Source of the DNA: Trypanosoma brucei
Taxonomy: Eukaryota
Assembly: GCA_000002445.1 (NCBI GenBank)
Contig: CP000066.1
Span: 352,001 to 416,000 of the forward strand
Direction of reading: 5' to 3'
Length of the DNA stretch: 64,000 bases
In this document: piece after piece, positions 1 through 64,000 of the stretch
How the letters are laid out: each line of letters starts with the position of its first letter
Position numbering within the stretch: the stretch's first letter is position 1
Program-made: the position numbers and the translations under genes
Notes under the pieces: generated by a model
The model's input: the letters and a program-made list of their open reading frames with translations, nothing else
The model's database searches: none
Told to the model about the DNA's origin: nothing

Positions 1-869
1 AGTTGAAGTGTAATCCCAATAGGGTCACGTCACCGTTATTTGTTAGCTGTAAAATTTTCTTTACATACTGTCAGTTTAAATTGACCGCTGCAGTTGTGAT
101 TTGTAATCATATATTATAGGGGGACGAGAGGAGAGGATGTGTATTATTGTTTCTACGGTGAATGTGGGACGGTAACTTGAGTATAACCAATAGCAACAAG
201 AAAGGATCTATTTTTTTTTGTTTTTGTTTTTGGTGTTTTATGAAGGGTCTGTAGGTTCAAGAAGACGACTTGAGCGTGGTTTCTTCTTCTTGTGCCCTTG
301 AATTAAGTTAATGATGGTCGTGAATTGCATCGTGTGCCCTTATGTATGTATATATATATATATATATACGGGTGCTTGTGTTTGTATCAGTGAGATGCAG
401 GGAAACCATGAAGGCGAACACAACGGAATGTCTAACTGATCCCCCTTTACGTGTAGCGTGTTTCACATTGCTCCGTCTTGTGTTGATGTTTATTGTTTAG
501 GGGTGGCAGAACGTTGAAAGGTTATTGCATGACTTAATAACAAATAATTGAAACGAAAAGAACTAAGCTGGTGAAACGGATTAGTGGCCACTCCGTTTCA
601 GAAACAGTGTATGACACTTTAAACTGCATTGTGTTGAGTGATGGGTGAGATGGCTTCCTTATTGTGTTACTGTGCAAGTAAGTTTTGAGTACACGCTAAA
701 TCCGAATACATCAATCCTTTTTTTTTTCGAATTTCCCATTATGTTCACACAAGTAAACGTCTATTTCATACGCAGTTAGTTGTGAATTAGACCTTTATTA
801 TCGCTATCAAACAATTGTTACCAAACATACATAAAGGGGGGAGGTTTATTTATTTATATATTTTGAACA

Positions 870-1367
870 ATGCCGCGTCCCTTTGGTGTGTGGGCTCCTG
901 CGACAACCCTCGCGGAGTACCGCGCCCGTATTCCTGGTATGAGCAATTTTAAGCTGCGATGGGTATTTGGTGCTCGGCGAGAGGTTTATTACCACCCGGA
1001 GGCACTTGCTCACTTTAAGGACCATCAACAATATAAAGACGCTGTGGATACCGTACGTGCAATGCGCACTTCCGACAAGTTCTTCGGTGAGGGCGTCAAG
1101 TTACCGCACCACCCCCTCATTAAGATGGGTGTTATATTGTCGATTCATGGTTATTTGACGTACTGCTGCCTGCGATATTACTATGGTACGCATGTTCCGG
1201 CCAATAATCCAACATGGAGAAAAATTGTGAACAAGGAGTGGGAGGAGGCAATTAACAACTCTCCATGGGATCATATGTCGCACGTGTGGCAATACAGTGA
1301 TCAATACGCGTCGTCCATTGGCGAGGCGGCAGCCCTGGGCAGACGTAAGTTCTATATTCCTGCCTAG
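870..1367 (+). CDS. hypothetical protein (165 aa), first ORF of the + strand gene block in this window
   Basis: Long ORF in the same orientation as the downstream polycistron. A poly-T/pyrimidine tract (200-300) lies upstream, as expected for trans-splicing. No recognisable domain. Confidence 0.4.
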   Translation: MPRPFGVWAPATTLAEYRARIPGMSNFKLRWVFGARREVYYHPEALAHFKDHQQYKDAVDTVRAMRTSDKFFGEGVKLPHHPLIKMGVILSIHGYLTYCCLRYYYGTHVPANNPTWRKIVNKEWEEAINNSPWDHMSHVWQYSDQYASSIGEAAALGRRKFYIPA

Positions 1368-1758
1368 TACAATATGCATGGATGTTAAATTATCTCCGTT
1401 GTCGTTCGTTCGTTTATTGGTTCCTTTGGGCTATTATTATTTTTCCTTCTTGTTTAGTAGCACTAGTAGGTAGGGTTATCGATTCGGTGAAGACGATGTA
1501 ATATTATGTTATTATAATCATTATTATTATTATTTGCGAGAATGGAGCCAAACATTAGTAAAAGAAAGTTGGAAATCAGGGGAAACATATGTGTGCATTT
1601 TCTTTTTGTATTGAAGGTCTTATGTTACACGCCAAAAACGTTCACAACTGCATTCCGTATATTTATGTTGTCTCACTTTTAATTTTTGTATTCTGTTTAT
1701 TTTTGCGATTTACATGCTTCTCCTTATCCCTCTGTATGTTTAGTGGGGGGAAAACAGA

Positions 1759-4700
1759 GTGTTAGGAGGCGCGTTTGTAAGCGCACACAACGCTCGTTTC
1801 CAAAAGAGGGACGGAAATAACGTCATTTCTTTTCCATTGAAAGAAACCTCCGCTGAAGTGCACCACCGAATGGAGGCGCCCGGGGGTCAATTAACCATCG
1901 CGCGGCTTGAAATTCGGCGCTTTTGTCTCCAACCAGAGGAATTAGTGCAGCGTTGCGCCCAGCCAAGCGCCGGTAGTGTTGGCGGTTCTGTACAGCTTTA
2001 TGTTTCATTCACCACTCCGCGTGGTGTAGAGATAAGTCTGCAAGGGGTGGCCGCCAACCAACAAACCGATGAGAAGGGCGTAAGGCGAGTTCAGTGCGCA
2101 GCAAATACAAACCTCATGGATGTTTCTTTTGTTGTGACACAACTCAAAACAGACGGGATCCAGAAAGATGGGTGTGAATCCGTAAAGAGTGTTATGTGTC
2201 AGGTTTGGTATAGTCGAGCAGAGCAGCAGGAACAAGTTATGAAAGGAGGAGGGGGAGAGGCTAAACTCCCCGTTAACAATCTCGTGGATGGAGACTGGTC
2301 GTCGTTTGAAGATTCGCCTCCTTCCTCAATAACAGCGTTGCCACATGTTGAGGACGAAGAAAAGTTGGAGGAGAAAGCACCGGCGGCAGTTGAGTCGCAT
2401 TGGGAGGTTCTTGCAGATGTCAGTCTTGAAATTATGAAATATGGTGTACAAACGGTCAATTTTGCGATGGGGGATGTGGCAAAGGAGTACACTAGCGCGT
2501 CACTGCAAGCTTCGATATTCATAGAGCCGAAGTTGCTTGCGGTAGAAATAGAGGAAGCAGCTGCTCCACTCGCAACTAAACCTCCAGTTGAGACAACGCA
2601 ACCGGGGTTACCGCCGGACAACAATCCCTTATCACTGGATCACGGGACGGCTCCCTCGACAGGATTTGCTGAGGAACGTTGTGGTGAAGCTACCTCTGCT
2701 CCTTCTGGTAGATCCACTGCTGTCGGTACCGGTGAGGCACCAGTTTGTGGAGCGGGCGTGGTAGAAGTGCCAAAGGGAAATATGGAGGCAGCCACTCAAG
2801 AACAGGCAGATACAATGGTTGTTGTGCTTGCGGAGCAGCCGAAACATATGGGAGCACGATGGCTACTACTACTAGATATGTCCCGATGGGATGATTGTGA
2901 ACCTAACGGTAGTGATGAACTTAAACAAGAAAAAGTAAATGTTGCCACCCAAGGTGCTGGTGATGCCACTAGCCGGAGTGTAGTTGAGGGTGGCATTCTG
3001 TTCCGGTTGGTGTTGTGTGGGGCGGATGCGAACGTGTTAGCGTATGGTTCTCCGTTCAGTGGGTCATTGTGTCGCACCAGTGGTTGGAGCGATGCCTTGC
3101 TGGCTGTCGGTGACGACATAGTTGCTTGTTCCGTTGTCTCTGTAAAGCTTCAGATGTTCAACCACAATGCGATGCCTAACTGCCAGACCGATGCGGAGGC
3201 GACCGCTGAACCCTTACAGCTGAATAACACGTCGCGTGAAGCGGCGAAGGCATGGGTGACAGTAGCTTCCTCTCAACTTGTGCCGATTGCTTCACTATTA
3301 GCTTCACTGAAGGAGTCCTCGATGCTCCCGATACCGTTGACTGCGGTGGACCTCCCAAGTGCCGTAGCACCCCCGACCGAGTTCGTGTCTGTGAACAGAG
3401 GGCAAACGATAAGTGCGCAAGCGAGTTTAGTTAGGGTTCCAGCTGTTGTCGGTGAAACAAAAAGTGTTAGACATTGGATGAAGACAATCAGGATCGCAAC
3501 GGACTGCTTCTTCAGGAAATCGTGTCAAACACTCGACACAGTCGCACCTCCAAGTGAGATTAGTCTGCCAAAGGAATGTGAGTGGAAACAAAGTGGAACG
3601 GGGTGGATGTGCTCCGTTGAACTGAATGTGTCTGCGGTGGTGCTACAAAAGGTGGTTCCTTACGTTGATGCGGGTGCAGCGTGGCCTGTAACAGCGCTTT
3701 CCGTTTCTGGTGGTTGCGAAATACTCCTTGAGGAAACTAAAATGAGTGATATTTTCTTCAGTGCCTACACCGACAACGAGTGGTCCGAGACCCGACGCAG
3801 TCCAGTTTCCCATTTTGACACCGTCGTTCAAGCCACGGTTAACGAGACGCATCCCGTGGTTTTAATTACGTTGCACAGTTCAGTATCACAGGAAGTGCTG
3901 TTTGGTCACGCAGTTTTTGCTCCCCTTGGGTTAAGGCAGGATGTAGGTCACGTGTGGTTACCATTACAATATAAGAACCACATTGGATACCATAAGCATG
4001 GTGAGGACGACAGTTCCCCCACTGTAGGGTGGGTTCACTGTAGTTACATTTGTGTGTTCTCTAGTGCGGGCGCCAGTTCTTCCTCTGTGACCGCGGGAAA
4101 TGAGGAGGTTCTTCAGCAACCTGTCCTGTTTCCCTCTCCATTGTCAGTGCCCAAGTACATCGCGTCCCCTTGTCTTACACCCGCTCTGCGATGGAATTCG
4201 ATAGAGGTGTGTATTGTGAAGGCAAGCGACCTGCGTATTGACGTGAATTCATCATCGCGTTGCAGTGACGGTAAGGGCGGAAACGATGGCGGCGCTGGTG
4301 GAAATGTTGAGGGTTTCCTCCACGCTAGTGTGCAGCTTCTTCCCAAGTCTGACCTCAACCCGTTTGTTACTCCCGCTGCTTCTTACGAGTACCCTCACTG
4401 GAATTCCACGTGCAGAGTAGGCATTGCGGCAGCTGCAACACATCTGATCGTGCAGGTCCTTGTTGGTGACGGACGTGGCGGCGAAGGCAAATCTGTTGGA
4501 ATTGTTGATATTACCCGCGTTGCCACTTCAGGTTTCTGGACTACAGCTTCGTGCGATGGGGTGTGGTTGCCTCTGGTTTCCAACCACTCTTCAGGTGGCG
4601 AACGCCGTTACTGCGGTTCTCTGTTTATCCGCTGGTCATTTGGCTGCGTTGGAGATCTGCCTAAAGAGGTCGTTATCGGTATGGGCGCTGCGCTGCGCCC

Positions 4701-7700
4701 TACGTGGAGCAACGTCGGCCTCCCCAGTGCCTCCACTGCCCACAACAATCGGTTTGACAGGGGCCACTGGTTACGGTTGGAACGTGTGGAGGTACAATTA
4801 CCATGGAGGTTGTGGCACATGGGGCGTCATTGTGAGGCACGGTGGAGGGAGGTTCTTGGCCTCAAACCCACGGATATGTTGCCGGACATAACTCTTCGGC
4901 TACAATCAGGAGATTTTACACACGAATCAAACTTGGTGCTGCTGTCCGCGGGTGGTTTCGGTTTTTGTCTGCGTGAAGCTGTTTTCCTTCCACTAACCGA
5001 TAACTTTAACGTGGTTGTGTGCTTTCGTTACCACGGAAATACACTTGCCTCTGAGACGCCTGGTGGAAAGACAACCGCCGGGAGTGAAATTTGTAACACA
5101 GTCACTGTGGCTGAAGGTGAATTGTCTCTTTCTGCGCAAGACCGCGTAGATCTTCTCACTTACCGTCAGCAGCAATCGTGTCGCCGCATATTCATGAGGG
5201 TACATCCCCGGTCGATTTCGCCACATTTTAATATTCCTTTTGGTTTGCTTACCGCTGAGGTTACTTCTTCAGTTATTAAACGAAACGACGAGATCCGCTG
5301 GACTTGGCCTCAACCACATATCGCTGCGTCAGTGGAATTGCAACTTGGAAAAGTTTTTTCCTTGCGGCGCCACGATTCAAAGGACTGGCTTCCCGCTACT
5401 GCGAATGCGGCGTCTCCTCGATGGATCGTAAATGTTAGAGAAACGGGGTCCGCGTGCCCGGAACAAGAGGGAAGTAATAAGGAACGGGTAACGGGTATTT
5501 TGTTCGGTGCTTCACCCAGGGCGGCTGTTCTTCGTGGTGGATGCAGCACCCGCAGTAGTGCAGTGAGTAACTTCGGCGGGCTAAGTTCCCAACACACAGG
5601 AGACGCTGCAGAGAAATTGTACTTGCATTGGCCACCCGCACCGCCGGGCGCTGATCACAGACGACGCCCGCCACCTCCGACTATCGAGCTTTTGCTTTCT
5701 CGCATAGTGGATAATGACGCTGTGGACGTTGGTGGTGACTCGAAAGCCGCACCGAAAATTGAGAAGGAAAGTACCGTGAACGTGGGGGTCGTGACGCTCA
5801 ATTTGGCCAGGTGCTTTTCAGATTCCTCTGGGTCTAGCTTATATGAATTGCACCACCCGCAAACGCCACCGACGGTGGCGGAAGGAAGACCTCCAACGAT
5901 CGGTTACGTGGAGCTGCACTACCTTCATAACTTTGCACAAGATAACAACACAAACCGTGGTGGACAGGAAACGGACAAGGTTGAGCAGGAGCAGCATGAC
6001 AGATGCAGCAGACATTCACTTCTGTTGCTGACTGTGGTTGGAGCACGATACAGGGAACGTGGGCAAATTTCAGCAGCCCCGGTGAGGTCGCAGCGTGATG
6101 GAAAGGAGGGTGTGTCGGTGAAAACGATACTAACATCCTTCGTTGTCGGCGTAGGGCACATGTCATGGCATACCTCAAAGGAAGTGGGTATGACCCCTCA
6201 CTTTGGCAGTACGATGCTGTTTGAACGTCCATATAGTCATACCGGAGAGGACGCTGATGGTGAACGCAATGTTGTAACTGTTCGACTGCAGATGCTGGCA
6301 GAATCGTCAAGTAGGGCGAAGTTAGGCTCCCCCGATCGTGAAGTGGGTGGGAAACAAAAGACATGTTTGCGAGGGGAGCAGAAAGAGGCTGAGATGCTTC
6401 CCACATCATTTGCTCTCCTTCATCTCAACTGGGACACTGTCCCTGCCGCTGTAATGGAGAGAATGAGAGGCTGTTGGCTTCCTCTGTTCACAGCTGCAGC
6501 GCAAATTGATGGCTCATACCATCTTTCCGGAGAAGTGCTCGTCCAGTGGAGTTGGTTTGATCCCTCTTACGGATTTTGGCGGTATGCGCTTCCTCTCTCC
6601 GTCAATCAAATATCACCAATGGATTGTACAATGGCAAGTGTCCCACAAATGTTGGCTGCATCGGAGGACCACGTGGAGACACCTGCATCCTCATTCCCAT
6701 CCTACTTGTCAATTTATATTGATGAATTTACCTTTTCCCATAACGTTGTTGTTGAGACACCGCGGAAAGATACACGAGTATCGCTTATCGTAAGCGTTTG
6801 CGTGAATGGGGAAAGGGGACCGCTCAGCCCGCCGTCTCTTACTGCTTCATCTTGGACGCTTCGGTGCACGGAGGGAGAGGCAGATTCCCTAAAAGTTTGT
6901 TATGGAGACTGTACCGGCGCAACTCCCTTCGAGACCGAAGGGAAACGCAGCAGGTGGAGAGAAAGATGTATACTTCCCTTTTGTTTTCCTGGCGATGCAC
7001 AGCAACAGATATCTTTTCAACTGCGTCACGGCTGGAGTCCGTTCAGTACGGTTGGCGAGGGATGGTTAAGTTGGAAGGGCACGCCATCACAGGGGACTTA
7101 TGCTGTTCCTATCTTTGTAAGCGATGCAAGCTGCCGCAACAGCAGTGACGATTACCAACGGTGCGGCGTTTTGATGGTGTCCGTTGAGCAGGGGCCGCTT
7201 CATTTGAACTCAATGCAGGTAACTACCACTGTCCCACCTCCCTCATCCAATGAGGAAGTGCAATTCGATGATGGGAAAGGCCCTCAGCGTAAGGAAAAGC
7301 ACAGTGGAAAGCATGAGGACCATCACGCGACGGTGGATGGCAATCCTTCATTCATTGTATTGGTGGATCTACGTGTGGACTCAGTTGAGGTTGACGGGTG
7401 GAACGTCCTCCCTGATGATGGTAACTGCCTGGAGTTGGTGGTTTTGGGAGATGCTCTGTATAACAACGGTAAATCAAAACAAACAGTACGGTTGGAAACG
7501 GCATGTTCTCCTTTCGACGGTGGCGCAACCGGTTGGCAAGGTCTGATTTGCGTGCAGAATTCGTCCGAGCTCGAAGTGCACCTCTACCGAAGGACTCAAA
7601 CGGTGCCGGGTAACTCTGTGGAAAAGAGTGTGAGACATCGCATGATAAGTGGTCGGTTTGTGTTAAATCTTTTGCCGTCCGAGGATGGGGGTCTCTGCAG

Positions 7701-10700
7701 CAACTCCCTCTGCGTCGAGTTGCGGCAACGTCCCATGCGCCCCATGACTGCAGACGGCAGTGGCAGTTGGAACTACCCTGTGGGGCAAATGCACGTGACA
7801 TGCCGTCCGCTCTTGCACTCTGGTGTGCTGTACGACCCGCGTAATGTGTTTTTTCAGCGACATCTGGGAGTAGAGTTATTGAAGCTTAAGGGTGTGATTC
7901 ACATGCAAACTGAAGGTGAACGTGCCCGTGGTCGTAGAAATAGTAAAAGGGGGAGAGGACCGCTTTCATATGTTAGTTTGCACTGTGGTGCGGTGACAGT
8001 GAAGTCCCTACCCTTCACTCTTCCTTCTCATCGACACGGAACCTTCAAAGATGTTGAAAGTAATGATGGAATTGATTGTAGTGGTGCATCCACTCCTCAC
8101 TTCACTGAGCGACTCGTGTGTTCTCCGAACGGTGCTACCGAAGTACGCGTTTCGTTGTATCTGGAAAACGATGCGAAGGAACGGAATGACAATGCTGTTG
8201 AAGCGTCTCCCATTCACAACCCCTCGGAGACTGGAAATGCAGAGGATGATGAGGTTTACTATACCAATGTATGTCTGCCTGTTGGTGAAGGGGCTGTGAA
8301 AATTCGTGCACCCTCACGTGACGAAGATGGGTTCAAGAGCGGGGAGGTAATTCCAAAAGATATATGGGTACCGTTCAATAGCGCAGATCCCGGGAGAAAC
8401 ATTTCTGCACTGCTACGGTATAAGTGGTTCCAAAAAGTTACATTTGGTACATGGCTTTCGTGCATTGGCTGGCGCTGCACCTCCGCACCTTTACACCGGC
8501 CATCGCTAATCTTTAGACTCCGATTTCTGGGTGGTGAGTTGTGCAGTTTGCCACTTGATTTGTTTGATCGAGATTTGCCGGAGCAGGAACCGACGTCGCG
8601 ACACTGCACTGTGGCTGCTACGGCCGTCAATGTGGTGCCTTCGCTAAGTAGTCACTGGAGTTTCTCATACATTCAACTTCCAACCATCTGGCCCTTGGGT
8701 GGTCGAGTCGAGCGTGTGGAGCTGCACGACTGTGTTACCGATGGTTTCTCGCTGTTGTTGGGGGTCCATGAGTGGGACGCGGTGGACACCCAACTCCTCA
8801 CTGAGTTGGAGGGGCCTACGGTTAGCCATGATTCCCTCGAGGCAGTTGGAAAGTTTCCCTCGGCGTCCGGTGCCGGGCATTGGCTTTCATTTGGTGAACA
8901 TGCGCTCCTCTTCGCGCGAAGCCGCCGTCCGCCAGTGCCAACGCGGTCGAAACGTTTGTTCGTGCCCTTCTGTTGGTGGCCAGTGGTTGCGGAGTTTCAC
9001 CTCGGCAGTCTCGATTGTAGTGGCGGAACGGTGGAAGCGGGAAGGTTAGCCATAAGTTGTGAGGTCATCCTCGGGCGGTGGCACAAGAACGGGTGGGTGT
9101 GGGAGGAAAATTCACCGACTACACGAGAAGCCTATGCCTCGCAAGTAACTGTGGATGCTTGCGCCGCTGCAGTTCAGGCCACTTGGCGTTGTGATGCATT
9201 TGATGAAGAAACTTTCATTCGACAGTTTTCCGTCGATGAACTGCGACAGGGACGTGAGCGTTATGCCGTACGAACGAAGCTCGTTTGTAGTGTCGTGCCC
9301 ACATGTAGATTTTCCGGCTCCGAGACTCCTTCCAGTGACGAACAACGTGAGACGCCTACTACCACTTACGTGCTTGAAGCTGTGTCGGCTGTGGATGATC
9401 ATCTCGCCAACACCAGCGGCAGGGTATCCCTGAAGTTGGCTGAATGTGGGGCCCACGTGAACGAAGCGACTGCTGGTGCAAAAGTTGAGGGTTCTCTTAC
9501 TCTCGCATGGTCTCTAAAACATGATGAATTGGCGCTTGAAGGAACAAAGGGGGAATCGACGAAAGTCGGGAGGATCCTCCACCAACGTAGCGTCTCGGGT
9601 AAGTCAAATGGTAAAGATAGGGAGGAAAAGGAAACTTCGAAGGTCACGAAGGAGTTACTGCCTGAGTGGGAAGTGGTGTCTGTCGAAGTACGTAACCTAT
9701 CCGTTGTGCAGGATCCTTCACGACAAGCACCAGAGAAACGTGAAAGTTTCGATGTGCCGGTTGTGGTCCAGTTACTCGCATCTGAGCGGAGAAGGCATAA
9801 TAGAGATGGTGAAGGTGGAGCACAAAGCCCTGAGTCACGAAAGAAGAAATCGACGTCACCCCGCGTGTCAAGTGTCTTTGCTTTAGCATCTACTAACGCC
9901 ACACCAGCGCCAGGCGTGAGGCAGTCCTTGTTAAGAGCCAACATTACACCGAATTGGCGTCTAGAGGCACACGAGTGGTCGGACCATCGGAAGGTGTTAA
10001 TGATGTCACTCTGGCAGATGCTTCCAGGAAGTGATGCTTGTGCCTATGCGCTGGGATCGTTACGGCTTGACTCCGTAGTTCGTAGCGCTTACGAGCAATT
10101 TTCTTCAGGGACGCCGGTAGCTGAAGCAGCAAGGGGTTTAAAGGAAGGAACGTCCCTGGAGCAGGACCTGGTGGTAACAGATTGGCTTCCACTCAAACGG
10201 AGCGATTTGCTGCAGGAGTATTGGGGCCTTGCGAGGCTGCAGTTGCGGCCCAATGTAAAAGCGGCAACGGTGGCTGACGCATCTGAGAAAAATATGTCGC
10301 GTGTATACGAGCACCTCCCCATTTGCATCGAGCTGCTCAGCGCGAGCATAGATTCAGCTGAAGACGTGAGTAGGTATGTACAAGAAGGTCGGCTGGGACT
10401 TCTATTTGTCCCTGGATGCAGAGACAGAAAGGAAGGACGTCCTTTGTACAGTTCGACTCTTTTATGTAAAGCAGAAAGAGAGGTCAACGCGGAGCGTGAG
10501 ATAAAGGGGCATGGGGAAAAAACAGCCGAAGGTGAAAATCAGGATGGAAACTTTTCGTGCTCTCTTATGGCGACCACGTCAATCCACACTTTGTTGCTTA
10601 GTGGAGAAGTGCAGAGTGGTCAACCTGCATCAGTTGACGGCGATTGGCTAGGGCTTTTCGTTTTCTTAATTGATCGTGCACATGAGGGTGAGAGGATAAA

Positions 10701-12648
10701 AAATAAACACTCCTCCCAGCTAGTGGAAATTGTAGGAAAGGGGGACTGGGGTGATGTCCTAGCGGTGCAGCGTTTGCATGTTGGTCAAATTCCGAAGGAT
10801 CAGCCCCGTCTGTCTCTGTTTGGGGAAAGCAAAGAAAACGCACCGACATTCCTATCTGGTGAAGTTACTGCAACGTTTAATTGCGAATCATTTAGTGTAT
10901 CGCTTCGGCTGCATATTGTTATGCTTCCCCAAGCAACAGAAGCCGTTTCGACCGGTGTTGGATCTATGTCTGATGTGGGTGGAACATCTCCACAACCGTT
11001 GAGGGGAAACTCAGTTTTTCACTGCATTGCAGAAGGACACGGAGAGGAAAACAGCTTATTAGGCAACGACGGTGTACTTTGTATGGTAGAGGGCACTGTC
11101 TATAAGATAACAGAAGACAGGACAGTTTTCATGTGGAATGCGCGGGATGTGAGCCACGTCCGTCGACCATCCTCCTGTTCCTCTGGCAATGCCGTTGCAC
11201 TTGCCGCATCACGCGGACGCCCCAGGTGGGTACAAGTCAGTGAAAGCAAGGGGTCTCCGCAACGGCACTCCGGGAAACGGGGGTACGGTCGTTGCATGGG
11301 TCTGACGGTGTGGGCATACAAGTACGGTAACGACGCATGCTTCCTCATCGCGGAGTGCGCGTCACATCACGTTATTACTCTGTCTACGTTGCCGAGGCAT
11401 GCACCCGAACCACCACCAACGGTTCAGTTACCGCGTGTGAGGAACAGACGGTCCAGGAAGAGGCGAGTCATCAGCGAGGGATCCGTTATTGCTGCTCCCA
11501 CTCCCCCTTCCTGCGGATCGCAGCTGCACTGTTACAACCTTCAGCAGCGGCGCTGGAGTGTACTAAAGACAGAAGGAAGTAGCTCTGGAGTATCCGACAA
11601 CTGTGGCGCAGCGGCCACGCCCTCGACTAGGCGCATTTTTCATTCCACCGTTGAAGTTGAGGGGAAGGTGTGGCTTTTTGGGGGTTGTAAGCTTCGTGGA
11701 GAAGTTTGTGGCGCGTCTCTGGATAGGGTTGGCATGCGTGTGGCGAATAGGGTGCTGATTGCATCCGAAGCGGCATTGTCAAATGAACTTATGTACCTAG
11801 ATCCCAGTATGCGAGTGTGGCAAAGCGTGCAACCCGTTCCATCATGGCATGATTTACCGTCTGCCGGTACCGGTCCCTTTCACGGAGTTGCAAGGGTATC
11901 GCTCGGTTTGTTGCCACCCCCTCCTGTAGCGTGCCATGCAGCCGTACACTGGATGGGACACATGTTTGTGTTCGGCGGGCTGTGTGAGTCATCTTCCATT
12001 AGTGGTAGCCTAGAACCCACTGCAGAACTCTACATGTTTCACGCAACCCACATAACTTGGTGGTCACTATCTCCAAACAAAAGTGCCGATCTTAGCGGGA
12101 GGTTTTTTGAGTGTAAGGGGAATGGCGGGTGGCCTGCTGCGCGATATGGTCACGCTGCTGCCGTCGTACCGGGCCATCCCCATGGGGCGTTTCTCATCTT
12201 GGGGGGAGCTATGAAAGTTGGAATTGAGTGCTCTTCACAACGCACTAATGCCTTAGTTGATTCAGGCCGTTGCGCCCACAGTGAACTTCTTTGGGTGTAT
12301 TACCCAGCCCTCGGTTTCTGGCAAAACATTAGTGTTCCGCTGGGCGTCCCACTGACGCGGCGGGCCTTCGCATCATTGCAAGTGGCGCAACTCTCAAGTG
12401 CCTCATGCTCCTTGTATGCCGTTGTTCTTGACGGAGGGTGTGACGCGGCCCATGTTGAAACTTGGCTGCAGCGGCGGCGTTCTGAAAAGGATGAGCAAAA
12501 TTTATTGAAGAAGAATCTAAACGGGTTACTTGGCGTTGTTTCTGCCTTCGTAAGCGCTCCATCATTAGGCACCGCGTGGATAACATTGGGGGAGGAGTGC
12601 AAGCAGCACATCCCCATGACACCCGCGGTAGACGCATTATGCGAGTAG
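1759..12648 (+). CDS. giant hypothetical protein (about 3629 aa) with a kelch/galactose-oxidase-like beta-propeller at the C-terminus. The true start Met may lie downstream of 1759.
   Basis: A 10.9 kb stop-free ORF. The C-terminal ~450 aa carry repeated kelch-like blades (GKVWLFGG, GHMFVFGG, GAFLILGG, LYAVVLDGG). The opposite-strand ORFs here are short and read as noise. Confidence 0.75.
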   Translation: MLGGAFVSAHNARFQKRDGNNVISFPLKETSAEVHHRMEAPGGQLTIARLEIRRFCLQPEELVQRCAQPSAGSVGGSVQLYVSFTTPRGVEISLQGVAANQQTDEKGVRRVQCAANTNLMDVSFVVTQLKTDGIQKDGCESVKSVMCQVWYSRAEQQEQVMKGGGGEAKLPVNNLVDGDWSSFEDSPPSSITALPHVEDEEKLEEKAPAAVESHWEVLADVSLEIMKYGVQTVNFAMGDVAKEYTSASLQASIFIEPKLLAVEIEEAAAPLATKPPVETTQPGLPPDNNPLSLDHGTAPSTGFAEERCGEATSAPSGRSTAVGTGEAPVCGAGVVEVPKGNMEAATQEQADTMVVVLAEQPKHMGARWLLLLDMSRWDDCEPNGSDELKQEKVNVATQGAGDATSRSVVEGGILFRLVLCGADANVLAYGSPFSGSLCRTSGWSDALLAVGDDIVACSVVSVKLQMFNHNAMPNCQTDAEATAEPLQLNNTSREAAKAWVTVASSQLVPIASLLASLKESSMLPIPLTAVDLPSAVAPPTEFVSVNRGQTISAQASLVRVPAVVGETKSVRHWMKTIRIATDCFFRKSCQTLDTVAPPSEISLPKECEWKQSGTGWMCSVELNVSAVVLQKVVPYVDAGAAWPVTALSVSGGCEILLEETKMSDIFFSAYTDNEWSETRRSPVSHFDTVVQATVNETHPVVLITLHSSVSQEVLFGHAVFAPLGLRQDVGHVWLPLQYKNHIGYHKHGEDDSSPTVGWVHCSYICVFSSAGASSSSVTAGNEEVLQQPVLFPSPLSVPKYIASPCLTPALRWNSIEVCIVKASDLRIDVNSSSRCSDGKGGNDGGAGGNVEGFLHASVQLLPKSDLNPFVTPAASYEYPHWNSTCRVGIAAAATHLIVQVLVGDGRGGEGKSVGIVDITRVATSGFWTTASCDGVWLPLVSNHSSGGERRYCGSLFIRWSFGCVGDLPKEVVIGMGAALRPTWSNVGLPSASTAHNNRFDRGHWLRLERVEVQLPWRLWHMGRHCEARWREVLGLKPTDMLPDITLRLQSGDFTHESNLVLLSAGGFGFCLREAVFLPLTDNFNVVVCFRYHGNTLASETPGGKTTAGSEICNTVTVAEGELSLSAQDRVDLLTYRQQQSCRRIFMRVHPRSISPHFNIPFGLLTAEVTSSVIKRNDEIRWTWPQPHIAASVELQLGKVFSLRRHDSKDWLPATANAASPRWIVNVRETGSACPEQEGSNKERVTGILFGASPRAAVLRGGCSTRSSAVSNFGGLSSQHTGDAAEKLYLHWPPAPPGADHRRRPPPPTIELLLSRIVDNDAVDVGGDSKAAPKIEKESTVNVGVVTLNLARCFSDSSGSSLYELHHPQTPPTVAEGRPPTIGYVELHYLHNFAQDNNTNRGGQETDKVEQEQHDRCSRHSLLLLTVVGARYRERGQISAAPVRSQRDGKEGVSVKTILTSFVVGVGHMSWHTSKEVGMTPHFGSTMLFERPYSHTGEDADGERNVVTVRLQMLAESSSRAKLGSPDREVGGKQKTCLRGEQKEAEMLPTSFALLHLNWDTVPAAVMERMRGCWLPLFTAAAQIDGSYHLSGEVLVQWSWFDPSYGFWRYALPLSVNQISPMDCTMASVPQMLAASEDHVETPASSFPSYLSIYIDEFTFSHNVVVETPRKDTRVSLIVSVCVNGERGPLSPPSLTASSWTLRCTEGEADSLKVCYGDCTGATPFETEGKRSRWRERCILPFCFPGDAQQQISFQLRHGWSPFSTVGEGWLSWKGTPSQGTYAVPIFVSDASCRNSSDDYQRCGVLMVSVEQGPLHLNSMQVTTTVPPPSSNEEVQFDDGKGPQRKEKHSGKHEDHHATVDGNPSFIVLVDLRVDSVEVDGWNVLPDDGNCLELVVLGDALYNNGKSKQTVRLETACSPFDGGATGWQGLICVQNSSELEVHLYRRTQTVPGNSVEKSVRHRMISGRFVLNLLPSEDGGLCSNSLCVELRQRPMRPMTADGSGSWNYPVGQMHVTCRPLLHSGVLYDPRNVFFQRHLGVELLKLKGVIHMQTEGERARGRRNSKRGRGPLSYVSLHCGAVTVKSLPFTLPSHRHGTFKDVESNDGIDCSGASTPHFTERLVCSPNGATEVRVSLYLENDAKERNDNAVEASPIHNPSETGNAEDDEVYYTNVCLPVGEGAVKIRAPSRDEDGFKSGEVIPKDIWVPFNSADPGRNISALLRYKWFQKVTFGTWLSCIGWRCTSAPLHRPSLIFRLRFLGGELCSLPLDLFDRDLPEQEPTSRHCTVAATAVNVVPSLSSHWSFSYIQLPTIWPLGGRVERVELHDCVTDGFSLLLGVHEWDAVDTQLLTELEGPTVSHDSLEAVGKFPSASGAGHWLSFGEHALLFARSRRPPVPTRSKRLFVPFCWWPVVAEFHLGSLDCSGGTVEAGRLAISCEVILGRWHKNGWVWEENSPTTREAYASQVTVDACAAAVQATWRCDAFDEETFIRQFSVDELRQGRERYAVRTKLVCSVVPTCRFSGSETPSSDEQRETPTTTYVLEAVSAVDDHLANTSGRVSLKLAECGAHVNEATAGAKVEGSLTLAWSLKHDELALEGTKGESTKVGRILHQRSVSGKSNGKDREEKETSKVTKELLPEWEVVSVEVRNLSVVQDPSRQAPEKRESFDVPVVVQLLASERRRHNRDGEGGAQSPESRKKKSTSPRVSSVFALASTNATPAPGVRQSLLRANITPNWRLEAHEWSDHRKVLMMSLWQMLPGSDACAYALGSLRLDSVVRSAYEQFSSGTPVAEAARGLKEGTSLEQDLVVTDWLPLKRSDLLQEYWGLARLQLRPNVKAATVADASEKNMSRVYEHLPICIELLSASIDSAEDVSRYVQEGRLGLLFVPGCRDRKEGRPLYSSTLLCKAEREVNAEREIKGHGEKTAEGENQDGNFSCSLMATTSIHTLLLSGEVQSGQPASVDGDWLGLFVFLIDRAHEGERIKNKHSSQLVEIVGKGDWGDVLAVQRLHVGQIPKDQPRLSLFGESKENAPTFLSGEVTATFNCESFSVSLRLHIVMLPQATEAVSTGVGSMSDVGGTSPQPLRGNSVFHCIAEGHGEENSLLGNDGVLCMVEGTVYKITEDRTVFMWNARDVSHVRRPSSCSSGNAVALAASRGRPRWVQVSESKGSPQRHSGKRGYGRCMGLTVWAYKYGNDACFLIAECASHHVITLSTLPRHAPEPPPTVQLPRVRNRRSRKRRVISEGSVIAAPTPPSCGSQLHCYNLQQRRWSVLKTEGSSSGVSDNCGAAATPSTRRIFHSTVEVEGKVWLFGGCKLRGEVCGASLDRVGMRVANRVLIASEAALSNELMYLDPSMRVWQSVQPVPSWHDLPSAGTGPFHGVARVSLGLLPPPPVACHAAVHWMGHMFVFGGLCESSSISGSLEPTAELYMFHATHITWWSLSPNKSADLSGRFFECKGNGGWPAARYGHAAAVVPGHPHGAFLILGGAMKVGIECSSQRTNALVDSGRCAHSELLWVYYPALGFWQNISVPLGVPLTRRAFASLQVAQLSSASCSLYAVVLDGGCDAAHVETWLQRRRSEKDEQNLLKKNLNGLLGVVSAFVSAPSLGTAWITLGEECKQHIPMTPAVDALCE

Positions 12649-12806
12649 CAATTTATGTGCAACGGCAGTGCGGTAGGACATCAGCACGCCTATATACATA
12701 TATAGAGAAAAAGTGAGTGGTTTATCCTCTGACCATAGATAACACGTGCCGTTTGTTTGTTTGATACATTTTGCTTTACAACTTGAATCACTTTCTTTTA
12801 ACTTCG

Positions 12807-12808
<2 letters not shown>

Positions 12809-12843
<35 letters not shown>
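12809..12843. repeat. (TA)n microsatellite, about 17 units, intergenic
   Basis: Read directly in the sequence: tatatata... run. Confidence 0.95.
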
Positions 12844-12846
<3 letters not shown>

Positions 12847-13343
12847 ATTCCAGGGTATGGCTTTCGTGCGTCTTTTTCCAGTAGTTTGCTCCGCCAGGAA
12901 AAGGAAGCAGGGCGCAACTTCTTGGTGTAAGTTGTTACAAATTATACAATTTTTGAGGGACGTATGTATTATGTTTCGTGTTCAAGGAATCGTGATGGCT
13001 TTTCACTCAGTGCAAACTATATTTGTTCTCTCTCCTTCTTCTGTTTTTTTCTTTGAGGGGTGAGGTGGTGTGTGCGTGTGTGGAGTTATTAGTTGGTTAT
13101 AGCGAGTTAATTTTGCCACAAGAAGAAGGGCTAGCGCTGATTCTCGACCTACCGATACCCGACGCCGGTAACCTTCCGTAACTGCACGGAAGAGTGGAGG
13201 CGAGAAGAAAGGGAGGCATAGTTTTCACTTTTGTGAGTGTGTTGGACAACACAGCGCCAGTGAGTGAGTTGAAGGCAGGCCTTTCATCCTTCCTTCTCAT
13301 TTGTTTGCCCTGCGCAGGCGCAAGGGACGCCGCGCATTTATCG

Positions 13344-13345
<2 letters not shown>

Positions 13346-13377
<32 letters not shown>
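13346..13377. repeat. (TA)n microsatellite immediately upstream of the DnaJ start codon
   Basis: Read directly in the sequence. Confidence 0.95.
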
Positions 13378-13379
<2 letters not shown>

Positions 13380-13421
13380 GCTGGGTATAACTGGTATACG
13401 TGTATTTTAGTTGCTTTGGGG

Positions 13422-14573
13422 ATGCGCTGCACAATGTCTTCGCCCCTTTTCCGACTCACTCGACTAAGCGTTGTCATAACCATTGCTTTTTTCCGGAATG
13501 TACATGCCGAAGAGGAGGATGATTACTATCGAGTTCTTGGGCTTGATGCGGAGCACGAAGACGTGAGTGAGCGTGATATCAAATCAGCATGGCGTAAACT
13601 CTCAAAGAAGCACCACCCTGACGTGGCGGGGGAATCGCAGCGCGTCATGTACCAACGTATTCAGCGCGCGTACGAAGTGCTTGGAGACCGCAGGAGGCGA
13701 AAGATATATGATATACTTGGTACCGAGGGGTTGAAGAAGTATGAAAAACCCCAAGAACAGGGAAGACATCAGAGCATCTTTGATACATTTTTCTCCTTTA
13801 TTGGCGGAGAATCAGGTGGTAACGCAGACCGTGGGTCCGATGAAGAGTTGATGTTGCTTGTGACCCTTGAAGACATGTATAAGGGTGCCGCCCACACCGC
13901 TAAGTTACCGCGCATAAAAATATGTCGCAAATGCCGTGGCACAGGAGCACGAAGCAAAGACGACTACGTTAAGTGTCCCCACTGCGGGGGCGGTGGGCGC
14001 GTTGTTCGGAGAGTCCAAATTGCACCGGGATTCATACAACAAATTGAACAGGTATGTGGGCAGTGTGGTGGTGGTGGCCGCGTTGTTAGGAGAAAGTGCC
14101 CCGTCTGTGGTGGGCATCGGCTAGTTCGCGGCAGCTCCTCAGTGAGCATTGATATTGAGCAAGGCACGCCCAATGGGTACAAAATGACGTATGAAATGGA
14201 GGCTGACCAGCAACCAAATAAAATGCCAGGTGACCTTATTTTTACAATAGTAACCATTCCACATCCTGAGTTTGCGCGCATGAGCAGCGGCAAGGAGGGC
14301 GTTCCCGACGACCTTTCAACGGCAGTGGAACTCACGCTTAAAGAGGCCTTGTTGGGATTTAACAAAACACTGAAGCACCTTGATGGTCGCGTGTTGTCGT
14401 TGGTAGAGACGGGTGTCACCAAGTTTGGACAAATCCGCAAATATGCGGGTGAAGGGATGCCACGCCATCATGTGCCGTCGGAGCGGGGGAATCTTCTGGT
14501 GCTGTACACGGTGGAGCTCCCAAAGATTCTTACGGAGGAACAGAGAAAGGCTATTGAAAGGGCACTCGACTGA
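13422..14573 (+). CDS. DnaJ/Hsp40 type I chaperone with an N-terminal signal peptide (ER-lumenal ERdj3-like?). ORF-track start 13194 is probably too far upstream.
   Basis: J domain DYYRVLGL...HPD...YEVLGD, then four CxxCxGxG zinc-finger repeats (CRKCRGTG, CPHCGGGG, CGQCGGGG, CPVCGGH) and a C-terminal peptide-binding domain. The likely start MRCTMSSPLFRLTRLSVVITIAFF is hydrophobic. Confidence 0.85.
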   Translation: MRCTMSSPLFRLTRLSVVITIAFFRNVHAEEEDDYYRVLGLDAEHEDVSERDIKSAWRKLSKKHHPDVAGESQRVMYQRIQRAYEVLGDRRRRKIYDILGTEGLKKYEKPQEQGRHQSIFDTFFSFIGGESGGNADRGSDEELMLLVTLEDMYKGAAHTAKLPRIKICRKCRGTGARSKDDYVKCPHCGGGGRVVRRVQIAPGFIQQIEQVCGQCGGGGRVVRRKCPVCGGHRLVRGSSSVSIDIEQGTPNGYKMTYEMEADQQPNKMPGDLIFTIVTIPHPEFARMSSGKEGVPDDLSTAVELTLKEALLGFNKTLKHLDGRVLSLVETGVTKFGQIRKYAGEGMPRHHVPSERGNLLVLYTVELPKILTEEQRKAIERALD

Positions 14574-15078
14574 AGGGAGTGAAGTTGGGGAAAGAGAAGA
14601 GCAATATAAGTGAGGACTTACAAAATTGCACTTGCACCAATGCACGTTTGCGCCCACTTGTACGCACTCGCTACAGTATATGTTATGTGTGTGTATGCGT
14701 TTGTGTGTCAGGGGGGAAGGTCATTACCGTGACATGAAAAGTATTGAAATGTGTAGGTAGCTTTACCTTCACATGCACTCACATTGCAATAACTGCTGGT
14801 ATTCTCCGTTTGCCTTTCCCATCTGTATGTTGGTGCTTCTTCTTATTGGCGTTTCCGTTTGTTAATTTACTTGCATTAGATGTGTTGCCACCTTCCGCGC
14901 AAAAATTTGCGGAGTATATAGGAAGGTAGCGGTTGTGGCACCAGACAATCCACACGATTTTTCCTGGTTTTGTCGGCTATAATAGAGGGCAATTTCAAAT
15001 ACTAAAATCAGATCCACAGAACTAAGTTCCAAAAGAAGGAGGGGACGGAGACGGGAATTTCGTTTCTACAAAAATTCG

Positions 15079-15099
15079 TATATATATATATATATATAT
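15079..15099. repeat. (TA)n microsatellite abutting the AAA ATPase start codon
   Basis: Read directly in the sequence. Confidence 0.95.
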
Positions 15100-17542
15100 G
15101 GGTCGCCACCATGATGTGTCAACGGCAACTGTTAGTGCATCCTCTAAAGGTCCTCTCTTCTCGCTTACGGGAAGGGGTGGTGAAGTTAAACGGGCCCGTG
15201 AGTTGATTGCCTCCATTGGGGGCACTGTTACTTCAAATGATAACAAGGCGGATTACCTCGTTGCTGTAAAGGGCGCAGGGCGGCGTAAGGTGGAGGATTT
15301 TTGCAACGCAAGGCAAAATAATTCTCCCACTGACAGTGGAAACAAGGTGGTCCTTCTGGACATGTTGGAAGAGTGGAGCAGTAATGGTTCTCTGCCTAAG
15401 CGACGTGTAAGAATGGAAGACGCGGAGTTAACGAATTTGTTCAGCGCAGCCGCGAACGAACGTGCACGGCGCTCGTATGAAGTTCCTCCTAGTTTTCTGA
15501 AACGGTCCCGCGTAACACTCGATGCGGAGGGAAGCGTGGTGGATGAGTCAGACAACGCTGTGCTCCTTAAATGCGGCCCAACCCGGTCTCAGTTAGGGAA
15601 GATGACGCCGTCACCCTCCTCAGCTGCTACAGTGGAAACTGTACGTTGCAACGACCGAACGTCTCCTGTGAAGAATGGAAAGGCAGCTGGGACTACGCGC
15701 TTCCGACCACTACTTCTTGATGACGAGAGTCCTGACGATCAACCGAGCCGGCATCAAAAGATGGCTACTGAAATGAGTGGAAAGGTGAATCCGATGCGAT
15801 TAGCTTTCCGGCAGCGCCCTAAGCCCGACTGGGACACATATTTTTCGGATCCTTCTGTAGATTGCGGCGTATTAACCACTGAGGGAAGCACCACATCAAC
15901 AACGTTTCACCACCCAGCTTGCTCGTCAAAAAGTATTGGGTCGCAGCCCAAGGTGAAGCATACCCGTAACGAAGCTATATCTGATGGAAATATCGCAAAA
16001 CAGAAAAAAAATGGTGTCCTGTTACTGTTTGACACTAACAAGGTAAATTCCAACGGTCGGTCTTCTGTGCCTCCCAAAAGCGGCCAACGGCAAAGGGGGA
16101 CTGCAAGTATTCACAGTTGTAGTGTTGGTACAAAAACCGCTTCGGTATTGAGTAGGAGTGCAGGGAGTGCCAAAATACCTCCGCGACAGTTGTCGACAGT
16201 ACAGCAAAAAAAGAAAGAAGAGCAAAGCATCAGCCACGCAAGCAGAAACGCACCGGAGGGGGATCGAGGGCCACGCATCGAGTGCCCGACTGGCACATCT
16301 GCATCACTCTGCCGAGTCGTGCCAACAGTCCGCAGAGCCAACGAAGACAGTGCGAGCAGCAAGAAGGCGGCAACCAGTGGGGCGTCTCGAATGCCACCAT
16401 CACTTCCCCCTCGTCTCCAGGCCGCCTCAAAATCCTCTCGGACTGACGGAGTCGTCACAACTACGGACGGAGCGGTACCCCCGTCTACCCGGCAGTCCTG
16501 GAACTCACGGCCATCGTCGGCACCCGCAGCGCCCGCCAAACAAACTGGTGTTGCTGCCCGACGTTCAACGTGTTCGGATCCATTGCTAAAGCGCGTCCGC
16601 CAGAGCATATACTGCGAGGGCATTTCCGAGGAGGCCTGTGCAGCGGTGCTTCAGCAGGTTGTGGACCGCGCGTGCCCCGTCAACTTTGACAGCATCGCTG
16701 GCTTAGACACGTGCAAGCGTATTCTGCAAGAAACCATTATTCTTCCGGCGAAATGTCCACAACTGTTCACAGGTCTGCGCCGGCCTTGCAGTGGGTTGCT
16801 GCTTTTCGGGCCACCAGGAAACGGTAAGACATTATTGGCGAAAGCAGTGGCCAACGAGTGCAACACAACCTTTTTTAGCATCTCCGCAGCGGCGATTACT
16901 AGTAAATGGGTGGGTGAAAGTGAAAAGATGGTACGGGCGCTGTTTTCGGTTGCGCGCGCTCTTGCACCTAGCACAATATTTATTGATGAGGTCGATTCGT
17001 TGTTGCAAGCCCGTGGGGCTGCGCAAGAGGGTGAGGGGTCGCGTCGAATGAAAACGGAGTTTCTCGTGCAGATGGATGGAGCTGGGAACGACACGCAGAT
17101 GGCACGCGTATTGGTTATGGGGGCCACAAACCGACCATTTGACCTAGATGAAGCGGTAATTCGCCGGTTCCCGAAGCGAGTGTTCGTCCCACTCCCCGAT
17201 GCCCCCGCGCGGGCACAAATTCTACAAAAACTACTTAACACGGTGGAAACTCCAAATACTTTGAGCTCAGAGGCGTGGGAGAGGGTCGTCAAACTTACTA
17301 GTGGCTACAGTGGGCACGATTTGAGGCAACTCTGCGAAGACGCAGCGATGATTCCTGTGCGGGAGCTTGTGGCAGAGAAGCTACGAAAGGGGGAGAACTT
17401 GGCGGAGCACGCACACAACGCACTGTTGAGGCCGTTAACGCTCACTGATGTTGAAGCCTGTGTTAGTGGAATGAACCCCAGTTGTTGCCCGAAGCTATTA
17501 AATGCGTTGGAGGAGTGGAGCAAAACTTTCGGAAGTAAGTAG
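15098..17542 (+). CDS. AAA+ ATPase of the meiotic clade (fidgetin-like/spastin/katanin-p60 family) with an N-terminal BRCT-like domain and a long Ser/Pro-rich linker
   Basis: Walker A LLFGPPGNGKTLLAKAVA, Walker B IFIDEVDSL, ATNRPFDLDEA and the second region of homology are all present. The AAA core aligns closely with FIGNL1 as I recall it. N-terminal residues ~20-95 (LFSLTGRGG...ELIASIGGTV...DYLVAV...VVLLDMLEEW) fit a BRCT pattern. Confidence 0.85.
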   Translation: MGRHHDVSTATVSASSKGPLFSLTGRGGEVKRARELIASIGGTVTSNDNKADYLVAVKGAGRRKVEDFCNARQNNSPTDSGNKVVLLDMLEEWSSNGSLPKRRVRMEDAELTNLFSAAANERARRSYEVPPSFLKRSRVTLDAEGSVVDESDNAVLLKCGPTRSQLGKMTPSPSSAATVETVRCNDRTSPVKNGKAAGTTRFRPLLLDDESPDDQPSRHQKMATEMSGKVNPMRLAFRQRPKPDWDTYFSDPSVDCGVLTTEGSTTSTTFHHPACSSKSIGSQPKVKHTRNEAISDGNIAKQKKNGVLLLFDTNKVNSNGRSSVPPKSGQRQRGTASIHSCSVGTKTASVLSRSAGSAKIPPRQLSTVQQKKKEEQSISHASRNAPEGDRGPRIECPTGTSASLCRVVPTVRRANEDSASSKKAATSGASRMPPSLPPRLQAASKSSRTDGVVTTTDGAVPPSTRQSWNSRPSSAPAAPAKQTGVAARRSTCSDPLLKRVRQSIYCEGISEEACAAVLQQVVDRACPVNFDSIAGLDTCKRILQETIILPAKCPQLFTGLRRPCSGLLLFGPPGNGKTLLAKAVANECNTTFFSISAAAITSKWVGESEKMVRALFSVARALAPSTIFIDEVDSLLQARGAAQEGEGSRRMKTEFLVQMDGAGNDTQMARVLVMGATNRPFDLDEAVIRRFPKRVFVPLPDAPARAQILQKLLNTVETPNTLSSEAWERVVKLTSGYSGHDLRQLCEDAAMIPVRELVAEKLRKGENLAEHAHNALLRPLTLTDVEACVSGMNPSCCPKLLNALEEWSKTFGSK

Positions 17543-17859
17543 TACCGCCGAGCGACTCCACAAACTATGTGCACCCTGCGTTCCCCGTGACATAACCTGA
17601 AACATTTTTGTCAAGCTATTCTCCTCATCAACATGTTCTCCGCGTTCCCACAACATCTGCGCACTTTAAACAGTTTTGGACGGAACGGTTACAACACGTG
17701 TCCCGCCTCGCTGCCTTCGGTTACCATGTGGAGATGCCATCATGTAAACTGTTGGGAGGTGACGAAGTTGTCCCTGCAACGGGCACTCTTAATTGTATCA
17801 TTTGCCCCTTTCACAATTATGTCAGTCAATCACTTCCTTAATGAGTTCTTGTGTGCGCA

Positions 17860-17886
17860 TGTGTGTGTGTGTGTGTGTGTGTGTGT
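17860..17886. repeat. (GT)n microsatellite (mirror copy as (CA)n at 49505-49534)
   Basis: Read directly in the sequence. Confidence 0.95.
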
Positions 17887-18123
17887 CTTTCCATCATTTC
17901 TTCTTTTGGGCGATTGATTGCATGTGATGTATCGCGACGCTTGTAGCGGCCAATGTTTCCATTGCGTCAAGCGCCAGCGTATGTGTGTCCCACCCACCTT
18001 TTCCTAATTTCTCTGTGAGTTGGAAGTGTTTAAGTAAGTAATCGTAAGCCATTTACTTTCTTCAAACACAACAAGTGGTACTGAAGGTGTGAAACTTACC
18101 ACAAGTACGAAGACACTGATTAG

Positions 18124-19329
18124 GTGCGTGCAGATTCATACGTTGTGGCAATGCCGTGTGCCACTAAAGGAGAGGCTTCACCTCCCGTAACCACACCAGT
18201 GGGACGTGACGGGTGCCTTTGTGTCGTTACATGGCAGACTGCAGGGCGCATGTCACTACAAACATGTGCTTTGGAATCTGCTGCAGATGCACTAGTTTTC
18301 TTACGCAACAACTTACCGGGAATTGCACTGTGTGGTTTATGGGTGGACATGCAGAAGTGCAGTGAAGAAGAGCATCGGCAAGTTTTACAGCTGCTTTACC
18401 CAAACATGCAGCCGAGTCACGTGGAGGCTGTGCTTGCAAATGATATGTACGACGTGGTGGAGTTGCAACCTACGGAAGGTGAGTATGTTGTTGGCTGCCT
18501 TTCGTGTTCCCCGAGCCACGGCGGACCGTTTCCTGCTGCAACCGCTATGTCGCGCACTGAGTTAGGTTGCGAGGAAGGGGTTTTGTGCTCGTTTGTGTGT
18601 AGTGAGCGTGTACTACTGACGCTGCATACAGCACCGTTTGCCGGTCTCGCGGAGTTATTTCGTCATGTTCTGAGGGACAACTCCCAGTGGCCCATGAGTA
18701 TGTCGGCTATCCTTTGCACCCTCGTGTGTTACACATGCGAATTGAGCCTTCCCGATCCTACGGCCCTAATTGGGGAGGTGGATTGTATCGACGAGATGAT
18801 GCTGTTGGTTGCCCCGGGAAAGCGCGACCAAACGGATATGCTCCGACGGGTAGCTTTACTTCGCCGCCACCTTTCGGCATTGAACCGAAAGCTACAAGAA
18901 AAAGCGAAACTTATCTCAGAGATGACTGGTCCTGCAATGCGTACGACTTTTGTGTCACGTGAGTTGCATTTGGGTTATATGTATCGGGAGGCGCTTGAAG
19001 GACTTTCGCAAGTGCTGTCACGCCTCGAGTGTGCACAAGATACACTGGATCATGCAAACCTCAACTTTATGTACGCCATAACAATGCGGATGTCGCAGAC
19101 GTCAGCGGGTTGCGATCGCCAAGTTATGATTGTTAACAAGATTGCCACTATTTGCCTTCCAGCCATTCTGGTGGCCTCCTTGTTTGGAATGAACTGCAAG
19201 GTGCAGTGGGTGGCAGACGACTGCGACAGTCTTTACCCATTTTGGACTATTGTTGCTCTCATGATAGTTTGGATGGCTGCTCTCCTGTTTCAACCGGTCC
19301 GTGACCTCATCAGGGAAAAGGGTGGATAA
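18124..19329 (+). CDS. CorA/MRS2-family magnesium transporter-like protein (GMN motif), paralog 1. Start possibly at M10 (18151).
   Basis: C-terminal ...SLFGMNCKVQW... is followed by a hydrophobic transmembrane helix, the signature [FY]GMN plus two C-terminal TM helices. The N-terminal 176 aa are identical to the right-arm paralog and the C-terminal part is about 50% identical. Confidence 0.7.
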   Translation: MRADSYVVAMPCATKGEASPPVTTPVGRDGCLCVVTWQTAGRMSLQTCALESAADALVFLRNNLPGIALCGLWVDMQKCSEEEHRQVLQLLYPNMQPSHVEAVLANDMYDVVELQPTEGEYVVGCLSCSPSHGGPFPAATAMSRTELGCEEGVLCSFVCSERVLLTLHTAPFAGLAELFRHVLRDNSQWPMSMSAILCTLVCYTCELSLPDPTALIGEVDCIDEMMLLVAPGKRDQTDMLRRVALLRRHLSALNRKLQEKAKLISEMTGPAMRTTFVSRELHLGYMYREALEGLSQVLSRLECAQDTLDHANLNFMYAITMRMSQTSAGCDRQVMIVNKIATICLPAILVASLFGMNCKVQWVADDCDSLYPFWTIVALMIVWMAALLFQPVRDLIREKGG

Positions 19330-20818
19330 GCCACGAGGGTATCGTTGTTTTGTGCTTGAGGTTGAGATTAAAAACTCATCATTGAACGTTCTAACGGGTG
19401 TCGATCCTCGACTTGGGTGTAGTTTGCGATGTGTCCGGTGTGCCCCAAAGGGCGAGTGTGTAAAGTCACTTCATCATTTTGTTAATCTGTTGCTGTCCCC
19501 ATTTGTATGATCCGCACTTCCATGTGGTTGGCGGAGTTTCCCTAGCGCAGAAAGCGCTTAATTGAGTACCTCGTCTTTTCCTAAACCTTTGAAAAGGGGG
19601 AAATTGTGACCATATACGGAAAGCATACATTTAAAAGAAGGTGGAAAATGCGTCTTTCGGTCGAAAAGGAAAGTGTTGGGGGGCGAAGGTATGTTATTGT
19701 TCAGTGGAAGACCCTTCATCCTACCGGCGGGCTCACAAGTGATCGGCACCACCGCTACCACAAATGAAACCACTGATGACTATAACGTTTCACTCTTGTC
19801 GTACGAAATGTCTTGACGAAACTTATACTTCGTTTGATTCTGAATTATTTATTCCTTCCTTCACACCCTATCATTCGTCGCCCCTTATTTACTCTTTCCG
19901 TTGGAACAATGATGTGAATCTATCTGTGCAAATGACACCTCTAGTCTGAAACACAACATGACGCGAGCACAAATACAAGTTATCCCTGGCTGAGTAATCC
20001 AACTCCATTCTCTGTCCCTTCCCTAAGCAATTCATATCGAGTTCTCTACTGAGAGAATTCGCATATATTTTTTTTATTTCCCATGTAACAAGGTGTCTGA
20101 CGCCTTATTATATGCTGCTCAAGGCTGGTGTTACTCGTGAGTTTGCTCCCCGACGGCAACTTAAATTTTACCATAACACTTACGGAACTGTGTCTGTTGG
20201 TTGTTGACAGTGCCGAAGTTCAGTGCTCTTCCCTGATGAGTGTGAAGGTAAATGTCGCTACTTTCCCTCCGGTTGCTGAAACGGAGGTGCCAACGGGACT
20301 TGAGAGTGTGTTTAGATGGTTTCTTCCTTCAGTGGTGGGATACACTGCAGAGAAACTTGCAAAAAAATTTAACAGTATCTAAAACAATTTCATGACAAAG
20401 TTGACAATAAACAACTTTACGCCCATCCTTTCCCCGCCCCTGCTGGTGTTGCACGCAATGTTGTCGTTGGAGGGCTTTATGTCTTTCTGTTACAGAAGAA
20501 TGTCTCGCAACTCCTTTTCTCCACACTTCCCTGCGTATTTAATCGGGAACTAAAAGGATCACGGGGTTGCAGTAAGAGAAGACGTCGTTTCCATAAAGTT
20601 TGGGTCGAGGCGAGAGCAGCAGCGACATGTGGAGACAGAGTTTAAACAAATAGCACCAAATTATTAATTCTTCACTAAAGTCTTTAAAGTTCACTTACAG
20701 GTTTATACAAAGTGAAGAAATATGGCACGAAATAAAAAGCCATTGGACCACCATCTAGACAAACGGATTACCTGTAGGTTTTTGGAGGGATATTAACGCG
20801 TTCCGTTTCCCGCTTTCG

Positions 20819-21349
20819 TTGCCGCACATAATATGCCGGAAAAAATCCATGTTGAGTTACCACCGGATGGTCTTCTTTGCATATTTTCTCTCTTTAATTT
20901 TTGAGTCTTCTCCTTCTCCTCCTCCAATCACAAGCCTTCGTCTTTTTGAAAGTGCATCTCAGTGTGTAGGCAAAATGAGTTATATAATTGGCCATGTAAT
21001 GAAAAAGACGGTTTTTGTGCTAGTGTTTGCGATTGTTGCGGCATCCAAAAGTGATGAAGATGATAATGATGATGATTTTCGAGTACCCACATGTGAGCAA
21101 TTACTCCCACGGTGGCGGGACGATTTGATGTGCTGTGCTGAGAAGGTACGGGATAAAAACACTTGGTGTTGTGTCAACAACGTGTCAAAAAGCATGTGGA
21201 CTGCTTTAGAGGAATGTGCCAAACAATCCCCGCGTGATTTTACCACATACCCGTGTAGTTGTCTGTCGCAACAAATGATAGAAGCAAATGGTTGGACTGA
21301 AGAAAAGGAAAGAAGCATTAAGAATGCGGAGGAACGGGAATCGCAATAA
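20819..21349 (+). CDS. small Cys-rich acidic secreted protein. The likely true start is at 20975 (MSYIIG) or 20999 (MKKTVFVLVFAIVAAS signal peptide), giving a mature protein of about 100 aa with a poly-Asp/Glu tract.
   Basis: Conserved ORF in both inverted-repeat arms (46622-47161 on -). Signal-peptide-like hydrophobic stretch, 10 Cys, a DEDDNDDD tract. An upstream (GA)n(TA)n microsatellite follows the usual intergenic pattern. Confidence 0.45.
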   Translation: MPHIICRKKSMLSYHRMVFFAYFLSLIFESSPSPPPITSLRLFESASQCVGKMSYIIGHVMKKTVFVLVFAIVAASKSDEDDNDDDFRVPTCEQLLPRWRDDLMCCAEKVRDKNTWCCVNNVSKSMWTALEECAKQSPRDFTTYPCSCLSQQMIEANGWTEEKERSIKNAEERESQ

Positions 21350-22531
21350 AACATCAAGTGAGCTGGCAGCTGAAGAGGAAATTGTGGATTGAAAAGCGGA
21401 ACAAGCAATAAAGGAAGTTAGCTCGGCAACCTAGTTAGGCACACGTTTGGGAGTAAGACCAACCTCATGAAAAGAATAATCCTTACAGTAAGCAAATGAG
21501 AAGATGAAACAGATACATCAGTATCAAAAAAGGAGAGTCTGTCCCCCCCTCCCTTTACATTTGGTGACACCACTTCTCTTTATTGCTTTTACTTCATTAC
21601 TTATTTTATTTTAAGGTTTATCCATTGTGGGTTGTTTCTAGTTGCTATTTCACGATTTGTTTCATGCCAAACATGTACATGTCCCTTCGATAAGAAACAA
21701 GGTTTTCGAGTTGCAATGTTCATGTTGTTGCATGTGTATAAAGTTGGGCACTATTCCCTTTTATCCGCATCCGCAACTTCATCACTGTTTTGTGCAAGGA
21801 GGGGAGGGGAGGTATTTTAGCAAATTCTTTTCAGAATAATGTGAAACATAATTGGGAAACGCAATAAAACAAGGTAATGATGGGACGATGTGATGTGATG
21901 TTTTTGTTGTTGTTTTTGTTATTCTCGATTGTAGTTGATACCGCTAATTTTTTTTAACTTTTCAATACGGGGATGCATACATTTGATCGCTTTGCCTCCT
22001 TGATGTTGTGTACCTCTTATGAAATTATGTGTAGCATATCCTCCATGGGCTTTAATTCTTTTGATAGTAGTTGGTTGTCCCCCATTTGTAAAGTGTTGTC
22101 CACAAGATTTCTCCACAATAGATTTTGATCTGCTTGAAAACACGTTTTTTTTTATATTATGGTACAATAATATGTCACTCTTACAAACGTCACCTACAAA
22201 CGCATTACCATTATTAGTTGTTGAATATGTTTGCCCATTAGGCGAAGTGCTGGAGGTGCAAATGATAGTGAATAAACGGATTGAATTTTTGCACATTTAT
22301 GCTGAAGTAGATTATATTATGCGTAAATGAGTGTGTTTGGTTATTGGTGATTCCCCTTGTGAGGGGAATGGAAAAATTACGCTTAAGTTACATGCGGTGC
22401 TGGTGGAAACTTTAGTTTCCGTAATAAAGGCCACCATCGGTAACTTGGCTTACTTTCTTCTTTGTATTATGAAATTGGTGTGTCTGTGCTTTTACTTTTG
22501 ATTTTTCGAAAAAGGACAAAAGAAATAAAGG

Positions 22532-23629
22532 ATGCGGATATATTTCTCATTTATTGTCGTATTGTTGACTGGGACAGTGGAAAGTTCAAAAGCAGGAAAG
22601 AAGGGTTCACAAATATTGAATGAAAACGAGTTTAAAACATTATGTGGATTTGTCAATCTGACGTTTGAAATACAGAAATTGGCGAGTGAAGGAAAGCCAA
22701 CACTTGGAGGATTGAAACCTGAAAGTGTTAACGAGTCCGTGAATACCATTTTGTACGGCAACAAAGGCAGCACCGAAATTGGTTTCGAAGGCGAAAACGA
22801 CAGGAAAGATTACTGCGGGGACAGGCAAAATCGAGCCCACAAATATGCGGGGAAAAGCTTAATAAAGGATATTTTGTGTCTATGTAAACCCCACAGAAGG
22901 CAGGGCCAAAACGGGGCTGGTGCAGAAGATCTGTGTTTTAGCGGTAACAAGTGGTACAAGGGCGGTGAGGTGTGGAGCAATAAAGAGCAAGCTAAGCAGC
23001 ATTGGGAGAAAATAAGGTTGCATTGTAACCAACTTCCGAAACGGGAGCAACATATACAAAATCAATTATACCACTTAAAGGAAAAAGTTCAAGCAGTACT
23101 GAGAACAGCGACAGAAAAGAAGGGAAGGGAATCAGATCAAAACATACGACTCGGGGGTCATCAGGCAACAGAAGTGAAGCAATGCTCAGCAACCACTGGA
23201 AAGGGTAATTCGGTGTGTTTGATGTATAACATCACTTCCGGCACACTCACCAACCATAGCATCCCCTGGTTAAAGCATCTTGAAGAACTTGCCGAGAAAA
23301 TACCGAATGATACACGAACCAATTTGGGCACGAGTGAAAACGACGTCGAAACCGTTCCAAATGGAGTTGGAGATGCCGCACCTTCAACGGACCGAAAGAT
23401 TAACGAAGGCATTCGCACTAATGATGATAATAACAATAATAATGATAATGATAATATTAATTACAAGCACAATGATGGTAATAACACTGAATATAATCTA
23501 GAAGATCCACTAATGAATGAAAGCGGAACTAATACATCCGCAGAACCACAAACACGACCACTTTGGTCAGTAAATGGGAACCCTAACCCTAACCCTTTAA
23601 AAATACTTCTTTTACTGCTCTTAAATTAA
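22532..23629 (+). CDS. surface protein A: 365-aa putative GPI-anchored, N-glycosylated secreted glycoprotein (N-terminal signal peptide, C-terminal LKILLLLLLN hydrophobic tail), left-arm copy
   Basis: Signal peptide MRIYFSFIVVLLTGTVES. About 8 NxS/T sequons. Conserved Cys including a DILCLCKP motif. Asn/Asp-rich low-complexity region (NDDNNNNNDNDN). Short hydrophobic C-terminus typical of a GPI addition signal. Distantly related to gene B (shared NxxEFKTLCG and LCLC motifs). Confidence 0.7.
   Translation: MRIYFSFIVVLLTGTVESSKAGKKGSQILNENEFKTLCGFVNLTFEIQKLASEGKPTLGGLKPESVNESVNTILYGNKGSTEIGFEGENDRKDYCGDRQNRAHKYAGKSLIKDILCLCKPHRRQGQNGAGAEDLCFSGNKWYKGGEVWSNKEQAKQHWEKIRLHCNQLPKREQHIQNQLYHLKEKVQAVLRTATEKKGRESDQNIRLGGHQATEVKQCSATTGKGNSVCLMYNITSGTLTNHSIPWLKHLEELAEKIPNDTRTNLGTSENDVETVPNGVGDAAPSTDRKINEGIRTNDDNNNNNDNDNINYKHNDGNNTEYNLEDPLMNESGTNTSAEPQTRPLWSVNGNPNPNPLKILLLLLLN
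23583..23599. repeat. short telomere-like repeat (CCCTAA)x2.5 inside the 3' end of gene A (mirror copy TTAGGG x2.5 at 44378-44394)
   Basis: aaccctaaccctaaccc read directly. It encodes the NPNPNP just before the GPI signal. Confidence 0.6.
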
Positions 23630-26600
23630 AAATATATGCATATAAATATTAAAACTATTATATTTATGATGAGATACATGGGTTTTTTTAATACCGTCGG
23701 AAAAATTAATCAAATGTTTCTGTTTCAATATGTGCTTCCCTTTGGATGGCATAAAATATAATGGGGGGTGTGCAAGGTGTAATGTAAACATTTTTAGTTT
23801 TCGCTGTGGTGGCAGATGCTTACATATATTAAAATGATTTTATCGTTTCAGTGCCTAAGCCGTTTCTGCTTTGATGTCGGTGAGTGCCGAGCGAATTCGC
23901 GGATGATGTGCTGTACGAGTGGGGGATTACGTAAATAATTGATTTTTCGACTTATGTAAAGAAACGTATTTCGACATGCTTAAGATATTTTAAGTTAGGG
24001 AAATGTATACCCTTAAATGCATGCGGAGAGCGGCGGCAGGTGCTGTCGTCCACATTTTCCACAACGCTGAATACGACAGTACAGGCGAAAAAATTGCGAC
24101 AACATTCGTGAAGTGGGGGACTTGTATGTAAAGGTCCGAGAATTAAAAAAGTGTGGGTAAGCTTATGCAGATTAGGTCCCGAGTCCCCGTGACTCCTTTT
24201 CTATCAAATCTAGTGCATGCTGCGAGGACACCTTTTTGAGGTACTCCGACGCTGCGTTTTTAACGTCATTAATATCATTTGGGAATTTGAGCAATGAGGT
24301 AAGCGGTTGAGTTAGTGGGTAAGAATATTGCTTACTGGTAAGTGTGTTCTTAGGTTCAACTTACCAAATCAGGTAGATGTTGCCGATGTGTATGCCGGAG
24401 GGAGGTGGAAATGCAAGAGAGGGAGCCACTTCATTATTACATTTTTCGCGGATATGCAAGACGGTCACCTGCAAAGAATTTTGCTACGCGACTGAAAACA
24501 GAGAAAACAGAGTGTGTATAGGCTGAAGTATCAAAAAGGGGAGGCAAGTTCCCAGGGGGTGTTCTAGTATAAATGGCCCGAAAATTGAGAAAAAAAAGAT
24601 CGGGTACTGATTATCCAGTTAATGGCCTAAGACTGCTTGTGGTTGAGGTGTCTGTGTTTTCCCTAATTCATTCTCCTCTGGAGATGCAAATAAATTCATG
24701 TTTGGTGGTGTACTATATGACCGAAAGTTGTGTTCTTTGAGAATAATAAGGCGGTTGTATGCGGCTTCGTTTATGAGGAGCCGTAACGATTTGGGGCGAC
24801 TCTCCGCGATGGAGCGATGAGGGAGTTCACCGCCACCCGAGGGGGTTTTGGTCGATTTTGGAGATTTTGTAACATTGGGGCAGGGGCGAGAGAGTACTGA
24901 GGATATGTTAAGTATCCTTTCTCATAATTTGACTTAAAAGCGAAGTCTTACGTGGGGAGGAACGAGAGGTTACGTTGAACTTGTGCGTGCTTCCAGTTAG
25001 TATTCTGCTGGCTGTGTGGATGCACAACTTGAACCTGACTTACTTTTACCATATGCGGGAGACGGCGTATTCATGTCGACGAAATGTGGTGGTATCTGGG
25101 TATTGATCATATTGCCCGTTTGGCGCATCTACGATAACAATAGTGATGAGAGAGGTGTGCTGATTGCGTACGATGGTGCAACGTTATTTCAGGGGCAGTA
25201 TCGAAGTTGTATAATTTCATGTGCAGGCGAGTAGGATTGCTGGGAAGGAGAGTTTGTGTATGGTGCGTGTGCGAGAGTAAGGGCTATACGGCACCATAGC
25301 GAACTAAAGTGACTGAACTTATTTTCTCATTTGGTGCAAGGTCGCAGCGCAAACCAGCCACGAGTGGCACTCCCATAATAGGCGGCTCGTCGATACGTCA
25401 TGTGTATACTTCCAGAAAAAGTGCTCGTGCGGAGTAAGCAAAAACGTCATGTATATGGTTAGTGTTCACACGTTGGGAGCACAGTGTTTTATACCGAGAA
25501 GATATGGGTAATATTGCATATACAGTGGGTTTTTTTTAGCAAAGTAAGGAGTAACTTAGCAAACGGGTTGTGTGAAATGGCGTCTTTTTTCGGTGATGCC
25601 ACAATCGTCTGTGATGGCGAGGGAGGGAGGGTTGACATCAACGTAACCAATGTGAGTGTCTTCTGGACTGATGTGAGGAGCAGTGGAGTTCTGCTATTTG
25701 GAAGGATAACGAATGACAGGTATATTAACGTTCACAGAGGTAGACTAGATGCCAGGCTGCTTCTATTTCTCGTTCCTTCCTCGTGGTGACCGCGCCGCCG
25801 TTCTGCCCACAAATATGCATTACGTGTAAGTGGTGGTAAAGAAAGGGGGGATTGTTTACCTATCCCTCATGAAAGGACGTGTTAAAGGCGAAATGGCTTC
25901 TCAAAAGTGCAGAGAATGTTTTCTAGGTGGAGCACCGTCTTTCTGAGAACCGCGAGCAAGGGCTCACCCAGTTTGGTCAAGTGTTGTCTGCTTCATTTTC
26001 TATGCTTTGGTGTACCTCGCCTTTACAGTTTGAGGTGAAAGGGGAACATAATTAACTTAACCGCCCCCGCTCATTTGCACTCTGACTTCCGCAGTATGTG
26101 TTGTTTCTGCGTGGGCGTAGAGGAGCTGTTAGGCGAGTGGTGCCTTCACATTACGGAGGGATGAAATAACGAATGACAGACTGCAGTTTGTTTTTAACGT
26201 AACATGCATCTTTCTTTAGGTAGCGGACGTTGAACCCGCAGAAAGTGTGTTATTGTGACGTTAGAGGAAGAGGCAAGTCAAAAGATAAGCGGATACTAAC
26301 TAAACACTTTCGAGGCCGCCTGCATGGATAAATGGATAAATCAAGAGAAACAACAGATAAAACACGAGAATTACCTTTTATCGCGCGTCGCTCCTGCAGT
26401 AGGACGACCTTCTTCAGAATTCCTGGGCACAACTGCTGTCAGTACGTCCAGCAGGCTAGCTCGGGAAGAAAACTTAACCATAGTCTTCAACATACGCGCA
26501 TAAGTTCCTTTTGATTAAACAACCGGGTGGGATGGTTTTCCATCGTTTCCAGTCTACCAAGGGCAAATAGAAAAGCGGCAGCACCGCATTCATAACGCGA

Positions 26601-27404
26601 TTCATGCAGTGAGGACTCCTTCCTCGCCATCCGCGGCATGCCTTTTATACAATAAGGATCGCGCGACTCCGTGCTGCCTCCGCAGCCAAATAATTTTATC
26701 GTCGGCACCGTTTTGGTTCTACAGGGAAGGAGTGCCAGGCTTCAAACAAGTGCGGACATTTTGTGTTTGGGAAAGTGCTTTGTACCCCCGTCCCACACCA
26801 CCACCACTTTATGATTGCAGCAGAAAACATTCTTGAGGGGCCCGCCCACCTAGTGTCGAAAGTTGAGGGAACAGCACTTTCTTTACTCCTTGTAACGGTT
26901 GCAATTCTGAATTTCCTTCCGGTAAGTGACCTAATGGTAACGGGCAAGGTGCTGTCGCTTTCCTTGCTGCACTGGAAGGTGTCGAAAAGGGGGTGTCCTT
27001 CCTGTTGTCGGCACAGAAGTGGCATGGGTGAAGGTGGAAACAAAATGTGGGGAGAAGTATCAAACTTCAGTCAAAGGGCCTGTGCGTTGTTTGCATTGGT
27101 GGTACACGATGCCTGGAAGGTAAAAAAAAAGCGGCACATCGCGATTGGGAGCACTACTTGACCATTTGCGGTGCGGCGTGTGTAACACTAAAATATAAAA
27201 CAGTGATCGTGGGTAAGCAACAAACGACTGAACAGATTTATTATCTGGCCTCGCCTACTTGTATGTTGTGGTCCCTCGCTTCTTTTCCAATGTTCTTACC
27301 CACTCATCACTTCATATCATGCGTGGCTGAGTGTGAATTTCCCTACGTTCTATTGATACTGTCTTTTTCATTCTCATGTAGTCGCGTGTGCGGGACGCGC
27401 AAAC

Positions 27405-28307
27405 TTGTTGGATCTGAAAATGACGAGTGCTTCAAAAAAATCAACGGAAGAAAATAGTGAGGAAGTGGAATGTACCAATAGCTCCAGGAAACGGCGGATG
27501 AGACAGAGGGAACGGAACATATACATCTCGGAATGCCATGGAATAAAGGAGCTATCGTCGCTCGTACGTCGCGGGTTCCAGCAGATAATGACGGCGAGAG
27601 GGTTGTTTATATCTGGGTGCCCTGATCTCGTAAAACTGGATGATGGGACCAGTGGGGAAGAAGAGGGGGGAGAATATTACAGGCAGCTGGAAGAAGTCCA
27701 AGTTAGCAGGTGCCCTCGACTCACCGATTTAAGCGGGTTGGGGAAGTGCAAGTACTTGAAGGTGGTTGATATTTCTGACTGCCGAAAACTGGAAAACATA
27801 GGGGAACTTAAAAGTTGTCGAACACTGGAGAAACTCGCGCTCTCACGGTGCACAGGCTTGGTGGATGTGAATTTGAGGGGATTTGGTAAGTTGTTATCTT
27901 TCGATATTTTCAAATGTGCGAACTTGACAAAGATATGCGGACTTTTCGGATGCCCCATACTAGAAACATTAACCGTTGAGGAGTGTGGAGACGTGAAAGA
28001 AATGGAGGTACGAACTATACGAGGACGGGTGGAAACGCTGAGAATTGCAGGGAAGAGGGCTATGGAAAATGTGGGATTTTTGTGCCTCTTCACCAATATG
28101 AAAAAGCTCGCACTATGTGGGTGTGTTGGGACTGTCGCGGAGGTACTCGGAGAGGAGGCCGGTGGGCTTCCCCGTCTAAAATGGTTGGAGTTGATTGGCA
28201 TCCGCATGGAAAGGCAAATGAAGGATAAGCCTGGAAATGGTGTTGCAGCGACTGAGGAAGGAAATAACGCTAAACGGGTATTACCAATGATTGTTCAGAA
28301 CGAATGA
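27405..28307 (+). CDS. leucine-rich repeat protein (LRRP/ESAG8-like), short 300-aa member or fragment
   Basis: Tandem ~23-aa LRRs with the LxxCxxLxxL pattern (LSGLGKCKYLKVVDISDCRKLENIGELKSCRTLEKLALSRCTGL...), the same type as the 816-aa neighbour. The N-terminus is basic and its extent is uncertain. Confidence 0.5.
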   Translation: MLDLKMTSASKKSTEENSEEVECTNSSRKRRMRQRERNIYISECHGIKELSSLVRRGFQQIMTARGLFISGCPDLVKLDDGTSGEEEGGEYYRQLEEVQVSRCPRLTDLSGLGKCKYLKVVDISDCRKLENIGELKSCRTLEKLALSRCTGLVDVNLRGFGKLLSFDIFKCANLTKICGLFGCPILETLTVEECGDVKEMEVRTIRGRVETLRIAGKRAMENVGFLCLFTNMKKLALCGCVGTVAEVLGEEAGGLPRLKWLELIGIRMERQMKDKPGNGVAATEEGNNAKRVLPMIVQNE

Positions 28308-29469
28308 TCACCATCTTGACTAGCTGGTAAACTCATCGACAGTGATATGGGGCTGAAAACTATCACAGTCTCTCTTTGGAACAGCCTTTCTCGCACGCCA
28401 GATGGATATTACCACAGCGGGGTTTGTCATGTAATTACAGTGTGTATCTGAGTTTGAACGCGAGAATGGCCGGAAATTTTGTAGTTGTTGGTGTTTGTGG
28501 TTTCCTACGCAGGAAACCTTGTGATGGCGACAATTTCTTTAAACCAGTGCAAGTAGGCAGGAACACTGAACTGATTCAGTGCCACCTCAAAGTTGTTGAA
28601 AAGGTAGCCTGCGCCCAATAAGACCTTAAACAGACTTGCTATACGGTTCCTTTCGAAGTGGAAAACACGTTGTAGAGAGTAACTGTTAGTAAAAAAAAAC
28701 ACTATTACGAGATGACTAGGCGTGTGTGTGTGTGCAGGGGTGGTATTAAATTCTTATGTGTACTTGGGTGTTGTAGGTGTCTCTTATGGGAATTTCAAGA
28801 GTGGTCACTTGTTTGCCAGCGCGTGTGAGTGAGAAAAGGTTGTCGAGTGGGACGGCTTTTAAACTGCTTTATGAAAATGTGTATGTGGAAAAGTGTGCAT
28901 GGTGGGTAGTTGGTGCGATCCAACTTCAGGAAGTACCCGGTGACAATCAGCCATGTGGCGTGGGCGACCAAAAAAAACAAAGTTGGCAGATATTTTTTGT
29001 ACGTGGGGGAGTTGGGTTATGGAAAAAGCATATCATCAGCGCCATCGGGGGTTGGGAGGAGGCTGATAAAGTGAGAAGTGGGAGCGTTTAGGCTGTCTCC
29101 GGTGGTTTGTTTCACTTACAGTGGAAGTTGTCCGCCTTCTACCGATATTATGAGAGCCATGATAAACGCAGAGAAAGCAGTTGTCCCACCTATGCTTATA
29201 GGTACGTCGTTTCTATTGGCACACAACTGGAATACGTAAAGAGTTATGTGTTTTATAAACTCACGCGCATTTGTCGAGGAGATTGAAAAATTATGCAGAA
29301 AAGAAAACAGGGTAGTAATGTGTTGAATTTTATTCTGAAGACATACGTGTATGTCTACGACGGCTGTTAGTTGCGAAGAGCTGGTTGTTTTTCTCTGCTA
29401 TTGTCTCTGCTGCTTTACCTACCGTTTTTCCTTGATTTTCCTTGAAGCGTGTTAGGGAAAGTTCCATAG

Positions 29470-31920
29470 ATGGCAACACAGTTAAATAGTGATACGGTGA
29501 CAGACTCGTTTCCGAAAAGTGGGGAACAGCAATCGCGGTCAGACAGCGGGCTTGGTGAAAGGATGAACGCGGCAAGAAACAAAGGATGGAAAGAATTAGA
29601 TATATCCTATTTCAAGGAGGTGGAGGATGTGGGGAACCTCTGTGAAGTGGCAGGTTTGTTCTTGGAGGACCTAAACTTTAGCTGGTGCACGAACATCCGC
29701 ACAACTGGGTTGGAAAAAATATGCACAGTTGAGTGCTTTCCGAGTCTGCAAAGGCTGTATCTGAACGGCACAGGGACAAATGACAGATGCATCGACAAAC
29801 TCAGCCGTGGGAATCTAAGAGTTTTGGAGTGCGGGTATTGCAGAAACATTACGGACGTTAGGCCCCTTGAAAGGAATGAAACGCTGGAAGTACTTTCGCT
29901 TCGAGGGTGCCAGAACATCGTCCATGGGTTGGAGGATGTTTGCGGTCGGTGGCTAATAAATTTGAGAGAATTGTACTTGAGCGATATGGTAGCCGTCACG
30001 GATGCGTGCATAGAAGCTATCGGTAATAGTAAAAAAAGCCTGGTCCGCTTGGAATGTGAAAATTGTGAAAGAATCACAAACGTCAGTGCGTTGGGAAACG
30101 TCAAGACATTGAAGGTATTGTTGCTCAATCACTCCAAGAACATCGCAGAAGGAGTTTCTAATATCTTCGAAATATCGGAGCTTCAAGACTTAGGCTTCCG
30201 TGGTTTTGCTAAAATTACGCAAGTAAATTTGATGCCGTGGCAGCGTTGTGCGAGTTTAACAACCCTTGATCTCTCTGGATGCAAAAAAGTAACGAACTTG
30301 AATCTGGGTGGGGAGTGTAGAAAACTCGTGTGCCTTAAGCTTTCAGAGTGTCCGCAGCTGCGGGAAGTGGATATCACCGGGTGTGAAAGTTTGACTGCAC
30401 TAAATATTTCCGGACGTTGGCATCTTAAAGTTGTGAAATTGAATGGATGCAAGGAGTTGAAGTCGATTGATCTTTCCGTGTGTCCGCACCTTGAAGACGT
30501 ATATGGAGTATGCGACTGCAAAAACTTGGAAATTTTTAACCTTTGTTTTTGTTCACGACTCACAAAATTGGAACTGGTTGAGCTTGAAAAGTTAAAAATG
30601 TTGAATCTTTGCGGGTGTAAGGACCTTGAAGATATCGGAAGTCCAAGCAGGTGGGGCAAAAACTTGGTGGAGCTTAATGTTTCAATGTGCCGGAAGCTTA
30701 ACTACATGGATTTAAGCGGAAGAGTGAAGCTGGAGAAACTTAACCTTTCTCAATGCGACAGCCTTGTAGAGGTGAATTTAAGTGGGTGCCAAAACCTCTC
30801 TTCTTTACTTGATCTTTCAAACAGCAGGGAGCTCGAAATCTTGAATTTGTGCAACTGTGGGGAGTTGCCGGCGCTTAACGTTGACGGATGCGTGAATCTG
30901 CAAATACTGATTCTGAGCGGATGCCGCAGTCTGTCGACCATGAAACTTTCCGAATGCAACAACCTCAGGGAGACAGATTTTAGCGGCTGTGCGAAGTTGT
31001 CGGCTATCAAACTTTCCAGTAGAAGGGGGATAAAGTTAGTTAAATTGGACGGTTGTATAGATTTGATGTCTCTGGATTTGTCAGAGTGTGTGAGCCTTAA
31101 GGATTTGATTGGAGTAAGTGGCTGTACCCAACTCAAGTCACTCAATCTCTCAGGTTGCAGCAGGCTCGCTGATGTCGCCGCACTAAAGGACCTCAAGGGG
31201 CTGGTGAGGCTCAACCTTTCCAGGTTGGTGGAGGTTGTGGACCTGAGCATGCTGACTGGGCACGAGGATCTGGAGGAGCTCAACCTATCTCAATGTAACG
31301 CACTTGCCGATATAAGCGGACTGAAGGGCGAATGCTCGACAAAACTGATATCTTTGAATGTATCATGGTGCAGGAGCCTTTCGGCTATCTGTGTGCTGAG
31401 TGAGTGTTGCCGTAATTTGACCACGCTGGATATTTCAGGTTGCTGGAACCTCGATGATATGAGCGTGTTGGGGTCGTTAAAGAGCTTGAGTGTTCTTAAT
31501 CTTTCTTGGTGCAGTCAACTGACCGACATAAATATGTTAGCGGGTTTGAACTGCTTGGCTGTTCTTAACCTTTCTTGGTGCAATCAGCTGGTTGATGCGA
31601 GTGTAGTGAGCGAGTTGGAAAGTATAGCCATTCTTAACCTTTCATATTGTTGTGAATTAGCGCGTTTAAATTTGAGCGGATGCATAAAACTAAAGTGCCT
31701 TGATATCTGTGGATGCGTATCCCTCAAACATTTAACTGGATTACGCAAGTGCACGAATTTAGAATCACTCTTCGCTTGCGGATATCGCGACGCGGCAGAA
31801 GACGTTCGTGACGAGTTCCTGAACATTCCATGCTCCGCTACGTTACATATCGATGAAAGCACGGACCGGGAGGTAATACAGGAACTCATGGGTTGGGGTG
31901 TTAGAGTCAAAACAATCTGA
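29470..31920 (+). CDS. leucine-rich repeat protein (LRRP, ESAG8-related LRR family), 816 aa, about 25 LRRs, no RING finger seen
   Basis: Long array of 22-24-aa Cys-containing LRRs (L-S/N-L-S-x-C-x-x-L-x-D/E-x-x-x-L). This is the repeat type I recall for T. brucei ESAG8/LRRP1. It is the last + strand gene before the strand switch. Confidence 0.8.
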   Translation: MATQLNSDTVTDSFPKSGEQQSRSDSGLGERMNAARNKGWKELDISYFKEVEDVGNLCEVAGLFLEDLNFSWCTNIRTTGLEKICTVECFPSLQRLYLNGTGTNDRCIDKLSRGNLRVLECGYCRNITDVRPLERNETLEVLSLRGCQNIVHGLEDVCGRWLINLRELYLSDMVAVTDACIEAIGNSKKSLVRLECENCERITNVSALGNVKTLKVLLLNHSKNIAEGVSNIFEISELQDLGFRGFAKITQVNLMPWQRCASLTTLDLSGCKKVTNLNLGGECRKLVCLKLSECPQLREVDITGCESLTALNISGRWHLKVVKLNGCKELKSIDLSVCPHLEDVYGVCDCKNLEIFNLCFCSRLTKLELVELEKLKMLNLCGCKDLEDIGSPSRWGKNLVELNVSMCRKLNYMDLSGRVKLEKLNLSQCDSLVEVNLSGCQNLSSLLDLSNSRELEILNLCNCGELPALNVDGCVNLQILILSGCRSLSTMKLSECNNLRETDFSGCAKLSAIKLSSRRGIKLVKLDGCIDLMSLDLSECVSLKDLIGVSGCTQLKSLNLSGCSRLADVAALKDLKGLVRLNLSRLVEVVDLSMLTGHEDLEELNLSQCNALADISGLKGECSTKLISLNVSWCRSLSAICVLSECCRNLTTLDISGCWNLDDMSVLGSLKSLSVLNLSWCSQLTDINMLAGLNCLAVLNLSWCNQLVDASVVSELESIAILNLSYCCELARLNLSGCIKLKCLDICGCVSLKHLTGLRKCTNLESLFACGYRDAAEDVRDEFLNIPCSATLHIDESTDREVIQELMGWGVRVKTI

Positions 31921-34900
31921 GACCGGCATGATTGCTCGCCAGGTGGTGTAAGCAGTTGTGTGGCCGAAGCTGATCTTTACACATTTTTTTTGCGCGCGGC
32001 ACAGGGTCAAACACATGCTACCGGAAAGCAGGCTAGCCTATACCCACTCCCTTTCATAGACAGACAACTTTTTTTCTGGAACAAGTCCAGTTGCGCCATC
32101 ATTTTAAGCGTTGAACGTAGTGGCTGCCATCGTACGGGTGCGCGGGGCCGTAGGTGCACACACCTTTCGGCCACATATGTCTACTTCAATTGAGGCTATG
32201 ACGTTGCTTAACGCTAAGGTGAAATGACAACTCTACGTGAATAGGTGCTTTTATTTCAAACATGACCTAATAGTTACGAAATACATAACATTCTTTGATA
32301 ACACAGCGGATTATTCACCACCCAACCACTATCACCTTGTCTTCTCGTATTTTCTCTCGCCCTTTCATTCCAGCACACTTACGAACTGGTATTTTCCACG
32401 CTTCTTCTCATTTTTTTTGCATGCCCACACGGTCCTTAAAGTTCACAAATTTTAGTTTGTAACCCGCCTTCTAAATGATAGAAGTTGTTGTGACAAAAGC
32501 GTAAGAGGTCGCCGAATACACATATCAACGCAGACGAAGCCACGACAAAAAAATTAAAAGGCACGCATAAAGCGACATATGTTATCCATAAGTACTAACA
32601 CATTGGGTAACAACACCCCGAGGCATCGCATCTTCAACAAAAATGTAAAACAAATGATCATTAGCCACACTTTTACAGCGCCGAAATGTTATCTGCTTTT
32701 CTTGTAAACCCCAAACCTCCCAAACATATTTAAAAAAAATTTAGCACAATTCTGATTTGTAACTTTTTCTTACCTCCGCTAAACCTACCTCTTTTAGCAC
32801 CCATCGATTAAGTACCTAGCATCTCCCTATGTTTACTTTTTGTTTGACATCTTTTAGCTAGCGGTCGACTTCGCATTACTACTTCACCCACTGCGGCGTT
32901 AGGTCTGTTCGCGCTGGCAACAGTGATGCCCCCGGCACCTTCTGATTTAGTTGCATTGTTACGTGCCATGGTTTCAGCCGACGCATACCTTTAAACCTTG
33001 CTGTTTGGATTTCTGTGTGCCGCATCGGAGGGAGGCAGCGCTTCCTTTTCTACATCGTCGGGCCTAAACAACTTTACCAAGAAAATTTCCACATCTACGC
33101 GAAGCCGTTAACCTCTTTTCTCTGGTCTAATCAAGCCACATTATCCACTTAGTGCTCAGGGGCTATTCATTGTAGTAAGTGTGTGGGAGTTTCCACTCAC
33201 CCTACTCTTAGAGCGTCACAGCAGCCCTCTATTTTGTGCCCACGCCAGTGCTACAAGTTCTCGATGAGGGTACCTTGTTCCATACATTTTGTCGGGTGGT
33301 GCGTGCATTGGAGATTCTTTGGAACCGTTTTCAATGTCAGGAACGCTCCGCTTCTCAATCTCTTCCCATTCAATTTTTATCTGGGTGTTTGTTCCCATAA
33401 AGTAGAGTACCCCCCGCCACATCAATGCGCTCGGCTGCACCTTCAATAGAGTAATTGGCTCCGACGCCAAGACCACGTGGCCAGTGCCGTAAAGGTCTTC
33501 CGTTCGCCCGTAGGACCTGATTAAAGTTGAAAAGACGTCCAAATGCGTTGCGTTGGTGTGTGGAATAACGTGGCGACGAAAAGTGGTAACTTCAACAGAA
33601 GGTAGCGGCTTTCAGTGAAGGCTCTTTTTCCAAAGCGTCGTTGACACCTCACCCGCCAGTGAGGTAAGTGGCCGCTAATTTTACACCCATGGGGTTTCCT
33701 CAACTGGCAAAGCCCATTCTCTAAGGTTGAGCTTCCTGTGGCCTCGTCTGCTCGCAGGTGAAATTTATGCAGTTTTATTCTTCACTAACTGTTTGATTTT
33801 CCGCGTGGTGTAAAGTGGGCAACAAAAACGAGGGGGTATTATTGTAGGCATCAAGCAATCCTAAGGGTGTACTTCCTTCGGAGTGGACTCAAATTCTTTA
33901 CAACCAAGAGCCCTACCAATTAAAAAGAAGGTGCAAGCAAGAAACCTCACTGCGCGTACAAAAGTAAACAAAAGAGGTGAATAATAACGGCCGAATACTG
34001 TAAAAAAAAACTAATGCGGAACAGTTGTGTGTGTTGTGGTTTGATCAATGTTATTCGCAGCCTCGGGCTCCCACCAAAAAACTAAGACTTGTAGGAGAGT
34101 GGTGTGTGACAACCAAGCTTGGGTGTTCTTGCAGTCAGTCAGAAAGTGGTGGTTATTTTTCAATTATAACAATGAGCACTATAACTGTACTAAGGAACTT
34201 TAGAAAACAGACACGAAGAGTCTTGCCACTAGCAGTACCGTTGAGTTGGAGTCAAAGTTAAATTAGGAGCGGTTTCCAGTTCCCTGCAGACCACCAGAGT
34301 TAACACCAACCTCTTCTTCAGCATCTTTCAAAGTTCGCCACCGCTGGAGTGTCAGCAATTGCGCTTTAAATATCACCTCTCGACCATGTGGTGTTCTATG
34401 CGAGAAGTGATGTGGCTACCACAAACTTTGTGCCTTTTGTGTTCATTTCCATGGACCTCCCTAGAGTTCCATCAAGTAGCCCACCTGCATTCAATGTTTC
34501 ACTAACTGCATACTACAGTGGTGTACGCGGCATTCTAGCAACAGCCTTCCTCAGTCAGTCGTGTCTCACCTCGAGGTGTTTAATCTTGTGACGGCTACTT
34601 GGCGATGGTCTCTAAGTTCTTTGGCCGTAATGCACCTTATATTTGTGTCACTGACAGAATTCTCAAACCCACTATCTGTTGTGCGTTCCGCTAACCGCTG
34701 TAACGACCTATTGGCTTCTCCCACTTCCGCAGATGGGTCCTTCGTTTCTAGGAGATTGATTCGTAGCATCGTCTGCGTTCTTGTATGTCCTCCCTTCCTT
34801 TGCAAACACCCCCACCCTGTAACCCCCATACCCATCACCCTCATGTTCTTTTTGTTCACCTTACTCTCCTGTCCACCTATCTGTATCACCGGACTGTTGT

Positions 34901-36093
34901 TGTATCTCTACTCCAAAACATGCAACACTGTTCCACGTAACTTTCGCAATTTTCCTCACTACACAAATTTCCACGAACTCCTTAAACCTCCGAAAGCGAC
35001 GAATCGGCCCCACTTTGGTGATATCCCCCTCAACCTTGTCAAGTATCCCCCTGCTCTTCCCTTGTGATGCGGTTGTTGAAAACGACTAATACACACAAAA
35101 CTCCCAGTGTACTCCATCCTACCACAAAAAAAAAACATATAGTTGCATCCTCCATCGCCTGTTACCAACATTTGATTTCCGATTATTTTTTGTATGCGCA
35201 GCATAAAGTTCCTTAAATTACCCTCACACCATGATATTTATAGTGGTTAACAACAGTCTCTCTCCTATCGATAAAGGGGTGAACCAGCCGCTTTGCACAC
35301 ACTTTGTGCCCGGCTACATCTTTTTGTCTCTAAGGTGAGGGCATTTTCCCGTGAATTTATGATTTCACCGCATTTTTTTCCTCCAAATTTCTGCCAACTC
35401 TGTATTGAAACAACTGAACTCATTCTATCAAATATTCCGTTAATTCTTGAGCACATCAGCACACACTCTCGAAAACCCGGTGAATGCTGCGACAAAACCT
35501 CCATCGGAGCGATCACGCTTTAGACAGAAATGCAATTCCTGAGAACATTACCGATAAAACGTGTAACCATCCGCACTACATTCAACTCTACACTTTTCTG
35601 GGAGTCTTTACCACACACCTTTATCCCTTCTATTCACTTAAGGTGTTAAATCTAATTTACTCAATACCTATTTCAAGGGATTGTCAATTCCATCTTGTTA
35701 AAAAAGGGACAAACCAGCTTGGAAGGAGTTTTCCTTTCTATTCCGCATTCTTTCACTTCACGGGATACTGAGAGTATTGTTCAGTCAATATTATTGAAAA
35801 AAAAATGTCAACACACTGCTGTAGCAAAAAAAAAAAAGAAAGCATAACTTGAGTGATATTTGAATCACATCACGTCGCTTACTATATGAATTTCCCATTT
35901 ACATTTGCTATCCTCTAATTCACATCCCTCCCCTGCCTTGAATCCACTAGTGTTTACCTGTTGTTGACGTTACCATCGTTAAACGTCAGAAGAGCCTTTT
36001 TTGGAATCACGCCCGTGCTCATTCTGACGTTGCTTTCCTTTTCTCTTAGTTTCCCGTCTTACCTGATATTTGCCAATTCAAACCAGGTTTTAC

Positions 36094-37194
36094 TTAATTT
36101 TTGGCATTGCCAATTTTCCTGTTTGACTCTTCAAACTCTTTTTGTAGCTTTTCAATGGCATCTGCGAGCGTTCTCTTATCATTCTCGTAGTCTTTCAGAT
36201 CCCTCATTTCGTTGAAAACTTTTAACAACTCCCTCATCCACGGTATATTCTTAATATCTCTGTTCCTACCCCTAACCACGTAGCGCACACGGTGGCCAGG
36301 GGCTTCTTGGGGCAGAATCCAGAGCCGCCAGAAGCTGAACTTTCTCCTATCACCAAAGACATAGGTAGTTCCGGTACATCCATCAACACCGTGGTTAATC
36401 ATGTCGCGGAAGTCGTTTACTAGTTTGTTAAACCCTTCTTGTGGGCCTTCCATACTTGAGCACTGTTCTTTGAGAAAATACCACCTTTCCCCCGCGTCTT
36501 CATCTGGTCTCCACACCGCCCTATTATCTCCCCTAGCGCAACGACTACAGCAGAGCTGAGTTTCTCTTCCCAAATTCATACGAGGCGCGCACAAACACAA
36601 CAAATCCCTACTCAATGATACGGACGCTTTAAGCTTTTGTGAACGTGAGAGTTGCTGCTCACATACCTGTCTCCTGTCGGAACTGCGTGCTTTAATTTCT
36701 TGTGGTCGATATGGAACACCATACAGCGCGCGATTAATACCTTTTTCGAGATCACTTGCTTTCAAAACCCATCTCCGATTTTTGGTTATATTTTGGAATA
36801 TCTGCGCAACGGAAAGAACCTTTTTTCTAATCTCCACCACTTCACGTTCGGACAATCCTCCTACCGAAAGTAGGGTTGTATTTCCCCTAGTTGCCAATTC
36901 TTTTTTCGATTCATTCCAAAACACTTTGTGGAGTGCACAGTTTCTTTTCCCCGCGCCTTCGCAAGTTTTGTTCAAATCCCTGTCTCCACTCATTTCCAAA
37001 TACATTGCTCCAATTCGAGCCGCCCCTTTAGTGATTTCCTGTGCTTCTTTCATCTTTCCAAGTGCTGCTTCTGCCAAATTTATCATGCCACACAATGTCT
37101 TAAACTCATCCCCGTTAACTATCCGCCGATCACCCGAGACAGTTGCCGGGAATACCAGCGCAAGCAAAACAGTGCAAAGATTTATAGCGCGCAT
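36094..37194 (-). CDS. surface/secreted protein B, copy 1 (366 aa). Signal peptide present, no hydrophobic C-terminus, so it is secreted or partners with a GPI-anchored protein.
   Basis: Signal peptide MRAINLCTVLLALVFPATVSG, NGDEFKTLCG and DLLCLCAP motifs shared with gene A, several NxS/T sequons. On the - strand, consistent with the right-hand gene block. Confidence 0.7.
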   Translation of the reverse strand: MRAINLCTVLLALVFPATVSGDRRIVNGDEFKTLCGMINLAEAALGKMKEAQEITKGAARIGAMYLEMSGDRDLNKTCEGAGKRNCALHKVFWNESKKELATRGNTTLLSVGGLSEREVVEIRKKVLSVAQIFQNITKNRRWVLKASDLEKGINRALYGVPYRPQEIKARSSDRRQVCEQQLSRSQKLKASVSLSRDLLCLCAPRMNLGRETQLCCSRCARGDNRAVWRPDEDAGERWYFLKEQCSSMEGPQEGFNKLVNDFRDMINHGVDGCTGTTYVFGDRRKFSFWRLWILPQEAPGHRVRYVVRGRNRDIKNIPWMRELLKVFNEMRDLKDYENDKRTLADAIEKLQKEFEESNRKIGNAKN

Positions 37195-40100
37195 TCTCTC
37201 CCTTCACTTCAATCAACAACTTCACCTCTTAAAAATACACAAGAAGATCATATAAAAATGCGAATGCATACCCCACATGCACCTTTGAATAAGTTATAGG
37301 AGTTGATAGAAAGGTAAATATACTACAAGTCAAATACCAACATTTGATGGATGTGCTTCTAAAAGTAAAAAAAGACTTAAGTAGTGTTAGATGGCAGTTT
37401 ACAAAAGTGGAGGTAAGTGTCCTTGGTGCCAAATCGACGCATGCTCTGGCATTTCATTTGGACCTTGATTTCTGCTGTAGGGAGGTTGCATCACTTCCGT
37501 AAATCTTGGGCTTATCCACTGTAGAAATAACCTATGACACTTTATACTTCCGAAGAATTAACTTTTTTCATTGTTATTTTCTTTGAGGAACACAGAAAAT
37601 CTGTACGAAGGTGGTTTTGAGTTGGGCTTTTGTTTTCACCAGTTTCTTCTGCATTTCGCATCCACAAAGTTTTGCAGACTCTACTTTGGTTGCCTGTTAT
37701 TTCGTTTGCCTTAGTAGTTGCATTTTTTTCTTTCAGTTTTGGCATACATAAACAAACGCCGTTACTGGTGCCGTCGTAAATTAAGCAAAGGCGGTGCCGC
37801 AACGTAAATTTGCCCGAACATTGGCGAGTGCCCAGTTCTTCATCTCCTCTAAACGAGCGGGAAATCTCATTCTGACTTGACCTCTGCGGTTTGTGTTTCT
37901 CCAAAGGAACCGCTCATACATCTGACACATCTAAAAACGCAAGTTTCAATGCAACACCACTATGTTTTCGGCAGTCTCTGTCATTCAAAAATTATTATCC
38001 CCATAGCAACCATTCAATCTTCCAATTATTTTCCACAAACCCGACTGTGACATTAAGAATTATCGTGCGCTTTCCAGTTGAGATGACGTGCACATAGGAG
38101 AGACAAATTCAAAAGATAGAGTAAAAATGTTAAAGTTAAGTTTGCTAATAAAGCGATATCGTTTTTGAACCATCGGGTAGTCACATTTTTGATGGTTAGG
38201 TTAACAAAATGCTGTTTTTACAGGAAAACATCAGAGTTGTCCGTGACGTGTCTTAATCAGTTACGTCGCTGAATTCCAAGCTACTAAGAGCGGTCCCGCG
38301 TTAATTTTTCCAGATCTTAAACCGCTAAATGTATCATTTTCTAGTTAACCTCAAGTTCTGATGCATTTTCACGCAGGAGCCTGCACCCAAAATTGTAATT
38401 CGAGGCTACGTTACAAAACACCACCTAAAACGCACAATTACAACTCTTCATCTCCAGCACTTGGACGTGCGCATCGCACACAATGACCACCTGCCTTCTT
38501 TGAACTCAATCTGATGCAGAAAAAAAGCGCATCTCCCCTCTCCGACAGCGAAAAAAGCATGCATGCACCCACAATCGCCACGAAAATAGTTTCCCCTCTC
38601 ACCATAAAATCTTCCAATAATCCTTAATCTACCTAAAAAAATATAAGAACAGAGTAAGTGACCACGTATAGAATCATTCCCAATCAAACCGTTCACTACG
38701 AGCAAGACTATGTCATATGCCGATCACTTGATCCGCACATTTCATCAAGCTTGCCACGTACTGTCTTTATCCCATTAGCTACTAATCATCGGTTTTATTA
38801 CCTATTTCCCACCAATCCCGCACGTCCACCAATAAGAGCAATTTACATTTTACGCAGTACGCCAGTGCTCCTCGATTAAGTACCTAGCATCTCCCTATGT
38901 TTACTTTTTGTTTGACATCTTTTAGCTAGCGGTCGACTTCGCATTACTACTTCACCCACTGCGGCGTTAGGTCTGTTCGCGCTGGCAACAGTGATGCCCC
39001 CGGCACCTTCTGATTTAGTTGCATTGTTACGTGCCATGGTTTCAGCTGACGCATACCTTTAAACCTTGCTGTTTGGATTTCTGTGTGCCGCATCGGAGGG
39101 AGGCAGCGCTTCCTTTTCTACATCGTCGGGCCTAAACAACTTTACCAAGAAAATTTCCACATCTACGCGAAGCCGTTAACCTCTTTTCTCTGGTCTAATC
39201 AAGCCACATTATCCACTTAGTGCTCAGGGGCTATTCATTGTAGTAAGTGTGTGGGAGTTTCCACTCACCCTACTCTTAGAGCGTCACAGCAGCCCTCTAT
39301 TTTGTGCCCACGCCAGTGCTACAAGTTCTCGATGAGGGTACCTTGTTCCATACATTTTGTCGGGTGGTGCGTGCATTGGAGATTCTTTGGAACCGTTTTC
39401 AATGTCAGGAACGCTCCGCTTCTCAATCTCTTCCCATTCAATTTTTATCTGGGTGTTTGTTCCCATAAAGTAGAGTACCCCCCGCCACATCAATGCGCTC
39501 GGCTGCACCTTCAATAGAGTAATTGGCTCCGACGCCAAGACCACGTGGCCAGTGCCGTAAAGGTCTTCCGTTCGCCCGTAGGACCTGATTAAAGTTGAAA
39601 AGACGTCCAAATGCGTTGCGTTGGTGTGTGGAATAACGTGGCGACGAAAAGTGGTAACTTCAACAGAAGGTAGCGGCTTTCAGTGAAGGCTCTTTTTCCA
39701 AAGCGTCGTTGACACCTCACCCGCCAGTGAGGTAAGTGGCCGCTAATTTTACACCCATGGGGTTTCCTCAACTGGCAAAGCCCATTCTCTAAGGTTGAGC
39801 TTCCTGTGGCCTCGTCTGCTCGCAGGTGAAATTTATGCAGTTTTATTCTTCACTAACTGTTTGATTTTCCGCGTGGTGTAAAGTGGGCAACAAAAACGAG
39901 GGGGTATTATTGTAGGCATCAAGCAATCCTAAGGGTGTACTTCCTTCGGAGTGGACTCAAATTCTTTACAACCAAGAGCCCTACCAATTAAAAAGAAGGT
40001 GCAAGCAAGAAACCTCACTGCGCGTACAAAAGTAAACAAAAGAGGTGAATAATAACGGCCGAATACTGTAAAAAAAAACTAATGCGGAACAGTTGTGTGT

Positions 40101-42162
40101 GTTGTGGTTTGATCAATGTTATTCGCAGCCTCGGGCTCCCACCAAAAAACTAAGACTTGTAGGAGAGTGGTGTGTGACAACCAAGCTTGGGTGTTCTTGC
40201 AGTCAGTCAGAAAGTGGTGGTTATTTTTCAATTATAACAATGAGCACTATAACTGTACTAAGGAACTTTAGAAAACAGACACGAAGAGTCTTGCCACTAG
40301 CAGTACCGTTGAGTTGGAGTCAAAGTTAAATTAGGAGCGGTTTCCAGTTCCCTGCAGACCACCAGAGTTAACACCAACCTCTTCTTCAGCATCTTTCAAA
40401 GTTCGCCACCGCTGGAGTGTCAGCAATTGCGCTTTAAATATCACCTCTCGACCATGTGGTGTTCTATGCGAGAAGTGATGTGGCTACCACAAACTTTGTG
40501 CCTTTTGTGTTCATTTCCATGGACCTCCCTAGAGTTCCATCAAGTAGCCCACCTGCATTCAATGTTTCACTAACTGCATACTACAGTGGTGTACGCGGCA
40601 TTCTAGCAACAGCCTTCCTCAGTCAGTCGTGTCTCACCTCGAGGTGTTTAATCTTGTGACGGCTACTTGGCGATGGTCTCTAAGTTCTTTGGCCGTAATG
40701 CACCTTCCATTTGTGTCACTGACAGAATTCTCAAACCCACTATCTGTTGTGCGTTCCGCTAACCGCTGTAACGACCTATTGGCTTCTCCCACTTCCGCAG
40801 ATGGGTCCTTCGTTTCTAGGAGATTGATTCGTAGCATCGTCTGCGTTCTTGTATGTCCTCCCTTCCTTTGCAAACACCCCCACCCTGTAACCCCCATACC
40901 CATCACCCTCATGTTCTTTTTGTTCACCTTACTCTCCTGTCCACCTATCTGTATCACCGGACTGTTGTTGTATCTCTACTCCAAAACATGCAACACCGTT
41001 CCACGTAACTTTCGCAATTTTCCTCACTACACAAATTTCCACGAACTCCTTAAACCTCCGAAAGCGACGAATCGGCCCCACTTTGGTGATATCCCCCTCA
41101 ACCTTGTCAAGTATCCCCCTGCTCTTCCCTTGTGATGCGGTTGTTGAAAACGACTAATACACACAAAACTCCCAGTGTACTCCATCCTACCACAAAAAAA
41201 AACATATAGTTGCATCCTCCATCGCCTGTTACCAACATTTGATTTCCGATTATTTTTTGTATGCGCAGCATAAAGTTCCTTAAATTACCCTCACACCATG
41301 ATATTTATAGTGGTTAACAACAGTCTCTCTCCTATCGATAAAGGGGTGAACCAGCCGCTTTGCACACACTTTGTGCCCGGCTACATCTTTTTGTCTCTAA
41401 GGTGAGGGCATTTTCCCGTGAATTTATGATTTCACCGCATTTTTTTCCTCCAAATTTCTGCCAACTCTGTATTGAAACAACTGAACTCATTCTATCAAAT
41501 ATTCCGTTAATTCTTGAGCACATCAGCACACACTCTCGAAAACCCGGTGAATGCTGCGACAAAACCTCCATCGGAGCGATCACGCTTTAGACAGAAATGC
41601 AATTCCTGAGAACATTACCGATAAAACGTGTAACCATCCGCACTACATTCAACTCTACACTTTTCTGGGAGTCTTTACCACACACCTTTATCCCTTCTAT
41701 TCACTTAAGGTGTTAAATCTAATTTACTCAATACCTATTTCAAGGGATTGTCAATTCCATCTTGTTAAAAAAGGGACAAACCAGCTTGGAAGGAGTTTTC
41801 CTTTCTATTCCGCATTCTTTCACTTCACGGGATACTGAGAGTATTGTTCAGTCAATATTATTGAAAAAAAAATGTCAACACACTGCTGTAGCAAAAAAAA
41901 AAAAAAGAAAGCATAACTTGAGTGATATTTGAATCACATCACGTCGCTTACTATATGAATTTCCCATTTACATTTGCTATCCTCTAATTCACATCCCTCC
42001 CCTGCCTTGAATCCACTAGTGTTTACCTGTTGTTGACGTTACCATCGTTAAACGTCAGAAGAGCCTTTTTTGGAATCACGCCCGTGCTCATTCTGACGTT
42101 GCTTTCCTTTTCTCTTAGTTTCCCGTCTTACCTGATATTTGCCAATTCAAACCAGGTTTTAC

Positions 42163-43263
42163 TTAATTTTTGGCATTGCCAATTTTCCTGTTTGACTCTT
42201 CAAACTCTTTTTGTAGCTTTTCAATGGCATCTGCGAGCGTTCTCTTATCATTCTCGTAGTCTTTCAGATCCCTCATTTCGTTGAAAACTTTTAACAACTC
42301 CCTCATCCACGGTATATTCTTAATATCTCTGTTCCTACCCCTAACCACGTAGCGCACACGGTGACCTGCGAGACTGTGTGCCATGATCGGATAGCGCCAA
42401 AAGCTGAATCCAACCCCACCCCCCAAAGTATATGCCGTCCCTCTGCATTCATCTTCACCGCCGTACGTAGCCTTGCGAAAGTTGTCCACCAGTTTGTTAA
42501 ACCCTTCTTGTGGGCCTTCCATACTTGAGCACTGCTTTTTAAGGAAGTGCCATCTTCCAGTTGCATTCTTATTTGTTTCCCACATACCTTCATTTTGATT
42601 CCTAACACACTCTTTGCAGCAAAGATGGGCTTTCCATCCCAAATTCATACGAGGCGCGCACAAACACAACAAATCCCTACTCAATGATACGGACGCTTTA
42701 AGCTTTTGTGAACGTGAGAGTTGCTGCTCACATACCTGTCTCCTGTCGGAACTGCGTGCTTTAATTTCTTGTGGTCGATATGGAACACCATACAGCGCGC
42801 GATTAATACCTTTTTCGAGATCACTTGCTTTCAAAACCCATCTCCGATTTTTGGTTATATTTTGGAATATCTGCGCAACGGAAAGAACCTTTTTTCTAAT
42901 CTCCACCACTTCACGTTCGGACAATCCTCCTACCGAAAGTAGGGTTGTATTTCCCCTAGTTGCCAATTCTTTTTTCGATTCATTCCAAAACACTTTGTGG
43001 AGTGCACAGTTTCTTTTCCCCGCGCCTTCGCAAGTTTTGTTCAAATCCCTGTCTCCACTCATTTCCAAATACATTGCTCCAATTCGAGCCGCCCCTTTAG
43101 TGATTTCCTGTGCTTCTTTCATCTTTCCAAGTGCTGCTTCTGCCAAATTTATCATGCCACACAATGTCTTAAACTCATTCCCGTTAACCAGCCATTCCGA
43201 ACCCGAGACAGTTGCCGGGAATACCAGCGCAAGCAAAACAGTGCAAAGATTTATAGCGCGCAT
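42163..43263 (-). CDS. surface/secreted protein B, copy 2 (366 aa). Identical to copy 1 except for a ~90-aa mosaic patch and a 5-aa patch near the mature N-terminus.
   Basis: Same frame, length and termini as copy 1. The differences are confined to residues ~210-300 and ~22-27. Confidence 0.7.
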   Translation of the reverse strand: MRAINLCTVLLALVFPATVSGSEWLVNGNEFKTLCGMINLAEAALGKMKEAQEITKGAARIGAMYLEMSGDRDLNKTCEGAGKRNCALHKVFWNESKKELATRGNTTLLSVGGLSEREVVEIRKKVLSVAQIFQNITKNRRWVLKASDLEKGINRALYGVPYRPQEIKARSSDRRQVCEQQLSRSQKLKASVSLSRDLLCLCAPRMNLGWKAHLCCKECVRNQNEGMWETNKNATGRWHFLKKQCSSMEGPQEGFNKLVDNFRKATYGGEDECRGTAYTLGGGVGFSFWRYPIMAHSLAGHRVRYVVRGRNRDIKNIPWMRELLKVFNEMRDLKDYENDKRTLADAIEKLQKEFEESNRKIGNAKN

Positions 43264-44342
43264 TCTCTCCCTTCACTTCAATCAACAACTTCACCTCTTA
43301 AAAATACACAAGAAGATCATATAAAAATGCGAATGCATACCCCACATGCACCTTTGAATAAGTTATAGGAGTTGATAGAAAGGTAAATATACTACAAGTC
43401 AAATACCAACATTTGATGGATGTGCTTCTAAAAGTAAAAAAAGACTTAAGTAGTGTTAGATGGCAGTTTACAAAAGTGGAGGTAAGTGTCCTTGGTGCCA
43501 AATCGACGCATGCTCTGGCATTTCATTTGGACCTTGATTTCTGCTGTAGGGAGGTTGCATCACTTCCGTAAATCTTGGGCTTATCCACTGTAGAAATAAC
43601 CTATGACACTTTATACTTCCGAAGAATTAACTTTTGTTTGTTTTTTCCCTTTATGCTAGTTGTTCCAGCCATTGCTCGACGTCTTCTATAAACTGAAGTT
43701 TACAGTTGGTGGAGTCGAGTCATTAAAAGGTTATTGAGATGTAATAATACTCTGTAGCGTGAAGCATCATCATTGAATATGAAATGAACTTCCCCAACAA
43801 CATCGACCATCTGACGCAACGCCACACACTTCACTCGAGTGCACCCCTTCACCCTCCACTTACTATCATAACGGGCGCACAAAAACAAAGACTGCAACCA
43901 AAGCCTGTCAGAACCATGATTTACGAAAATCATAAAACAGAAACTTCCACGGATAAGTTAGCATACGGCATTTACGTCTGAGCCGTCTGCCTTCGAAACT
44001 GAATATCAGCTTCCGATCTCACACAAAAACTTGGCATAAGTTTCCTGTACCAGCAGGAGCCACACAAAAATATAACAAATGCACATAAACAAAACCTCCT
44101 TCCTCCCCCTCCAGCTTTTTATTATAAATCACAATCATGTTAATATATGTAAGTATCTGCCACCACAGCGAAAACTAAAAATGTTTACATTACACCTCGC
44201 ACACCCCCCATTATATTTTATGCCATCCAAAGGGAAGCACATATTGAAACAGAAACATTTGATTAATTTTTCCGACGGTATTAAAAAAACCCATGTATCT
44301 TATCATAAATATAATAGTTTTAATATTTATATGCATATATTT

Positions 44343-45440
44343 TTAATTTAAGAGCAGTAAAAGAAGTATTTTTAAAGGGTTAGGGTTAGGGTTCCCATTT
44401 ACTGACCAAAGTGGTCGTGTTTGTGGTTCTGCGGATGTATTAGTTCCGCTTTCATTCATTAGTGGATCTTCTAGATTATATTCAGTGTTATTACCATCAT
44501 TGTGCTTGTAATTAATATTATCATTATCATTATTATTGTTATTATCATCATTAGTGCGAATGCCTTCGTTAATCTTTCGGTCCGTTGAAGGTGCGGCATC
44601 TCCAACTCCATTTGGAACGGTTTCGACGTCGTTTTCACTCGTGCCCAAATTGGTTCGTGTATCATTCGGTATTTTCTCGGCAAGTTCTTCAAGATGCTTT
44701 AACCAGGGGATGCTATGGTTGGTGAGTGTGCCGGAAGTGATGTTATACATCAAACACACCGAATTACCCTTTCCAGTGGTTGCTGAGCATTGCTTCACTT
44801 CTGTTGCCTGATGACCCCCGAGTCGTATGTTTTGATCTGATTCCCTTCCCTTCTTTTCTGTCGCTGTTCTCAGTACTGCTTGAACTTTTTCCTTTAAGTG
44901 GTATAATTGATTTTGTATATGTTGCTCCCGTTTCGGAAGTTGGTTACAATGCAACCTTATTTTCTCCCAATGCTGCTTAGCTTGCTCTTTATTGCTCCAC
45001 ACCTCACCGCCCTTGTACCACTTGTTACCGCTAAAACACAGATCTTCTGCACCAGCCCCGTTTTGGCCCTGCCTTCTGTGGGGTTTACATAGACACAAAA
45101 TATCCTTTATTAAGCTTTTCCCCGCATATTTGTGGGCTCGATTTTGCCTGTCCCCGCAGTAATCTTTCCTGTCGTTTTCGCCTTCGAAACCAATTTCGGT
45201 GCTGCCTTTGTTGCCGTACAAAATGGTATTCACGGACTCGTTAACACTTTCAGGTTTCAATCCTCCAAGTGTTGGCTTTCCTTCACTCGCCAATTTCTGT
45301 ATTTCAAACGTCAGATTGACAAATCCACATAATGTTTTAAACTCGTTTTCATTCAATATTTGTGAACCCTTCTTTCCTGCTTTTGAACTTTCCACTGTCC
45401 CAGTCAACAATACGACAATAAATGAGAAATATATCCGCAT
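44343..45440 (-). CDS. surface protein A, right-arm copy. The 365-aa protein is 100% identical to 22532-23629.
   Basis: Identical translation in the ORF track. Confidence 0.7.
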   Translation of the reverse strand: MRIYFSFIVVLLTGTVESSKAGKKGSQILNENEFKTLCGFVNLTFEIQKLASEGKPTLGGLKPESVNESVNTILYGNKGSTEIGFEGENDRKDYCGDRQNRAHKYAGKSLIKDILCLCKPHRRQGQNGAGAEDLCFSGNKWYKGGEVWSNKEQAKQHWEKIRLHCNQLPKREQHIQNQLYHLKEKVQAVLRTATEKKGRESDQNIRLGGHQATEVKQCSATTGKGNSVCLMYNITSGTLTNHSIPWLKHLEELAEKIPNDTRTNLGTSENDVETVPNGVGDAAPSTDRKINEGIRTNDDNNNNNDNDNINYKHNDGNNTEYNLEDPLMNESGTNTSAEPQTRPLWSVNGNPNPNPLKILLLLLLN

Positions 45441-46621
45441 CCTTTATTTCTTTTGTCCTTTTTCGAAAAATCAAAAGTAAAAGCACAGACACACCAATTT
45501 CATAATACAAAGAAGAAAGTAAGCCAAGTTACCGATGGTGGCCTTTATTACGGAAACTAAAGTTTCCACCAGCACCGCATGTAACTTAAGCGTAATTTTT
45601 CCATTCCCCTCACAAGGGGAATCACCAATAACCAAACACACTCATTTACGCATAATATAATCTACTTCAGCATAAATGTGCAAAAATTCAATCCGTTTAT
45701 TCACTATCATTTGCACCTCCAGCACTTCGCCTAATGGGCAAACATATTCAACAACTAATAATGGTAATGCGTTTGTAGGTGACGTTTGTAAGAGTGACAT
45801 ATTATTGTACCATAATATAAAAAAAACGTGTTTTCAAGCAGATCAAAATCTATTGTGGAGAAATCTTGTGGACAACACTTTACAAATGGGGGACAACCAA
45901 CTACTATCAAAAGAATTAAAGCCCATGGAGGATATGCTACACATAATTTCATAAGAGGTACACAACATCAAGGAGGCAAAGCGATCAAATGTATGCATCC
46001 CCGTATTGAAAAGTTAAAAAAAATTAGCGGTATCAACTACAATCGAGAATAACAAAAACAACAACAAAAACATCACATCACATCGTCCCATCATTACCTT
46101 GTTTTATTGCGTTTCCCAATTATGTTTCACATTATTCTGAAAAGAATTTGCTAAAATACCTCCCCTCCCCTCCTTGCACAAAACAGTGATGAAGTTGCGG
46201 ATGCGGATAAAAGGGAATAGTGCCCAACTTTATACACATGCAACAACATGAACATTGCAACTCGAAAACCTTGTTTCTTATCGAAGGGACATGTACATGT
46301 TTGGCATGAAACAAATCGTGAAATAGCAACTAGAAACAACCCACAATGGATAAACCTTAAAATAAAATAAGTAATGAAGTAAAAGCAATAAAGAGAAGTG
46401 GTGTCACCAAATGTAAAGGGAGGGGGGGACAGACTCTCCTTTTTTGATACTGATGTATCTGTTTCATCTTCTCATTTGCTTACTGTAAGGATTATTCTTT
46501 TCATGAGGTTGGTCTTACTCCCAAACGTGTGCCTAACTAGGTTGCCGAGCTAACTTCCTTTATTGCTTGTTCCGCTTTTCAATCCACAATTTCCTCTTCA
46601 GCTGCCAGCTCACTTGATGTT

Positions 46622-47161
46622 TTATTGCGATTCCCGTTCCTCCGCATTCTTAATGCTTCTTTCCTTTTCTTCAGTCCAACCATTTGCTTCTATCATTTGT
46701 TGCGACAGACAACTACACGGGTATGTGGTAAAATCACGCGGGGATTGTTTGGCACATTCCTCTAAAGCAGTCCACATGCTTTTTGACACGTTGTTGACAC
46801 AACACCAAGTGTTTTTATCCCGTACCTTCTCAGCACAGCACATCAAATCGTCCCGCCACCGTGGGAGTAATTGCTCACATGTGGGTACTCGAAAATCATC
46901 ATCATCATCATCATTATCATCTTCATCACTTTTGGATGCCGCAACAATCGCAAACACTAGCACAAAAACCGTCTTTTTCATTACATGGCCAATTATATAA
47001 CTCATTTTGCCTACACACTGAGATGCACTTTCAAAAAGACGAAGGCTTGTGATTGGAGGAGGAGGAGGAGAAGACTCAAAAATTAAAGAGAGAAAATATG
47101 CAAAGAAGACCATCCGGTGGTAACTCAACATGGATTTTTTCCGGCATATTATGTGCGGCAA
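46622..47161 (-). CDS. small Cys-rich acidic secreted protein, right-arm copy. Its poly-Asp tract is 3 residues longer than the left copy and it reads PPPP where the left copy reads PSPPP.
   Basis: Mirror ORF. It differs only by a GAT-repeat length change and one substitution. Confidence 0.45.
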   Translation of the reverse strand: MPHIICRKKSMLSYHRMVFFAYFLSLIFESSPPPPPITSLRLFESASQCVGKMSYIIGHVMKKTVFVLVFAIVAASKSDEDDNDDDDDDFRVPTCEQLLPRWRDDLMCCAEKVRDKNTWCCVNNVSKSMWTALEECAKQSPRDFTTYPCSCLSQQMIEANGWTEEKERSIKNAEERESQ

Positions 47162-47957
47162 CTCTCCCTCTCTCTCTCTCTGTCATATATATATAAATCC
47201 ACGGAGTTCCCTTCAAGCCAACAAACTTGCCAAATGGAAGGTTGCCATCAAAGTGAAGAGATGAGTGAGTATCAAAAAAGAAAAAAGAAAATACAACTTG
47301 AAAGGAAGCAAACGCTCCTCTTGAAGGGAAAATCGGGGAAGATAAAAAAGAACTCACAGGAACCAACAGGTAACTCTCGGACTCCGAATACATTTAAGTA
47401 GAATTAATAACCATCGTAAAGTGTGACCGCGAGAAAATCAGCGCATAACAAATATTACTTGTGCTCAACGGAAAATATTCTTTCGGCATAACAGTTCGCT
47501 AGTATTTTAAAGCGAAGATGGAGGAGGTAAAAGAAAATTGTTCGATCAATGTATTTCGTGTTATTGTCGTGACTCGAACGAATCTTCGTCTTGGATGCAG
47601 CAAAGTGTTAGCTTCAACAGACCCAAAACCAACTAACTCACATGCGCCGAGGTGAAAGTCGTATGAGTGTGAACCGACAACGGTGGAATACAATTAAAAA
47701 AAAAGTGGATTTGCAACTGCCTTAACAACAACAAAAAAAAGATGTTTTGTAAACAAAATACCTGAGGCAGTTAACCCTCTTATGGGCCGTCAATTAAATA
47801 CCTACTTTCAACTACCACTTTTTAATTACAACAAAGCAAATTCGCCCAAACTAAATATTAGTAATGCACGAATATTCCAGAACGGAATCCGTTTCCTCCA
47901 CCCCCCCCCCTGGCTGTGGAAACTTCTCTCGCACTTAAAAACTTTTGCACTACTTGT

Positions 47958-49247
47958 TCACTCATATGGAGCAATCGGATCATTTTTGAGACCCCGCTGC
48001 GCTCTACGGAAGAGCGGCGTTAAGCAAATGCCCGCCCACACAACAAAAACAGCGCAGATTGTCCAAAATGGTATGAGTGTGCTGCCCTCGCCAGTCATAA
48101 ACGGAACTTTTAAGTTCATACCGAACAAAGATACGACAAGGTTGATGGGAAGAGAAACAGCAGCAACACTGTTCAGAATATTCATCTTGAAGTCGAGTCC
48201 TGCGGACGCCTGCGACATGCGCATAGAAACACCCGTAATGAAGTTCAGGTTTGCATGATTTAACATATCACGAGCATCATCCAGCTTCTCTGAAACCTTT
48301 TGGACTCTTGCCAGTATTTCCTTGTAGGCCACAGCACTCGGGTGACTCTTAGAAACGAACGTTAAACGCATTGCTGGTGAAATAAGCTGGTGAATCAGTT
48401 TTTCCTTCAGGAACAATGCTGTTCGAAAACTAGAAATACGGCGCCGTAACAACGCTACACGACGGAGGAGGTCTGTCTGATCCTGCTCACCAGGCGAAAT
48501 CAGAAAGACCATTTCATTAATATCACCAACCTCACTCAGCAGCGAGGCAGGTGCTGGAAAGGAGGCCTCACAAGTGAAACACACGAGAGTACATAGGGCA
48601 TCTGTTCCCATAGCAACAGGAACAAAAGAAGAACGATGTGACGAAGGATCCTTCACAATGCCAACAACCGAATCCTCGCATTCACGGCTATGTCTCTCCG
48701 CTTCACTTCCATTACATTTGAGAACATGACGAAATAACTCCGCGAGACCGGCAAACGGTGCTGTATGCAGCGTCAGTAGTACACGCTCACTACACACAAA
48801 CGAGCACAAAACCCCTTCCTCGCAACCTAACTCAGTGCGCGACATAGCGGTTGCAGCAGGAAACGGTCCGCCGTGGCTCGGGGAACACGAAAGGCAGCCA
48901 ACAACATACTCACCTTCCGTAGGTTGCAACTCCACCACGTCGTACATATCATTTGCAAGCACAGCCTCCACGTGACTCGGCTGCATGTTTGGGTAAAGCA
49001 GCTGTAAAACTTGCCGATGCTCTTCTTCACTGCACTTCTGCATGTCCACCCATAAACCACACAGTGCAATTCCCGGTAAGTTGTTGCGTAAGAAAACTAG
49101 TGCATCTGCAGCAGATTCCAAAGCACATGTTTGTAGTGACATGCGCCCTGCAGTCTGCCATGTAACGACACAAAGGCACCCGTCACGTCCCACTGGTGTG
49201 GTTACGGGAGGTGAAGCCTCTCCTTTAGTGGCACACGGCATTGCCAC
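47958..49247 (-). CDS. CorA/MRS2-family magnesium transporter-like protein (GMN motif), paralog 2 (429 aa)
   Basis: The N-terminal 176 aa are identical to paralog 1. The C-terminal ~250 aa are divergent but homologous. ...VVSLFGMNLKVPF... is followed by a TM helix. Confidence 0.7.
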   Translation of the reverse strand: MAMPCATKGEASPPVTTPVGRDGCLCVVTWQTAGRMSLQTCALESAADALVFLRNNLPGIALCGLWVDMQKCSEEEHRQVLQLLYPNMQPSHVEAVLANDMYDVVELQPTEGEYVVGCLSCSPSHGGPFPAATAMSRTELGCEEGVLCSFVCSERVLLTLHTAPFAGLAELFRHVLKCNGSEAERHSRECEDSVVGIVKDPSSHRSSFVPVAMGTDALCTLVCFTCEASFPAPASLLSEVGDINEMVFLISPGEQDQTDLLRRVALLRRRISSFRTALFLKEKLIHQLISPAMRLTFVSKSHPSAVAYKEILARVQKVSEKLDDARDMLNHANLNFITGVSMRMSQASAGLDFKMNILNSVAAVSLPINLVVSLFGMNLKVPFMTGEGSTLIPFWTICAVFVVWAGICLTPLFRRAQRGLKNDPIAPYE

Positions 49248-49505
49248 AACGTATGAATCTGCACGTACCTAATCAGTGTCTTCGTACTTGTGGTAAGTTT
49301 CACACCTTCAGTACCACTTGTTGTGTTTGAAGAAAGTAAATGGCTTACGATTACTTACTTAAACACTTCCAACTCACAGAGAAATTAGGAAAAGGTGGGC
49401 GGGACACACATACGCTGGCGCTTGACGCAATGGAAACATTGGCCGCTACAAGCGTCGCGATACATCACATGCAATCAATCGCCCAAAAGAAGAAATGATG
49501 GAAAG

Positions 49506-49536
<31 letters not shown>

Positions 49537-49722
49537 CGCACACAAGAACTCATTGAGGAAGTGATTGACTGACATAATTGTGAAAGGGGCAAATGATACA
49601 ATTAAGAGTGCCCGTTGCAGGGACAACTTCGTCACCTCCCAACAGTTTACATGATGGCATCTCCACATGGTAACCGAAGGCAGCGAGGCGGGACACGTGT
49701 TGTAACCCTCTCACATTTACAT

Positions 49723-50631
49723 TTATGTTGACCTTCTAGCAACTGTTGAAGTAATGATGTACCAACCGGCGATACCCCCGCAATAGGCACCGCCGTACAC
49801 CAAACGTTTAAGCCATGTTTTCTCTTGGAGAAAGTCAAAAGTTGGAGGCCCAATAAAGTTGCAGAGTGCATGAGTGACTATAGTGGAAGGTAAGTTCCTC
49901 TTTCCAACAACAACATAGCAATACCCGGTGAGCAAACCACAGGCAAATGTGCAGAGGTACAAACCAGGAAGTTTTTTTGCTGCACGTCTCCAGCACACTA
50001 GTTGTTTCCCGGGTTGAAGCTCATTATTTCCCATTATATAACGATATTCCCAAGCCACAGAGGGAAAGATATGGTGCGTGTGTGATATAGCAAACAGTAC
50101 TGACGATATGACTATAGATGACGTCACGGACCGTCGCTGAAGTAATATTTGAAGAAGCAGTGCGCGGAAAAAAATTTCTTCACCTGTTGGACAAATCACA
50201 TTGTCTCGAAGAAAAATTTCATCCGCGTCCTGTTGAAATAGAGCGATTCCCTTCTCTAACAGGGCTCCACTGAAGAGCGCGAGCGTGGCCAAGGCGGTGG
50301 ATACAGTAACGTGAAGGGCTCGCAACACATTGCCCTCTTGACAAAACAGAAAGTGGATTACAGCACTGGGACCAACAGATGTTTTATCGCGTGCTTCCTT
50401 GAAGAGAAGATACTCCAACACCAGCCAACTAACAGCAGTGGATCCAACAAAAGAAATAAGTCGCCTTCGAAATGTTGAGGGATCATTTCGGTCCAAATGT
50501 TCCGGCCCGCACTCCCATGCCTTTTCGATATCTTTCATGCAGAGAAGGGCAAAAGTCCGCTCCTTCCGCCATAAAAAGATGGTCCCAACAAACCCACCAC
50601 AAAGAAGAGTGCAGATGCCGACATCACTCAT
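49723..50631 (-). CDS. CPBP-family intramembrane metalloprotease (RCE1-like type II CAAX prenyl protease)
   Basis: Multi-TM protein with the three CPBP/Abi motifs in the canonical order: EEIFFRALL (EExxxR), LFAISHTHH (FxxxH), HALCNF (HxxxN). Confidence 0.75.
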   Translation of the reverse strand: MSDVGICTLLCGGFVGTIFLWRKERTFALLCMKDIEKAWECGPEHLDRNDPSTFRRRLISFVGSTAVSWLVLEYLLFKEARDKTSVGPSAVIHFLFCQEGNVLRALHVTVSTALATLALFSGALLEKGIALFQQDADEIFLRDNVICPTGEEIFFRALLLQILLQRRSVTSSIVISSVLFAISHTHHIFPSVAWEYRYIMGNNELQPGKQLVCWRRAAKKLPGLYLCTFACGLLTGYCYVVVGKRNLPSTIVTHALCNFIGPPTFDFLQEKTWLKRLVYGGAYCGGIAGWYIITSTVARRST

Positions 50632-51845
50632 CTATTGAAAACGTCCCCACAATGCCAACGTGCACAATTTCTTTTTTTTTTCAAAAAAAGAAAGAAAGGT
50701 ATGAATAACTCCGCTGAAGGGAATAATGGTTATCACATAGGAATTCAGGCGACCAGAAGCAAACTGAGTTGCGATGAAAAGAAGCGTACCTAAAAGGGGG
50801 AAAAACGGCACCCAAGAAAAATCCGCCCCGTACACGAAAGGAACTAATGGAAACCTCATGAGTGAGTGGTGTTCATTTAAAACTTCCTTCAGGGACGGTC
50901 ACATCACTCAGATGGAAGAAGACACAAGTTGGATAAAAACCCGCTTAGCGGCCATGCGAACAAATGACATCAGCACCTGCCGCTTTGTTGCACACGATTC
51001 ATACGTGCATCTTTAGTAGCGAGCTAACGAAAGAAATAGAAAGTCTGATATTAGTCGGAAATCATGCATCAAACACAGAAATTTTGGCTTCCCATCCATC
51101 CCATTTGTGTGTGTAGAGCCGCAATCGTTGCGCCACAGTTTATGCGGTGGGAAGGGGGAAATGGTTCTTTATTTTTTTTTAAAAAAGTAAAAAGTTATTT
51201 CTTGTGTCTCAGGCATCACGCGACAGAAATTCATCATTCGTGATGATGCAACAAAAAATTTTATGCACTGTTAACTTCACACTTGTCATCGTAGGCTTTA
51301 TAATGCACATCACAGTTCTCTACAGAAATACTTTGCTATTTGTTGTGGTACCAAGGTTAAAAAAAAAAAGAATGAAGCACCAGTTTAGTAGTCAGTGCTG
51401 AAGCTAATAGCAGACACGGAGGGGGGAAAAAAAAGGAAAATGCCACACGACTTGCGGTACACATACACGAGTAAACGCACACAATTATATTTGCAGGTAA
51501 AATAAAAGCGTACGTGAGGGGAGCGTTGCCGGTCGCAGATATGATTAATGAAGAAGCAACACACCTTTTTATCACTAATGTCAGAACGACTAGATATGTG
51601 CGGCGTTATGTGTATATAATGGCAACCATAATAAAAAGTAACGAATCGCAATATTAAACTACACAGAAGATATTCACAGTTCCACTTCGAACTGCTGCCC
51701 GGTGTGTCGGCAGTCAGGGAATTTTTTTTTTTTTTTATAGAAAAAAAAAGAAAACCAAATAAAAATAAATGCATTCCCACATCATCCTATTTGAACAAAT
51801 CAAGACAAAAAAAGAAAAAGAAAAAGAAAAAAGAAAAGAAAAACA

Positions 51846-54800
51846 CTAAAGTACTTCCTCGGCCAGCGTTAGTGCAACGCGGAAAGTCCCTCCCTCGTCT
51901 GTTTCTGCGATCATTTGCTGAAAACACGGTGTTGTATTTAATGGGCGCTCTGCCATACACGTGGCGCGGAGGTATGTCGAAATGGGCGAGCGCTCATCTT
52001 CTGAAAAACGCTCAAAGACACGACACCGATGCCATACATCCCATCGGAGCGAGCCGGTACGCAAGCGAAGAGAAGTTAACGCACTGTCGCTGTTTTTTGG
52101 TACCTGTGGTGATGAGAGCGCTGCAATAAATTCCCTTAAAGCCTCATGATCAGCCTCTTCCGTGACAGCTCCTCTCGTCACTGGAGATGTTAACATCTGA
52201 CAATTGACGTCAAGCGTACAAAGCGTTCGCTCGATGGCTATGGCCACGCATACGCTAGTCTCAATCTCCTCAACTCGGCGTATTGCTGTGCTGTATGTCG
52301 TTCGAAGAGTCTCAACATTAGAAAATAGCGGGTCGCTGTAAAACAAGTCCTTTATGCTGCTCGTAACTTCCTCCGATTTCTGCATAACATAAGCCGCAAT
52401 CGCTTCGTTGGTTTCAACGTGGCGATGGGAAAGTAAAGGATGGAGGGCGTTACTGAAATTGGCTTGCACTGTCTCCAAGAGGAGCATATCTAGTTGTAAC
52501 TCGCTTTCCATCCAGTTCACGACATCATGTGCCTGCTCTTCCGGCACAAACAACTGCTCAATAATCTCCTCTGGGGAACGGGGGGCGGCCTGCTCCCACA
52601 ATAGCCACCATGTATTGTCCTCACGGCGTTGCATCCGTTCAGAGAGATAAGCACTGTCATTTATATCAACCTCAAAGTCGGGTTTAGTTGGACCACCAGT
52701 TTCAGTGGTTCCAGTGGCGGGTGAATGTGGCGGAGAAACAAAGTCACGCGGGCTGTACCAATGAACAAAATCAGCAAAGCGGACCACCCGTCCCTCATGG
52801 GATCGATTTACATAAAGAAATAAACACATGTCGTTGAACAGCCCCTCGTTAAGTACCAAACTGGGACTGTGCTGAGAAGAGGAGGCAGAGTGCGAGTGTG
52901 GATCACGTTCCTCCTGACTCTTTGCGAGTAGGATATCAGTTGTATAGGGAGGAACAGGAAGGGGTTGCGGTTCCACAAGCACCTCACCATTTGTAATAAG
53001 TCTTTTGACCCTTTTTGTACAACGTCCATAAAATTCACTATCATTTGAGCGGTGGATCACGTCTTCCACACCATCTTGCGACCCATCCAATTTTGGTGAA
53101 CCTTGTTCATTTGCGGAACCCCATTCGTCCTGTGCGGGCTGATCAGCAGGCACAGTTGCGTTTTTCTCTAGCATCCGCCTGGAACATATGACAAGCAACT
53201 GCATCTTTTGTATGATCAAAGGCATTCCGTGATTAATTTCATCCACAGCTGGTATGCCAATGGTGGCAATTAGTTTCTGCAGTGACCCCTTCCTGTCCTC
53301 GCTGTCGTCAAGAAGGGCTTTTAGACGCTGCACAATAACTTTCCACAAGGCACGCACACCATCAATATCGTGTACATCACGTGCGCAGGCACATGCAAAG
53401 CGACATAATAATGAACCGGGGTAGTAGACATTGCGGACATCCGATTTGAATTCTCCCTTACATGCAGGAAACATTGCCAGCGGACTGACGGGTGAGTTAC
53501 GGTCCTTCCACATACCTCCGCAGCGGTCCATGATATCATCCGCCAAACCAATTATATCGTCCGTAATATTTGGAGAGTTTTCCGATCCACTACCCTGAGA
53601 AATGTATTGCATTACTGTTTCATAGTACTTTGAGAGATACTTACAAGATGCGTGATTCAAGTCGGATTCATCTTTGGGAATTGCTACGGCTGTAATATTT
53701 AACTTGTCTTCCAACATATATTTGGCTTCAGGTGTGAATGGGTTCAAGTTGGAGGCGCGCGCTCCGTCGTCCCGCGCTTCCGTATCCCGCAGCTGATTCC
53801 ACTGAAACGTGAAATAAATTCCACGTAATGGTGCGGTCCCTGTGCCAAAAGGGAAAGTCGTTCGCATAGTGGACGGGAGAATATTATCGTTTTCATTGTC
53901 CAGTGCAGCACCCCACGACAACGCAAGCTCACCATGACGTATGTCACTGGACGTGATCCGGGGTAGTGCGGGATTCATGGAAAAGCGGCGAGGCGGCATC
54001 AACTTAAACTTACGTTGAAGCGACACACAAATGCCTTCAAATGTATCCCTTCGCACACGGCTTTGTTTCCCAAGGTGTAGTTGGAAAACATCAAGGCAAT
54101 CAATTACTCTCCTACAGCAATCGGGAGTGCTCGGGTACGCGGTGCAACAAAAGCGACACTTCACCACCAGATGAACAAAAAGTTGGTGCAATGTGGCATG
54201 TGTGGTATCCAACGCAGCGCCTCCGTTGCTAGTGAACGCATCCACCAATGCAGGCGGTGCCACTCCCATAAATGTCAGTTGCGACGGATCACCGACAGCA
54301 ACAAAGCAAGGTACTGTTCCATTTGCATAATAAAAAGGCGATGTGAGACTCAGTGGGTCACGCTCAAAGTAAAGTGAAAATGAGACACGCATAGCGCGAC
54401 TCACAGCGCAGACAAGGAGAGAAAGGTAAAAGGACGATTCGCTGTAACTGTGATGTAAAGATGTGGCCGTATTCCGCACTAAAAAAAACACAGGAACTGC
54501 AAATAGGCGAACGATCGGGTGTTGTTGTTGTTGTTGCTGCTCAAAATTATGGACGTGAATTTCAACCATAATCTCCTCCCCATCATTGTCACTCCAAGCT
54601 TCACGAGCACTCCTGCGGTTGATGGTGAAGCGCCGACCCAACACCATCTCCCTGTTGTCATCATCATTATCAGTTCCACGTGTGCATCTGGTCTTCCCTT
54701 CACCCACCGCATTCGTAGTCAAGGCAAACCGTTGCAATTCGGGATGCGTGCGGAATTCCATTATAATGTACTGTTCCATCTCTTTAACAACTTCCTCAAA

Positions 54801-54875
54801 GAGTGTATTGCAGGAATAATCTTCTATTTCTAAAGGAATCTCCTCTTCAACATCCGCTAATTCCATTGAACTCAT
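51846..54875 (-). CDS. conserved hypothetical protein, 1009 aa, no confidently recognised domain
   Basis: A 3 kb stop-free ORF in the orientation of the gene block. Poly-Gln (QQQQQQ) and acidic N-terminus. Confidence 0.65.
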   Translation of the reverse strand: MSSMELADVEEEIPLEIEDYSCNTLFEEVVKEMEQYIIMEFRTHPELQRFALTTNAVGEGKTRCTRGTDNDDDNREMVLGRRFTINRRSAREAWSDNDGEEIMVEIHVHNFEQQQQQQHPIVRLFAVPVFFLVRNTATSLHHSYSESSFYLSLLVCAVSRAMRVSFSLYFERDPLSLTSPFYYANGTVPCFVAVGDPSQLTFMGVAPPALVDAFTSNGGAALDTTHATLHQLFVHLVVKCRFCCTAYPSTPDCCRRVIDCLDVFQLHLGKQSRVRRDTFEGICVSLQRKFKLMPPRRFSMNPALPRITSSDIRHGELALSWGAALDNENDNILPSTMRTTFPFGTGTAPLRGIYFTFQWNQLRDTEARDDGARASNLNPFTPEAKYMLEDKLNITAVAIPKDESDLNHASCKYLSKYYETVMQYISQGSGSENSPNITDDIIGLADDIMDRCGGMWKDRNSPVSPLAMFPACKGEFKSDVRNVYYPGSLLCRFACACARDVHDIDGVRALWKVIVQRLKALLDDSEDRKGSLQKLIATIGIPAVDEINHGMPLIIQKMQLLVICSRRMLEKNATVPADQPAQDEWGSANEQGSPKLDGSQDGVEDVIHRSNDSEFYGRCTKRVKRLITNGEVLVEPQPLPVPPYTTDILLAKSQEERDPHSHSASSSQHSPSLVLNEGLFNDMCLFLYVNRSHEGRVVRFADFVHWYSPRDFVSPPHSPATGTTETGGPTKPDFEVDINDSAYLSERMQRREDNTWWLLWEQAAPRSPEEIIEQLFVPEEQAHDVVNWMESELQLDMLLLETVQANFSNALHPLLSHRHVETNEAIAAYVMQKSEEVTSSIKDLFYSDPLFSNVETLRTTYSTAIRRVEEIETSVCVAIAIERTLCTLDVNCQMLTSPVTRGAVTEEADHEALREFIAALSSPQVPKNSDSALTSLRLRTGSLRWDVWHRCRVFERFSEDERSPISTYLRATCMAERPLNTTPCFQQMIAETDEGGTFRVALTLAEEVL

Positions 54876-55114
54876 ATGGGCAACCGTATATATATATATA
54901 AATATTTACTATAATTGTATTTGGTGTTGTTTTTATGTATTTTATTTTTGTATTCCACCCCTTGTTTGTGCGTGTGCGCTAATGGGCGACCCAACGCAAC
55001 GGCAACTTGCCAACACCCCTTCTGTTATTTGATGAAATATACCCTAAGAATAATGTGCACACAGCAAAAGAAAAAGAAAAAAAATATGTACAAGAATCAG
55101 CAGTACATGTATGC

Positions 55115-55138
55115 ATATATATATATATATATATATAT
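55115..55138. repeat. (TA)n microsatellite
   Basis: Read directly in the sequence. Confidence 0.95.
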
Positions 55139-55628
55139 CCCTAAATATACAAACAACATATTTGCATGCATATAATTCCTTTAGGCTTTGGGACACGATA
55201 AAGAGGGGGAAAAGATACATTCCATATCTAACTCCCATTAAGTTGTCATCCCTTCCCAAATCTCAGTTTCCTCATTCTTTTCTTTTCTTGTGTGTCACCT
55301 CCCCCTCCTCCCAGTAGCGGATGAAGACACAACAGAGGATGAGAAAGGGAAGGGAACAAAATGGAAGACATGTCTTTTTTTATTCTTTTCTTTTCTTCTT
55401 TCGCACACGCACGCACAGACGCACACACATAAACGCACGTACACCTCTGTGTGCTTTTGCTGAAGGAGTTGTGACGCAGGATCTAAAGCTTCCACTGCTA
55501 TTGAATGTATCACATCATATTTGTCCTTTCCATTAACCTCCTTGTTCGTTCCTTCCTTTTATTTCCATTTTTGTATTCATATTATTTCCTCTGCAATCAC
55601 ACTATTTTCCACAGGTGCACGCACACGC

Positions 55629-55682
55629 ACACACACACACAAAAAAAAAACCAGACAGAGACAGAGACAGAGACAGAGAGAC
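55629..55682. repeat. compound microsatellite (CA)n-A10-(CAGAGA)n
   Basis: Read directly: cacacacacacaaaaaaaaaaccagacagagacagagacagagacagagag. Confidence 0.95.
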
Positions 55683-55830
55683 ACCTGCTTCGCCACTTTT
55701 ATACTCTGCGTCGCAACGCAGTTCCAACCCCACCAAACCACCGTCTATCATACGATTGCCCGCCCGTAATAGCTTAGAAACAACCTAAAATAAAAATAGT
55801 AAAAAGTAAAAAAACAAAAACAAAAACAAA

Positions 55831-56973
55831 CTATGAAAAGAACCCCCGAAGACAAAGCGGTTTATAACGTTTCGTCTCGGGACACAGGAAATAAGTTCTC
55901 GTGCATGCGTCGCGACTAATGAGCGGTTTGCATCTATCTTCTGAAGTGCACCTCTGTTGTAATGGGGAACCGGCACTACTCACGGGCACATTCCGTCGTT
56001 CATTTTCCATCTCTACAGAGCTACACACGCCTTCTGTTTCCAACGCGACCGTTGGTGGCGTATTACTATTATTATTGTTATTATTATTATTGTTGTTGTT
56101 GCTATTGTTATTGTTATTCCGCGGAACTGACCCGGATGCCTCCGACTCGGGTGACTCTTTTTCCTCCGTGCCACGTGATGGAGTCGGTGTTTCAATAAGT
56201 GGTGGCGAACCTTCTGCATTCGATGGTGGCGTTATTCTCTCAGCTGAACGGGATGTCGTTCTTCTTCCACGAAAAGACCGAGTCTGCTGCAATTGTAAAT
56301 CCTGTTCCGTGAGCGTCATAGCGGGTTGTATGGAAGGTTCCGTTCCAATCACTTCCGGTGACGACTTTCCCTCTGAAACTTTGTTCCTTTTTTCTTCTTT
56401 CTTCTGCCCTTCTACGCCGTCCTCCGAATCCGGTGTTGATATGAACCGCAAAACCGATAACCAAAACACCGCTTGAGTCCCGTCATTTCCCCCCTGCTGA
56501 AACTCCGTAGCTGCGTGGCGCATTAGGTTAATTACAATGGAGTTCATTATGGATTTTAGTCGTTCGAAGCGTTGTAGATCAACATGTTCAGTTAAGTACA
56601 GAACTTCCTCTAACATCGCCTTTCCCAAGTCAGCCGTCATTGGCTGAACGCTTAAGGCCTCAGCCACCATCGTATATTGAGTGGCAGCATCTTTCGACAT
56701 GGAAAGAATTTCAGGCACACTGCGTAAGTCGCGTTTGGCCATATAAACGTTAATGGCACCTCTTAGTGGAGCGCTAAGTTCGGGATCTTGTCCGACAATA
56801 TGACGAAGAGGCATTTCGTAGGCTGCAGCAATGGCATCTGCAACACAACGGCATGCAGTGTCATTTAACACGACGTCACCATGCATCACATCAATAAAAA
56901 GTGCAATCACCTGATGCGAGTTTCGCTTTTGCTGCACGTCCTCGCTCAACATTAAGCTACAATTCTTTTTCAT
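55831..56973 (-). CDS. hypothetical protein (380 aa) with a long poly-Asn/Ser low-complexity tract. The N-terminal ~200 aa are globular.
   Basis: ORF in the orientation of the gene block. The AAT/AAC codon repeat (56050-56110) encodes NNNNNSNNNNNNNNNNNS. Confidence 0.5.
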   Translation of the reverse strand: MKKNCSLMLSEDVQQKRNSHQVIALFIDVMHGDVVLNDTACRCVADAIAAAYEMPLRHIVGQDPELSAPLRGAINVYMAKRDLRSVPEILSMSKDAATQYTMVAEALSVQPMTADLGKAMLEEVLYLTEHVDLQRFERLKSIMNSIVINLMRHAATEFQQGGNDGTQAVFWLSVLRFISTPDSEDGVEGQKKEEKRNKVSEGKSSPEVIGTEPSIQPAMTLTEQDLQLQQTRSFRGRRTTSRSAERITPPSNAEGSPPLIETPTPSRGTEEKESPESEASGSVPRNNNNNSNNNNNNNNNNNSNTPPTVALETEGVCSSVEMENERRNVPVSSAGSPLQQRCTSEDRCKPLISRDACTRTYFLCPETKRYKPLCLRGFFS

Positions 56974-57662
56974 TCCCCTCTAATAATATTTCAAATGTTA
57001 TATTCTTTTTTGTGGGGAAAATATTCTACCTAACTTTTTTTTTCAATTTAGTGTGGGAGTTTGGTGCGTTTCCGAACACAAAATGTGCTACCAGTGAAAT
57101 GGCCACCGTTGCAACTTTAAAAAAAAAAAAAAGACGCACACCACACACCCCCTCCTTTTTGTGGCGTGCTCCCGTTGTCCCCTTCTCCTTTTCTTTTCTT
57201 TTTCTTTTTTTTCCCCCGCCCTCAAACTAACTTTATGTCCGGGATTGTCGTCAAAAACGACCTGTCAAATGTTTTTGTTTCGTTTTGTGCGTAATATATT
57301 TCAGACCTGAAAAAGGTCCGTTGTATTGTTTTTTTTTTTAAAAAAAACTTAAATGGTAAATAAAGGAGAAAACAACAAATAAATACACTTTGGCTTACCT
57401 TATGTGAGTGGGTGCTTCAGAGATGTGTACCTGTTGCAGTCTTACATGGGCATCAACACAGCGACAAAAGGTACATGTTTTAATAAAAAATAAAAAAAAT
57501 AAAATAGAAAGGTAAAGGTAAAGGTAGGAGAAAGAAATTAAAATAATAATTATTATCATTATTATCATAGTAGGAAGGTGTGGCATATTTGTGTTCTAGG
57601 CGTAACGTCACTGAGCTTTTACTACCAGTCACCACACACGCAACTAACAACTTCAGGAAGGA

Positions 57663-57663
<1 letters not shown>

Positions 57664-57688
<25 letters not shown>
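57664..57688. repeat. (TA)n microsatellite in an AT/pyrimidine-rich intergenic region
   Basis: Read directly in the sequence. Confidence 0.95.
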
Positions 57689-57693
<5 letters not shown>

Positions 57694-58683
57694 GTGGTTT
57701 TGATACACCAAAAAAAAACAAAAAAATAAATAAGGGAGAACCGTTCTGGAAAAGAGAGAGAGCGCAAATATTTAAAAAGGAAAAGCAAAAAAAAAAAAGG
57801 AGGAACTCACAAACGAGAAAAAGATGCCGCGAACTAATAATAACACATGCGTTTGAAATGGAATGTAAAAAAAGAAAAAAGATGGAAAGAATGTGTGTGA
57901 ACGCGTGACGTTTTCCTCCCAATCCACTGATGAATTCCCCGTATTTGCATAATATACAATAAAAAGTACGAAAGTAAACACCACAAAGGAAATATAAGGG
58001 TCAATCGTACATGGACCCTCAACAACAATAACAACAACGAAAAAGTGACGCACTTCACTACTGCGCTCTGTTGAGTTTGTGAGGTCTTTCTTTAAAAAAA
58101 GTATGTGAAGTAAAGCATTCATCAAAATAGTATAAAGGGTGGGAAAACAAAACAAGAAACGGATAGACTAACTTTTGGCTTATCCATTCAGCGCACTTCT
58201 TTTTTATTTATTTATCTCACTCCACTCCATTCCCTTCCCTTCGCCACTCACACATATCTACTTTGGGTCAGCCTATCAACACACTCCAGAACAATAATCA
58301 GAGGTGTGTACCATACAGTTATGGGAATCTTTTCAACTCATTCTTTTAAAATAAGTGTTTAGTGTTTCACAGAGTAGAAAGGGAAATAAAAAACAAACAA
58401 CAAAACATCACCGTCACAACCACACTACAAAATATACCGCACTTACATACACCTTCCTTCCCTTCCAAGGTTCTGGAATGATATGTGGTGCAGCAGCATC
58501 CTGGCTGCGACATAATGCGCTGAGGAGAGCGCCATGAGTTGGTTGTGTCCAGTGGCACAAAAGAGGTATCGTATGTTTGTACACACTTTAGAAAACAACA
58601 ACAACAACAAAATTCATTAAACTGGGAATGGAAATTAACTTCCGTAATAACAATCCAATTGGATTCTCCCTTTTGTTTCCCTT

Positions 58684-60552
58684 TCACTCGTACACAATCT
58701 TTACGTAGTCAGTTTGCACACCACATTCTACCATCAGTGGTTTCTGCATCCCTTGCGCCCCCTCTGTTGTCTCTCCATGTGACCCACGAGTTTCATATTG
58801 AAGCATTAGGGGGACTTCCGCTTTAGGCAAAAATAATGGCAGTGGCTCATTTCCAACTTCGCTATCCAAACAAGGTGTTGGCTTCCTCTCTTCTAGTTCA
58901 CCCTTTGCGGTGTTATTTGCGACCCAATTAACTCGAAGTTGTCTGGCTTGCGAGTCTTTCCCTTCACGAGGTGTCAGCAGCGGTGTTGTCAGAACAGCGG
59001 ATGGTCGCCGACGTTTCGGAAGCGTGGCTGCAGTAGGTAATATATCGGTAAAAAGACTTGCCTTCTTGAAACTACGCTGAATTGTTCGCACTACAGTCGA
59101 TTCTAACAATTCCTCACATGTGGGTCGCTTCGCTGGGTTACGATGAAGCATGAGGCGCATTAGTTGAATCATCTCTGGAGGGCGAGCGTAGTGGGAACGG
59201 TTCTCCACTTCCAATACAACTTCACCATTAGACAAGCGCAGCGGCAGCGTACCGTCGAAGGCAAGATAGTGTAATATCATTCCGAGTGACCACACATCTG
59301 TTGCTTTTGTGTGCGAATATATATATGACTCTTTCGTGCCCGGCACACACTCAAATAACTCTGGTGCCATGTACTCTACGGTTCCCGTTCCTCCCGTGCG
59401 TTCATATGACACCTCAGAAAGTAAAGTTGCAGTGCCAAAGTCGCTAACAAGAACACGTGGGACCTCCTCCGACCGACCTGTCAGCAGTAAATTTTGTGGC
59501 TTGAGGTCCCGATGGATGATGTTCTTTCGATGCAAATGCGCTGTCCCCGCAACGGCACTCAAAAAGAAGTACCATACGGCGATTGTTGGCAGAGCCGATC
59601 CGTGCCGCTCAAGGTACGAGTCAAGGGAACCTATAGTGGCATATTCCATAAGAATAAAAAGGCATCTTACGGGTGGCCCAAAATCAGCTATTTGCGCGGT
59701 ATCTACCCAGCTATGCTTATACTCCACCATGTTTGGGTGTTGTTTCACTTCCTCGAGAATACGCACCTCACTGAGTACTTTGTGCAAGTAACTGGTATTG
59801 TCTCCTACGGGAATTTTCTTTAAAGCAAAGTACCCCAACCCCACGCCTTCCATAACATGCTGACACAGATACACTCCACCAAAGGTTCCGCTTCCTAGTT
59901 TTTGTATTTCTCTAAAGTAACGCTTATAATACCCCCAGTCACCGCTGGTATTATCACCGCGTGGAGGAGACGTTTCAGGTCCGCCGCCCCTTCTGCTGTT
60001 TTCATCTAACGCCGACGAAAACACCGCTGTTGCTCCATGTGCCTCATCGGGTAGTTCCCACGTGTCTTCTTCTTCTTCTGTAACTCCCATTTTTCCTCTT
60101 ATTTCATCTTCCGGGACATATTTCTTCAAACCCTGTTCAGCCAACCGTTGCTGGAATTTAGCTTCAAGTGATGGACTGTCACATATGGAAAGCGGCCGAC
60201 GAGTAACAGTCGCAGCAAGTGCACGGAAGTATTGTGGAGTTAGTTGTCTCTCCCCCACCGTTGGCGGTGCATCATCCATCTGATTTTCAGCGAGAGGCCG
60301 ATGACATGTTGGGCAAACCGTGGGCACGGACAAGGGACCAAATGATGATTGACAAGAATTATAAAGGAATGGATCATTTTGTTTCATTGCTAATTTAAGC
60401 TCAAACTGTGGTGGAACTATGGCAAGCTCACCACATCCCGGAGAGTTACTGCGAACCAAAACTCCTCTGCTGTTGCTCCTGCTTCTGATACAAGGGCTAA
60501 TGGAACCTTCACTCATAGTGGGTGTGCCATACCCCTCCCAATGGCCACTCAT
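58684..60552 (-). CDS. Ser/Thr protein kinase (622 aa), kinase domain in the C-terminal ~330 aa with a ~200-aa N-terminal extension
   Basis: Gly-loop LGSGTFGGVY, VAIK-type FALKKIP, catalytic loop IHRDLKPQNLLL, DFGTAT, APE-type EYMAPE. Confidence 0.85.
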   Translation of the reverse strand: MSGHWEGYGTPTMSEGSISPCIRSRSNSRGVLVRSNSPGCGELAIVPPQFELKLAMKQNDPFLYNSCQSSFGPLSVPTVCPTCHRPLAENQMDDAPPTVGERQLTPQYFRALAATVTRRPLSICDSPSLEAKFQQRLAEQGLKKYVPEDEIRGKMGVTEEEEDTWELPDEAHGATAVFSSALDENSRRGGGPETSPPRGDNTSGDWGYYKRYFREIQKLGSGTFGGVYLCQHVMEGVGLGYFALKKIPVGDNTSYLHKVLSEVRILEEVKQHPNMVEYKHSWVDTAQIADFGPPVRCLFILMEYATIGSLDSYLERHGSALPTIAVWYFFLSAVAGTAHLHRKNIIHRDLKPQNLLLTGRSEEVPRVLVSDFGTATLLSEVSYERTGGTGTVEYMAPELFECVPGTKESYIYSHTKATDVWSLGMILHYLAFDGTLPLRLSNGEVVLEVENRSHYARPPEMIQLMRLMLHRNPAKRPTCEELLESTVVRTIQRSFKKASLFTDILPTAATLPKRRRPSAVLTTPLLTPREGKDSQARQLRVNWVANNTAKGELEERKPTPCLDSEVGNEPLPLFLPKAEVPLMLQYETRGSHGETTEGAQGMQKPLMVECGVQTDYVKIVYE

Positions 60553-60884
60553 ACGCAGCTGTGAATGGTTCTACAGAAAAGGTGGTGAAAACGGAATGAC
60601 AAGAAGATGTATCCCAATTTCAGTTTTTCAGTAATATTTCTCGCTTGTTTGAACTGCCTAACTTTGTCCCTATTATATCTACTTCGCGCATTGCATTTGG
60701 CATGCAAAATGAAAAAAAAACGAGTATGTTATTTCTCTCTGAACAGGTTCAAACACGATTTTTCTTTTTTTTCGCAAGGAAACGAATGGGAAAGCTTTAG
60801 CGACTTTCGATGCGACGGTTGGGAACCCCCTTACAACACTTATTGAATTGCAGTCTCCCCACCCCGCCATGTTAATGACTTTCA

Positions 60885-62639
60885 TCACATGAAAGATGTA
60901 GCCAAGCTCATAGCCTTTGCCAGCGCAGTCATCTGAGCAAAGTAGTTAATCGTCCGTGCTTCCATTCCATATGGACAGTCCTCCACTTCTACGTCGGTAC
61001 TTATACTCCTGTCTTCACATTTATTTTTTGCTCCATCATCTTCACCGCGTCCGCCACGTATGAATTGTTCCATAAGTGATAGCGGTATCATCTTCGTAAT
61101 AGTGCACAATTCACGTGTACGAACGTCGCCGAACGAGCGCTCGCTATCGACGGCACTGCGGCCGTGCGAAGGCGAAACCTCAGGATTGTGTAACACATGC
61201 GCAATAACCCACTCATCTGTATCCTCCACATACACTAATCGCCTTTGCACCCCAAATTTGTATCCTTTTCTCTTGCCTTGGTCAAGAGCCCATGTGATCC
61301 TCTCGTCAGCAGCAGATGCACTCTGCCACTGCATAACAAATCCAACAACCGCATGATTAATCCGATACGGTGGCAATTCAGTCAAAAGCTGCAGCAACTC
61401 TTCACCTTCCTCTTTCAGTAAGCATAGGCAGGGTCCTTTTGCGGTTTCAACCACAGTGGCTGCCGGAAGAATCACGCTACTATGTGTCAGATCAGCACCA
61501 GTTTCAAATTCCTCAGATAATTCTTCCTCCTCCTCACCGAAAAGAAAAGGAGTTGCAATAAATATGTACGACTCTTCTTGCACGAGAGAGATGTTTCCGG
61601 AGCCTTCCGCGCCTCGTTCCTTCGTCAACATAACCCGCAACTCGCAGGCAAGCAGCAGCCGCGCGAGAATCAACTCCACAGTTTCCACACTCCTCGTTCC
61701 ACTACGATTCGGTCGTTGCTCCACAGTCTCACATGATGTGCATTCATCCTCTTCTTCGAGGAAAGTTGCCAGTGGCGCCATTTGATCACATGCCGCGCAG
61801 TACGACACAACAACAGGACATGCAGCCGACCCTGCAGACGCAATAAAGCACGTGTGCCGCCCCTCACGATCCGCAGAACATTCAAGAAGCTCCTGCCGTG
61901 CCTCTGGCAGAGTGGCGGCCCCTTCCTCCAAAAAGTTTAGATATGCATTACGCCTATTCATATGTTCTGTGAAGTGACCCTGTACGCAATGGCGAAGGTC
62001 TGCTGCCTGTACATAGGGTTGACCTTGGCTGTTAGTATCCGTATCCGCACCAGTATCGCCGGTTTGCAGGCAGAAAAGGCAATGCACATGTGGTGGTCCT
62101 TGAAGTTTCTCTCCAACTGCTTTGCAGGCAACTGTCGGAAGCGATTTGGGATTCCCAATCGCCTTCATCGCTCCCTCACGTACAAAGTGAACACACAAAG
62201 GTGGGTTGCAAAGGAAACTGGACGTGACATTCGACTGAGAAACATCGTCACTGTTGCTCTCGTTCTGAACAAGTTGATCAAGTAGGCAACTAATGTCATC
62301 ATTAGGACTTATTTCTGCTTCCACAGCTGTGCCTTCCGTTTCACTACCTTCACTACCCACTGGTAAATTGAAGTAGTGGTCAACGTTCTTTATTCCGAGC
62401 TTTTCCCCCAAATGATATGTGAGTTGAATGTATTGCCTTCCCGTCATGTATGTTCTTGCTTCCAGCGGTGTATCCAATACACCAAAAGGATCGATAACAT
62501 TCAACGACTCAGGGACCGTTTCCATATGAAATGATGTGCTTCGGTTCCACTTCGCTACCTTATCACAGGATGCTGCTAACTTTAAATAGTAGCAACCCGA
62601 AGCGGACACTTTAGTGGAGAAAGAAATGCACCGCCACAC
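60885..62639 (-). CDS. conserved hypothetical protein (584 aa)
   Basis: Long ORF in the orientation of the gene block. No domain recognised. Confidence 0.55.
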   Translation of the reverse strand: MWRCISFSTKVSASGCYYLKLAASCDKVAKWNRSTSFHMETVPESLNVIDPFGVLDTPLEARTYMTGRQYIQLTYHLGEKLGIKNVDHYFNLPVGSEGSETEGTAVEAEISPNDDISCLLDQLVQNESNSDDVSQSNVTSSFLCNPPLCVHFVREGAMKAIGNPKSLPTVACKAVGEKLQGPPHVHCLFCLQTGDTGADTDTNSQGQPYVQAADLRHCVQGHFTEHMNRRNAYLNFLEEGAATLPEARQELLECSADREGRHTCFIASAGSAACPVVVSYCAACDQMAPLATFLEEEDECTSCETVEQRPNRSGTRSVETVELILARLLLACELRVMLTKERGAEGSGNISLVQEESYIFIATPFLFGEEEEELSEEFETGADLTHSSVILPAATVVETAKGPCLCLLKEEGEELLQLLTELPPYRINHAVVGFVMQWQSASAADERITWALDQGKRKGYKFGVQRRLVYVEDTDEWVIAHVLHNPEVSPSHGRSAVDSERSFGDVRTRELCTITKMIPLSLMEQFIRGGRGEDDGAKNKCEDRSISTDVEVEDCPYGMEARTINYFAQMTALAKAMSLATSFM

Positions 62640-63239
62640 TCAATTAACATTGGGGGACGGAGAAAAAAGGAAGTTTATTGCAACAAAACAAATGCTTCCG
62701 TTTATATACTAATCAACCCTGTTCCCTTAAATCGTTATTTTAATTACTATTTCAAACATTATCCAAGTTGGCATGTTCACTCATTACACCTTTTCTCTCA
62801 CAACACCCACCGTTAGGCGAGGGATGTATTTTTGATCCAAAACACACCGTTGCAGAGGCAATTGAAAAAAGGTTAATGCATTGTATTGCTGCTAGTTTGC
62901 TTTTGCGGGGGACACGGACACACATTTGCGGTAAATGGTACTACTCGACTCCGTCTCCAACTCTTCCTTTAACTCAAAACAATAACGCAATATCATATAG
63001 GAAGCCACTAGATCAAAACAGCAGTGACGCACGTAATCCCCGCTAGGAGAAATTACAATGTACCACTTTTCCCGGATGCAGCCAATGAACAGATTTATAC
63101 ACAAATCCATACATACGCACAAACACACAATCACGTACACAAATAAATAAGAGACCTGTGTACGCACGTGTGTGCGTGTGAGCGCATAGTGGACCAATAA
63201 ATATTATCATGGAGACAGTGCACACATCTCTTTATCCTT

Positions 63240-64000
63240 TCATCTTTTCGCAGTAACGGTCCGGAGTGTACGCAAACGATTGAGGGCAGCACCAATCTCT
63301 ATGTGCCTTGTTGCTGAGGTGAACCCTCGAGGTAGATAACATGAGGGTGTTCGCAGTTCAAGTCGCTTGTCATGCTGGTGACTGCAGCATCCAGCGATCA
63401 TAGAGGAGAAATTAGAGTTAAACTTTCCTCTTTGAATCTCGCACACGCCACCTGGAGAAGGTAATTGTGTTAGCGCACCACCCTTTGTCGTCATTTCAGG
63501 CACAATCCGCGGTTCCCCGTCGTACAGCAACGCGAGGCACTGAGCTATTGCATTTACTTGCCCCTCCTCAACAATCTGTTCCACCATCGAAAGGTCAATA
63601 GTTTCCTCCGAGAATCGGATAGATTCTGTACCAATGCCACTCACTTTGGTTCCTTCCCTGCCACGTCGACGGCGCACTGTTGTGAAGGAGCCGTCAGGAT
63701 CAAAACACCGGTTCACGTCCGGTATGAACACGGAGGCGGTGTCTCCTGGAGGGTTTAGTGCCGGCAACGAGGAATTTGAGGCAATTTCTTTCGCTTCCTT
63801 TGTGCAATCAGAGATCTGGTAGGCATTCATGACGAGCACAACACGTGCCTGTGGAAAATACTGTCCGGATCCGCCAATAACCATGATGGAGGAAACCCCG
63901 TGATTCTGTGAGAGATCTGCTACGCGCTCCACGAAAGGCGTAATGGGTTCCTGGGCCCGCGGAACAAGCATTTGCATCAGCGCATCACGGTACATTAGAT
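63240..64000 (-). CDS. hypothetical protein, C-terminal part. The ORF is still open at the window edge, so the N-terminus probably lies beyond 64000.
   Basis: 251 codons to the first in-window ATG (63995) with no stop between 63995 and the window end. Contains a G-rich loop MVIGGSGQYF, which may be a nucleotide-binding fold. Confidence 0.5.
   Translation of the reverse strand, partial: LMYRDALMQMLVPRAQEPITPFVERVADLSQNHGVSSIMVIGGSGQYFPQARVVLVMNAYQISDCTKEAKEIASNSSLPALNPPGDTASVFIPDVNRCFDPDGSFTTVRRRRGREGTKVSGIGTESIRFSEETIDLSMVEQIVEEGQVNAIAQCLALLYDGEPRIVPEMTTKGGALTQLPSPGGVCEIQRGKFNSNFSSMIAGCCSHQHDKRLELRTPSCYLPRGFTSATRHIEIGAALNRLRTLRTVTAKR

Follow-up and report, generated by a model that had tools for sequence, protein, structure and literature searches.

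Trypanosoma brucei, a parasite that depends on a permanent microtubule corset for its shape and division, has few microtubule-severing enzymes. Spastin is among them, and the role of spastin in abscission falls in the disease-causing bloodstream form. The canonical spastins, human SPAST and that of Drosophila (PDB 5Z6Q, 6P07 and 3B9P), carry a three-helix MIT domain at the N-terminus, which is found as Pfam PF04212 in several of the matches obtained here. In case of Trypanosoma brucei, a report in Communications Biology in 2025 (PMC12287269; preprint January 2025) already describes the "unusual N-terminal BRCT" of its spastin (TbSPA). Severing is common to TbSPA and the canonical enzymes and has been demonstrated for the former: GST-TbSPA(295-814) severs microtubules in vitro, an activity that is lost in the G576A/K577A mutant (PMC12287269). 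The protein is nuclear with a punctate pattern (Benz et al. 2012, PMC3261199); in procyclic cells it binds to the microtubules of the spindle and adjusts spindle dynamics, and bloodstream cells need it for abscission (PMC12287269; PMC3261199). Outside the spastins, the plant FHA-AAA proteins (e.g. of Arachis; FHA PF00498 plus AAA) represent an analogous fusion of a phospho-reader to a related AAA ATPase, with an AAA part that shows 53% identity over 28% of the query, but their reader is FHA and not BRCT, and they belong to another lineage. Within T. brucei, the kinetochore protein KKT4 (PDB 7QRO/6ZPK) lacks an ATPase and carries its BRCT, which is of the tandem type, at the C-terminus. The KKT4 BRCT binds phosphopeptide via equivalent T/S and K residues, contacts the microtubule-binding domain of KKT4 itself and does not bind DNA tightly (PMC8443799); phosphopeptide binding is therefore demonstrated in KKT4, whereas it is putative in TbSPA.

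Identity of the gene

The window analysed here is a stretch of 64,000 nucleotides of the T. brucei genome (contig CP000066.1, positions 352,001 to 416,000 of the forward strand), and all coordinates below are those of the window. An ORF on the plus strand at 15098..17542 (ATG at 15098, stop at 17540-17542, 814 codons plus stop) encodes a product with 99% identity to the T. b. gambiense protein annotated as 'AAA ATPase, putative'. The 814 amino acids and the Walker A residues G576/K577 have the same length and numbering as the published TbSPA (PMC12287269). Moreover, all six published SPA primers have exact matches on the ORF and its 5' flank, while the published primers for T. brucei fidgetin (FID) have no match in the window, and T. 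brucei fidgetin is a separate gene, Tb927.5.1870. Because of the exact mapping of the SPA primers, the failure of the FID primers, the position of fidgetin at Tb927.5.1870 and the top rank of spastins among the matches (see below), the ORF is TbSPA, the T. brucei orthologue of spastin, and the fidgetin-like (FIGNL1) label given to it in an earlier note on this DNA has to be dropped. Casanova et al. 2009 reportedly made the first classification and also worked on Leishmania. The gene is the same as the published one and identical in sequence; what the present work adds is an orthologue outside the genus Trypanosoma that keeps the BRCT. Thus, the BRCT-spastin architecture, which the earlier note rightly regarded as unusual for the family, is real but not new, since it was published in 2025. 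Taken as a whole, it is very probable that TbSPA consists of a spastin AAA severing module and a single divergent BRCT in place of MIT, with a putative accessory role.

The AAA module and its nearest relatives

The spastin-type AAA ATPase module (residues 496-814; 16583..17539, plus strand) comprises N-terminal helices, a nucleotide-binding domain, a helical lid and a C-terminal helix, and shows 77-81% identity across Trypanosoma. In Pfam, residues 567-699 match AAA (E 3e-39) and residues 727-758 match AAA_lid_3. The Walker A motif GPPGNGKT (residues 571-578; 16808..16831), pore loop 1 KWVGE (residues 603-607; 16904..16918) and the Walker B motif IFIDEVD (residues 627-633; 16976..16996, including the invariant D630 and E631), all on the plus strand, as well as sensor 1 and the Arg fingers, are invariant in the alignment of nine Trypanosoma orthologues. 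The meiotic-clade AAA core recognised in the earlier note is supported. TbSPA has a single AAA+ module with pore loops, Arg fingers and C-terminal helix, all intact as in the canonical spastins, to which the module is 49-54% identical, and the alignment reaches the C-terminus of the spastin chains.

Among the single-AAA chains in PDB, those of Drosophila and human spastin match TbSPA best. Spastin ranks first among them with the full-length protein as query (296/286 bits) and with the N-terminal third (145/140 bits), and with the C-terminal third Drosophila spastin reaches 57.8 bits versus 53.7 for FIGNL1 and 46.5 for katanin. In addition, the named protein-database matches of the AAA part are spastins with 49-58% identity. 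By best-hit ranking and the literature, through which the assignment between spastin and FIGNL1 was made, the module is, at the level of sequence, nearer to spastin than to katanin, FIGNL1/fidgetin or VPS4. The Trp in pore loop 1 (KWVGE) was considered as a FIGNL1 signature and rejected, because MIT-bearing protist spastins carry the same motif (KWVGESEK in P0060).

The earlier note had gone further and proposed that the protein, as a FIGNL1-like ATPase, remodels RAD51 filaments in homologous recombination and is recruited by its BRCT to DNA damage, with relevance to antigenic variation. FIGNL1 and fidgetin (PDB 3D8B, 8R64 and 4L15) do belong to the same meiotic clade, and FIGNL1 lies only about 4 bits under Drosophila spastin in the C-terminal third, but spastins stand above it in every query, and both the primers and the separate fidgetin gene speak against such an identity. 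FIGNL1 is defined by FRBD/FxxA. TbSPA is without a conserved FxxA motif for RAD51 binding: outside the BRCT, the N-terminus has a single FxxA, F115-S-A-A, which was rejected as such a motif because it is not conserved, having Leu in place of Phe in five of the nine species. BRCT domains are frequent in DNA-damage proteins and TbSPA is nuclear, which would suit a repair function; however, the activity of the protein in vitro is microtubule severing, its site of action is the mitotic spindle and its phenotypes are in spindle and cytokinesis, and deletion of the BRCT left its localisation and its overexpression toxicity unchanged (PMC12287269). We therefore consider this proposal highly improbable, and the connection with recombination and antigenic variation, which was the source of the initial excitement, is unsupported.

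The N-terminal BRCT domain

The protein starts with a short non-conserved extension (residues 1-18; 15098..15151, plus strand), which has 0-33% identity to other Trypanosoma, is missing in most of them and has pLDDT below 60 in the model. Residues 19-98 (15152..15391, plus strand) are predicted to form a single BRCT domain with the characteristic order b1-a1-b2-b3-a2-b4-a3: b1 at 20-24, a1 at 28-40, b2 at 43-44, b3 at 53-56 and a2 at 62-75, followed by a variable loop at 76-82, b4 at 84-86 and a3 at 87-96. TopBP1 3AL2 and the BRCTs of PARP1 are among the fold matches; the former is the template on which the BRCT had been modelled, as the AAA module had been on spastin 5Z6Q (PMC12287269), and both templates were recovered among the present matches. 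A domain scan of the N-terminus, proposed in the earlier note, gave a divided result: the Pfam BRCT models have no match in the T. brucei sequence even at E<=10, but a syntenic orthologue outside the genus (L001) passes BRCT_2 with 29.3 bits (cut-off 27.3) and matches BRCT at E 7e-4. Its domain is 42% identical to that of T. brucei over 78 residues (E 4e-16), and the T. brucei domain is assigned to the BRCTs via its fold and, at the level of sequence, this transitive link. The N-terminal BRCT fold read from the letters in the earlier note is thus genuine. The domain is kept in nine Trypanosoma species and in the distant L001, with an identity across Trypanosoma of 50–56% versus 16–28% for the linker, and the BRCT-spastin fusion is older than the genus Trypanosoma.

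In a3, the canonical Trp (W-x-x-x-C/S) is replaced by an invariant Met in Trypanosoma (M89-L-E-E-W93, with a Trp four residues on), while a3 of L001 starts with the canonical W-L-Q-A-C. An exhaustive profile search with the N-terminal 160 amino acids against 1.84 billion representatives returned only the two Trypanosoma clusters and two spurious bacterial repeat proteins; since it also missed the real BRCT of L001, it says nothing on absence in Leishmania. Two metagenome scans with N-terminal patterns gave no confirmed loci.

In canonical BRCTs, the phosphate is held by the S/T-G that closes b1 and by a Lys in the first turn of a2 (BRCA1 S1655/G1656/K1702; PMC8443799). The profile of Trypanosoma and L001 has as its best sequence-profile match the BRCT of RFC1 (p140; PDB 2EBU and 2K6G), at a weak E of 0.007, and HMMER aligns T24-G25 and K64 with the TG and Lys of RFC1 in an alignment that spans b1 through a2. 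All taxa, L001 and T. congolense among them, have T24-G25, and a basic residue (K or R) stands at position 64 in eight of nine; the exception is T. congolense, which has lost the basic cluster (GADQGM in place of GAGRRK). T24, G25 and K64 agree with the canonical pattern and may be regarded as a putative phosphate pocket, the geometry of which was derived from the alignment and the secondary-structure position. There is no second BRCT, as residues 99-159 do not fold as one, and the pSer-x-x-Phe recognition of tandem BRCTs is unavailable to TbSPA because its BRCT is single.

The linker and the missing MIT domain

The BRCT is followed by a conserved block (residues 99-159; 15392..15574, plus strand; 52-64% identity across Trypanosoma) with a helix at 109-123 and the motif RRSYEVPxxFLKRSRV...VDESDNAVLL, modelled with low confidence (pLDDT 47-72). 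Residues 160-495 (15575..16582, plus strand) constitute a Ser/Thr/Pro-rich linker, recognised by its composition and poorly conserved (16-28% identity), which is far longer than the corresponding region of canonical spastin. With 34% S+P+T, only 16% hydrophobic residues and almost no predicted secondary structure, it corresponds well to the long disordered linker of the earlier note. Short conserved islands occur within it at 203-212 (LLLDDESP), 231-249 (NPMRLAFRQRPKPDWDTYF), 299-311 and 428-439 (PPSLPPR).

The published study assigns an MIT domain (~295-457) and an MBD inside this region (PMC12287269). The MIT label is not reproduced by the present analyses: Pfam MIT has no match in T. brucei at E<=10, nor in the linkers of seven orthologues, hhalign gives a probability of 0.04% for the spastin MIT profile against the linker profile, and no helices are predicted in residues 250-494 of the low-confidence model. 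The full-length AF2 model is poor because of the shallow alignment (mean pLDDT 39, AAA module <50); only the BRCT and the missing secondary structure of the linker were taken from it. Whereas the canonical spastins carry MIT, TbSPA has a BRCT and no detectable MIT; thus, in the role of N-terminal adaptor, MIT may have given way to the BRCT.

Possible role of the BRCT

By analogy with the solved spastin hexamers, the AAA module would form a ring and pull the C-terminal tails of tubulin through its pore in an ATP-driven manner, by which the microtubule would be broken. The single divergent BRCT would stand where canonical spastins carry MIT as N-terminal adaptor, and would serve as an accessory module for phospho-ligand docking or regulation. 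It could bind a phosphorylated partner or, like the BRCT of KKT4, contact the microtubule-binding region intramolecularly, and would in this way modulate the timing and place of severing, probably without being needed for basal spindle targeting. A more specific form of this idea is that MIT, a reader of ESCRT-III, was exchanged for a single BRCT in kinetoplastids before the genus Trypanosoma arose, and that this BRCT is a functional phosphate reader (of phosphoprotein or 5'-phosphorylated DNA) which ties severing to the signals of kinases at kinetochores or at the spindle, in bloodstream abscission or after DNA damage. We put this forward tentatively. Such a role would escape the published procyclic overexpression assays.

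RFC1 is a clamp-loader subunit, unlike TbSPA, and its BRCT binds 5'-phosphate DNA ends. The BRCT of TbSPA might accordingly be a nucleic-acid binder of the RFC1/PARP1 type, which tethers spastin to chromosomes by 5'-phosphorylated DNA ends or chromatin. [quoted passage not shown]

When the BRCT was deleted, localisation and the dominant-negative effect of overexpression on growth were unchanged in procyclic cells (PMC12287269). This could also mean that the domain is structural or vestigial, without a ligand and kept for folding, stability or oligomerisation, in agreement with the loss of the basic pocket residues in T. congolense and the replacement of the canonical Trp by Met89. Against this, the domain is 50-56% conserved in Trypanosoma and 42% in the far more distant L001, next to a linker of 16-28%, T24 and G25 are kept by every taxon, L001 and T. 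congolense included, and the published deletion tests were by overexpression and in one life stage only (PMC12287269). A ligand-free BRCT therefore appears rather unlikely, somewhat less so than DNA tethering. A lineage-specific BRCT in place of MIT suggests that severing is targeted or regulated unlike in the human enzyme; a difference of this kind would help in understanding how kinetoplastids carry out mitosis and cytokinesis, and might be of use for selective inhibition. With the architecture and the first deletion experiments already in the literature, the remaining value of the locus is narrow and concerns the ligand of the BRCT and the relevant life stage.

Start codon and 5' flank

The start codon of TbSPA is sound, and the N-terminus considered in the earlier note holds. 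The ORF listing contains no in-frame start upstream, conservation at the protein level begins at P19 in nine Trypanosoma species and in L001, and the published primer for endogenous N-terminal tagging begins at codon 2. Furthermore, with an endogenous N-terminal PTP tag at the ATG at 15098, TbSPA was detectable and correctly localised (PMC12287269). The chance that translation begins further downstream and the N-terminal domain is absent from the protein is negligible in view of these results, and the next in-frame Met, M89, lies within the BRCT and gives no support to such a start.

The 5' flank or UTR region used in published endogenous tagging extends over 14751..15097 (plus strand; primers PR120 at 14751 and PR121 at 15048). 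On inspection of the sequence, it contains a pyrimidine-rich tract at ~14800-14870, which is probably a trans-splice signal. The tRNA and Rfam scans of the window gave no matches. An (AT)10 run occupies 15080-15099, and the start codon of TbSPA takes its first two bases from the final AT of this run.

Identity of the gene

The ORF at 15098–17542 (+ strand, ATG to stop) encodes a protein of 814 amino acids, which differs by 7 substitutions (99% identity) from a protein of Trypanosoma brucei gambiense whose sole annotation is 'AAA ATPase, putative', and has full-length orthologues in T. congolense, T. theileri, T. melophagium, T. grayi, T. cruzi, T. rangeli and T. conorhini. The earlier note had delimited the ORF and called its AAA core correctly, as seen from the ORF listing and from Pfam, which places AAA at residues 567–699 (E 3e-39) and AAA_lid_3 at 727–758. 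All the species aligned share, without variation, Walker A (GPPGNGKT, 571–578), pore loop 1 (KWVGE, 603–607), the Walker B DE (630–631), N678 of sensor 1 and the Arg fingers R689/R690. The end of an (AT)10 microsatellite at 15080–15099 supplies the A and T of the start codon, and a similar TA run at ~13340–13370, upstream of the DnaJ gene, reads IYIYIYIYIF within a mechanical ORF starting at 13194.

The gene is spastin (TbSPA), not fidgetin, on the basis of best-hit ranking and the literature, and the fidgetin-like/FIGNL1 label of the earlier note is therefore dropped. All six published T. brucei SPA (spastin) primers, for RNAi, N-terminal tagging and the 5' UTR (Table S1, Benz et al. 2012, PMC3261199), match the ORF or its 5' flank with zero mismatches, and the N-terminal tagging primer begins at codon 2. 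Neither of the two FID (fidgetin) primers maps to the window (one comes within 2 mismatches at a site in the conserved KTEFLV motif), and T. brucei fidgetin is a separate gene, Tb927.5.1870. Moreover, the ORF agrees exactly in length and G576/K577 numbering with TbSPA as published in Communications Biology in 2025 (814 aa, coding sequence of 2442 nt, Walker A G576/K577; PMC12287269). Among single-AAA chains in the PDB, spastin scores highest against the whole protein (296 and 286 bits) and against the N-terminal third of the AAA module (145 and 140 bits), while the C-terminal third scores 57.8 bits with spastin, 53.7 with FIGNL1 and 46.5 with katanin. The named database matches to the AAA module are spastins (49–58% identity), none of them of FIGNL1-like length. 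The pore-loop-1 Trp was rejected as a mark of FIGNL1 because KWVGESEK occurs unchanged in a protist spastin that carries MIT. In addition, fish proteins of ~460–520 aa (P0070, P0080, P0086, P0103, P0111 and others) are called 'spastin' by NCBI while UniRef names the same clusters 'Fidgetin-like protein 1', a naming clash which could mislead name-based family assignment.

The N-terminal BRCT domain

The protein does have an N-terminal BRCT domain, as the earlier note had proposed; this follows from the AlphaFold2 fold and from a sequence link through an orthologue outside Trypanosoma. The AlphaFold2 model of residues 1–160, built from an 8-species alignment, has the BRCT order b1(20–24)-a1(28–40)-b2-b3(53–56)-a2(62–75)-b4(84–86)-a3(87–96) with pLDDT ~85–94, and the region is still confident inside the full-length model, the rest of which is poor. 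The domain scan gave a divided answer, negative in Pfam for the T. brucei sequence and positive for the orthologue domain. No Pfam match was found in the first 500 residues of TbSPA with the threshold loosened to E<=10, nor with the T. brucei BRCT by itself, which is too divergent at the sequence level; a visible cause is the a3 motif, where the canonical W-x-x-x-C is altered to M89-L-E-E-W93 in trypanosomes. The top match of the TbSPA BRCT profile is the RFC1 BRCT (E 0.33, or E 0.007 with a BRCT-only profile). Between T. brucei and other trypanosomes, identity is 50–56% in the BRCT (19–98), 52–64% in residues 99–159, 16–28% in the linker (160–495) and 77–81% in the AAA module, so the N-terminus is constrained and the linker is not.

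Outside Trypanosoma, the AAA module has its nearest relative (P0036, 57% identical) on the kinetoplastid-like ENA metagenome contig L001 (ERZ21831265 ctg67904l, 600–4711), directly downstream of a DnaJ gene; the T. brucei window has the same order, and the two DnaJ sequences share 47% identity (E 1e-67). Upstream of its AAA part, a neighbouring frame encodes FCITGRGKEVSMAKELIEQFGGTI...NFLVAVKGAGRKRV...VVVVTLNWLQAC, and this segment is 42% identical to TbSPA residues 21–98 (E 4e-16). The isolated domain passes Pfam BRCT_2 (29.3 bits, gathering cut-off 27.3) and matches BRCT at E 7e-4, which ties TbSPA transitively to the BRCT family at the sequence level. Since this orthologue keeps the BRCT, the BRCT–spastin fusion predates the genus Trypanosoma. 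On L001 the DnaJ and spastin genes are each split over two frames, and the BRCT ORF lacks an in-frame ATG after the stop that precedes it; the split gene models are likely indel errors of assembly. Further downstream L001 encodes a cyclin, a DM10-domain protein and a PPR protein, and so differs there from T. brucei.

A second ENA contig, L002 (ERZ27280294 k141_1286197, 1–2074), carries the spastin-like AAA ORF P0037, which shares 58% identity with the AAA module of TbSPA, and no BRCT. Ahead of it, in the same frame, are a FYVE-like zinc finger and a long stretch rich in Lys, Ala and Glu, parted from P0037 by a single stop 9 nt before its called start. L002 holds either a pair of genes lying very close together or a single gene whose stop is read through or reassigned.

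The MIT question and the linker

The architecture is as unusual as the earlier note had claimed, with a BRCT ahead of the AAA module and no detectable MIT, whereas the canonical spastins among the database matches have an MIT region at the N-terminus. It is a reasonable reading that the BRCT took over from MIT as N-terminal adaptor in this lineage. Pfam detected no MIT either in the T. brucei protein or in the linkers of seven orthologues, the profile-profile probability of a spastin MIT profile against the trypanosome linker profile was 0.04%, and the low-confidence full-length model has no helices at 250–494. Residues 295–457 (window 15980–16468), labelled MIT and needed for severing in vitro (PMC12287269), show the lowest conservation within the protein; the label looks doubtful, while the in-vitro requirement stands. 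Outside the folded domains there are conserved islands at residues 125–157 (RRSYEVPxxFLKRSRV...VDESDNAVLL, window 15470–15568), 203–212 (LLLDDESP, 15704–15733), 231–249 (NPMRLAFRQRPKPDWDTYF, 15788–15844), 299–311 (ITKQKKNGVELTFD-like, 15992–16030) and 428–439 (PPSLPPR, 16379–16414), which may be linear motifs, FLKRSR being a possible nuclear localisation signal.

Possible role of the BRCT

In a full-text search, the only literature on BRCT in Trypanosoma spastin was the 2025 Communications Biology study, so the central observation is already published and the architecture is already known. GST-TbSPA(295–814) has microtubule-severing activity in vitro, which the G576A/K577A mutant lacks; TbSPA is nuclear and binds spindle microtubules via its MBD, and deletion of the BRCT leaves localisation and overexpression toxicity unchanged (PMC12287269). 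Bloodstream forms need spastin for completing abscission (Benz et al. 2012, PMC3261199). A RAD51/FIGNL1-type role, as the earlier note had suggested, finds no support, the biochemistry being microtubule severing and the phenotypes mitotic and cytokinetic; the link to antigenic variation is speculation derived from the organism, not from TbSPA. The note's observation is confirmed and its interpretation partly supported: it stands for the BRCT and the unusual architecture, but not for FIGNL1 and recombination. F115-S-A-A, the only FxxA outside the BRCT, was rejected as a RAD51-binding motif, the position being Leu in most species.

T24-G25 at the end of b1 is invariant in all trypanosomes and L001, and K64 in the first turn of a2 is Lys/Arg in all but T. 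congolense (Met). HMMER aligns them to TG and Lys in the BRCT of RFC1, and they sit at the positions of the phosphate-binding residues S1655/G1656/K1702 of BRCA1 and T494/S495/K543 of the kinetochore protein KKT4 (PMC8443799). A single BRCT excludes the tandem pSer-x-x-Phe mode. A close functional precedent is KKT4, a microtubule-binding kinetoplastid protein: the KKT4 BRCT binds a phosphopeptide and, in addition, makes contact with the microtubule-binding region of KKT4 itself (PMC8443799). Considering the conserved pocket positions, the single BRCT and this precedent, we assume that the domain is most likely an accessory module for phospho-dependent docking or autoregulation. There are two rival readings: the domain could be vestigial, or it could read 5'-phosphate DNA ends. 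Plant (Arachis) proteins P0011–P0014 (~1150–1200 aa) join an FHA phosphopeptide-binding domain to an AAA module 53% identical to that of TbSPA over 28% of the query, an analogous fusion of phospho-reader and AAA ATPase.

Other features of the window

An internal cluster of surface-protein-type genes adjoins housekeeping genes at 20000–46000, with four VSG_B-domain ORFs of ~365 aa each. Two of them (22532–23629, + strand; 44343–45440, − strand; both 365 aa with Pfam VSG_B) are identical, and those at 36094–37194 and 42163–43263 share 90% identity. An inverted duplication of ~2.8 kb, 100% identical and reported as two abutting repeat pairs, covers 21052–23839 and 44133–46919, with one of the two identical VSG_B ORFs in each arm; it may be a genuine palindromic duplication or may have arisen in assembly. 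Between its arms lie ~20 kb that include the convergent strand-switch region. GC skew flips sign near 32 kb, where + and − strand genes meet. The cluster also encodes a leucine-rich-repeat protein (816 aa) at 29470–31920, and a giant ORF of 3629 aa (1759–12648, + strand) lies upstream of the DnaJ gene.

Follow-up and report, generated by a model that had tools for sequence, protein, structure and literature searches.

Organisation of the locus

We analysed a window of 64,000 bp from chromosome 3 of Trypanosoma brucei brucei TREU927 (contig CP000066.1, positions 352,001 to 416,000). It contains a convergent strand-switch region with a 'VSG/ESAG island'. Repeats were detected by a self-BLAST of the window and by a repeat search. 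Both returned two blocks, A and B, each present in inverted orientation on the two sides of a spacer (Table 1). Together with the DNA between the blocks, the arms measure 6153 bp (left) and 5575 bp (right). The ORFs of both arms are directed toward the centre, and the maximum of the cumulative GC skew, at about 32 kb, indicates where the transcription units converge.

The two copies of block A align over 987 columns at 99.49% identity, with 3 substitutions and one 2-bp indel in the (TG)n microsatellite. Those of block B align over 3031 columns at 99.5% identity, with 5 substitutions and two indels of 9 bp and 1 bp. At all four block edges similarity drops sharply, from about 100% to the random level over a few bases. 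The middles of the arms (2.1 kb left, 1.6 kb right) can be aligned only across the 3' coding halves of the CorA genes (18711-19250 against the right arm), where nucleotide identity is 60% over 550 bp; their remaining DNA is unrelated.

An earlier note on this DNA had described base-for-base identical arms placed symmetrically around the meeting point of two converging gene blocks. The inverted repeat is real and its coordinates had been given correctly to within 10 bp. The ORFs and GC skew also bear out the inward direction of the genes and a convergence point within the spacer. The identity was slightly overstated, since the blocks are about 99.5% identical, with 8 substitutions and some indels. 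The symmetry does not hold: in the TREU927 window the convergence point is about 8 kb away from one inner arm end and 8-12 kb away from the other, and in T. b. gambiense the spacer is about 14.2 kb, with a single 366-aa VSG-related (VR) gene. The protein that the note called 'GPI-anchored surface protein A' is a 365-aa VSG_B-domain protein, named 'VSG-related' in the databases. The VR pair corresponds to Tb927.3.1470/.1520; which identifier belongs to the left copy is deduced from gene order. These two genes have one common probe set in Jensen 2009 (PMC2771046), where they are bloodstream-form-enriched. In database comparison, the genes of block B are specific to T. brucei.

Table 1. Features of the inverted repeat and its spacer (positions are those of the window)
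Feature	Position	Strand	Description
Left block A	17687..18671	+	464 bp upstream of CorA-L, including (TG)n microsatellite, and first 174 codons of CorA-L
CorA-L	18151..19329	+	392-aa type-1 MGT2/CorA-like Mg2+ transporter paralogue; Pfam CorA E = 5e-16; identical to TREU927 AAZ10180
Left non-homogenised middle	18672..20817	+	CorA-L 3' half and 1.5 kb of unique 3' UTR/intergenic DNA
Left block B	20818..23839	+	Small Cys-rich ORF and VSG-related gene; 99.5% identity to 47162-44133
Small Cys-rich protein, left copy	20975..21349	+	124 aa; hydrophobic N-terminus; annotated 'T. brucei spp.-specific protein'
VR gene, left copy	22532..23629	+	365 aa; VSG_B E = 6e-31; identical to AAZ10182/AAZ10187
Spacer	23840..44132		20,293 bp; the two transcription units converge within it at about 31.9-36.1 kb
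Two LRR genes in spacer	27405-28307, 29470-31920	+	
Two 366-aa VR genes in spacer	36094-37194, 42163-43263	-	On a 6.07-kb tandem duplication
Right block B	44133..47162	-	Inverted partner of left block B
VR gene, right copy	44343..45440	-	365 aa; protein identical to left copy
Small Cys-rich protein, right copy	46622..47005	-	127 aa; 3 additional Asp from the 9-bp indel
Right non-homogenised middle	47163..48720	-	CorA-R 3' half and 0.8 kb of unique 3' UTR/intergenic DNA
CorA-R	47958..49241	-	427-aa type-2 MGT2/CorA-like paralogue; Pfam CorA E = 1e-16; identical to TREU927 AAZ10188
Right block A	48721..49707	-	CorA-R upstream region and first 174 codons; starts 16 nt past the Rce1 stop codon

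Ancient CorA paralogues with homogenised 5' parts

The outermost gene of each arm encodes an MGT2/CorA-like transporter, and the GMN motif is present in CorA-L. MGT1 and MGT2 are CorA-like transporters of Leishmania. The proteins CorA-L and CorA-R are identical over their first 174 residues and only about 45% identical thereafter, so that the 'same gene trio' ascribed to both arms is correct only in part. The C-terminal half of CorA-L groups with a 392-aa protein of T. congolense and a 401-aa protein of T. cruzi, that of CorA-R with proteins of T. congolense (427 aa), T. cruzi (436 aa) and T. theileri (432 aa). Among these Trypanosoma sequences, identity of the C-terminal halves is 56-70% within a paralogue type and 39-49% between types. 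At the T. cruzi and T. theileri loci the two CorA/MGT2 genes lie in tandem, head-to-tail after an AAA-ATPase gene. Both types are present in T. congolense, and in T. brucei the second paralogue has the reverse orientation and belongs to the opposing transcription unit. CorA-L and CorA-R are ancient paralogues of which only the upstream region and the first 174 codons have been homogenised. What had been taken for one 6-kb inverted duplication is thus a mosaic.

Homogenisation of the CorA N-terminus occurs independently in other trypanosomes. Within a species, the N-terminal halves of the two paralogues are 100% identical in T. brucei and 99% in T. congolense; in T. theileri 355 bp are 97% identical, and in T. 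cruzi 344 bp are 81% identical. Its 3' limit falls at the same place in T. brucei, T. congolense and T. theileri, with T. cruzi partly homogenised, and coincides with an indel of about 30 codons between the paralogue types. Since identity in T. brucei extends through 464 bp of non-coding upstream DNA, the process acts at the DNA level and is not convergence of proteins.

Concerted evolution of the arms

Both arms were compared in two genomes, TREU927 and T. b. gambiense DAL972. The 927 reference served to order the gambiense assembly (PMC2854126), although the arm sequences of the two differ. Both blocks have the same boundaries in the two genomes. Each site pattern gives the states of TREU927 left, TREU927 right, gambiense left and gambiense right in turn. 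The pattern '0011', in which the arms are alike within a genome, accounts for 33 substitutions (10 + 23) along the full length of both blocks. In the same comparison there are no sites of the orthology pattern '0101', and the pattern '0110' is represented by no substitution, only by a 2-bp microsatellite indel. Per roughly 4 kb, the two arms differ by 8 substitutions in TREU927 and by 17 in gambiense; between genomes the number is 43-47, alike for left-left, right-right and cross comparisons. Divergence between arms is thus 0.2-0.4% within a genome and about 1.1% between subspecies for any pairing of arms; the unique flanks of the two genomes diverge by 0.5-1.2%. The presence of 33 substitutions shared within genomes and of none following orthology indicates concerted evolution by arm-to-arm gene conversion. 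The repeat is older than the divergence of T. b. brucei from T. b. gambiense.

Of the two explanations that the earlier note had offered for the near-identity, ongoing homogenisation is accordingly the right one, and a very recent duplication is not. A single inverted duplication of the whole CorA/small protein/VR unit, too young to have diverged, would fit an identity of 99.5% over 4 kb and the restriction of the block B genes to T. brucei. It is nevertheless extremely improbable. The four repeat boundaries are the same in gambiense, and both outer junctions are found in T. equiperdum OVI. Furthermore, the 33 substitutions fixed between subspecies are common to both arms. The CorA 3' halves, only 60% identical in nucleotides, each have a different paralogue as their orthologue in T. 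cruzi, T. congolense and T. theileri, and the intergenic DNA in the arm middles shows no relationship.

An assembly error, in which a single locus was duplicated or mis-joined in the reference, has a negligible probability; the note too had argued against a trivial artefact. Repeats of this length do confuse assemblers, and the T. equiperdum OVI scaffold has an obvious scaffolding error at the repeat, yet it contains both junction types. Each arm adjoins its own unique DNA at either end and includes a distinct CorA 3' half. In TREU927 as in DAL972, the arms also have substitutions and indels of their own, and the TREU927 GenBank records have two separate VR entries (AAZ10182, AAZ10187) as well as both CorA paralogues.

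The VR proteins of TREU927 are identical although the arms differ at 8 sites. Two VR sequences of strain Lister 427 differ by about 10 residues and a stop codon. Should these come from the left and right arms and not be alleles, homogenisation would be an episodic process and not a continuous one. The mosaicism of VR variants among strains is consistent with recurrent conversion or recombination.

Origin and maintenance of the repeat

We consider it probable that the locus is a palindrome-like inverted repeat of composite origin, with arms kept near-identical by recurrent arm-to-arm gene conversion. Conversion would proceed by intrachromosomal homologous recombination without crossover. Going by the gene order of distant outgroups, an inversion in the African-trypanosome lineage may have split the CorA paralogues apart, and block B may have originated when a segment was duplicated in inverted orientation at a 'VSG/ESAG island', a dynamic part of the genome. 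The cassette of small secreted protein and VR gene, which is specific to T. brucei, lies downstream of both paralogues, in inverted orientation. The conversion tract of block A probably ends where the indel of about 30 codons and the divergent pore-domain sequence would block heteroduplex extension; alternatively, longer tracts may be removed by selection.

The last point leads to the possible, though rather unlikely, reading that the identity of the arms is itself actively selected, for equal VR doses or a common cytoplasmic CorA N-terminal domain, with conversion as the means and selection setting the limits of the tracts. It is compatible with composite origin and conversion and differs solely in whether the identity is adaptive. 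Two findings argue for selection: CorA homogenisation stops at one and the same 3' limit in all four species (T. brucei, T. congolense, T. theileri and T. cruzi), whether the genes are tandem or inverted, and the VR proteins of TREU927 are identical although its arms are not. However, the indel at this limit would halt conversion tracts mechanically, non-coding DNA is homogenised too, and the VR C-terminus is polymorphic for a stop codon, which argues against tight constraint.

Small RNAs and DNA structure

Convergent read-through could also yield a hairpin RNA, in which sense sequence of the left arm pairs with antisense sequence of the right arm and Dicer-made siRNAs tune the VR, small-protein and CorA mRNAs. 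The seven long inverted repeats of Tschudi et al. 2012 act in this manner. The geometry permits this, with arms transcribed toward each other, and in T. brucei siRNAs are known to arise both from long inverted repeats and from convergent units (PMC3447711). The spacer genes Tb427.03.1480 and Tb427.03.1490 rise about 2-fold on loss of H3.V (PMC4721609 supplement), which indicates that termination before the spacer is partial and regulated. Nevertheless, such a function is very unlikely. The repeat is absent from the seven siRNA-producing inverted repeats, and the list of miscellaneous loci has no chromosome 3 entry (PMC3447711). A chromosome 3 convergent unit at 380.9-390.6 kb, equated with the present locus only by gene-number interpolation and counted as a unit rather than by arm, yielded 82 AGO1-bound reads compared with 372,045 for IR3. 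Bloodstream forms give about 2-5 small-RNA reads per million there, without a significant rise in the H3.V knockout (PMC4721609 supplement), and the VR pair is expressed in these forms. The published small-RNA data contain no indication of a strong siRNA hairpin locus here, and the regulatory link that the note had suggested finds no support in the few small RNAs at what is apparently the same convergent region.

A role for the DNA itself, with the arms forming a cruciform or hairpin that helps to stop Pol II or replication forks or makes a fragile site, has a probability close to nil. In many organisms, long perfect inverted repeats promote recombination. For a cruciform to be extruded or a hairpin to form during replication, however, the arms must be adjacent or within a few hundred bases of each other. 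Here they are 20.3 kb apart, in gambiense 14.2 kb, and on established knowledge a cruciform or hairpin across 20.3 kb is implausible. The arms are also broken by 1.6-2.1 kb of non-homologous DNA, the length and content of the spacer vary between subspecies, so that no fixed geometry is conserved, and its orientation is constant in the three genomes examined. Known marks of Pol II termination are general to convergent regions.

Comparison with known systems

One close parallel is with sex-chromosome palindromes. The human Y palindromes P1-P8 are reportedly kept alike by arm-to-arm gene conversion (Rozen et al. are said to have shown this in 2003), and comparable inverted repeats of the X chromosome were reportedly described by Warburton et al. 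in 2004 (cited in PMC3447711). Inverted arms, a unique spacer, expressed genes and a structure older than a lineage split are common to both systems, as are arms closer to each other within a genome than to their orthologues, for which the ratio of 33:0 is the defining signature of concerted evolution. In contrast to palindromes of 9 kb to 1.45 Mb on a non-recombining sex chromosome, the present repeat has 6-kb arms, which are a mosaic of converted and unconverted segments, and lies on an autosome-like chromosome of a diploid protist.

Near-identical long inverted repeats are already a recognised curiosity of the T. brucei genome (PMC3447711). IR1-IR7 likewise have kilobase arms at at least 99% identity, and their authors, who find this identity puzzling, suggest that it is maintained in some way (Tschudi et al. 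2012, PMC3447711). The chromosome 3 repeat is not on their list. Six of the seven loci span about 3.6-12 kb in total (the end coordinate of IR2 is garbled in print), compared with 32 kb and a 20-kb spacer here (PMC3447711). Unlike IR1-IR7, the present arms are interrupted by non-homologous DNA and straddle a whole convergent region with expressed genes, and published counts point to very few siRNAs.

Chromosome-internal 'VSG/ESAG islands' and VR genes at strand-switch regions are described by Jackson et al. 2010 (PMC2854126) and Jensen et al. 2009 (PMC2771046), and reportedly by Marcello & Barry 2007. The present locus resembles them in having VSG_B-domain genes without 70-bp repeats, beside ESAG8-like LRR genes at a strand-switch region, with VR copy number varying between subspecies and bloodstream-form enrichment. 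It differs from the VR genes described there in that two local copies convert each other. Tandem arrays have been analysed for concerted evolution in trypanosomatids (PMC2854126). Partial-gene conversion tracts with sharp boundaries between paralogues are a common feature, but here the partners are inverted, 30 kb apart and in opposing transcription units, and the tract boundary is conserved across the genus.

Nothing that we have seen indicates that the repeat itself serves as a regulatory or structural device. Its practical effect is that T. brucei possesses two identical copies of a bloodstream-form-enriched VR gene, together with two Mg2+ transporter paralogues that have one N-terminal domain and one 5' control region in common.

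Structure of the inverted repeat

Self-comparison of the window, part of chromosome 3 of T. b. brucei TREU927, recovers two pairs of inverted blocks (see table), and the coordinates and block sizes of the earlier note prove correct. The two copies of block A are 99.49% identical over 987 columns, with three substitutions and a 2-bp (TG)n indel. Those of block B are 99.5% identical over 3031 columns, with five substitutions, a 9-bp indel and a 1-bp indel. The arms (6153 bp on the left and 5575 bp on the right) are approximately 99.5% identical over 985 + 3022 bp, with 20,293 bp of unique spacer between them.

The block edges are abrupt at all four boundaries. Between the blocks lie 2146 bp in the left arm and 1558 bp in the right. 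The only alignable part of these middles is the 3' coding halves of the CorA genes (60% identity over 550 bp); the remaining 0.8-1.5 kb shows no relation between the arms. The repeat is not, as had been proposed, one continuous 6-kb duplication but a mosaic with a 1.6-2.1 kb middle that is either non-homologous or 60% identical. Of the five block B substitutions, three lie no more than 65 bp from the inner boundary (23774-23833/44139-44198), as expected near the edge of a conversion tract.

Coordinates of repeated features in the window and at the CorA loci of other trypanosomes
Feature	First copy	Second copy	Orientation or strand	Remarks
Block A	17687-18671	49707-48721	inverted	window self-comparison
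Block B	20818-23839	47162-44133	inverted	window self-comparison
Tandem duplication	32804-37581	38872-43647	direct	period ~6068 bp, 97.6% identity
366-aa VSG_B (VR) genes in tandem units	36094-37194	42163-43263	minus	Tb927.3.1500/.1510 pair
Homogenised CorA 5' coding part, T. brucei	18151-18671	48721-49241		
CorA N-terminal tracts, T. cruzi (locus L005)	8020-8347	10222-10562		
CorA N-terminal tracts, T. theileri (locus L006)	7870-8224	10216-10570		

Presence of both arms

An assembly artefact, the alternative that the earlier note had raised against its own observation, is contradicted by several features. The unique DNA around the two arms differs, and so do the CorA 3' halves inside them. Both arms also occur in T. 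b. gambiense DAL972, with the same block boundaries as in TREU927 and with private arm differences of its own. In T. equiperdum OVI, the junctions of the repeat with Rce1 (the gene adjoining the outer edge of the right arm) and with the AAA-ATPase gene (AAA) to the left of the left arm were both found.

The OVI scaffold (CZPT02001330.1) is itself mis-joined. A contig carrying AAA (window 15079-17686) lies between 10-N gaps at 11094-11103 and 13716-13725 and is thus misplaced inside the right arm, adjoining Rce1. The repeat and the (TG)n microsatellite within it account for the mis-join. That it occurred exactly at the inverted repeat is a caution for assemblers.

Gene content of the locus

The left genes, transcribed rightward, encode a giant kelch protein, DnaJ, the AAA ATPase, CorA-L, a small Cys-rich ORF, a VSG-related (VR) protein and two leucine-rich repeat (LRR) proteins. 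The right genes, transcribed leftward, encode a kinase, a 380-aa protein, Rab3GAP, Rce1, CorA-R, the small ORF, the VR protein and two further VR proteins. The cumulative GC skew peaks at ~32 kb. The locus is a convergent strand-switch region with housekeeping genes on either side, and its gene content is typical of chromosome-internal VSG/ESAG islands.

The two CorA proteins of the arms (CorA-L, 392 aa, AAZ10180; CorA-R, 427 aa, AAZ10188) are identical to the TREU927 entries. Both score above the gathering threshold for PF01544 and carry the GMN motif of the pore (FGMNCKV and FGMNLKV). They fit the CorA/MGT2 family of Mg2+ transporters, and transport is their predicted function. The small Cys-rich ORF is annotated as a 'T. 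brucei spp.-specific protein', and database comparison gave no homologue outside T. brucei spp.

The third arm gene encodes a 365-aa protein identical to TREU927 AAZ10182 (= AAZ10187). Since all three arm proteins compared with database entries match TREU927 exactly, the window belongs to chromosome 3 of that strain. PF13206 (VSG_B) is found with E = 6e-31 in the arm VR genes and 1e-62 to 2e-67 in the spacer VR genes. The earlier label 'GPI-anchored surface protein A' finds no clear support: the database name is 'VSG-related' and the stop codon is polymorphic. A GPI-anchored protein would have a signal peptide at its N-terminus and a GPI-attachment signal at its C-terminus. The N-terminus is hydrophobic; the C-terminal hydrophobic tail has only ~9 residues (LKILLLLLL) in the 365-aa form. 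Internal strand-switch regions are typical sites of VR genes, and we have used the criterion of Jensen et al. 2009 (an internal strand-switch site without upstream 70-bp repeat arrays; PMC2771046). Both the arm and the spacer genes fit the VR class: they include a VSG_B domain, are located in an internal strand-switch region and have no 70-bp arrays (Tandem Repeats Finder identified no arrays at 17000-50500). The same study lists the spacer VR genes as Tb927.3.1500 and.1510 and reports that the identical pair of the arms, Tb927.3.1470/Tb927.3.1520, represented by one probe set, is 4.3-fold up in cultured bloodstream forms.

The spacer VR genes lie in a tandem direct duplication (see table). 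T. b. gambiense has a single copy, with 98% identity to copy a and 87% to copy b. Within these otherwise near-identical units, a patch of ~300 bp (42395-42694 versus 36326-36625) in the VR coding region (about aa 215-300) is only 72% identical. This suggests either a mosaic left by conversion from a different VR/VSG donor or very rapid evolution of the patch. No structured-RNA gene and no tRNA emerged, at the convergence point or elsewhere, when the entire window was scanned with Rfam and for tRNAs. Two parts of the spacer (23840-27400 and 32000-36000) have neither an ORF of at least 150 aa nor an Rfam/tRNA match.

The CorA paralogues and the age of the repeat

In T. cruzi YC6 and T. theileri, DnaJ, AAA and two CorA genes (CorA-1 and CorA-2) follow one another in that order on one strand. 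In T. brucei the second paralogue lies inverted, a derived arrangement that probably arose through an inversion. A search of the 10 kb that follow the T. cruzi CorA pair found neither Rce1 nor Rab3GAP.

Among the Trypanosoma sequences, the CorA C-terminal halves form two old types, with 56-70% identity within a type and 39-49% between types. One includes T. brucei left, T. congolense (392 aa), T. cruzi (401 aa), T. grayi and T. vivax, and the other T. brucei right, T. congolense (427 aa), T. cruzi (436 aa), T. theileri and T. melophagium. Unlike these, the N-terminal halves group by species. Within a species they are 100% (T. brucei) or 99% (T. congolense) identical, with tracts of 355 bp at 97% in T. 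theileri and 344 bp at 81% in T. cruzi. Whichever species is considered, the tract stops after the motif 'GLAEL', immediately ahead of an indel of ~30 residues that separates the types. This homogenisation is found in each Trypanosoma species examined, in tandem and inverted arrangements alike. In T. brucei the identity reaches through 464 bp of non-coding upstream DNA; the homogenisation is therefore at the DNA level and is not protein convergence. From these alignments, we interpret block A as a gene-conversion tract between ancient paralogues. A less probable reading is that conversion has actively preserved the identical N-terminal domain throughout the genus because the two proteins would need a regulatory or oligomerisation domain in common.

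The N-terminal half of T. brucei has 39% identity to each T. cruzi paralogue, a comparison that favours neither direction for the block A conversion. The right outer edge of the repeat (49707-49725) lies 16 nt past the Rce1 stop codon, and the left edge 145 nt past that of AAA. Nearly all of the Rce1 3' UTR must therefore be repeat sequence in common with the AAA-CorA intergenic region, a hint that block A spread into the right arm.

All genes of block B are T. brucei-specific. The block probably arose when a segment was duplicated in inverted orientation inside a VSG island that is itself dynamic. A very recent duplication, one of two explanations proposed earlier for the similarity of the arms, does not agree with the two old types of CorA C-terminal half or with the presence of the repeat in T. 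b. gambiense. Such a recent segmental duplication would show continuous homology across the unit and be absent from sister lineages; the arm middles and the gambiense repeat contradict both expectations.

Concerted evolution of the arms

The alignment comprised both arms of TREU927 and both of DAL972; the test thus covers two genomes. (Combining the right arm of OVI with the left arm of T. equiperdum IVM-t1 was uninformative because the strains belong to different haplotype groups.) Thirty-three substitutions, 10 in block A and 23 in block B, are common to both arms of each genome and differ between the genomes (pattern 0011, in the order TREU927 left, TREU927 right, gambiense left, gambiense right). 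They are spread along both blocks. The orthologous pattern (0101) does not occur (0 substitutions). Within a genome the arms differ by 8 (TREU927) or 17 (DAL972) substitutions per ~4 kb, and the four between-genome arm comparisons, orthologous or not, all give 43-47. This corresponds to an arm divergence of 0.2-0.4% within a genome versus about 1.1% between genomes; unique flanking DNA diverges by 0.5-1.2% between TREU927 and DAL972.

The repeat is older than the split of the lineages: its block edges match in T. b. gambiense and its outer junctions in T. equiperdum OVI. With boundaries that match between the subspecies, it is implausible that each acquired its own duplication. The identity of the arms is best explained by gene conversion from arm to arm, repeated since the subspecies split, and of the two explanations proposed earlier, ongoing sequence homogenisation is the right one (33 arm-shared versus 0 orthologous substitutions). 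On the sequence comparisons, we regard the repeat as old, composite and maintained by gene conversion.

The VR genes of the arms also vary among strains. A stop-codon polymorphism (23627-23629/44343-45440) gives 365 aa in both TREU927 arms, 427 'VSG 1559' and EATRO1125, and a read-through form of 433-437 aa in both gambiense arms, T. equiperdum IVM-t1 and 427 'VSG 1316'. A cluster of six SNPs (RRQGQN versus KKPGKD, aa 122-127) reassorts among strains, and Lister 427 has two clearly different VR versions, which are either arms or alleles. This reassortment and the two 427 versions fit episodic conversion or recombination.

Cruciforms, hairpin RNA and transcription termination

Cruciform extrusion requires closely spaced arms. 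The arms are ~20 kb apart in the window and 14.2 kb apart in T. b. gambiense, and are interrupted by non-homologous DNA. The DNA cruciform or hairpin suggested in the earlier note is therefore unlikely.

Alternatively, the arms might form a hairpin RNA that feeds RNAi, as is the case for the seven long inverted repeats described by Tschudi et al. 2012, a group marked by AGO1-bound small RNAs of 22-25 nt from arms and spacer. The arms resemble those repeats in being inverted and near-identical over at least about 400 bp. The chromosome 3 repeat is absent from both the inverted-repeat table and the miscellaneous list of that study (PMC3447711). CTU5, a convergent unit at 380.9-390.6 kb of chromosome 3, gave 82 AGO1-bound reads versus 372,045 for IR3 (PMC3447711). 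In Reynolds et al. 2016 (PMC4721609), small RNAs from the convergent region at 381,684-389,146 amount to 1.7-4.7 RPM, a level that an H3.V knockout does not alter significantly. We infer that these regions correspond to the convergent region of the window, over which the counts were taken. The match was made by gene-number interpolation (Tb927.3.1480/.1490 versus Tb927.3.2500-2580 at 617-670 kb).

In the same study, the LRR genes of the spacer, Tb427.03.1480 and.1490, lie no more than 10 kb from H3.V and base J and are derepressed 2.2-fold and 1.8-fold, respectively, in the H3.V knockout (PMC4721609). This derepression suggests that attenuation of Pol II has already set in near the inner left-arm end. 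The small-RNA and derepression data fit ordinary convergent-region biology, and nothing in them indicates a regulatory role for the repeat as such. The proposed link with regulated expression and termination therefore finds no support.

A stage-specific switch, in which a read-through hairpin silences the arm genes, seems to us very improbable. It would require that, in some life-cycle stages or conditions, the H3.V/base J termination barrier before the spacer weakens, allowing Pol II to cross the convergence point and generate long dsRNA for RNAi. The VR gene, the small secreted protein and both Mg2+ transporter paralogues would then be targeted together, and arm identity would be kept because the hairpin requires it. 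Such a switch would act in stages outside those sampled by the cited small-RNA studies, for example stumpy, metacyclic or tsetse forms.

Comparison with other repeats and significance

A literature search using the gene IDs retrieved only the microarray paper (PMC2771046), and no published description of the chromosome 3 repeat was found. Overall, the observation in the earlier note is real. Its interpretation was partly right: homogenisation stands and the recent duplication does not, and no evidence was found for a cruciform, for regulation by hairpin RNA or for a special link with termination.

The locus shows the defining features tested of sex-chromosome palindromes, whose arms are kept alike by arm-to-arm conversion. 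Long near-identical inverted repeats are a noted curiosity of T. brucei; the chromosome 3 repeat belongs with them and lengthens the short list of large examples. Compared with those listed, it is larger in span, interrupted and apparently siRNA-poor. It straddles a complete transcription-termination region and includes expressed parasite-specific surface-protein genes. Current understanding of trypanosome gene regulation is unchanged by the finding.

For annotators, the MGT2/CorA genes call for caution because they are chimeric, with a common N-terminal half and ancient, distinct pore halves. The repeat shows opposing polycistronic units evolving in concert at their ends, in a clean and countable case. 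In addition, the members of the local VR pair appear to convert each other, an exception to the published picture (Jackson et al.) of chromosome-internal VSG islands as exempt from gene conversion, which therefore needs qualifying.

Follow-up and report, generated by a model that had tools for sequence, protein, structure and literature searches.

The ampliconic palindromes of the human Y chromosome undergo arm-to-arm gene conversion. In Trypanosoma brucei, partial gene conversion has given rise to chimaeric copies in 21 of 47 tandem gene arrays (Jackson 2007, PMC1855330). Here, we describe a pair of CorA/MGT2 genes, both located on chromosome 3 of T. b. brucei TREU927, that is a new example of this known process, partial gene conversion; all coordinates below refer to the window, the whole stretch of 64,000 nucleotides that was analyzed. 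Like the arrays, the pair appears to have undergone non-reciprocal exchange between paralogs in one polycistronic region, giving mosaic copies whose converted parts group by species in trees. Unlike the copies in those tandem arrays, the two T. brucei genes are inverted and 28.6 kb apart, with a strand-switch region in between, and the pair reuses one boundary in the deepest sampled lineages of the genus. The text of that paper did not contain the CorA pair among its arrays when we searched it. With the human Y palindromes the locus has in common that its inverted arms are >99% identical and enclose a unique spacer, and that the two arms of one lineage resemble each other more than orthologous arms of different lineages do. 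Unlike those palindromes, the T. brucei arms are only ~6 kb (5.6 to 6.2 kb), and each is broken by an island of 1.6-2.1 kb that takes no part in exchange and contains one half of a gene. Our literature search found nothing specific on the CorA gene pair, its Tb927.3 identifiers or conversion at the locus, and both genes were absent from the supplements of a stumpy-form transcriptome paper.

Judged by profile, GMN motif and fold, both paralogs (A and B) are CorA-like and are predicted Mg2+ channels of the MGT2 type. Like members of the CorA/Mrs2/Alr1 family, they carry the Pfam CorA domain (PF01544; 59 bits for A and 61 bits for B, with a cutoff of 27), the GMN motif and two C-terminal transmembrane (TM) helices, and a CorA-family profile retrieved Thermotoga maritima CorA chains (E = 3e-6). 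The motif lies at the end of TM1 in the contexts LFGMNCKV (A) and LFGMNLKV (B), and its residues G346, M347 and N348 were invariant across 25 sequences. The family's N-terminal alpha/beta subdomain and helical funnel are also found in A and B; the AlphaFold model of A has a long helix at residues 272-346 and a terminal helix at 362-391. T. maritima CorA was the top structural match, the best 50 Foldseek matches all being CorA structures and nearly all from T. maritima (E = 1e-13, TM-score 0.5-0.6). The database names read "MGT2 magnesium transporter", and an MGT1 and an MGT2 of Leishmania major are on record (Zhu et al. 2009, as related in PMC3694164). Unlike Leishmania and related species, with one MGT2-type sequence each among those recovered, Trypanosoma has two, with a mosaic history. 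Database searches for T. brucei found only two MGT2-type proteins, and a literature search found no paper on their transport activity or localisation.

The inverted repeat consists of two pairs of blocks, each pair ~99.5% identical, which flank one divergent island per arm. A whole-window search found no inverted similarity beyond blocks A and B. The features of the locus are:

15098-17542, plus strand: AAA ATPase gene, the synteny anchor (Pfam AAA; tblastn orthologs in four comparison loci).
17687-18671, plus strand: left homogenised block A, comprising 464 bp 5' of the ATG and codons 1-174 of CorA-A (99.5% identity to 49707-48721).
18151-19329, plus strand: CorA/MGT2 paralog A, 392 aa, AAZ10180.1 / XP_843739.1 / Q57XX8 (Pfam CorA E = 5e-16, FGMN; exact TREU927 protein match).
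18672-20817, plus strand: left divergent island, comprising codons 174-392 of A and a 1.49-kb 3' flank (clade A C-terminal half; ungapped identity of 0.13-0.33 to the right island).
20818-23839, plus strand: left homogenised block B, with a small acidic ORF at 20819-21349 and a VSG-related gene at 22532-23629 (Pfam VSG_B; 99.5% identity to 47162-44133).
23840-44132, no strand assigned: spacer of 20.3 kb holding the convergent strand-switch region (from ORFs and Pfam matches; GC skew changes sign near 32 kb).
23840-44132, genes of the spacer: a leucine-rich-repeat gene (plus strand) and two VSG-related genes (minus strand) within a 6.07-kb tandem duplication.
44133-47162, minus strand: right homogenised block B, with a VSG-related gene at 44343-45440 and a small ORF at 46622-47161.
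47163-48720, minus strand: right divergent island, comprising codons 174-427 of B and a 3' flank of 0.8 kb; the inner edge of the island has a (TA)n(GA)n run (clade B C-terminal half).
47958-49241, minus strand: CorA/MGT2 paralog B, 427 aa, AAZ10188.1 / XP_843747.1 / Q57XY6 (Pfam CorA E = 1e-16, FGMN; exact TREU927 protein match).
48721-49707, minus strand: right homogenised block A, comprising codons 1-174 of B and 466 bp upstream (outer edge 16 bp past the Rce1-like stop codon).
49723-50631, minus strand: Rce1-like CAAX protease gene, adjoining the relocated paralog B (Pfam Rce1-like).

Between the arms, block A (985 bp) shows 3 substitutions and one 2-bp (TG)n indel, every one of them 5' of the ATG, and block B (3022 bp) shows 5 substitutions, one 9-bp indel and one 1-bp indel; the islands measure 2146 bp on the left and 1558 bp on the right. 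A first-pass annotation of this DNA had noted that identity is lost abruptly in mid-CDS, and ungapped 30-nt windows bear this out, with a fall to the random level within one base instead of a gradual decay: five windows at 1.0 up to position 18671 are followed by values of 0.23, 0.13, 0.30, 0.33 and 0.17, with an equal step at 20817/20818. Within the CDS, A and B agree at 521 of 521 nt 5' of the step and at 341 of 655 codon-aligned nt (52%) 3' of it (Fisher p = 5e-100), and the chance of 521 matches running, given p = 0.52, is ~1e-148. Past the step, amino acid identity is 45-47% over 218 aligned codons, close to the ~50% that had been estimated, and B has 35 additional codons relative to A. 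Some details of the earlier description shift. The abrupt boundary, placed at 18673/48721, has its last identical base at 18671/48721 (position 2 of codon 174, with codons numbered from the annotated ATG at 18151; the earlier count of 176 starts from an upstream GTG); the return of identity, placed at 20817/47165, occurs at 20818/47162; and the 100% identity claimed from upstream onwards holds within the CDS, but is ~99.5% in the 464 bp 5' of the ATG that the T. brucei tract also spans. Likewise, the two halves do differ in the way described, as identical N-terminal cytosolic and different membrane/pore domains, except that the shared part is the alpha/beta subdomain only, and that the divergent part takes in the cytosolic helical funnel/stalk and the whole 3' UTR/intergenic region besides the TM helices. 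The label "promoter-proximal" for the shared halves is inapplicable to polycistronic trypanosome genes. In the 3' flank of A, the ORFs were short and unconvincing, and an Rfam search of the window gave no structured-RNA match.

For the comparison across the genus, we built neighbour-joining trees from short segments with one genome per species, in which T. congolense was represented by protein sequences only. The C-terminal halves formed two clades, A and B, with 100% bootstrap each, and both clades were present in T. brucei, T. congolense, T. cruzi, T. melophagium, T. theileri, T. conorhini and T. grayi; from the non-Trypanosoma trypanosomatids, one sequence per species was recovered, outside both clades. 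To judge from these trees, A and B are ancient paralogs, older than the divergence of the sampled Trypanosoma species. In the tree of the N-terminal core, A joined B within T. brucei, T. congolense, T. melophagium and T. theileri (99-100%), so that C-terminal halves sort by paralog and cores by species, the predicted outcome of the test that the first-pass annotation had proposed. Core identity between A and B is 100% in T. brucei and T. congolense, 99% in T. melophagium and 98% in T. theileri, with lower values in T. cruzi (75%), T. conorhini (61%) and T. grayi (54%, all at the amino acid level), while C-terminal identity is 45-50% in each species compared; T. grayi, which is not homogenised, is a control. 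The core has third codon positions that are 100% identical and a dS between paralogs of 0 in both T. brucei and T. melophagium, with values of 0.04 for T. theileri and 0.42 for T. cruzi; in the C-terminal half, dS is saturated. The T. melophagium tract, 351 bp at 99.4%, lies within the CDS and has edges as sharp as those in T. brucei, and in T. brucei and T. congolense, the salivarian pair, the shared protein segment reaches the start codon. The ortholog dN/dS of the C-terminal half between T. melophagium and T. theileri is 0.03 for A and 0.08 for B, indicating function and purifying selection in both; both T. brucei ORFs are intact with GMN, and a pseudogene copy, which would have told against the conversion reading, finds no backing.

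Purifying selection can be ruled out as the source of the A/B identity, given that the identity extends to synonymous sites and upstream non-coding DNA and that the core evolves faster between species than the rest. Because synonymous sites and the upstream 464 bp are identical in T. brucei, the identity points to non-reciprocal exchange rather than to selection at the protein level. The pattern is very probably the result of repeated gene conversion of the N-terminal segment between the ancient A and B paralogs, with their C-terminal parts diverging. The earlier proposal of a recent conversion of old paralogs is thereby upheld as to conversion, but not as to a single event: the data support a process that recurs across the sampled Trypanosoma species. 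A faint signal of a B-like core type comes from T. grayi B, through its grouping at 93% and a 5-aa indel; the T. brucei N-terminus may in turn be A-like, and the donor direction of conversion is hinted at just as faintly.

In every homogenised species, the 3' edge of the core falls at residues 167-181 of T. brucei A, the start of an indel-rich, length-variable linker in which B has 27-35 additional codons. In the AlphaFold model (pLDDT 77), helix 166-178 is the last element of the alpha/beta subdomain and is followed by a loop at 179-183, so the boundary coincides with the end of the subdomain's last helix, and tracts always end where this helix gives way to the variable linker. Homologous recombination in T. 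brucei depends strictly on substrate length and is hindered by mismatches (PMC1904282). Past the boundary, where the copies are ~50% different and carry an indel, strand exchange may be unable to extend; alternatively, any tract extending past the boundary may be selected against. A barrier of either kind, heterology or selection, would keep the boundary sharp, and a sharp boundary would be self-reinforcing.

Selection could also act on the identity itself, if A and B form heteropentamers or if a common regulator docks on the N-terminal subdomain. Conversion of the alpha/beta module would then have been favoured since the base of the genus, leaving funnel, pore and 3' UTR free to specialise. 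This reading, which is compatible with repeated conversion, would account for a boundary at the end of a structural subdomain and for a pattern found in at least four lineages that persisted in T. brucei through the change from tandem to inverted copies, and it fits the CorA family, whose members are pentameric and in which yeast Alr1/Alr2 and Mrs2/Lpe10 combine into hetero-oligomers. We nevertheless consider it unlikely. Core identity is not required, because T. grayi, T. conorhini and T. cruzi retain both genes with diverged cores; the homogenised core has a dN/dS of ~0.4-0.5 between T. melophagium and T. theileri, far above the 0.03-0.08 of the C-terminal half; and the T. brucei tract takes in 464 bp of non-coding DNA, with block B equally homogenised.

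Evidence on the timing of exchange comes from a second T. brucei strain, DAL972. We counted sites at which a strain-specific variant is common to both arms (AABB) and sites at which a variant is arm-specific (ABAB). Block A gave 10 AABB and 0 ABAB sites and block B 23 AABB and 0 ABAB, or 33 AABB, 0 ABAB and 0 ABBA together. The arms are 99.5-99.8% similar within a strain and 98.6-99.0% between orthologous arms; the islands are 99.1% (left) and 98.8% (right) identical to their DAL972 orthologs. From these site patterns, exchange was still under way after TREU927 and DAL972 separated, although the AABB counts are possibly inflated, since DAL972 was assembled on a TREU927 template (PMC2854126). 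The arms are not simply collapsed in assembly, because the same comparison contains 22 singleton differences, and an assembly-homogenisation artefact does not explain tracts as short as those of T. melophagium and T. theileri (~350 bp).

These data bear on whether each lineage underwent just one past domain swap, by unequal crossover or a single conversion, with exchange since ended; the identity seen today would then be a measure only of the recency of that swap. A deletion-type crossover between tandem cores would indeed yield an A-5'/B-3' chimera like T. brucei B, and unequal recombination at the locus is shown by the truncated third CorA fragment of T. grayi. A single swap is very improbable all the same: the 33 AABB and 0 ABAB sites require exchange after the strains separated, and crossover is unable to homogenise inverted copies. 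Moreover, T. brucei and T. congolense have a common architecture with cores that are 23% different, and each must therefore have been homogenised after their split, as likewise T. melophagium and T. theileri, while T. cruzi shows a patchwork, with patches of 93-98% nucleotide identity beside others at 40-70%, that fits several short tracts of differing age.

Synteny indicates how the inverted layout relates to that of other species. T. melophagium, T. cruzi, T. theileri and T. grayi share the tandem order AAA-A-B, and from this gene order the ancestral layout is tandem AAA-A-B, within the order giant protein, DnaJ, AAA, A, B. At the T. grayi locus there is also a third CorA fragment, which is truncated. 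T. brucei A occupies the ancestral position, directly 3' of the AAA ATPase gene, and B is inverted relative to the tandem layout. The left arm has the same orientation in TREU927, DAL972 and IVM-t1. The T. equiperdum OVI order Rce1-AAA-B resembles a genuine variant, but N runs border it at the (TG)n microsatellite, and it was treated as a scaffolding error. Beside their CorA pairs, the loci of T. melophagium, T. cruzi and T. theileri showed no Rce1-like counterpart, and tblastn of the right-arm neighbours (Rce1-like, Rab3GAP-like, kinase and others) against these loci gave no matches; the inversion breakpoints are therefore not traceable, and any route of inversion in T. brucei is inferred. 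The first-pass annotation had taken the downstream neighbours for old sequence overwritten by conversion. The VSG-related genes of block B are T. brucei-specific according to PMC3605285, and the block is better explained by inverted duplication, with conversion keeping the two copies uniform.

A scenario in which the entire left arm was recently duplicated in inverted orientation, and the middle of one copy later replaced from a third, diverged CorA donor, would be in keeping with the right arm's outer boundary, which resembles an insertion junction only 16 bp away from the Rce1-like stop codon, and with the genes in block B, described as T. brucei-specific, that must have been duplicated rather than inherited. 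Yet the right island is the ortholog of B, which every other species carries beside A, the A/B mosaic is found in T. congolense too, only two MGT2-type proteins were found for T. brucei, and the donor would have to have been lost later; we regard this scenario as extremely improbable. That reads of one copy were used for both, giving false identity, is barely conceivable even though repeats of 1-3 kb are hard to assemble and the T. equiperdum OVI scaffold has a visible misjoin at the repeat, since the mosaic also occurs in independent assemblies and species, including tracts of 351 bp and ~300 bp within tandem genes, and since each arm has private differences.

Repeated conversion is part of the following probable history. 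A tandem duplication of an MGT2-type CorA gene, older than the split of the sampled Trypanosoma species, produced A and B 3' of the AAA ATPase gene. Their 3' parts (helical funnel, stalk, TM1, GMN motif, TM2 and their own 3' UTRs) have diverged since the duplication while remaining conserved within each orthologous lineage, and the segment for the alpha/beta subdomain has been homogenised repeatedly by non-reciprocal homologous recombination, independently in several lineages. In T. brucei, B has also moved, inverted, onto the opposite arm of the convergent strand-switch region, and a second block, with the VSG-related genes, has been duplicated in inverted orientation. The locus today is a palindrome whose two homologous blocks still exchange arm to arm around a non-recombining island.

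For work on T. brucei, the consequence is that the MGT2 genes have their 5' UTR and first 174 codons in common. RNAi fragments, probes, short reads and peptides from the front half cannot separate A from B, because the genes share that half; they are distinguishable by the island alone, that is, by the C-terminal half and the 3' UTR, the latter being the usual site of mRNA regulation in trypanosomes. The palindrome is also an assembly hazard, as the misassembly in T. equiperdum OVI illustrates, and it might permit inversion of the island of VSG-related genes. If identity were selected after all, the locus would be a natural case of selected, domain-specific concerted evolution. Under repeated conversion, the locus shows with good resolution, in a natural setting, how conversion and divergence divide a gene between them: one structural module has been homogenised throughout the history of the genus while the remainder diverged, with the border between them fixed at a linker indel and held even after the copies changed from tandem to inverted.

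Comparing the whole window with itself, we found exactly two inverted-repeat blocks, A and B, with a divergent island between them on each arm. The first step in identity falls within the coding sequences of two CorA-type paralogs, A on the left arm and B on the right, which exactly match the T. b. brucei TREU927 proteins AAZ10180.1 and AAZ10188.1 (database name "MGT2 magnesium transporter"), encoded on what is, judging by the Tbg972.3 gene names, chromosome 3:

18151-19329, + strand: CorA paralog A, 392 aa, crosses the first step; Pfam CorA, GMN motif
49241-47958, - strand: CorA paralog B, 427 aa, crosses the first step; Pfam CorA, GMN motif
17687-18671 (left) and 49707-48721 (right), inverted: block A, 985 bp
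20818-23839 (left) and 47162-44133 (right), inverted: block B, 3022 bp
18672-20817: left island, between blocks A and B, 2146 bp
47163-48720: right island, between blocks A and B, 1558 bp

The copies of block A differ by three substitutions and a 2-bp (TG)n indel, all 5' of the start codon, and those of block B by five substitutions, a 9-bp indel and a 1-bp indel. In ungapped 30-nt windows, identity is 1.0 through 18671 and then 0.23, 0.13, 0.30, 0.33 and 0.17, with a mirror-image step at 20817/20818. The first 521 nt of the two coding sequences are identical, versus 52% identity over the other 655 codon-aligned nt (Fisher p = 5e-100). The mid-CDS drop described in the first-pass annotation is thus borne out as a step, and its location stands, although its coordinates deviate by one to three bases and by two codons, an immaterial difference: when codons are numbered from the annotated ATG, identity ends at the second position of codon 174. 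The block length differences consist only of microsatellites, namely (TG)13 versus (TG)14 5' of the CorA genes (17860-17886 / 49506-49534) and an (ATC/GAT)n run (21065 / 46895-46928) that gives a small right-arm ORF three more Asp residues. A (TA)n(GA)n run (47163-47200) abuts the junction of right island and block B; the left-arm junction is without such a run.

Upstream of the left arm lie genes for a giant protein, a DnaJ protein and an AAA ATPase (+ strand), and upstream of the right arm a gene for an Rce1-like protease (- strand); within the 20.3-kb spacer are a leucine-rich-repeat gene (+) and VSG-related genes (-). Given these gene strands and a GC skew whose sign flips close to 32 kb of the window, the locus is a palindrome about a convergent strand-switch region that contains a VSG-related gene island; regions of this class are on record for T. 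brucei (PMC3605285; PMC2854126). Each arm also has a small Cys-rich ORF between the CorA gene and a VSG-related gene (20819-21349, 176 aa; 46622-47161, 179 aa), with a hydrophobic stretch, an acidic tract and a sole, weak Pfam match, "Meg", below threshold (E = 6e-4); in other assemblies of the T. brucei group, gene callers predict products of 129-186 aa here. The spacer carries a 6.07-kb tandem direct duplication (32804-37581 and 38872-43647; 97.6% overall, with long runs at 100%), each unit with a VSG-related gene on the - strand (36094-37194 and 42163-43263). Their proteins are identical outside a patch at about aa 207-300, and sampled DNA there (36326-36625 vs 42395-42694) is only 72% identical, so that the window contains another identity island with abrupt edges.

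In T. b. gambiense DAL972 both blocks recur with identical inner edges, and the spacer is some 6 kb shorter. Across the four arms, 10 sites in block A and 23 in block B had a strain-specific variant in both arms, and neither block had an arm-specific variant common to both strains, counts that carry the caveat that DAL972 was assembled against a TREU927 template (PMC2854126) and that assemblers can over-unify repeats. Arms are 99.5-99.8% identical within a strain, orthologous arms 98.6-99.0% between strains, and islands 98.8-99.1% between strains; at the protein level, both TREU927 copies read TEL and both DAL972 copies AEF. Since the variants are strain-specific in both arms and none is arm-specific, arm-to-arm exchange went on after the subspecies split. 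Such exchange can only be non-reciprocal: crossing over between copies in inverted orientation flips DNA and does not homogenise it.

Homolog searches recovered two length classes in several Trypanosoma species, and one sequence per recovered species of Leishmania, Leptomonas, Novymonas, Porcisia and Strigomonas.

Lengths of A-type and B-type proteins, and A/B amino-acid identity in the core (N-terminal segment from the WVD to the RHV motif)
T. brucei: core 100%
T. congolense: A-type 392 aa, B-type 427 aa; core 100%
T. melophagium: A-type 403 aa, B-type 434 aa; core 99%
T. theileri: A-type partial, B-type 432 aa; core 98%
T. cruzi: A-type 401 aa, B-type 436 aa; core 75%
T. conorhini: A-type 339 aa (partial), B-type 435 aa; core 61%
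T. grayi: A-type 413 aa, B-type 426+ aa; core 54%

In the tree of the region past the boundary, A and B form clades with 100% bootstrap each, the non-Trypanosoma sequences falling outside both. Since each clade spans T. brucei, T. congolense and stercorarian species, the A/B duplication is older than the deepest sampled split of Trypanosoma. The C-terminal halves of A and B share 45-50% amino-acid identity in all seven species compared. Between T. melophagium and T. theileri, C-terminal ortholog dN/dS is 0.03 (A) and 0.08 (B), a mark of strong purifying selection; neither copy is a pseudogene, whereas one non-transcribed pseudogene copy would, in the terms of the first-pass annotation, have told against its reading. 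A transcriptome paper lists two Mgt2-type CorA mRNAs as enriched in stumpy forms (PMC3694164); the identical 5' halves of A and B could confound such assays. The T. vivax A-type protein (CAEX01005322.1, about 300-1433) is annotated as 316 aa from an internal Met, and its frame stays open farther upstream, WVD motif included, so that the model probably lacks the 5' end of the gene.

The order AAA ATPase gene, A, B, in tandem on one strand, is found in T. melophagium, T. cruzi (three assemblies), T. theileri and T. grayi. In T. brucei, A keeps its place in this order and B lies inverted, 28.6 kb off, beside a gene that is not near the CorA pair in the other species compared. In T. grayi (JMRU01000770.1, 3556-4071), a 171-aa CorA fragment between the AAA gene and paralog A, whose 3' part is 98.4% identical to that of A (3678-3984 vs 5498-5801), is a truncated third copy and suggests unequal recombination at the locus. 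In T. equiperdum OVI (CZPT02001330.1, 7076-9707), the AAA ATPase gene is flanked by the Rce1-like gene and CorA-B; this insert corresponds to 15079-17686 of the window and is bounded by N runs (7076-7085, 9698-9707) at the (TG)n microsatellite within the repeat, so that this order is most likely a scaffolding error due to the palindrome.

In the core tree, A and B pair by species, with 100% support in T. brucei, T. congolense, T. melophagium and T. theileri; in these four, core sequences thus group by species and C-terminal halves by paralog clade. The cores of T. brucei and T. congolense differ by 23%, and homogenisation therefore took place separately in each species. Third codon positions in the core are 100% identical between paralogs, and core paralog dS is 0 in T. 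brucei and T. melophagium, 0.04 in T. theileri and 0.42 in T. cruzi, while in the C-terminal half it is saturated. The T. melophagium tract (351 bp, 99.4%) lies entirely within the CDS. T. cruzi has patches of 93-98% identity beside patches of 40-70%, as expected for several short tracts of different ages, and T. grayi, whose core is as diverged as its C-terminal half, has the appearance of a gene pair without recent conversion. Protein-level selection is excluded as the cause of core identity, the core not being the more constrained part (dN/dS about 0.4-0.5, T. melophagium vs T. theileri). For the same species pair, dS is lower in the core (0.19-0.25) than in the C-terminal half (0.56-0.61), and dN/dS is far higher than the C-terminal 0.03-0.08.

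In every homogenised species the 3' tract end falls at T. brucei A residues 167-181, the start of a length-variable linker that is 27-35 residues longer in B. An AlphaFold model of A (pLDDT 77, pTM 0.69), for which T. maritima CorA structures were the top structural hits, puts residue 174 close to where helix 166-178 ends; this helix is the final element of the N-terminal alpha/beta subdomain, followed by a loop, a helical funnel, the stalk/TM1 helix and TM2. Since the tract ends at that subdomain's last helix, the common module is the alpha/beta subdomain, and the divergent part is the rest of the protein together with the 3' UTR of each gene and the intergenic DNA beyond it. The 5' tract end varies with lineage: T. 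melophagium, T. theileri and T. cruzi have it at the WVD motif, at about codon 60, and their first roughly 60 codons are paralog-specific (17-25% identity); in T. brucei and T. congolense, protein-level identity runs back to the start codon, and the T. brucei DNA tract also covers 464 bp upstream of it.

The gene conversion proposed in the first-pass annotation is supported and extended by these results: the tract is identical at synonymous sites, the trees conflict, and exchange is recurrent. The best reading is recurrent gene conversion limited to the stretch that is still alike, the flanks being too different for strand exchange. Homologous recombination in T. brucei is strictly dependent on the length of its substrate, and mismatches hinder it (PMC1904282). 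After the C-terminal half and linker had diverged, probably because selection favoured channel or regulatory properties that differ between the copies, tracts could no longer cross, and the boundary would sustain itself through heterology, selection or both. Such a barrier would explain why the boundary is conserved across species and coincides with an indel, why the non-coding 3' flank is also left out of exchange, and why block B, beyond the island, is homogenised independently. Identical N-terminal subdomains may themselves be advantageous, for example in mixed pentamers, but we find this rather unlikely and not required, considering that T. grayi, T. conorhini and T. cruzi manage without identity. 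A one-off swap is a weaker rival and very improbable beside separate homogenisation in each species and exchange after the subspecies split; a recent duplication of an entire arm, partly overwritten from a third donor, set beside C-terminal clades that span the sampled genus, is less probable again. Least credible of all is an assembly artefact: repeats may be over-unified, but 22 singleton differences argue against simple collapse of the arms.

Conversion between the arms of palindromes is a familiar process in other genomes. In T. brucei, partial gene conversion is reported to have produced chimaeric copies in 21/47 tandem arrays (PMC1855330). Our literature search found no paper on this MGT2 pair or its mosaic, which we regard as a new example of an already known process and not as a new kind of system. 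What distinguishes it is that one boundary is reused across the genus and kept after the change from tandem to inverted arrangement, with a natural un-homogenised control. The pair offers a clean, testable example with a practical bearing on telling the two genes apart.

Follow-up and report, generated by a model that had tools for sequence, protein, structure and literature searches.

Proteins A and B, encoded in a window of 64,000 nucleotides from chromosome 3 of Trypanosoma brucei, are very probably members of the known VSG-related (VR) family, that is, non-variant derivatives of b-type VSGs, whose most likely role is as binding proteins and not as coat antigens. Membership of this family was already known, and A and B are neither a new receptor family nor relatives of the transferrin receptor. 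All four ORFs (4/4 by exact-sequence look-up) are identical to T. b. brucei TREU927 chromosome 3 proteins annotated as "VSG-related, putative" (Table 1). An earlier note, made from the letters of the window, had taken A and B for a family that it could not assign and that might be undescribed, a claim that falls with these identities and with the Pfam VSG_B matches of both protein types. Annotation of these genes goes back to the TREU927 genome of 2005, and for the VR family a description, a catalogue (36 members in TREU927) and evidence of enrichment in bloodstream forms have been published; the discovery value of the assignment is small, and the main question is what VR proteins do. In the cell-surface phylome the VR family is Fam09. 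VR genes are T. brucei-specific and their structure resembles that of T. congolense VSGs (PMC3605285), while their function is described as uncharacterised in reviews (PMC10311239).

The Pfam VSG_B profile (PF13206; gathering cut-off of 25 bits) is matched above its cut-off by A (E = 6.1e-31, 108.4 bits), B1 (E = 1.6e-67, 228.7 bits) and B2 (E = 1.1e-62, 212.8 bits). The match of A is partial and spans profile positions 146-336, whereas that of B covers positions 1-352 of 352, the protein stopping at the profile end. Foldseek searches started from predicted structures, a check proposed earlier against the chance that A and B have unrelated folds, matched both proteins to class-B VSG N-terminal domains only. 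For the B model, the best 22 matches in the PDB are all of this kind (probability 0.97-1.0), with modest TM-scores of 0.35-0.42 and with models of moderate confidence (pLDDT of 70 and 77 for the predicted structures; 76.6 for B1). In phmmer searches against the sequences of solved structures, A and B gave nothing relevant, and the link to VSGs in that comparison runs via the predicted folds only. Class B includes VSG3, VSG11, VSG615 and VSG1954; its domains form trimers in crystals, and for one VSG a shift between the monomeric and the trimeric state was shown in solution (PMC10501684).

The cysteine framework agrees with this assignment. In an alignment of 42 b-type VSG and VR sequences, three cysteines of A (C95, C116, C118) never vary and three others (C135, C165, C229) are conserved in at least 90%; C38 is likewise at least 90% conserved in an alignment of 14 short VRs. 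The two motifs that had been proposed as the mark of an A/B family are present in both proteins (NENEFKTLCGFVNL at aa 30-43 and DILCLCKP at aa 113-120 of A; NG[DN]EFKTLCGMINL at aa 27-40 and DLLCLCAP at aa 197-204 of B), but they are near-invariant throughout the same 42-sequence alignment and not specific to A and B. Read from this alignment, the shared motifs are a general b-type VSG signature.

Table 1. Features of the VR locus, with positions counted from the first nucleotide of the window.
Feature	Position	Strand	Description
Inverted arm, further pair	17687-18671 and 48721-49707	.	99.5-100% identity
Inverted duplication, left arm	20818-23839	.	A and small Cys-rich ORF; 99.5-100% identity between arms
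Gene A, copy 1	22532-23629	+	Short VSG-related protein, 365 aa, ATG start, TAA stop; AAZ10182; inferred Tb927.3.1470
A, predicted signal peptide	22532-22585	+	aa 1-18, MRIYFSFIVVLLTGTVES; inferred from core and cleavage residues
A, shortened class-B VSG-type helical domain	22604-23326	+	aa ~25-265, 8 Cys
A, disordered Asn/Ser/Thr-rich stalk	23327-23569	+	aa ~266-346, 3 sequons
A, predicted C-terminal GPI-type signal and TAA stop	23570-23629	+	VNGNPNPNPLKILLLLLLN, hydrophobic tail
LRR protein ORF	27405-28307	+	300 aa from TTG start; inferred Tb927.3.1480; Pfam LRR families
LRR protein	29470-31920	+	816 aa; inferred Tb927.3.1490; Pfam LRR_4 1.3e-32; final gene of + transcription unit
Convergent strand-switch region between two polycistronic units	31921-32803	.	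From ORF strands and GC skew
Tandem duplication, one B gene per unit	32804-43647	-	~6.07 kb start to start
Gene B1	36094-37194	-	Anchorless VSG-related, 366 aa, N-terminal domain only; AAZ10185; inferred Tb927.3.1500
Gene B2	42163-43263	-	366 aa; differs from B1 in codons 22-29 and 209-300 only; AAZ10186; inferred Tb927.3.1510
Inverted duplication, right arm	44133-47162	.	99.5-100% identity between arms
Gene A, copy 2	44343-45440	-	DNA-identical to copy 1; AAZ10187; inferred Tb927.3.1520

The sizes reported in the earlier note for A and B, and the position of A, agree with the ORF coordinates, which also place a second copy of A and two of B in the window. The predicted signal peptides and the sequons it had listed are likewise present, and the contrast it drew between a GPI-type hydrophobic C-terminus on A and none on B is borne out at the level of sequence. 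In A, the N-terminal hydrophobic core spans aa 3-16 and is followed by small residues at -3/-1 (cleavage between VES and S), and the protein has eight N-glycosylation sequons. Its stalk has a pLDDT below 50 over aa 276-346 of the predicted model, is 26% Asn across aa 285-345 and varies in length among strains. The C-terminus, ending in WSVNGNPNPNPLKILLLLLLN, is the sole hydrophobic segment besides the N-terminal core (Kyte-Doolittle >2 at 355-357); the tail comes after S346, has a short hydrophobic run of 9-10 residues only, and has aligned counterparts, likewise hydrophobic, in 11 short-VR paralogues. The C-terminus of A is GPI-type as a prediction; other VRs have PredGPI scores of 0.93-0.996 (PMC4587319). 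The stop codon of A, which follows the terminal LLLLLLN, is a sense codon in T. b. gambiense (both copies), in T. b. equiperdum and in one Lister 427 copy, and these stop-loss alleles give products of 433-437 aa that end in a tail resembling 3'UTR. Given this polymorphism, GPI anchoring of A may not be conserved, or else the stop-loss alleles may be decaying.

B1 and B2 are 86% identical. The predicted signal peptide of B has a hydrophobic core at aa 3-19 and VSG followed by D or S at the cleavage site (-3/-1); the protein has four to five sequons, ends in a charged helix and lacks a hydrophobic tail.

A and B align in pairwise BLASTP at 23% identity (E = 9e-8), consistent with the earlier view of them as highly divergent yet related, and a profile-profile comparison of the A and B subfamilies gives a probability of 99.6% (E = 1.5e-23 over 190 columns). 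This similarity is far above chance and, on these alignments, A and B are homologous. Word-indexed homologue searches, including alignment at E<=10, returned near-identical orthologues only, whereas an exhaustive search of representatives reached the paralogues, and in it short VRs of other loci match A better (E = 2e-29) than B does (E = 7.6e-5). The closest relatives of A are collinear short VRs in which a signal peptide precedes a VSG_B match limited to profile positions ~145-343, and which also have a low-complexity stalk and a hydrophobic tail. The nearest paralogue of B, on chromosome 11 (P0039/P0061), is 40% identical to B1, has a full-length VSG_B match and lacks a hydrophobic tail; its gene lies at a convergent switch next to an LRR protein gene, with no A-type neighbour within 10 kb. 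In the other VR cluster on chromosome 3, all members (3/3) have hydrophobic tails. Judged by these comparisons, A and B are not sister genes, nor a recent GPI+/GPI- duplicate, but belong to separate VR subfamilies. A rule of recurring GPI+/GPI- pairs, absent at both of the paralogous VR loci checked, was rejected.

The same comparisons bear on a reading in which GPI-anchored A and anchorless B form a hetero-oligomeric invariant receptor, a b-type analogue of ESAG6/ESAG7 in which A tethers B to the membrane and the pair binds a host macromolecule in the flagellar pocket. A tail on A and none on B, up-regulation of both in the bloodstream stage and the tendency of class-B VSG domains to oligomerise would suit it, as would the gene order: in TREU927 A (44343-45440) immediately precedes B (42163-43263) on one strand, and the order is the same in T. 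b. gambiense, with 871 bp between the called A ORF (70 codons of read-through included) and B. Moreover, the B lineage lost its anchor long ago and the loss has been conserved, being common to the only distantly similar chromosome 11 paralogue. However, ESAG6 and ESAG7 are near-identical except at the C-terminus (PMC3605285), whereas A and B come from different VR subfamilies, and A is shorter than B by ~90-100 profile positions, a difference in domain size that makes a symmetric side-by-side bundle like that of the transferrin receptor unlikely. The match to the transferrin receptor fold is insignificant, stop loss in some strains would disrupt the anchor signal of A, and neither the chromosome 11 B-type gene nor the tail-bearing cluster on chromosome 3 repeats the arrangement. 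We therefore regard such a receptor as improbable, and the ESAG6/ESAG7-style pairing logic put forward earlier is unsupported, given the closeness of A to short VRs elsewhere and the B-type gene that stands without an A-type neighbour. Equally doubtful is a broader proposal built on B, by which anchorless B-type VRs would be an ancient lineage on chromosomes 3 and 11, always adjoining LRR genes at convergent switches, and would act as the soluble subunit of an invariant receptor of the bloodstream stage, or as a secreted effector, tethered by a GPI-anchored partner (A or another) in the manner of a b-type ESAG6/7 counterpart and with a putative host ligand.

The preferred assignment to non-variant VR proteins is also consistent with the genomic setting. 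Long ORFs are all on the + strand up to 31920 and all on the - strand from ~33 kb, the sign of the GC skew flips at 32 kb, and the VR genes occupy the far ends of two polycistronic units, which run towards each other and meet at ~32 kb in the core of chromosome 3. The locus is chromosome-internal and its flanking genes are housekeeping ones (DnaJ, AAA ATPase, CorA-like, Rce1-like). Two adjacent genes match Pfam LRR families, as the earlier reading had it; the T. b. gambiense orthologue of the shorter one is called at 295 aa. The aligned parts of the tandem duplication (32804-37581 versus 38872-43647) are 97.6% identical over 4793 columns, and the nucleotide differences between the B1 and B2 ORFs are confined to two patches. 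In T. b. gambiense one unit stands in place of this duplication, with the position and order of the VR genes conserved. Across subspecies the ORFs are intact, 96-98% conserved and syntenic. The inverted repeat on chromosome 3 is not among the seven published siRNA-producing inverted repeats, and a paper on H3.V and base J holds no information on the VR locus.

Gene ids Tb927.3.1470-1520 were inferred from consecutive accessions, from a probe common to the identical pair and from the identity of the DnaJ gene as Tb927.3.1430. In a microarray study of cultured trypanosomes, mRNA levels were higher in bloodstream than in procyclic forms by 4.3-fold for the shared Tb927.3.1470-1520 probe, 33.1-fold for Tb927.3.1500 (signal 13,722), 12.5-fold for Tb927.3.1510 and 4.8-fold for the LRR gene Tb927.3.1490 (PMC2771046). 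This 2009 paper is the only literature found that names these ids. VR proteins as a group are enriched on the surface of bloodstream forms by proteomics, with translation and surface association shown for Tb927.5.130, Tb927.5.110 and Tb927.2.2060 (PMC4587319); the part of its table that was available has no chromosome 3 entry between Tb427.03.1430 and Tb427.03.1590 and lists neither A nor B under a Lister 427 VSG id.

The VSG catalogues of Lister 427 and EATRO1125 include orthologues of these genes (VSG 1559, 1316, 1554, 1125.1401 and 1125.1402), which raises the reading that the ORFs are not expressed as proteins, being pseudogenes or silent VSG genes of the archive, useful only as donors for mosaic VSGs. 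The two sharply bounded patches between B1 and B2, as from segmental gene conversion, a T. equiperdum allele that holds both B patches in tandem, and the polymorphic stop codon of A point in the same direction. Canonical VSG mRNAs carry a conserved 16-mer, TGATATATTTTAACAC, in the 3'UTR. No match to this 16-mer was found in the whole window with up to two mismatches, no tandem arrays, those of 70-bp repeats included, were found at 19-48 kb with Tandem Repeats Finder, and Trypan_glycop_C, the VSG C-terminal domain, has no Pfam match in A or B at E<=1. Unlike class-B VSGs such as VSG3, VSG11, VSG615 and mVSG1954, A and B lack the C-terminal domain, the 16-mer and the 70-bp repeats, as well as the canonical 17- or 23-residue VSG GPI signal; they are not subtelomeric, belong to polycistronic units transcribed by Pol II and do not vary from strain to strain, and A also has neither the top lobe nor the distal half of the bundle. 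These absences, together with the position of intact, syntenic ORFs among housekeeping genes of the chromosome core, the abundant and regulated mRNAs and the detection of other VR proteins on the surface, make a silent archive highly improbable.

As non-variant VR proteins, A and B would enter the ER via a cleaved signal peptide and then acquire disulfide bonds and N-glycans. A would be a short form without ~90-100 VSG_B profile positions, which correspond to the top lobe and to the half of the bundle farthest from the membrane; a GPI anchor would replace its last ~19 residues, and the domain would sit on a disordered Asn/Ser/Thr-rich stalk of ~80 residues at the bloodstream-form surface or in the flagellar pocket. 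B would be a complete class-B N-terminal domain that ends at the junction to a would-be C-terminal domain. Since B stops where that domain would start, it may be released, into the flagellar-pocket lumen or the medium, or held non-covalently, for example by the trimerisation typical of class B. The genes of both are proposed to be invariant, Pol II-transcribed and stage-regulated, and their products would most likely act where host and parasite meet, as neofunctionalised binding proteins with a VSG fold and a putative ligand. From sequence alone the question of VR function is no more testable than before; the locus is nevertheless a compact place to ask it, because a short tail-bearing VR adjoins an anchorless one.

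Comparison with known systems places A and B within the VR genes, of which all four ORFs are members: a b-type VSG domain, a chromosome-internal location, no VSG C-terminal domain and bloodstream enrichment (Marcello & Barry 2007, as cited in PMC3605285 and PMC2854126). No differences were noted at the family level, A being of the short tail-bearing kind and B an anchorless protein of the N-terminal domain only. T. congolense VSGs P0040 and P0047 are collinear with A; they match VSG_B only from position ~145, like A and its paralogues, and like A they have a GPI-type tail and lack a Cys-rich C-terminal domain, but they belong to another species, are variant antigens there and are ~25-31% identical to A. 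The earlier note had listed VSG-related proteins, ESAG6/7, PAG and HpHbR as candidate families. The first was correct, and membership of the others was rejected on Pfam and fold evidence; what the note observed is confirmed, and its interpretation is partly supported. ESAG6/ESAG7 and PAG resemble A and B in being VSG-derived and bloodstream-stage, with one member that has a GPI signal (in A a predicted one) and one without at each locus, but they derive from a-type VSGs, whereas A and B are b-type, and the near-identity of ESAG6 and ESAG7 differs from the low identity and unequal domain size of A and B. Neither Pfam nor Foldseek gave a significant sequence or fold match of A or B to the transferrin receptor, and the fold match to the HpHbR/GARP three-helix bundle is no better than that to VSGs. 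Fam1 (Tb927.6.1310) and TgsGP are flagellar-pocket proteins, bloodstream-enriched, with a signal peptide, a GPI signal and a b-type VSG N-terminal domain without the C-terminal domain; Fam1 lies at a strand-switch region, as do genes of the A and B types (PMC3605285, PMC2854126). Both are of different lineages from A and B, and TgsGP, unlike A and B, lies in a subtelomere and occurs only in T. b. gambiense.

A and B, the secreted-type proteins that the earlier note had been unable to assign, belong to an already known and annotated family, the VSG-related (VR) genes, which are non-variant relatives of b-type (class B) VSG. The window comes from chromosome 3 of T. b. brucei TREU927, where A is an exact match to GenBank AAZ10182 and AAZ10187, B1 to AAZ10185 and B2 to AAZ10186, all annotated as "VSG-related, putative". 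As these accessions are consecutive, a probe set is shared and the DnaJ gene upstream within the window is Tb927.3.1430, we infer that A corresponds to Tb927.3.1470 and Tb927.3.1520, B1 to Tb927.3.1500, B2 to Tb927.3.1510 and the leucine-rich repeat (LRR) proteins to Tb927.3.1480/.1490; the microarray probe set in question covers "Tb927.3.1470-Tb927.3.1520", as expected of an identical pair (PMC2771046). All three distinct proteins (3/3) fall in Pfam VSG_B (PF13206) well above its threshold of 25 bits, with B1 and B2 matching the whole profile (1.6e-67 and 1.1e-62, respectively) and A matching profile positions 146-336 only (6.1e-31), and the Pfam scan of A, B1 and B2 found no match to a-type VSG, C-terminal-domain or ESAG families. 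What had been observed of A and B, signal-type segments, both motifs and multiple sequons, was all found in the sequence, as was the ORF of A itself, and the interpretation placed on it is partly supported.

Every A and B protein carries a signal-type hydrophobic segment at the N-terminus. The two share N-x-[DN]-EFKTLCG-x-[IV]-NL (A 30-43, B 27-40) and D-[IL]-LCLC-x-P (A 113-120, B 197-204), with 8 N-glycosylation sequons in A and 4-5 in B. The C-terminus of A reads ...NPNPNPLKILLLLLLN and that of B is a charged helix. BLASTP of A against B gave an E-value of 9e-8 at 23% identity and comparison of the A-subfamily and B-subfamily profiles gave a probability of 99.6% (E = 1.5e-23 over 190 columns); at the sequence level, the likeness is well beyond chance.

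Features of the A/B locus and of compared loci (window positions unless another locus is named)
Feature	Position	Strand	Remarks
A copy 1	22532-23629	+	365 aa; ATG start, TAA stop
A copy 2	44343-45440	-	DNA identical to copy 1
TAA stop of A	23627-23629; 44343-44345		copy 1; copy 2
Asn-rich tracts of A	23360-23600		aa ~300-355
B1	36094-37194	-	366 aa
B2	42163-43263	-	366 aa
CorA-like paralogues	18124-19329; 47958-49247	+; -	magnesium-transporter-type
Small ORF	20819-21349; 46622-47161	+; -	in both inverted-repeat arms
Inverted duplication, arm pair 1	20818-23839 / 44133-47162		99.5-100% identity
Inverted duplication, arm pair 2	17687-18671 / 48721-49707		99.5-100% identity
Tandem units	32804-37581; 38872-43647		4.8 kb; 97.6% identical overall
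B-type VR and neighbours, L005	6457-14553		T. b. equiperdum chromosome 11
246-aa ORF, L003	12137-12877		after short VR

PDB sequence searches with A and B found no relevant match and structures were therefore predicted, using alignments of 42 and 39 relatives. The model of A (pLDDT 69.7) has a confident core at aa ~25-265 and is disordered at aa 276-346, and that of B1 (pLDDT 76.6) has long helices, H28-77 among them. The check on predicted structures that the earlier note had proposed places B1 with class-B VSGs, to which all of the first 22 Foldseek matches belong (probability 0.97-1.0). TM-scores are modest at 0.35-0.42, and hence the fine packing of the A and B models is not to be trusted. 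The transferrin-receptor fold was rejected for B1, with 6soy matching at just E 3.4 and probability 0.04. Structural class B, defined by VSG3, VSG11, VSG615 and VSG1954, packs as trimers in crystals, and for one VSG there is biochemical evidence that monomers shift to trimers in solution (PMC10501684).

With A as query, exhaustive HMMER searching (E <= 0.001) identified 37 relatives. The best non-orthologous ones, with E-values from 2e-29 to 1e-12, are T. brucei proteins of 330-380 aa collinear with A; most are annotated as VSG-related and encoded either at a different site on chromosome 3 or on other chromosomes. Common to A and these relatives are a predicted signal peptide, an N-x-x-EF-x-x-LC helix, a VSG_B match starting only at profile position ~145, a low-complexity stalk and, at the C-terminus, a short hydrophobic tail; the tails of the relatives can be aligned to that of A. 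Two T. congolense VSGs (P0040, P0047) are as short as A, in agreement with the published resemblance of VRs to T. congolense VSGs in structure (PMC3605285). Upon alignment to B, A lacks approximately B residues 45-130, comprising the top lobe and the distal part of the helical bundle. B was reached from A only at E 7.6e-5, and among paralogues the nearest to B is a VR of 356 aa on chromosome 11 (40% identity) with a full-length VSG_B match and no hydrophobic tail. Because the tail is absent from this protein too, anchor loss in the B lineage is old and conserved. Judged by these alignments, A and B are not sister genes.

This bears on the ESAG6/ESAG7 transferrin receptor, to which the pairing of a GPI-anchored with an anchorless member had been likened. 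That A and B form a heteromer of this type is very improbable, as the ESAG6/7 logic needs closely related GPI+/GPI- paralogues, which A and B are not, and as the pairing is not repeated at two other VR loci. In the second chromosome 3 VR cluster, two longer VSG_B proteins come after a short VR and both have a hydrophobic tail at the end, and no A-type gene occurs within 10 kb of the chromosome 11 B-type VR. The adjacency of A and B is thus kept between subspecies, but not between paralogous loci. The chromosome 11 B-type VR lies at a convergent switch, next to an LRR protein gene. At L005, three features surround this anchorless VR. Upstream of it are the degenerate remnant of an LRR protein and, immediately adjacent to the VR, a 224-aa ORF without a Pfam match that has a low-complexity stalk and a hydrophobic tail in addition to a predicted signal peptide; the LRR protein on the downstream side is intact (410 aa). 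A similar ORF follows a short VR at L003; small tail-bearing ORFs and LRR protein genes thus accompany VR genes repeatedly at transcription-unit ends.

A Leu codon replaces the stop codon of A (proteins P0001, P0005, P0006 and P0007) in T. b. equiperdum, in Lister 427 VSG-1316 and in each of the two T. b. gambiense copies, yielding read-through products of 433-437 aa whose extra ~70 residues resemble translated 3'UTR; this loss is a caveat for the predicted GPI anchoring of A. In TREU927, the read-through frame breaks down after ~20 codons. The 365-aa form, kept in TREU927 (both copies), Lister 427 VSG-1559 and EATRO1125, looks ancestral because the stops of paralogues align with that of TREU927. 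In A, the lengths of the Asn-rich tracts NNNNN-ND-ND and NPNPNP differ among strains in 2-residue steps, and these stalk-region differences point to replication slippage.

In cultured bloodstream forms, mRNA exceeds that of procyclic forms by factors of 4.3 (shared A probe), 33.1 (Tb927.3.1500), 12.5 (Tb927.3.1510) and 4.8 (LRR protein Tb927.3.1490) (PMC2771046). TREU927 has 36 VR genes (PMC2854126), and VR genes are T. brucei-specific (PMC3605285). Several VR proteins with high PredGPI scores are among the most enriched in the bloodstream surface proteome, and the A/B-locus proteins were not found in the searched tables of that study (PMC4587319); a 2023 review still lists VR functions as uncharacterised (PMC10311239). 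With the identity, fold and setting of A and B established here, we infer a mechanism in which both would enter the secretory pathway and be N-glycosylated. A would gain a GPI anchor and, in bloodstream forms, stand on its disordered stalk at the cell surface or in the flagellar pocket. B, an anchorless N-terminal domain, would either be secreted or be retained non-covalently, and might form a trimer of the class-B type. Since the genes are invariant and Pol II-transcribed, A and B would be neofunctionalised VSG-fold proteins, not coat antigens.

Genes up to 31920 are on the + strand and those from about 33 kb onwards on the - strand, which makes the locus a convergent strand switch. At their distal ends, both units carry a CorA-like gene, a small ORF and A, followed by two LRR protein genes in the + unit and by B2 and B1 in the - unit. 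Two duplications gave rise to this arrangement, one inverted, with arms spaced ~20 kb apart around the switch, and one tandem, carrying B (about 6.07 kb start to start). The T. b. gambiense locus has an identical gene order with a single B unit. A list of seven long T. brucei inverted repeats that are siRNA sources excludes 17687-23839/44133-49707 (PMC3447711). The locus is without canonical VSG gene marks: Pfam gave no match to the VSG C-terminal domain, the VSG 3'UTR 16-mer is absent from the whole window even with 2 mismatches allowed, and 19-48 kb contains no tandem arrays of the kind that 70-bp repeats form. The CorA-like paralogues (68% identity overall) are identical through ...AELFRHVL, i.e., ~the first 180 codons, within the inverted-repeat arm, and diverge beyond it; a duplication boundary therefore lies inside the gene and the paralogues are chimeric. 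The small ORF, conserved in T. b. gambiense, encodes from an internal Met a cysteine-rich protein of ~124 aa that has a signal-like segment (MKKTVFVLVFAIVAAS) and an acidic run; its sole Pfam match, to the Meg family of plants, scores 20 bits and falls below the cut-off of 27 bits. Its product may be another small secreted protein of the bloodstream-stage cluster.

All of the 114 nucleotide differences (114/114) between the B1 and B2 ORFs lie in two patches with sharp boundaries, at codons 22-29 and 209-300, where 51 codon differences are non-synonymous and 18 synonymous, a pattern that looks like a segmental gene-conversion mosaic. A 467-aa T. equiperdum allele (P0014) carries B2-type and B1-type patches in tandem.

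Follow-up and report, generated by a model that had tools for sequence, protein, structure and literature searches.

Genes of two families that stand together in telomeric bloodstream expression sites (BES), those for VSG-fold and for LRR proteins, are also found side by side in the interior of chromosome 3 of Trypanosoma brucei brucei TREU927, which raises the question whether this cluster is a remnant of such a site or an arrangement of a different kind. The window analysed here, a stretch of 64,000 nucleotides whose numbering is used throughout, contains the genes Tb927.3.1470-1520, and exact protein matches to TREU927 chromosome 3 entries were obtained for proteins annotated as 'VSG-related', AAA ATPase, CAAX protease and kinase. 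The cluster is already known: it consists of annotated VSG-related (VR) and LRRP genes at the place where two transcription units of chromosome 3 converge. With a probability of roughly 85%, we regard the region as a convergent strand-switch region whose filling is specific to the T. brucei group, i.e., as a chromosome-internal VR/LRRP locus and not as a decayed expression site.

Two transcription units converge within the cluster

Pfam and exact protein matches confirmed that the cluster is set between housekeeping genes, as the initial annotation had stated; the flanks carry genes for DnaJ, AAA ATPase, CorA-like, Rce1/CAAX protease, Rab3GAP, kinase and MRB1590 proteins. The convergent layout is seen in the strands of the ORFs and in a change of sign of the GC skew at 32 kb, from +0.18 at 30-32 kb to -0.11 at 32-34 kb. 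Within the convergence zone (Table 1), no Pfam match was detected in the translated minus-strand frames, and neither a tRNA nor an Rfam match was found. According to this layout, two polycistronic units, presumably transcribed by Pol II, would converge here and both end between ~32 and 36 kb. The plus-strand unit would finish with VR gene A, the short LRR ORF and the LRRP gene, and the minus-strand unit with the other A copy, followed by VR genes B2 and B1.

Table 1. Genes, repeats and divergent patches of the chromosome 3 cluster (positions in the window).
Feature	Position	Strand	Basis or remark
Inverted arm, left, inner part (small Cys-rich secreted ORF + A)	20818..23839	+	partner 44133-47162
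VR gene A, left copy (Tb927.3.1470; AAZ10182)	22532..23629	+	Pfam VSG_B; exact match named 'VSG-related'; ID from Jensen 2009
Short LRR ORF (Tb927.3.1480, 'hypothetical protein, conserved')	27405..28307	+	Pfam LRR_EndoS and LRR_4
LRRP gene (Tb927.3.1490, 816 aa)	29470..31920	+	Pfam LRR_4 1.3e-32; last gene of plus-strand unit
Non-coding convergence zone of two transcription units	31921..36093		GC skew flips sign here
Direct repeat copy R1, 4.8 kb, carries B1	32804..37581	-	blastn 97.6% to 38872-43647
VR gene B1 (Tb927.3.1500; AAZ10185)	36094..37194	-	Pfam VSG_B 1.6e-67; last gene of minus-strand unit
Main divergent patch of B1, codons 205-300	36295..36582	-	partner in B2 42364-42651
Small divergent patch of B1, codons 22-29, directly past signal peptide	37108..37131	-	partner in B2 43177-43200
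Unique segment U, 1.29 kb, between R1 and R2	37582..38871		repeat boundaries
Direct repeat copy R2, 4.8 kb, carries B2	38872..43647	-	blastn partner of R1
VR gene B2 (Tb927.3.1510; AAZ10186)	42163..43263	-	Pfam VSG_B 1.1e-62; 86% identical to B1
Inverted arm, right, inner part	44133..47162	-	partner 20818-23839
VR gene A, right copy (Tb927.3.1520; AAZ10187)	44343..45440	-	identical to left copy; same protein under both accessions

VR genes A and B carry a class-B VSG N-terminal domain

In the protein encoded by A (365 aa), a signal peptide is followed by part of a b-type VSG N-terminal domain (Pfam VSG_B, E = 6.1e-31 over residues 55-260); a region rich in Asn/Asp and a short hydrophobic tail (~10 residues) are also present. 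B1 and B2 (366 aa each) also start with a signal peptide, and the match of B1 spans positions 1-352 of the 352 positions of the VSG_B profile, corresponding to a complete class-B VSG N-terminal domain. An AF2 model of B1 (pLDDT 80, pTM 0.79) had its best Foldseek matches among class-B VSG structures, namely VSG11, mVSG1954, VSG3 and VSG615. No VSG C-terminal domain was detected in B by Pfam, and its C-terminus is not hydrophobic, so that a GPI signal is missing. The initial annotation had described A and B as GPI-anchored or secreted surface glycoproteins located between 23831 and 44139; the signal peptides and VSG_B domains bear this out, whereas a GPI anchor is not encoded by B and has only a tail of ~10 residues to draw on in A. 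Likewise, B1 and B2 lie inside that range, but both copies of A are found ~200 bp beyond it, in the inverted arms.

A full HMMER search with B returned 27 matches, and all 20 that could be named are Trypanozoon VSG or VR proteins, with no ESAG2 among them. A, B1 and B2 are named 'VSG-related' in GenBank and do not differ in kind from the published VR genes (Marcello & Barry 2007; Jensen 2009; Jackson 2013), with which they share the b-type VSG N-terminal domain, the reported location at chromosome-internal strand-switch regions, the lack of 70-bp repeats and of a canonical VSG C-terminal domain, bloodstream-form-biased mRNA and restriction to the T. brucei group. A and B would be invariant secreted or surface proteins with likeness to the VSG N-terminal domain, made mainly by bloodstream forms. 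In the published supplements that were searched, no protein detection or localisation specific to A, B1 or B2 was found, which counts against our main reading.

The LRR genes are related to ESAG8 at the level of the family

Both LRR ORFs that the initial annotation had proposed are real and match Pfam LRR families. Tb927.3.1480 is an ORF of 300 aa (295 aa from the first ATG) with LRRs and a basic RKRR cluster, lacking a RING finger, the LRRP tail and the entry motif; T. b. gambiense and T. b. equiperdum each have a gene call of 295 aa at the corresponding position. Tb927.3.1490 shares with the LRRP family and ESAG8 cysteine-containing LRRs of ~22-24 residues, an entry motif, KGWKELDIS (KGWKELDISYF vs GRWKILNLSGC in ESAG8), and a C-terminal tail, ELMGWGVRVKTI, resembling ELKRRGVHIF of ESAG8 and ELRKRRVHIR of LRRP1. 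Its C-terminus, -VRVKTI, agrees with that given for Tb927.3.1490 in PMC3006207. Identity to ESAG8 is 29% over the LRRs, a score range that bacterial and plant LRR proteins reach as well. Unlike ESAG8, Tb927.3.1490 has no RING finger, a domain absent from all plus-strand frames of 23840-32200, and is not located in an expression site. Moreover, published phylogenies place Tb927.1.3670 and Tb927.3.580, not Tb927.3.1490, closest to ESAG8 (Jackson 2013). The earlier designation 'ESAG8-related' holds for the LRR genes only at the family level. They would be members of the LRRP family, from which ESAG8 arose as well, and not ESAG8-type genes.

Expression-site hallmarks

These likenesses could be taken to mean that the spacer is what remains of a telomeric BES, or of telomere healing or fusion, with the LRRPs as decayed ESAG8 and A and B as decayed ESAG2 or VSG genes; a b-type VSG domain as in A and B is also reported for ESAG2. 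Pointing in the same direction, the 3' end of A contains a (TTAGGG)2 dimer that is ~250 bp away from the boundary of the arm. However, this dimer, the only one in the window (23581-23592 and 44380-44391 in the two copies), is in-frame coding sequence for NPNPNP, and its copy number differs among strains. The short TTAGGG motifs, which had been listed as a telomere-like feature, are not enriched (19 in the window vs 23.2 +/- 4.7 expected). Neither a match to the 70-bp-repeat core nor large tandem repeats were found, and the ~9.4 kb of non-coding spacer, searched on the transcribed strand, contained no Pfam-detectable remnant of another ESAG, RHS or retroelement. The missing RING finger, the lack of ESAG2 among the named relatives of B and the reported position of the closest ESAG8 relatives also speak against a relic. 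In addition, published work describes the ESAGs as monophyletic and their transfer between expression sites and other loci as not frequent, and it treats chromosome-internal loci as sources and not as remnants of ESAGs (Jackson 2013).

In contrast to a BES, with which it shares its two gene families and higher expression in bloodstream forms, the chromosome 3 locus is not telomeric, has no ESAG1-7 or 9-12, no 70-bp repeats and no complete VSG, and its genes occupy the converging ends of two housekeeping polycistrons. With TTAGGG enrichment, the 70-bp core, a RING finger, a VSG C-terminal domain and, in the non-coding frames tested, any other ESAG or pseudogene remnant all missing, the proposal that the locus is an expression-site relic or analogue is not supported; descent from an expression site is already largely refuted and, in our view, extremely unlikely.

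Probable specificity of the cluster to the T. brucei group

At the corresponding loci of T. cruzi and T. conorhini, the order hyp584-kinase-hyp380-Rab3GAP-CAAX is retained, and no VR, LRRP or CorA-like gene follows past CAAX. VR genes are described as T. brucei-specific (Jackson 2013). The closest relative of B (40% identity, 356 aa, without C-terminal domain) lies on chromosome 11 (Tb11.02.1564-1580 region; L003 in T. b. equiperdum), where it has LRR-coding sequences on both sides and stands at the point at which a transcription unit ends beside a strand switch. The pairing of VR and LRR genes therefore recurs, and the VR and LRRP genes of chromosome 11 are likewise up in bloodstream forms (Jensen 2009). 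Unlike on chromosome 3, they are encoded on one strand, the VR gene is not duplicated, and no inverted repeat was found within the 21 kb examined.

This recurrence, together with the origin proposed for ESAG8 (LRRPs) and for ESAG2 (b-type VSG-like genes) by Jackson 2013, would fit a scenario in which chromosome-internal VR/LRRP loci such as that of chromosome 3 formed the pool for recruitment of ESAG2 and ESAG8 into expression sites. The likeness would in that case be genuine, and the direction of descent opposite to that of a relic. We consider this highly improbable for the present locus: its LRRP has neither the RING finger nor the NLS by which the proposed progenitors, Tb927.1.3670 and Tb927.3.580, are distinguished, and the relatives of B are only VR and VSG proteins of <=40% identity.

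Expression and chromatin

In cultured forms, bloodstream over procyclic mRNA was 4.3 fold up for Tb927.3.1470/1520, 4.8 for Tb927.3.1490, 33.1 for Tb927.3.1500 and 12.5 for Tb927.3.1510, with a high signal (13722) for B1; Tb927.3.1480 is not listed in that table (Jensen 2009). Gadelha 2015 found the VR protein family enriched in the surface proteome of bloodstream forms. The other suggestion of the initial annotation, a locus that supplies stage-specific surface proteins, agrees with these data, and the published stage expression of A, B and the LRRP, which it had named as a check, is bloodstream-biased throughout. We assume that the stage regulation of A and B would act on mRNA abundance post-transcriptionally, the usual mechanism in trypanosomes.

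Pol II termination zones carry H3.V and base J as marks, and both are recorded at the LRR genes in strain 427, where H3.V knockout raised Tb427.03.1480 by 2.2 fold and Tb427.03.1490 by 1.8 fold (Reynolds 2016, S4 Table); these data cover the two LRR genes only and not A or B, which, like their origin in strain 427, counts against the main reading. The LRR genes are accordingly partly repressed in an H3.V-dependent manner, a further difference from a BES.

The bloodstream bias of B1 (33 fold) exceeds that of its neighbours, and Black 2020 states that it is not known which polymerase transcribes VR genes; both count against the main reading. The B genes, and perhaps A, could instead be driven by a stage-specific promoter of their own, either for Pol I or as a dedicated Pol II start. 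They would then make up a small unit in the chromosome interior that functions like an expression site or the procyclin loci, and would not be plain terminal genes of a long Pol II unit. Such a unit would account for the bias of B1 and B2 beyond that of A and the LRRP and for the high signal of B1, and the B genes are not among the H3.V/J-derepressed genes, whereas the LRR genes opposite were. Their absence from RNA-seq lists carries little weight, because reads outside the divergent patches map to both copies. Against a separate promoter, the genes continue the row of upstream housekeeping genes on the same strand, as in an ordinary polycistron, and fold changes of this size commonly arise in T. 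brucei from post-transcriptional control alone. We therefore judge this alternative very unlikely and retain the terminal position of the B genes in a long polycistron as the preferred reading.

Patchy gene conversion among the repeats of the cluster

The repeats that had been noted in the cluster proved to be the 4.8-kb direct repeat and the near-identical inverted arms. R1 and R2 differ at 128 positions, 112 of which fall into two patches within the B coding sequence and 7 at the right repeat boundary. For the main patch, dS is 1.45 and dN 0.37 between B1 and B2, compared to 0 and 0 for the rest of the gene, and no closer donor was found among the relatives of B. The small patch and the main patch assort independently among strains, and in T. 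b. gambiense B is present once, as a hybrid. Segment U gave no Pfam match in minus-strand frames. The inner inverted arms, ending at 23839 and 44133, are 99.5% identical over 3031 nt, and the copies of A differ at 0 of 1098 nt.

Since B1 equals B2 except for two old patches, the A copies are identical, the arms nearly so, and the gambiense B is a hybrid, the locus evolves by patchy gene conversion, which is a new detail of this cluster; unequal crossing-over among its own repeats would act alongside. Three features are thereby added to the published descriptions of VR genes, in which we did not find them: A copies placed in near-identical inverted arms, a B1/B2 pair that differs only in two old patches, and B proteins that carry no membrane anchor signal.

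A VR/LRRP gene cluster at a convergent strand-switch region

Database searches returned exact protein matches for seven of the ten ORFs, which are entries of T. brucei brucei TREU927, chromosome 3. The 20.3-kb spacer enclosed by the inverted arms is the annotated Tb927.3.1480-1510 part of a cluster of VSG-related (VR) genes and genes for leucine-rich repeat proteins (LRRPs). All long ORFs lie on the + strand up to position 31920 and on the - strand from 36094 onward, and the GC skew changes sign at ~32 kb; the ORF strands, which converge at 32-36 kb, together with the skew change place the locus on a convergent strand-switch region. The initial annotation had described an ESAG-like gene set embedded between housekeeping genes. 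Such genes do enclose the locus, with DnaJ and the AAA ATPase on the left and the CAAX protease, Rab3GAP and the kinase on the right. The interval assigned to this set contains the LRR ORFs and both B genes (B1 and B2), whereas the two copies of A sit in the arms, ~200 bp outside it.

Features of the chromosome 3 locus (positions in the window; gene names of A, B1, B2 and the 816-aa LRRP from the literature)
Feature	Position	Strand	Remarks
3629-aa ORF	1759-12648	+	left end of window
(AT)n runs	12816-12843; 13346-13377		just upstream of / inside start of DnaJ ORF region
Left-flank housekeeping genes			DnaJ, AAA ATPase, CorA-like transporter
Outer inverted-arm pair	17687-18671 / 48721-49707		99.5% identical
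(TG)13 / (AC)14 microsatellites	17860-17886; 49506-49534		within outer arm segments
Middle parts of arms	18672-20817 / 47163-48720		unrelated sequence, interrupting the arms
Inner inverted-arm pair	20818-23839 / 44133-47162		99.5% identical
Small Cys-rich ORF, left arm	20972-21349	+	~125 aa; signal peptide, acidic run, eight cysteines
Small Cys-rich ORF, right arm	46622-47008	-	as left copy, three extra Asp
A, left copy (365-aa VR)	22532-23629	+	A = Tb927.3.1470 and Tb927.3.1520
A, right copy	44343-45440	-	
Telomere-type runs	23581-23597; 44375-44391		CCCTAA x 2.5 (+ strand), near C-terminus of A
300-aa LRR ORF	27405-28307	+	corresponds to Tb927.3.1480, "hypothetical protein, conserved"; 295 aa from first ATG
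816-aa LRRP	29470-31920	+	Tb927.3.1490; C-terminus -VRVKTI printed in PMC3006207
Direct repeat, 4.8 kb	32804-37581 and 38872-43647		start-to-start spacing 6068 bp
B1 (366-aa VR)	36094-37194	-	Tb927.3.1500
Unique segment, 1.29 kb			between both 4.8-kb repeat copies
B2 (366-aa VR)	42163-43263	-	Tb927.3.1510
Right-flank housekeeping genes			CorA-like transporter, Rce1/CAAX protease, Rab3GAP, kinase, MRB1590

The small cysteine-rich ORF present in both arms is an annotated gene of 186 aa in T. b. gambiense and of 129 aa in T. b. equiperdum; its sole Pfam match, to 'Meg', is weak and below threshold. Scans of the whole window for tRNAs and Rfam families gave no matches. The arms were also considered as known siRNA-producing inverted repeats, which we reject since none of the seven long inverted repeats catalogued by Tschudi et al. 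(2012) lies on chromosome 3.

A and B are VR genes with a class-B VSG domain

Both B genes match the Pfam family VSG_B over the whole profile (E = 1.6e-67 for B1 and 1.1e-62 for B2), and A matches the second half of the profile (E = 6.1e-31). For B1, the AlphaFold2 model (mean pLDDT 80, pTM 0.79, from an alignment of 26 relatives) retrieved class-B VSG N-terminal domains as the best Foldseek structures, namely VSG11, mVSG1954, VSG3 and VSG615, at probability 1.00 and E about 1e-5, with ISG65 far behind. The b-type N-terminal domain is thus found in A, B1 and B2 by Pfam and in the B1 model by structure. A and B themselves are distant from each other, sharing 27% identity over 109 residues and a common N-terminal EFKTLCG motif.

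A full HMMER search with B among 1.84 billion representative proteins yielded 27 matches at E <= 1e-3. Twenty of these could be named, and all 20 are T. brucei-group (Trypanozoon) proteins of the VSG or VSG-related kind; ESAG2 does not occur among their names, nor T. congolense or T. vivax among their sources. The best relatives are a chromosome 11 VR protein (40% identity) and, at 37% each, Tb927.7.180 and a putative VSG. A word-indexed homologue search with B recovered only B itself and B2, and PDB sequence searches with A and B returned no matches.

The genes also lie at a chromosome-internal strand-switch position outside expression sites and subtelomeric arrays, with housekeeping genes on both sides, and are not preceded by 70-bp repeats: the GT-rich core of these repeats had no match in the region, and Tandem Repeats Finder reported only short microsatellites there. 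Pfam detected no VSG C-terminal domain in A or B, so that this domain is atypical or absent. These are the features that define VR genes according to Marcello and Barry (2007), in the summary that Jensen et al. give of their definition.

A, B1 and B2 each begin with a typical signal peptide and contain several N-glycosylation sequons. The initial annotation had called A and B GPI-anchored or secreted surface glycoproteins; the GPI label does not hold for B, in which the C-terminal charged helix is not followed by a hydrophobic tail, so that a GPI signal is missing. The C-terminus of A consists of a low-complexity stretch and ~10 hydrophobic residues; its last residues, NGNPNPNPLKILLLLLLN, are a GPI signal that is marginal at best. 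Three further sequences (P0002, P0004 and P0005), from T. b. gambiense, T. b. equiperdum and one more T. brucei strain, have lost the stop codon of A (window position 23629), and the annotated protein extends 70 residues into AT-rich downstream sequence, giving 433-437 aa versus 365. This loss makes it uncertain where A really ends and how it is anchored.

The 816-aa LRRP belongs to the trypanosome LRRP/ESAG8 family

As the initial annotation had proposed, the spacer carries a pair of LRR protein genes, both of which match LRR families in Pfam. Over its repeats, the 816-aa LRRP shares 29% identity with ESAG8 (P0038; 630 aa, RING finger present) and 27% with LRRP1. A homologue search with this protein returned mostly generic bacterial and plant LRR proteins, the only trypanosome matches being LRRP1 and ESAG8; since those bacterial and plant proteins reach similar scores, the repeats by themselves have no diagnostic value. 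Two features outside the repeats do tie the 816-aa LRRP to the family. One is an entry motif, which reads KGWKELDIS in the 816-aa LRRP, GRWKILNLSGC in ESAG8 and SGWKILDLSGC in a chromosome 11 LRR gene. The other is the C-terminal tail, with ELMGWGVRVKTI in the 816-aa LRRP, ELKRRGVHIF in ESAG8 and ELRKRRVHIR in LRRP1; the chromosome 11 gene has ALKGKGVAVKLW. Together with arrays of ~23-residue, cysteine-containing LRRs, the 816-aa ORF thus shows the full LRRP-family feature set, of which the 300-aa ORF has the LRRs only.

Unlike ESAG8, which carries an N-terminal RING zinc finger and sits in the telomeric expression site, the LRR genes of this locus have neither the finger nor this location. 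A regular expression that detects the RING of ESAG8 (P0038) found none in any + frame of 23840-32200, and Pfam detected no zinc finger in the LRR ORFs. Searched with a simple NLS-like pattern, which does not flag ESAG8 itself either, the 300-aa ORF showed only an RKRR cluster and the 816-aa LRRP none. According to Jackson et al. (2013), ESAG8 is closest to Tb927.1.3670 and Tb927.3.580, both with RING and NLS motifs.

The two LRR ORFs could also be read as fragments of one broken LRRP of ~1500 aa. We reject this reading, since the intervening 1.16 kb shows no LRR similarity and T. b. gambiense annotates separate genes of 295 and 816 aa. In T. b. equiperdum, the orthologue of the 816-aa LRRP (L005, 16949-19394) is not annotated as a gene and matches in two reading frames with a break near residue 540, which may be either a frameshift, making it a pseudogene, or an indel error of long reads.

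An expression-site likeness that goes no further than shared superfamilies

The initial annotation took short TTAGGG motifs as one sign of an expression site and suggested that the cluster may be a relic or chromosome-internal analogue of such a site. The motif is not enriched, with 19 copies in the window versus 23.2 +/- 4.7 expected, and neither telomeric repeats nor their remnants were found in the window. The single (TTAGGG)2 dimer in each arm is in-frame coding sequence of A, where it encodes NPNPNP. T. b. gambiense and another T. brucei sequence (P0005) have one unit fewer here (NPNP).

We scanned A, B1, B2, both LRR ORFs and stop-masked translations of the long non-coding stretches against Pfam, the latter covering only the + frames of 23840-27400 and the - frames of 31921-36093 and 37195-38900. 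In the frames scanned, the non-coding stretches matched no Pfam family and held no detectable remnant of another ESAG, VSG, RHS or retroelement. Among the proteins only VSG_B and LRR were found, and no other ESAG family (ESAG1-7, 9-12) or pseudogene of one. With no telomere signal, no match to the 70-bp core, no trace of other ESAGs in the frames scanned and no VSG C-terminal domain, the relic reading is not supported, and the locus is like an expression site only in the superfamilies that both share. According to Black et al. (2020), the polymerase of VR genes is not established, and a promoter of their own upstream of the B genes keeps a slight probability.

Repeats keep the genes in flux; B1 and B2 differ in two patches

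Comparison of the repeated genes points to A evolving in concert: within TREU927 both copies agree throughout (0 of 1098 nt differ), within T. b. gambiense they are one residue apart, and between the subspecies 8 of the first 300 residues differ. The two CorA-like genes of the arms are chimeric, with the first ~183 residues identical and roughly half identical thereafter; their identity is confined to this first part because the middle parts of the arms are unrelated.

The copies of the 4.8-kb direct repeat differ at 128 positions, 102 of which fall into 36300-36600 and 10 into 37100-37200, both within the B coding sequence. Between B1 and B2, codons 205-300 show dS 1.45 and dN 0.37, whereas outside both divergent patches dS = dN = 0. 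Relatives of B reach at most 35% identity to either patch, which makes the B1 and B2 patches each other's closest relatives. For the same reason we reject a recent import of a patch from a third VR gene. From these values the patches appear to be old (saturated dS of ~1.45) and to have evolved under purifying selection (dN/dS ~0.25). Among strains they assort independently.

In T. b. gambiense DAL972 the locus is colinear and carries a single B, the whole 6068-bp unit being absent. This B is a hybrid with B2-type codons 22-29 and the B1-type main patch, which is exactly what a crossover between both copies, or a collapsed assembly, would give. In Lister 427 sequences both patches are B1-type. 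A B-type protein of T. equiperdum (P0014, 467 aa, on a 6.4-kb contig) carries the B2-type and then the B1-type main patch within an internal duplication of 101 residues; these tandem patches are either a real product of unequal crossover or an assembly artefact of the repeat. The helices of the B1 model follow in the order H28-69, H116-158 and H318-365, and with VSG N-terminal domains in their usual topology, this order would place the two patches at the membrane-distal end.

Bloodstream-form bias and partial H3.V-dependent repression

Published data support the alternative that the initial annotation had offered, a locus supplying stage-specific surface proteins. Table 3 of Jensen et al. (2009) lists genes up-regulated in cultured bloodstream forms versus log-phase procyclics, among them Tb927.3.1470/1520 (4.3-fold), the LRRP gene Tb927.3.1490 (4.8-fold), Tb927.3.1500 (33.1-fold) and Tb927.3.1510 (12.5-fold). 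VR proteins are enriched in the bloodstream-form surface proteome (Gadelha et al. 2015); in the supplements of Gadelha 2015 or of Kieft 2020, no entry for a single gene of this locus was found.

In their S4 Table, Reynolds et al. (2016) give Tb427.03.1480 and Tb427.03.1490 as one transcription unit with H3.V and base J present. Upon H3.V knockout the two genes are up 2.2-fold and 1.8-fold, respectively, and their RPKM values go from 16 to 36 to 50 and from 9.5 to 17 to 22.5 (Reynolds et al. 2016). Thus, the LRR genes behave as partly repressed in an H3.V-dependent manner, at a site with the termination marks H3.V and base J.

Syntenic loci of other trypanosomes and a parallel on chromosome 11

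Synteny analysis showed that in T. cruzi and T. conorhini the Rce1/CAAX orthologue lies in the same gene order, hyp584, kinase, hyp380, Rab3GAP, CAAX, with a strand switch directly after CAAX. Beyond CAAX, no CorA-like, VR, LRRP, AAA or DnaJ gene was present within 10 kb in T. cruzi or 3 kb in T. conorhini. The absence of VR and LRRP genes from these syntenic loci means that the cluster is not a conserved arrangement of ordinary single-copy genes across kinetoplastids, and VR genes have been described as T. brucei-specific (Jackson 2013).

The closest relative of B is encoded on chromosome 11, a locus that we examined in T. b. equiperdum (L003). There, the VR gene at 10001-11071 is accompanied by LRR-coding sequence at 6457-7434 and an LRR gene at 13321-14553 on the same strand, followed by a strand switch. 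The table of Jensen et al. also contains the LRRP genes Tb11.02.1564 and Tb11.02.1580 and the VR gene Tb11.02.1566, all three up in bloodstream forms; judged by the gene numbers, the VR gene lies between the two LRRP genes. These are probably the genes of the same chromosome 11 locus. A B-type VR gene that is paired with LRR genes where a transcription unit ends is thus seen at a second locus, and the pairing may represent a pattern.

Implications for VR proteins

Apart from its telomere-motif element and the GPI label for B, the initial annotation was largely right. Family membership, chromosomal setting, stage bias and the dependence on H3.V and base J are already published, and as an ESAG-like cluster the locus adds nothing new. 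Three points that we did not find described, namely two B variants conserved patch by patch, a B copy number that differs among strains and the chromosome 11 parallel, are modest refinements.

One reading of the patches is that B1 and B2 are a deliberately maintained variant pair of an anchor-less, ligand-binding protein with a VSG fold, kept identical by conversion except in the two patches (codons 22-29 and about 210-300); we consider this unlikely (probability roughly 0.15). More speculatively, by analogy to ESAG7 with ESAG6 in the transferrin receptor, B as a protein lacking an anchor signal might pair with a possibly GPI-anchored A.

The locus is a compact example of lineage-specific surface-protein genes located at the ends of converging transcription units and kept in flux by repeats. 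If the preserved patches of B1 and B2 mark a binding surface, VR proteins would be candidate invariant receptors of the bloodstream form, which, if true, would be of interest for host-parasite interaction and vaccine work.
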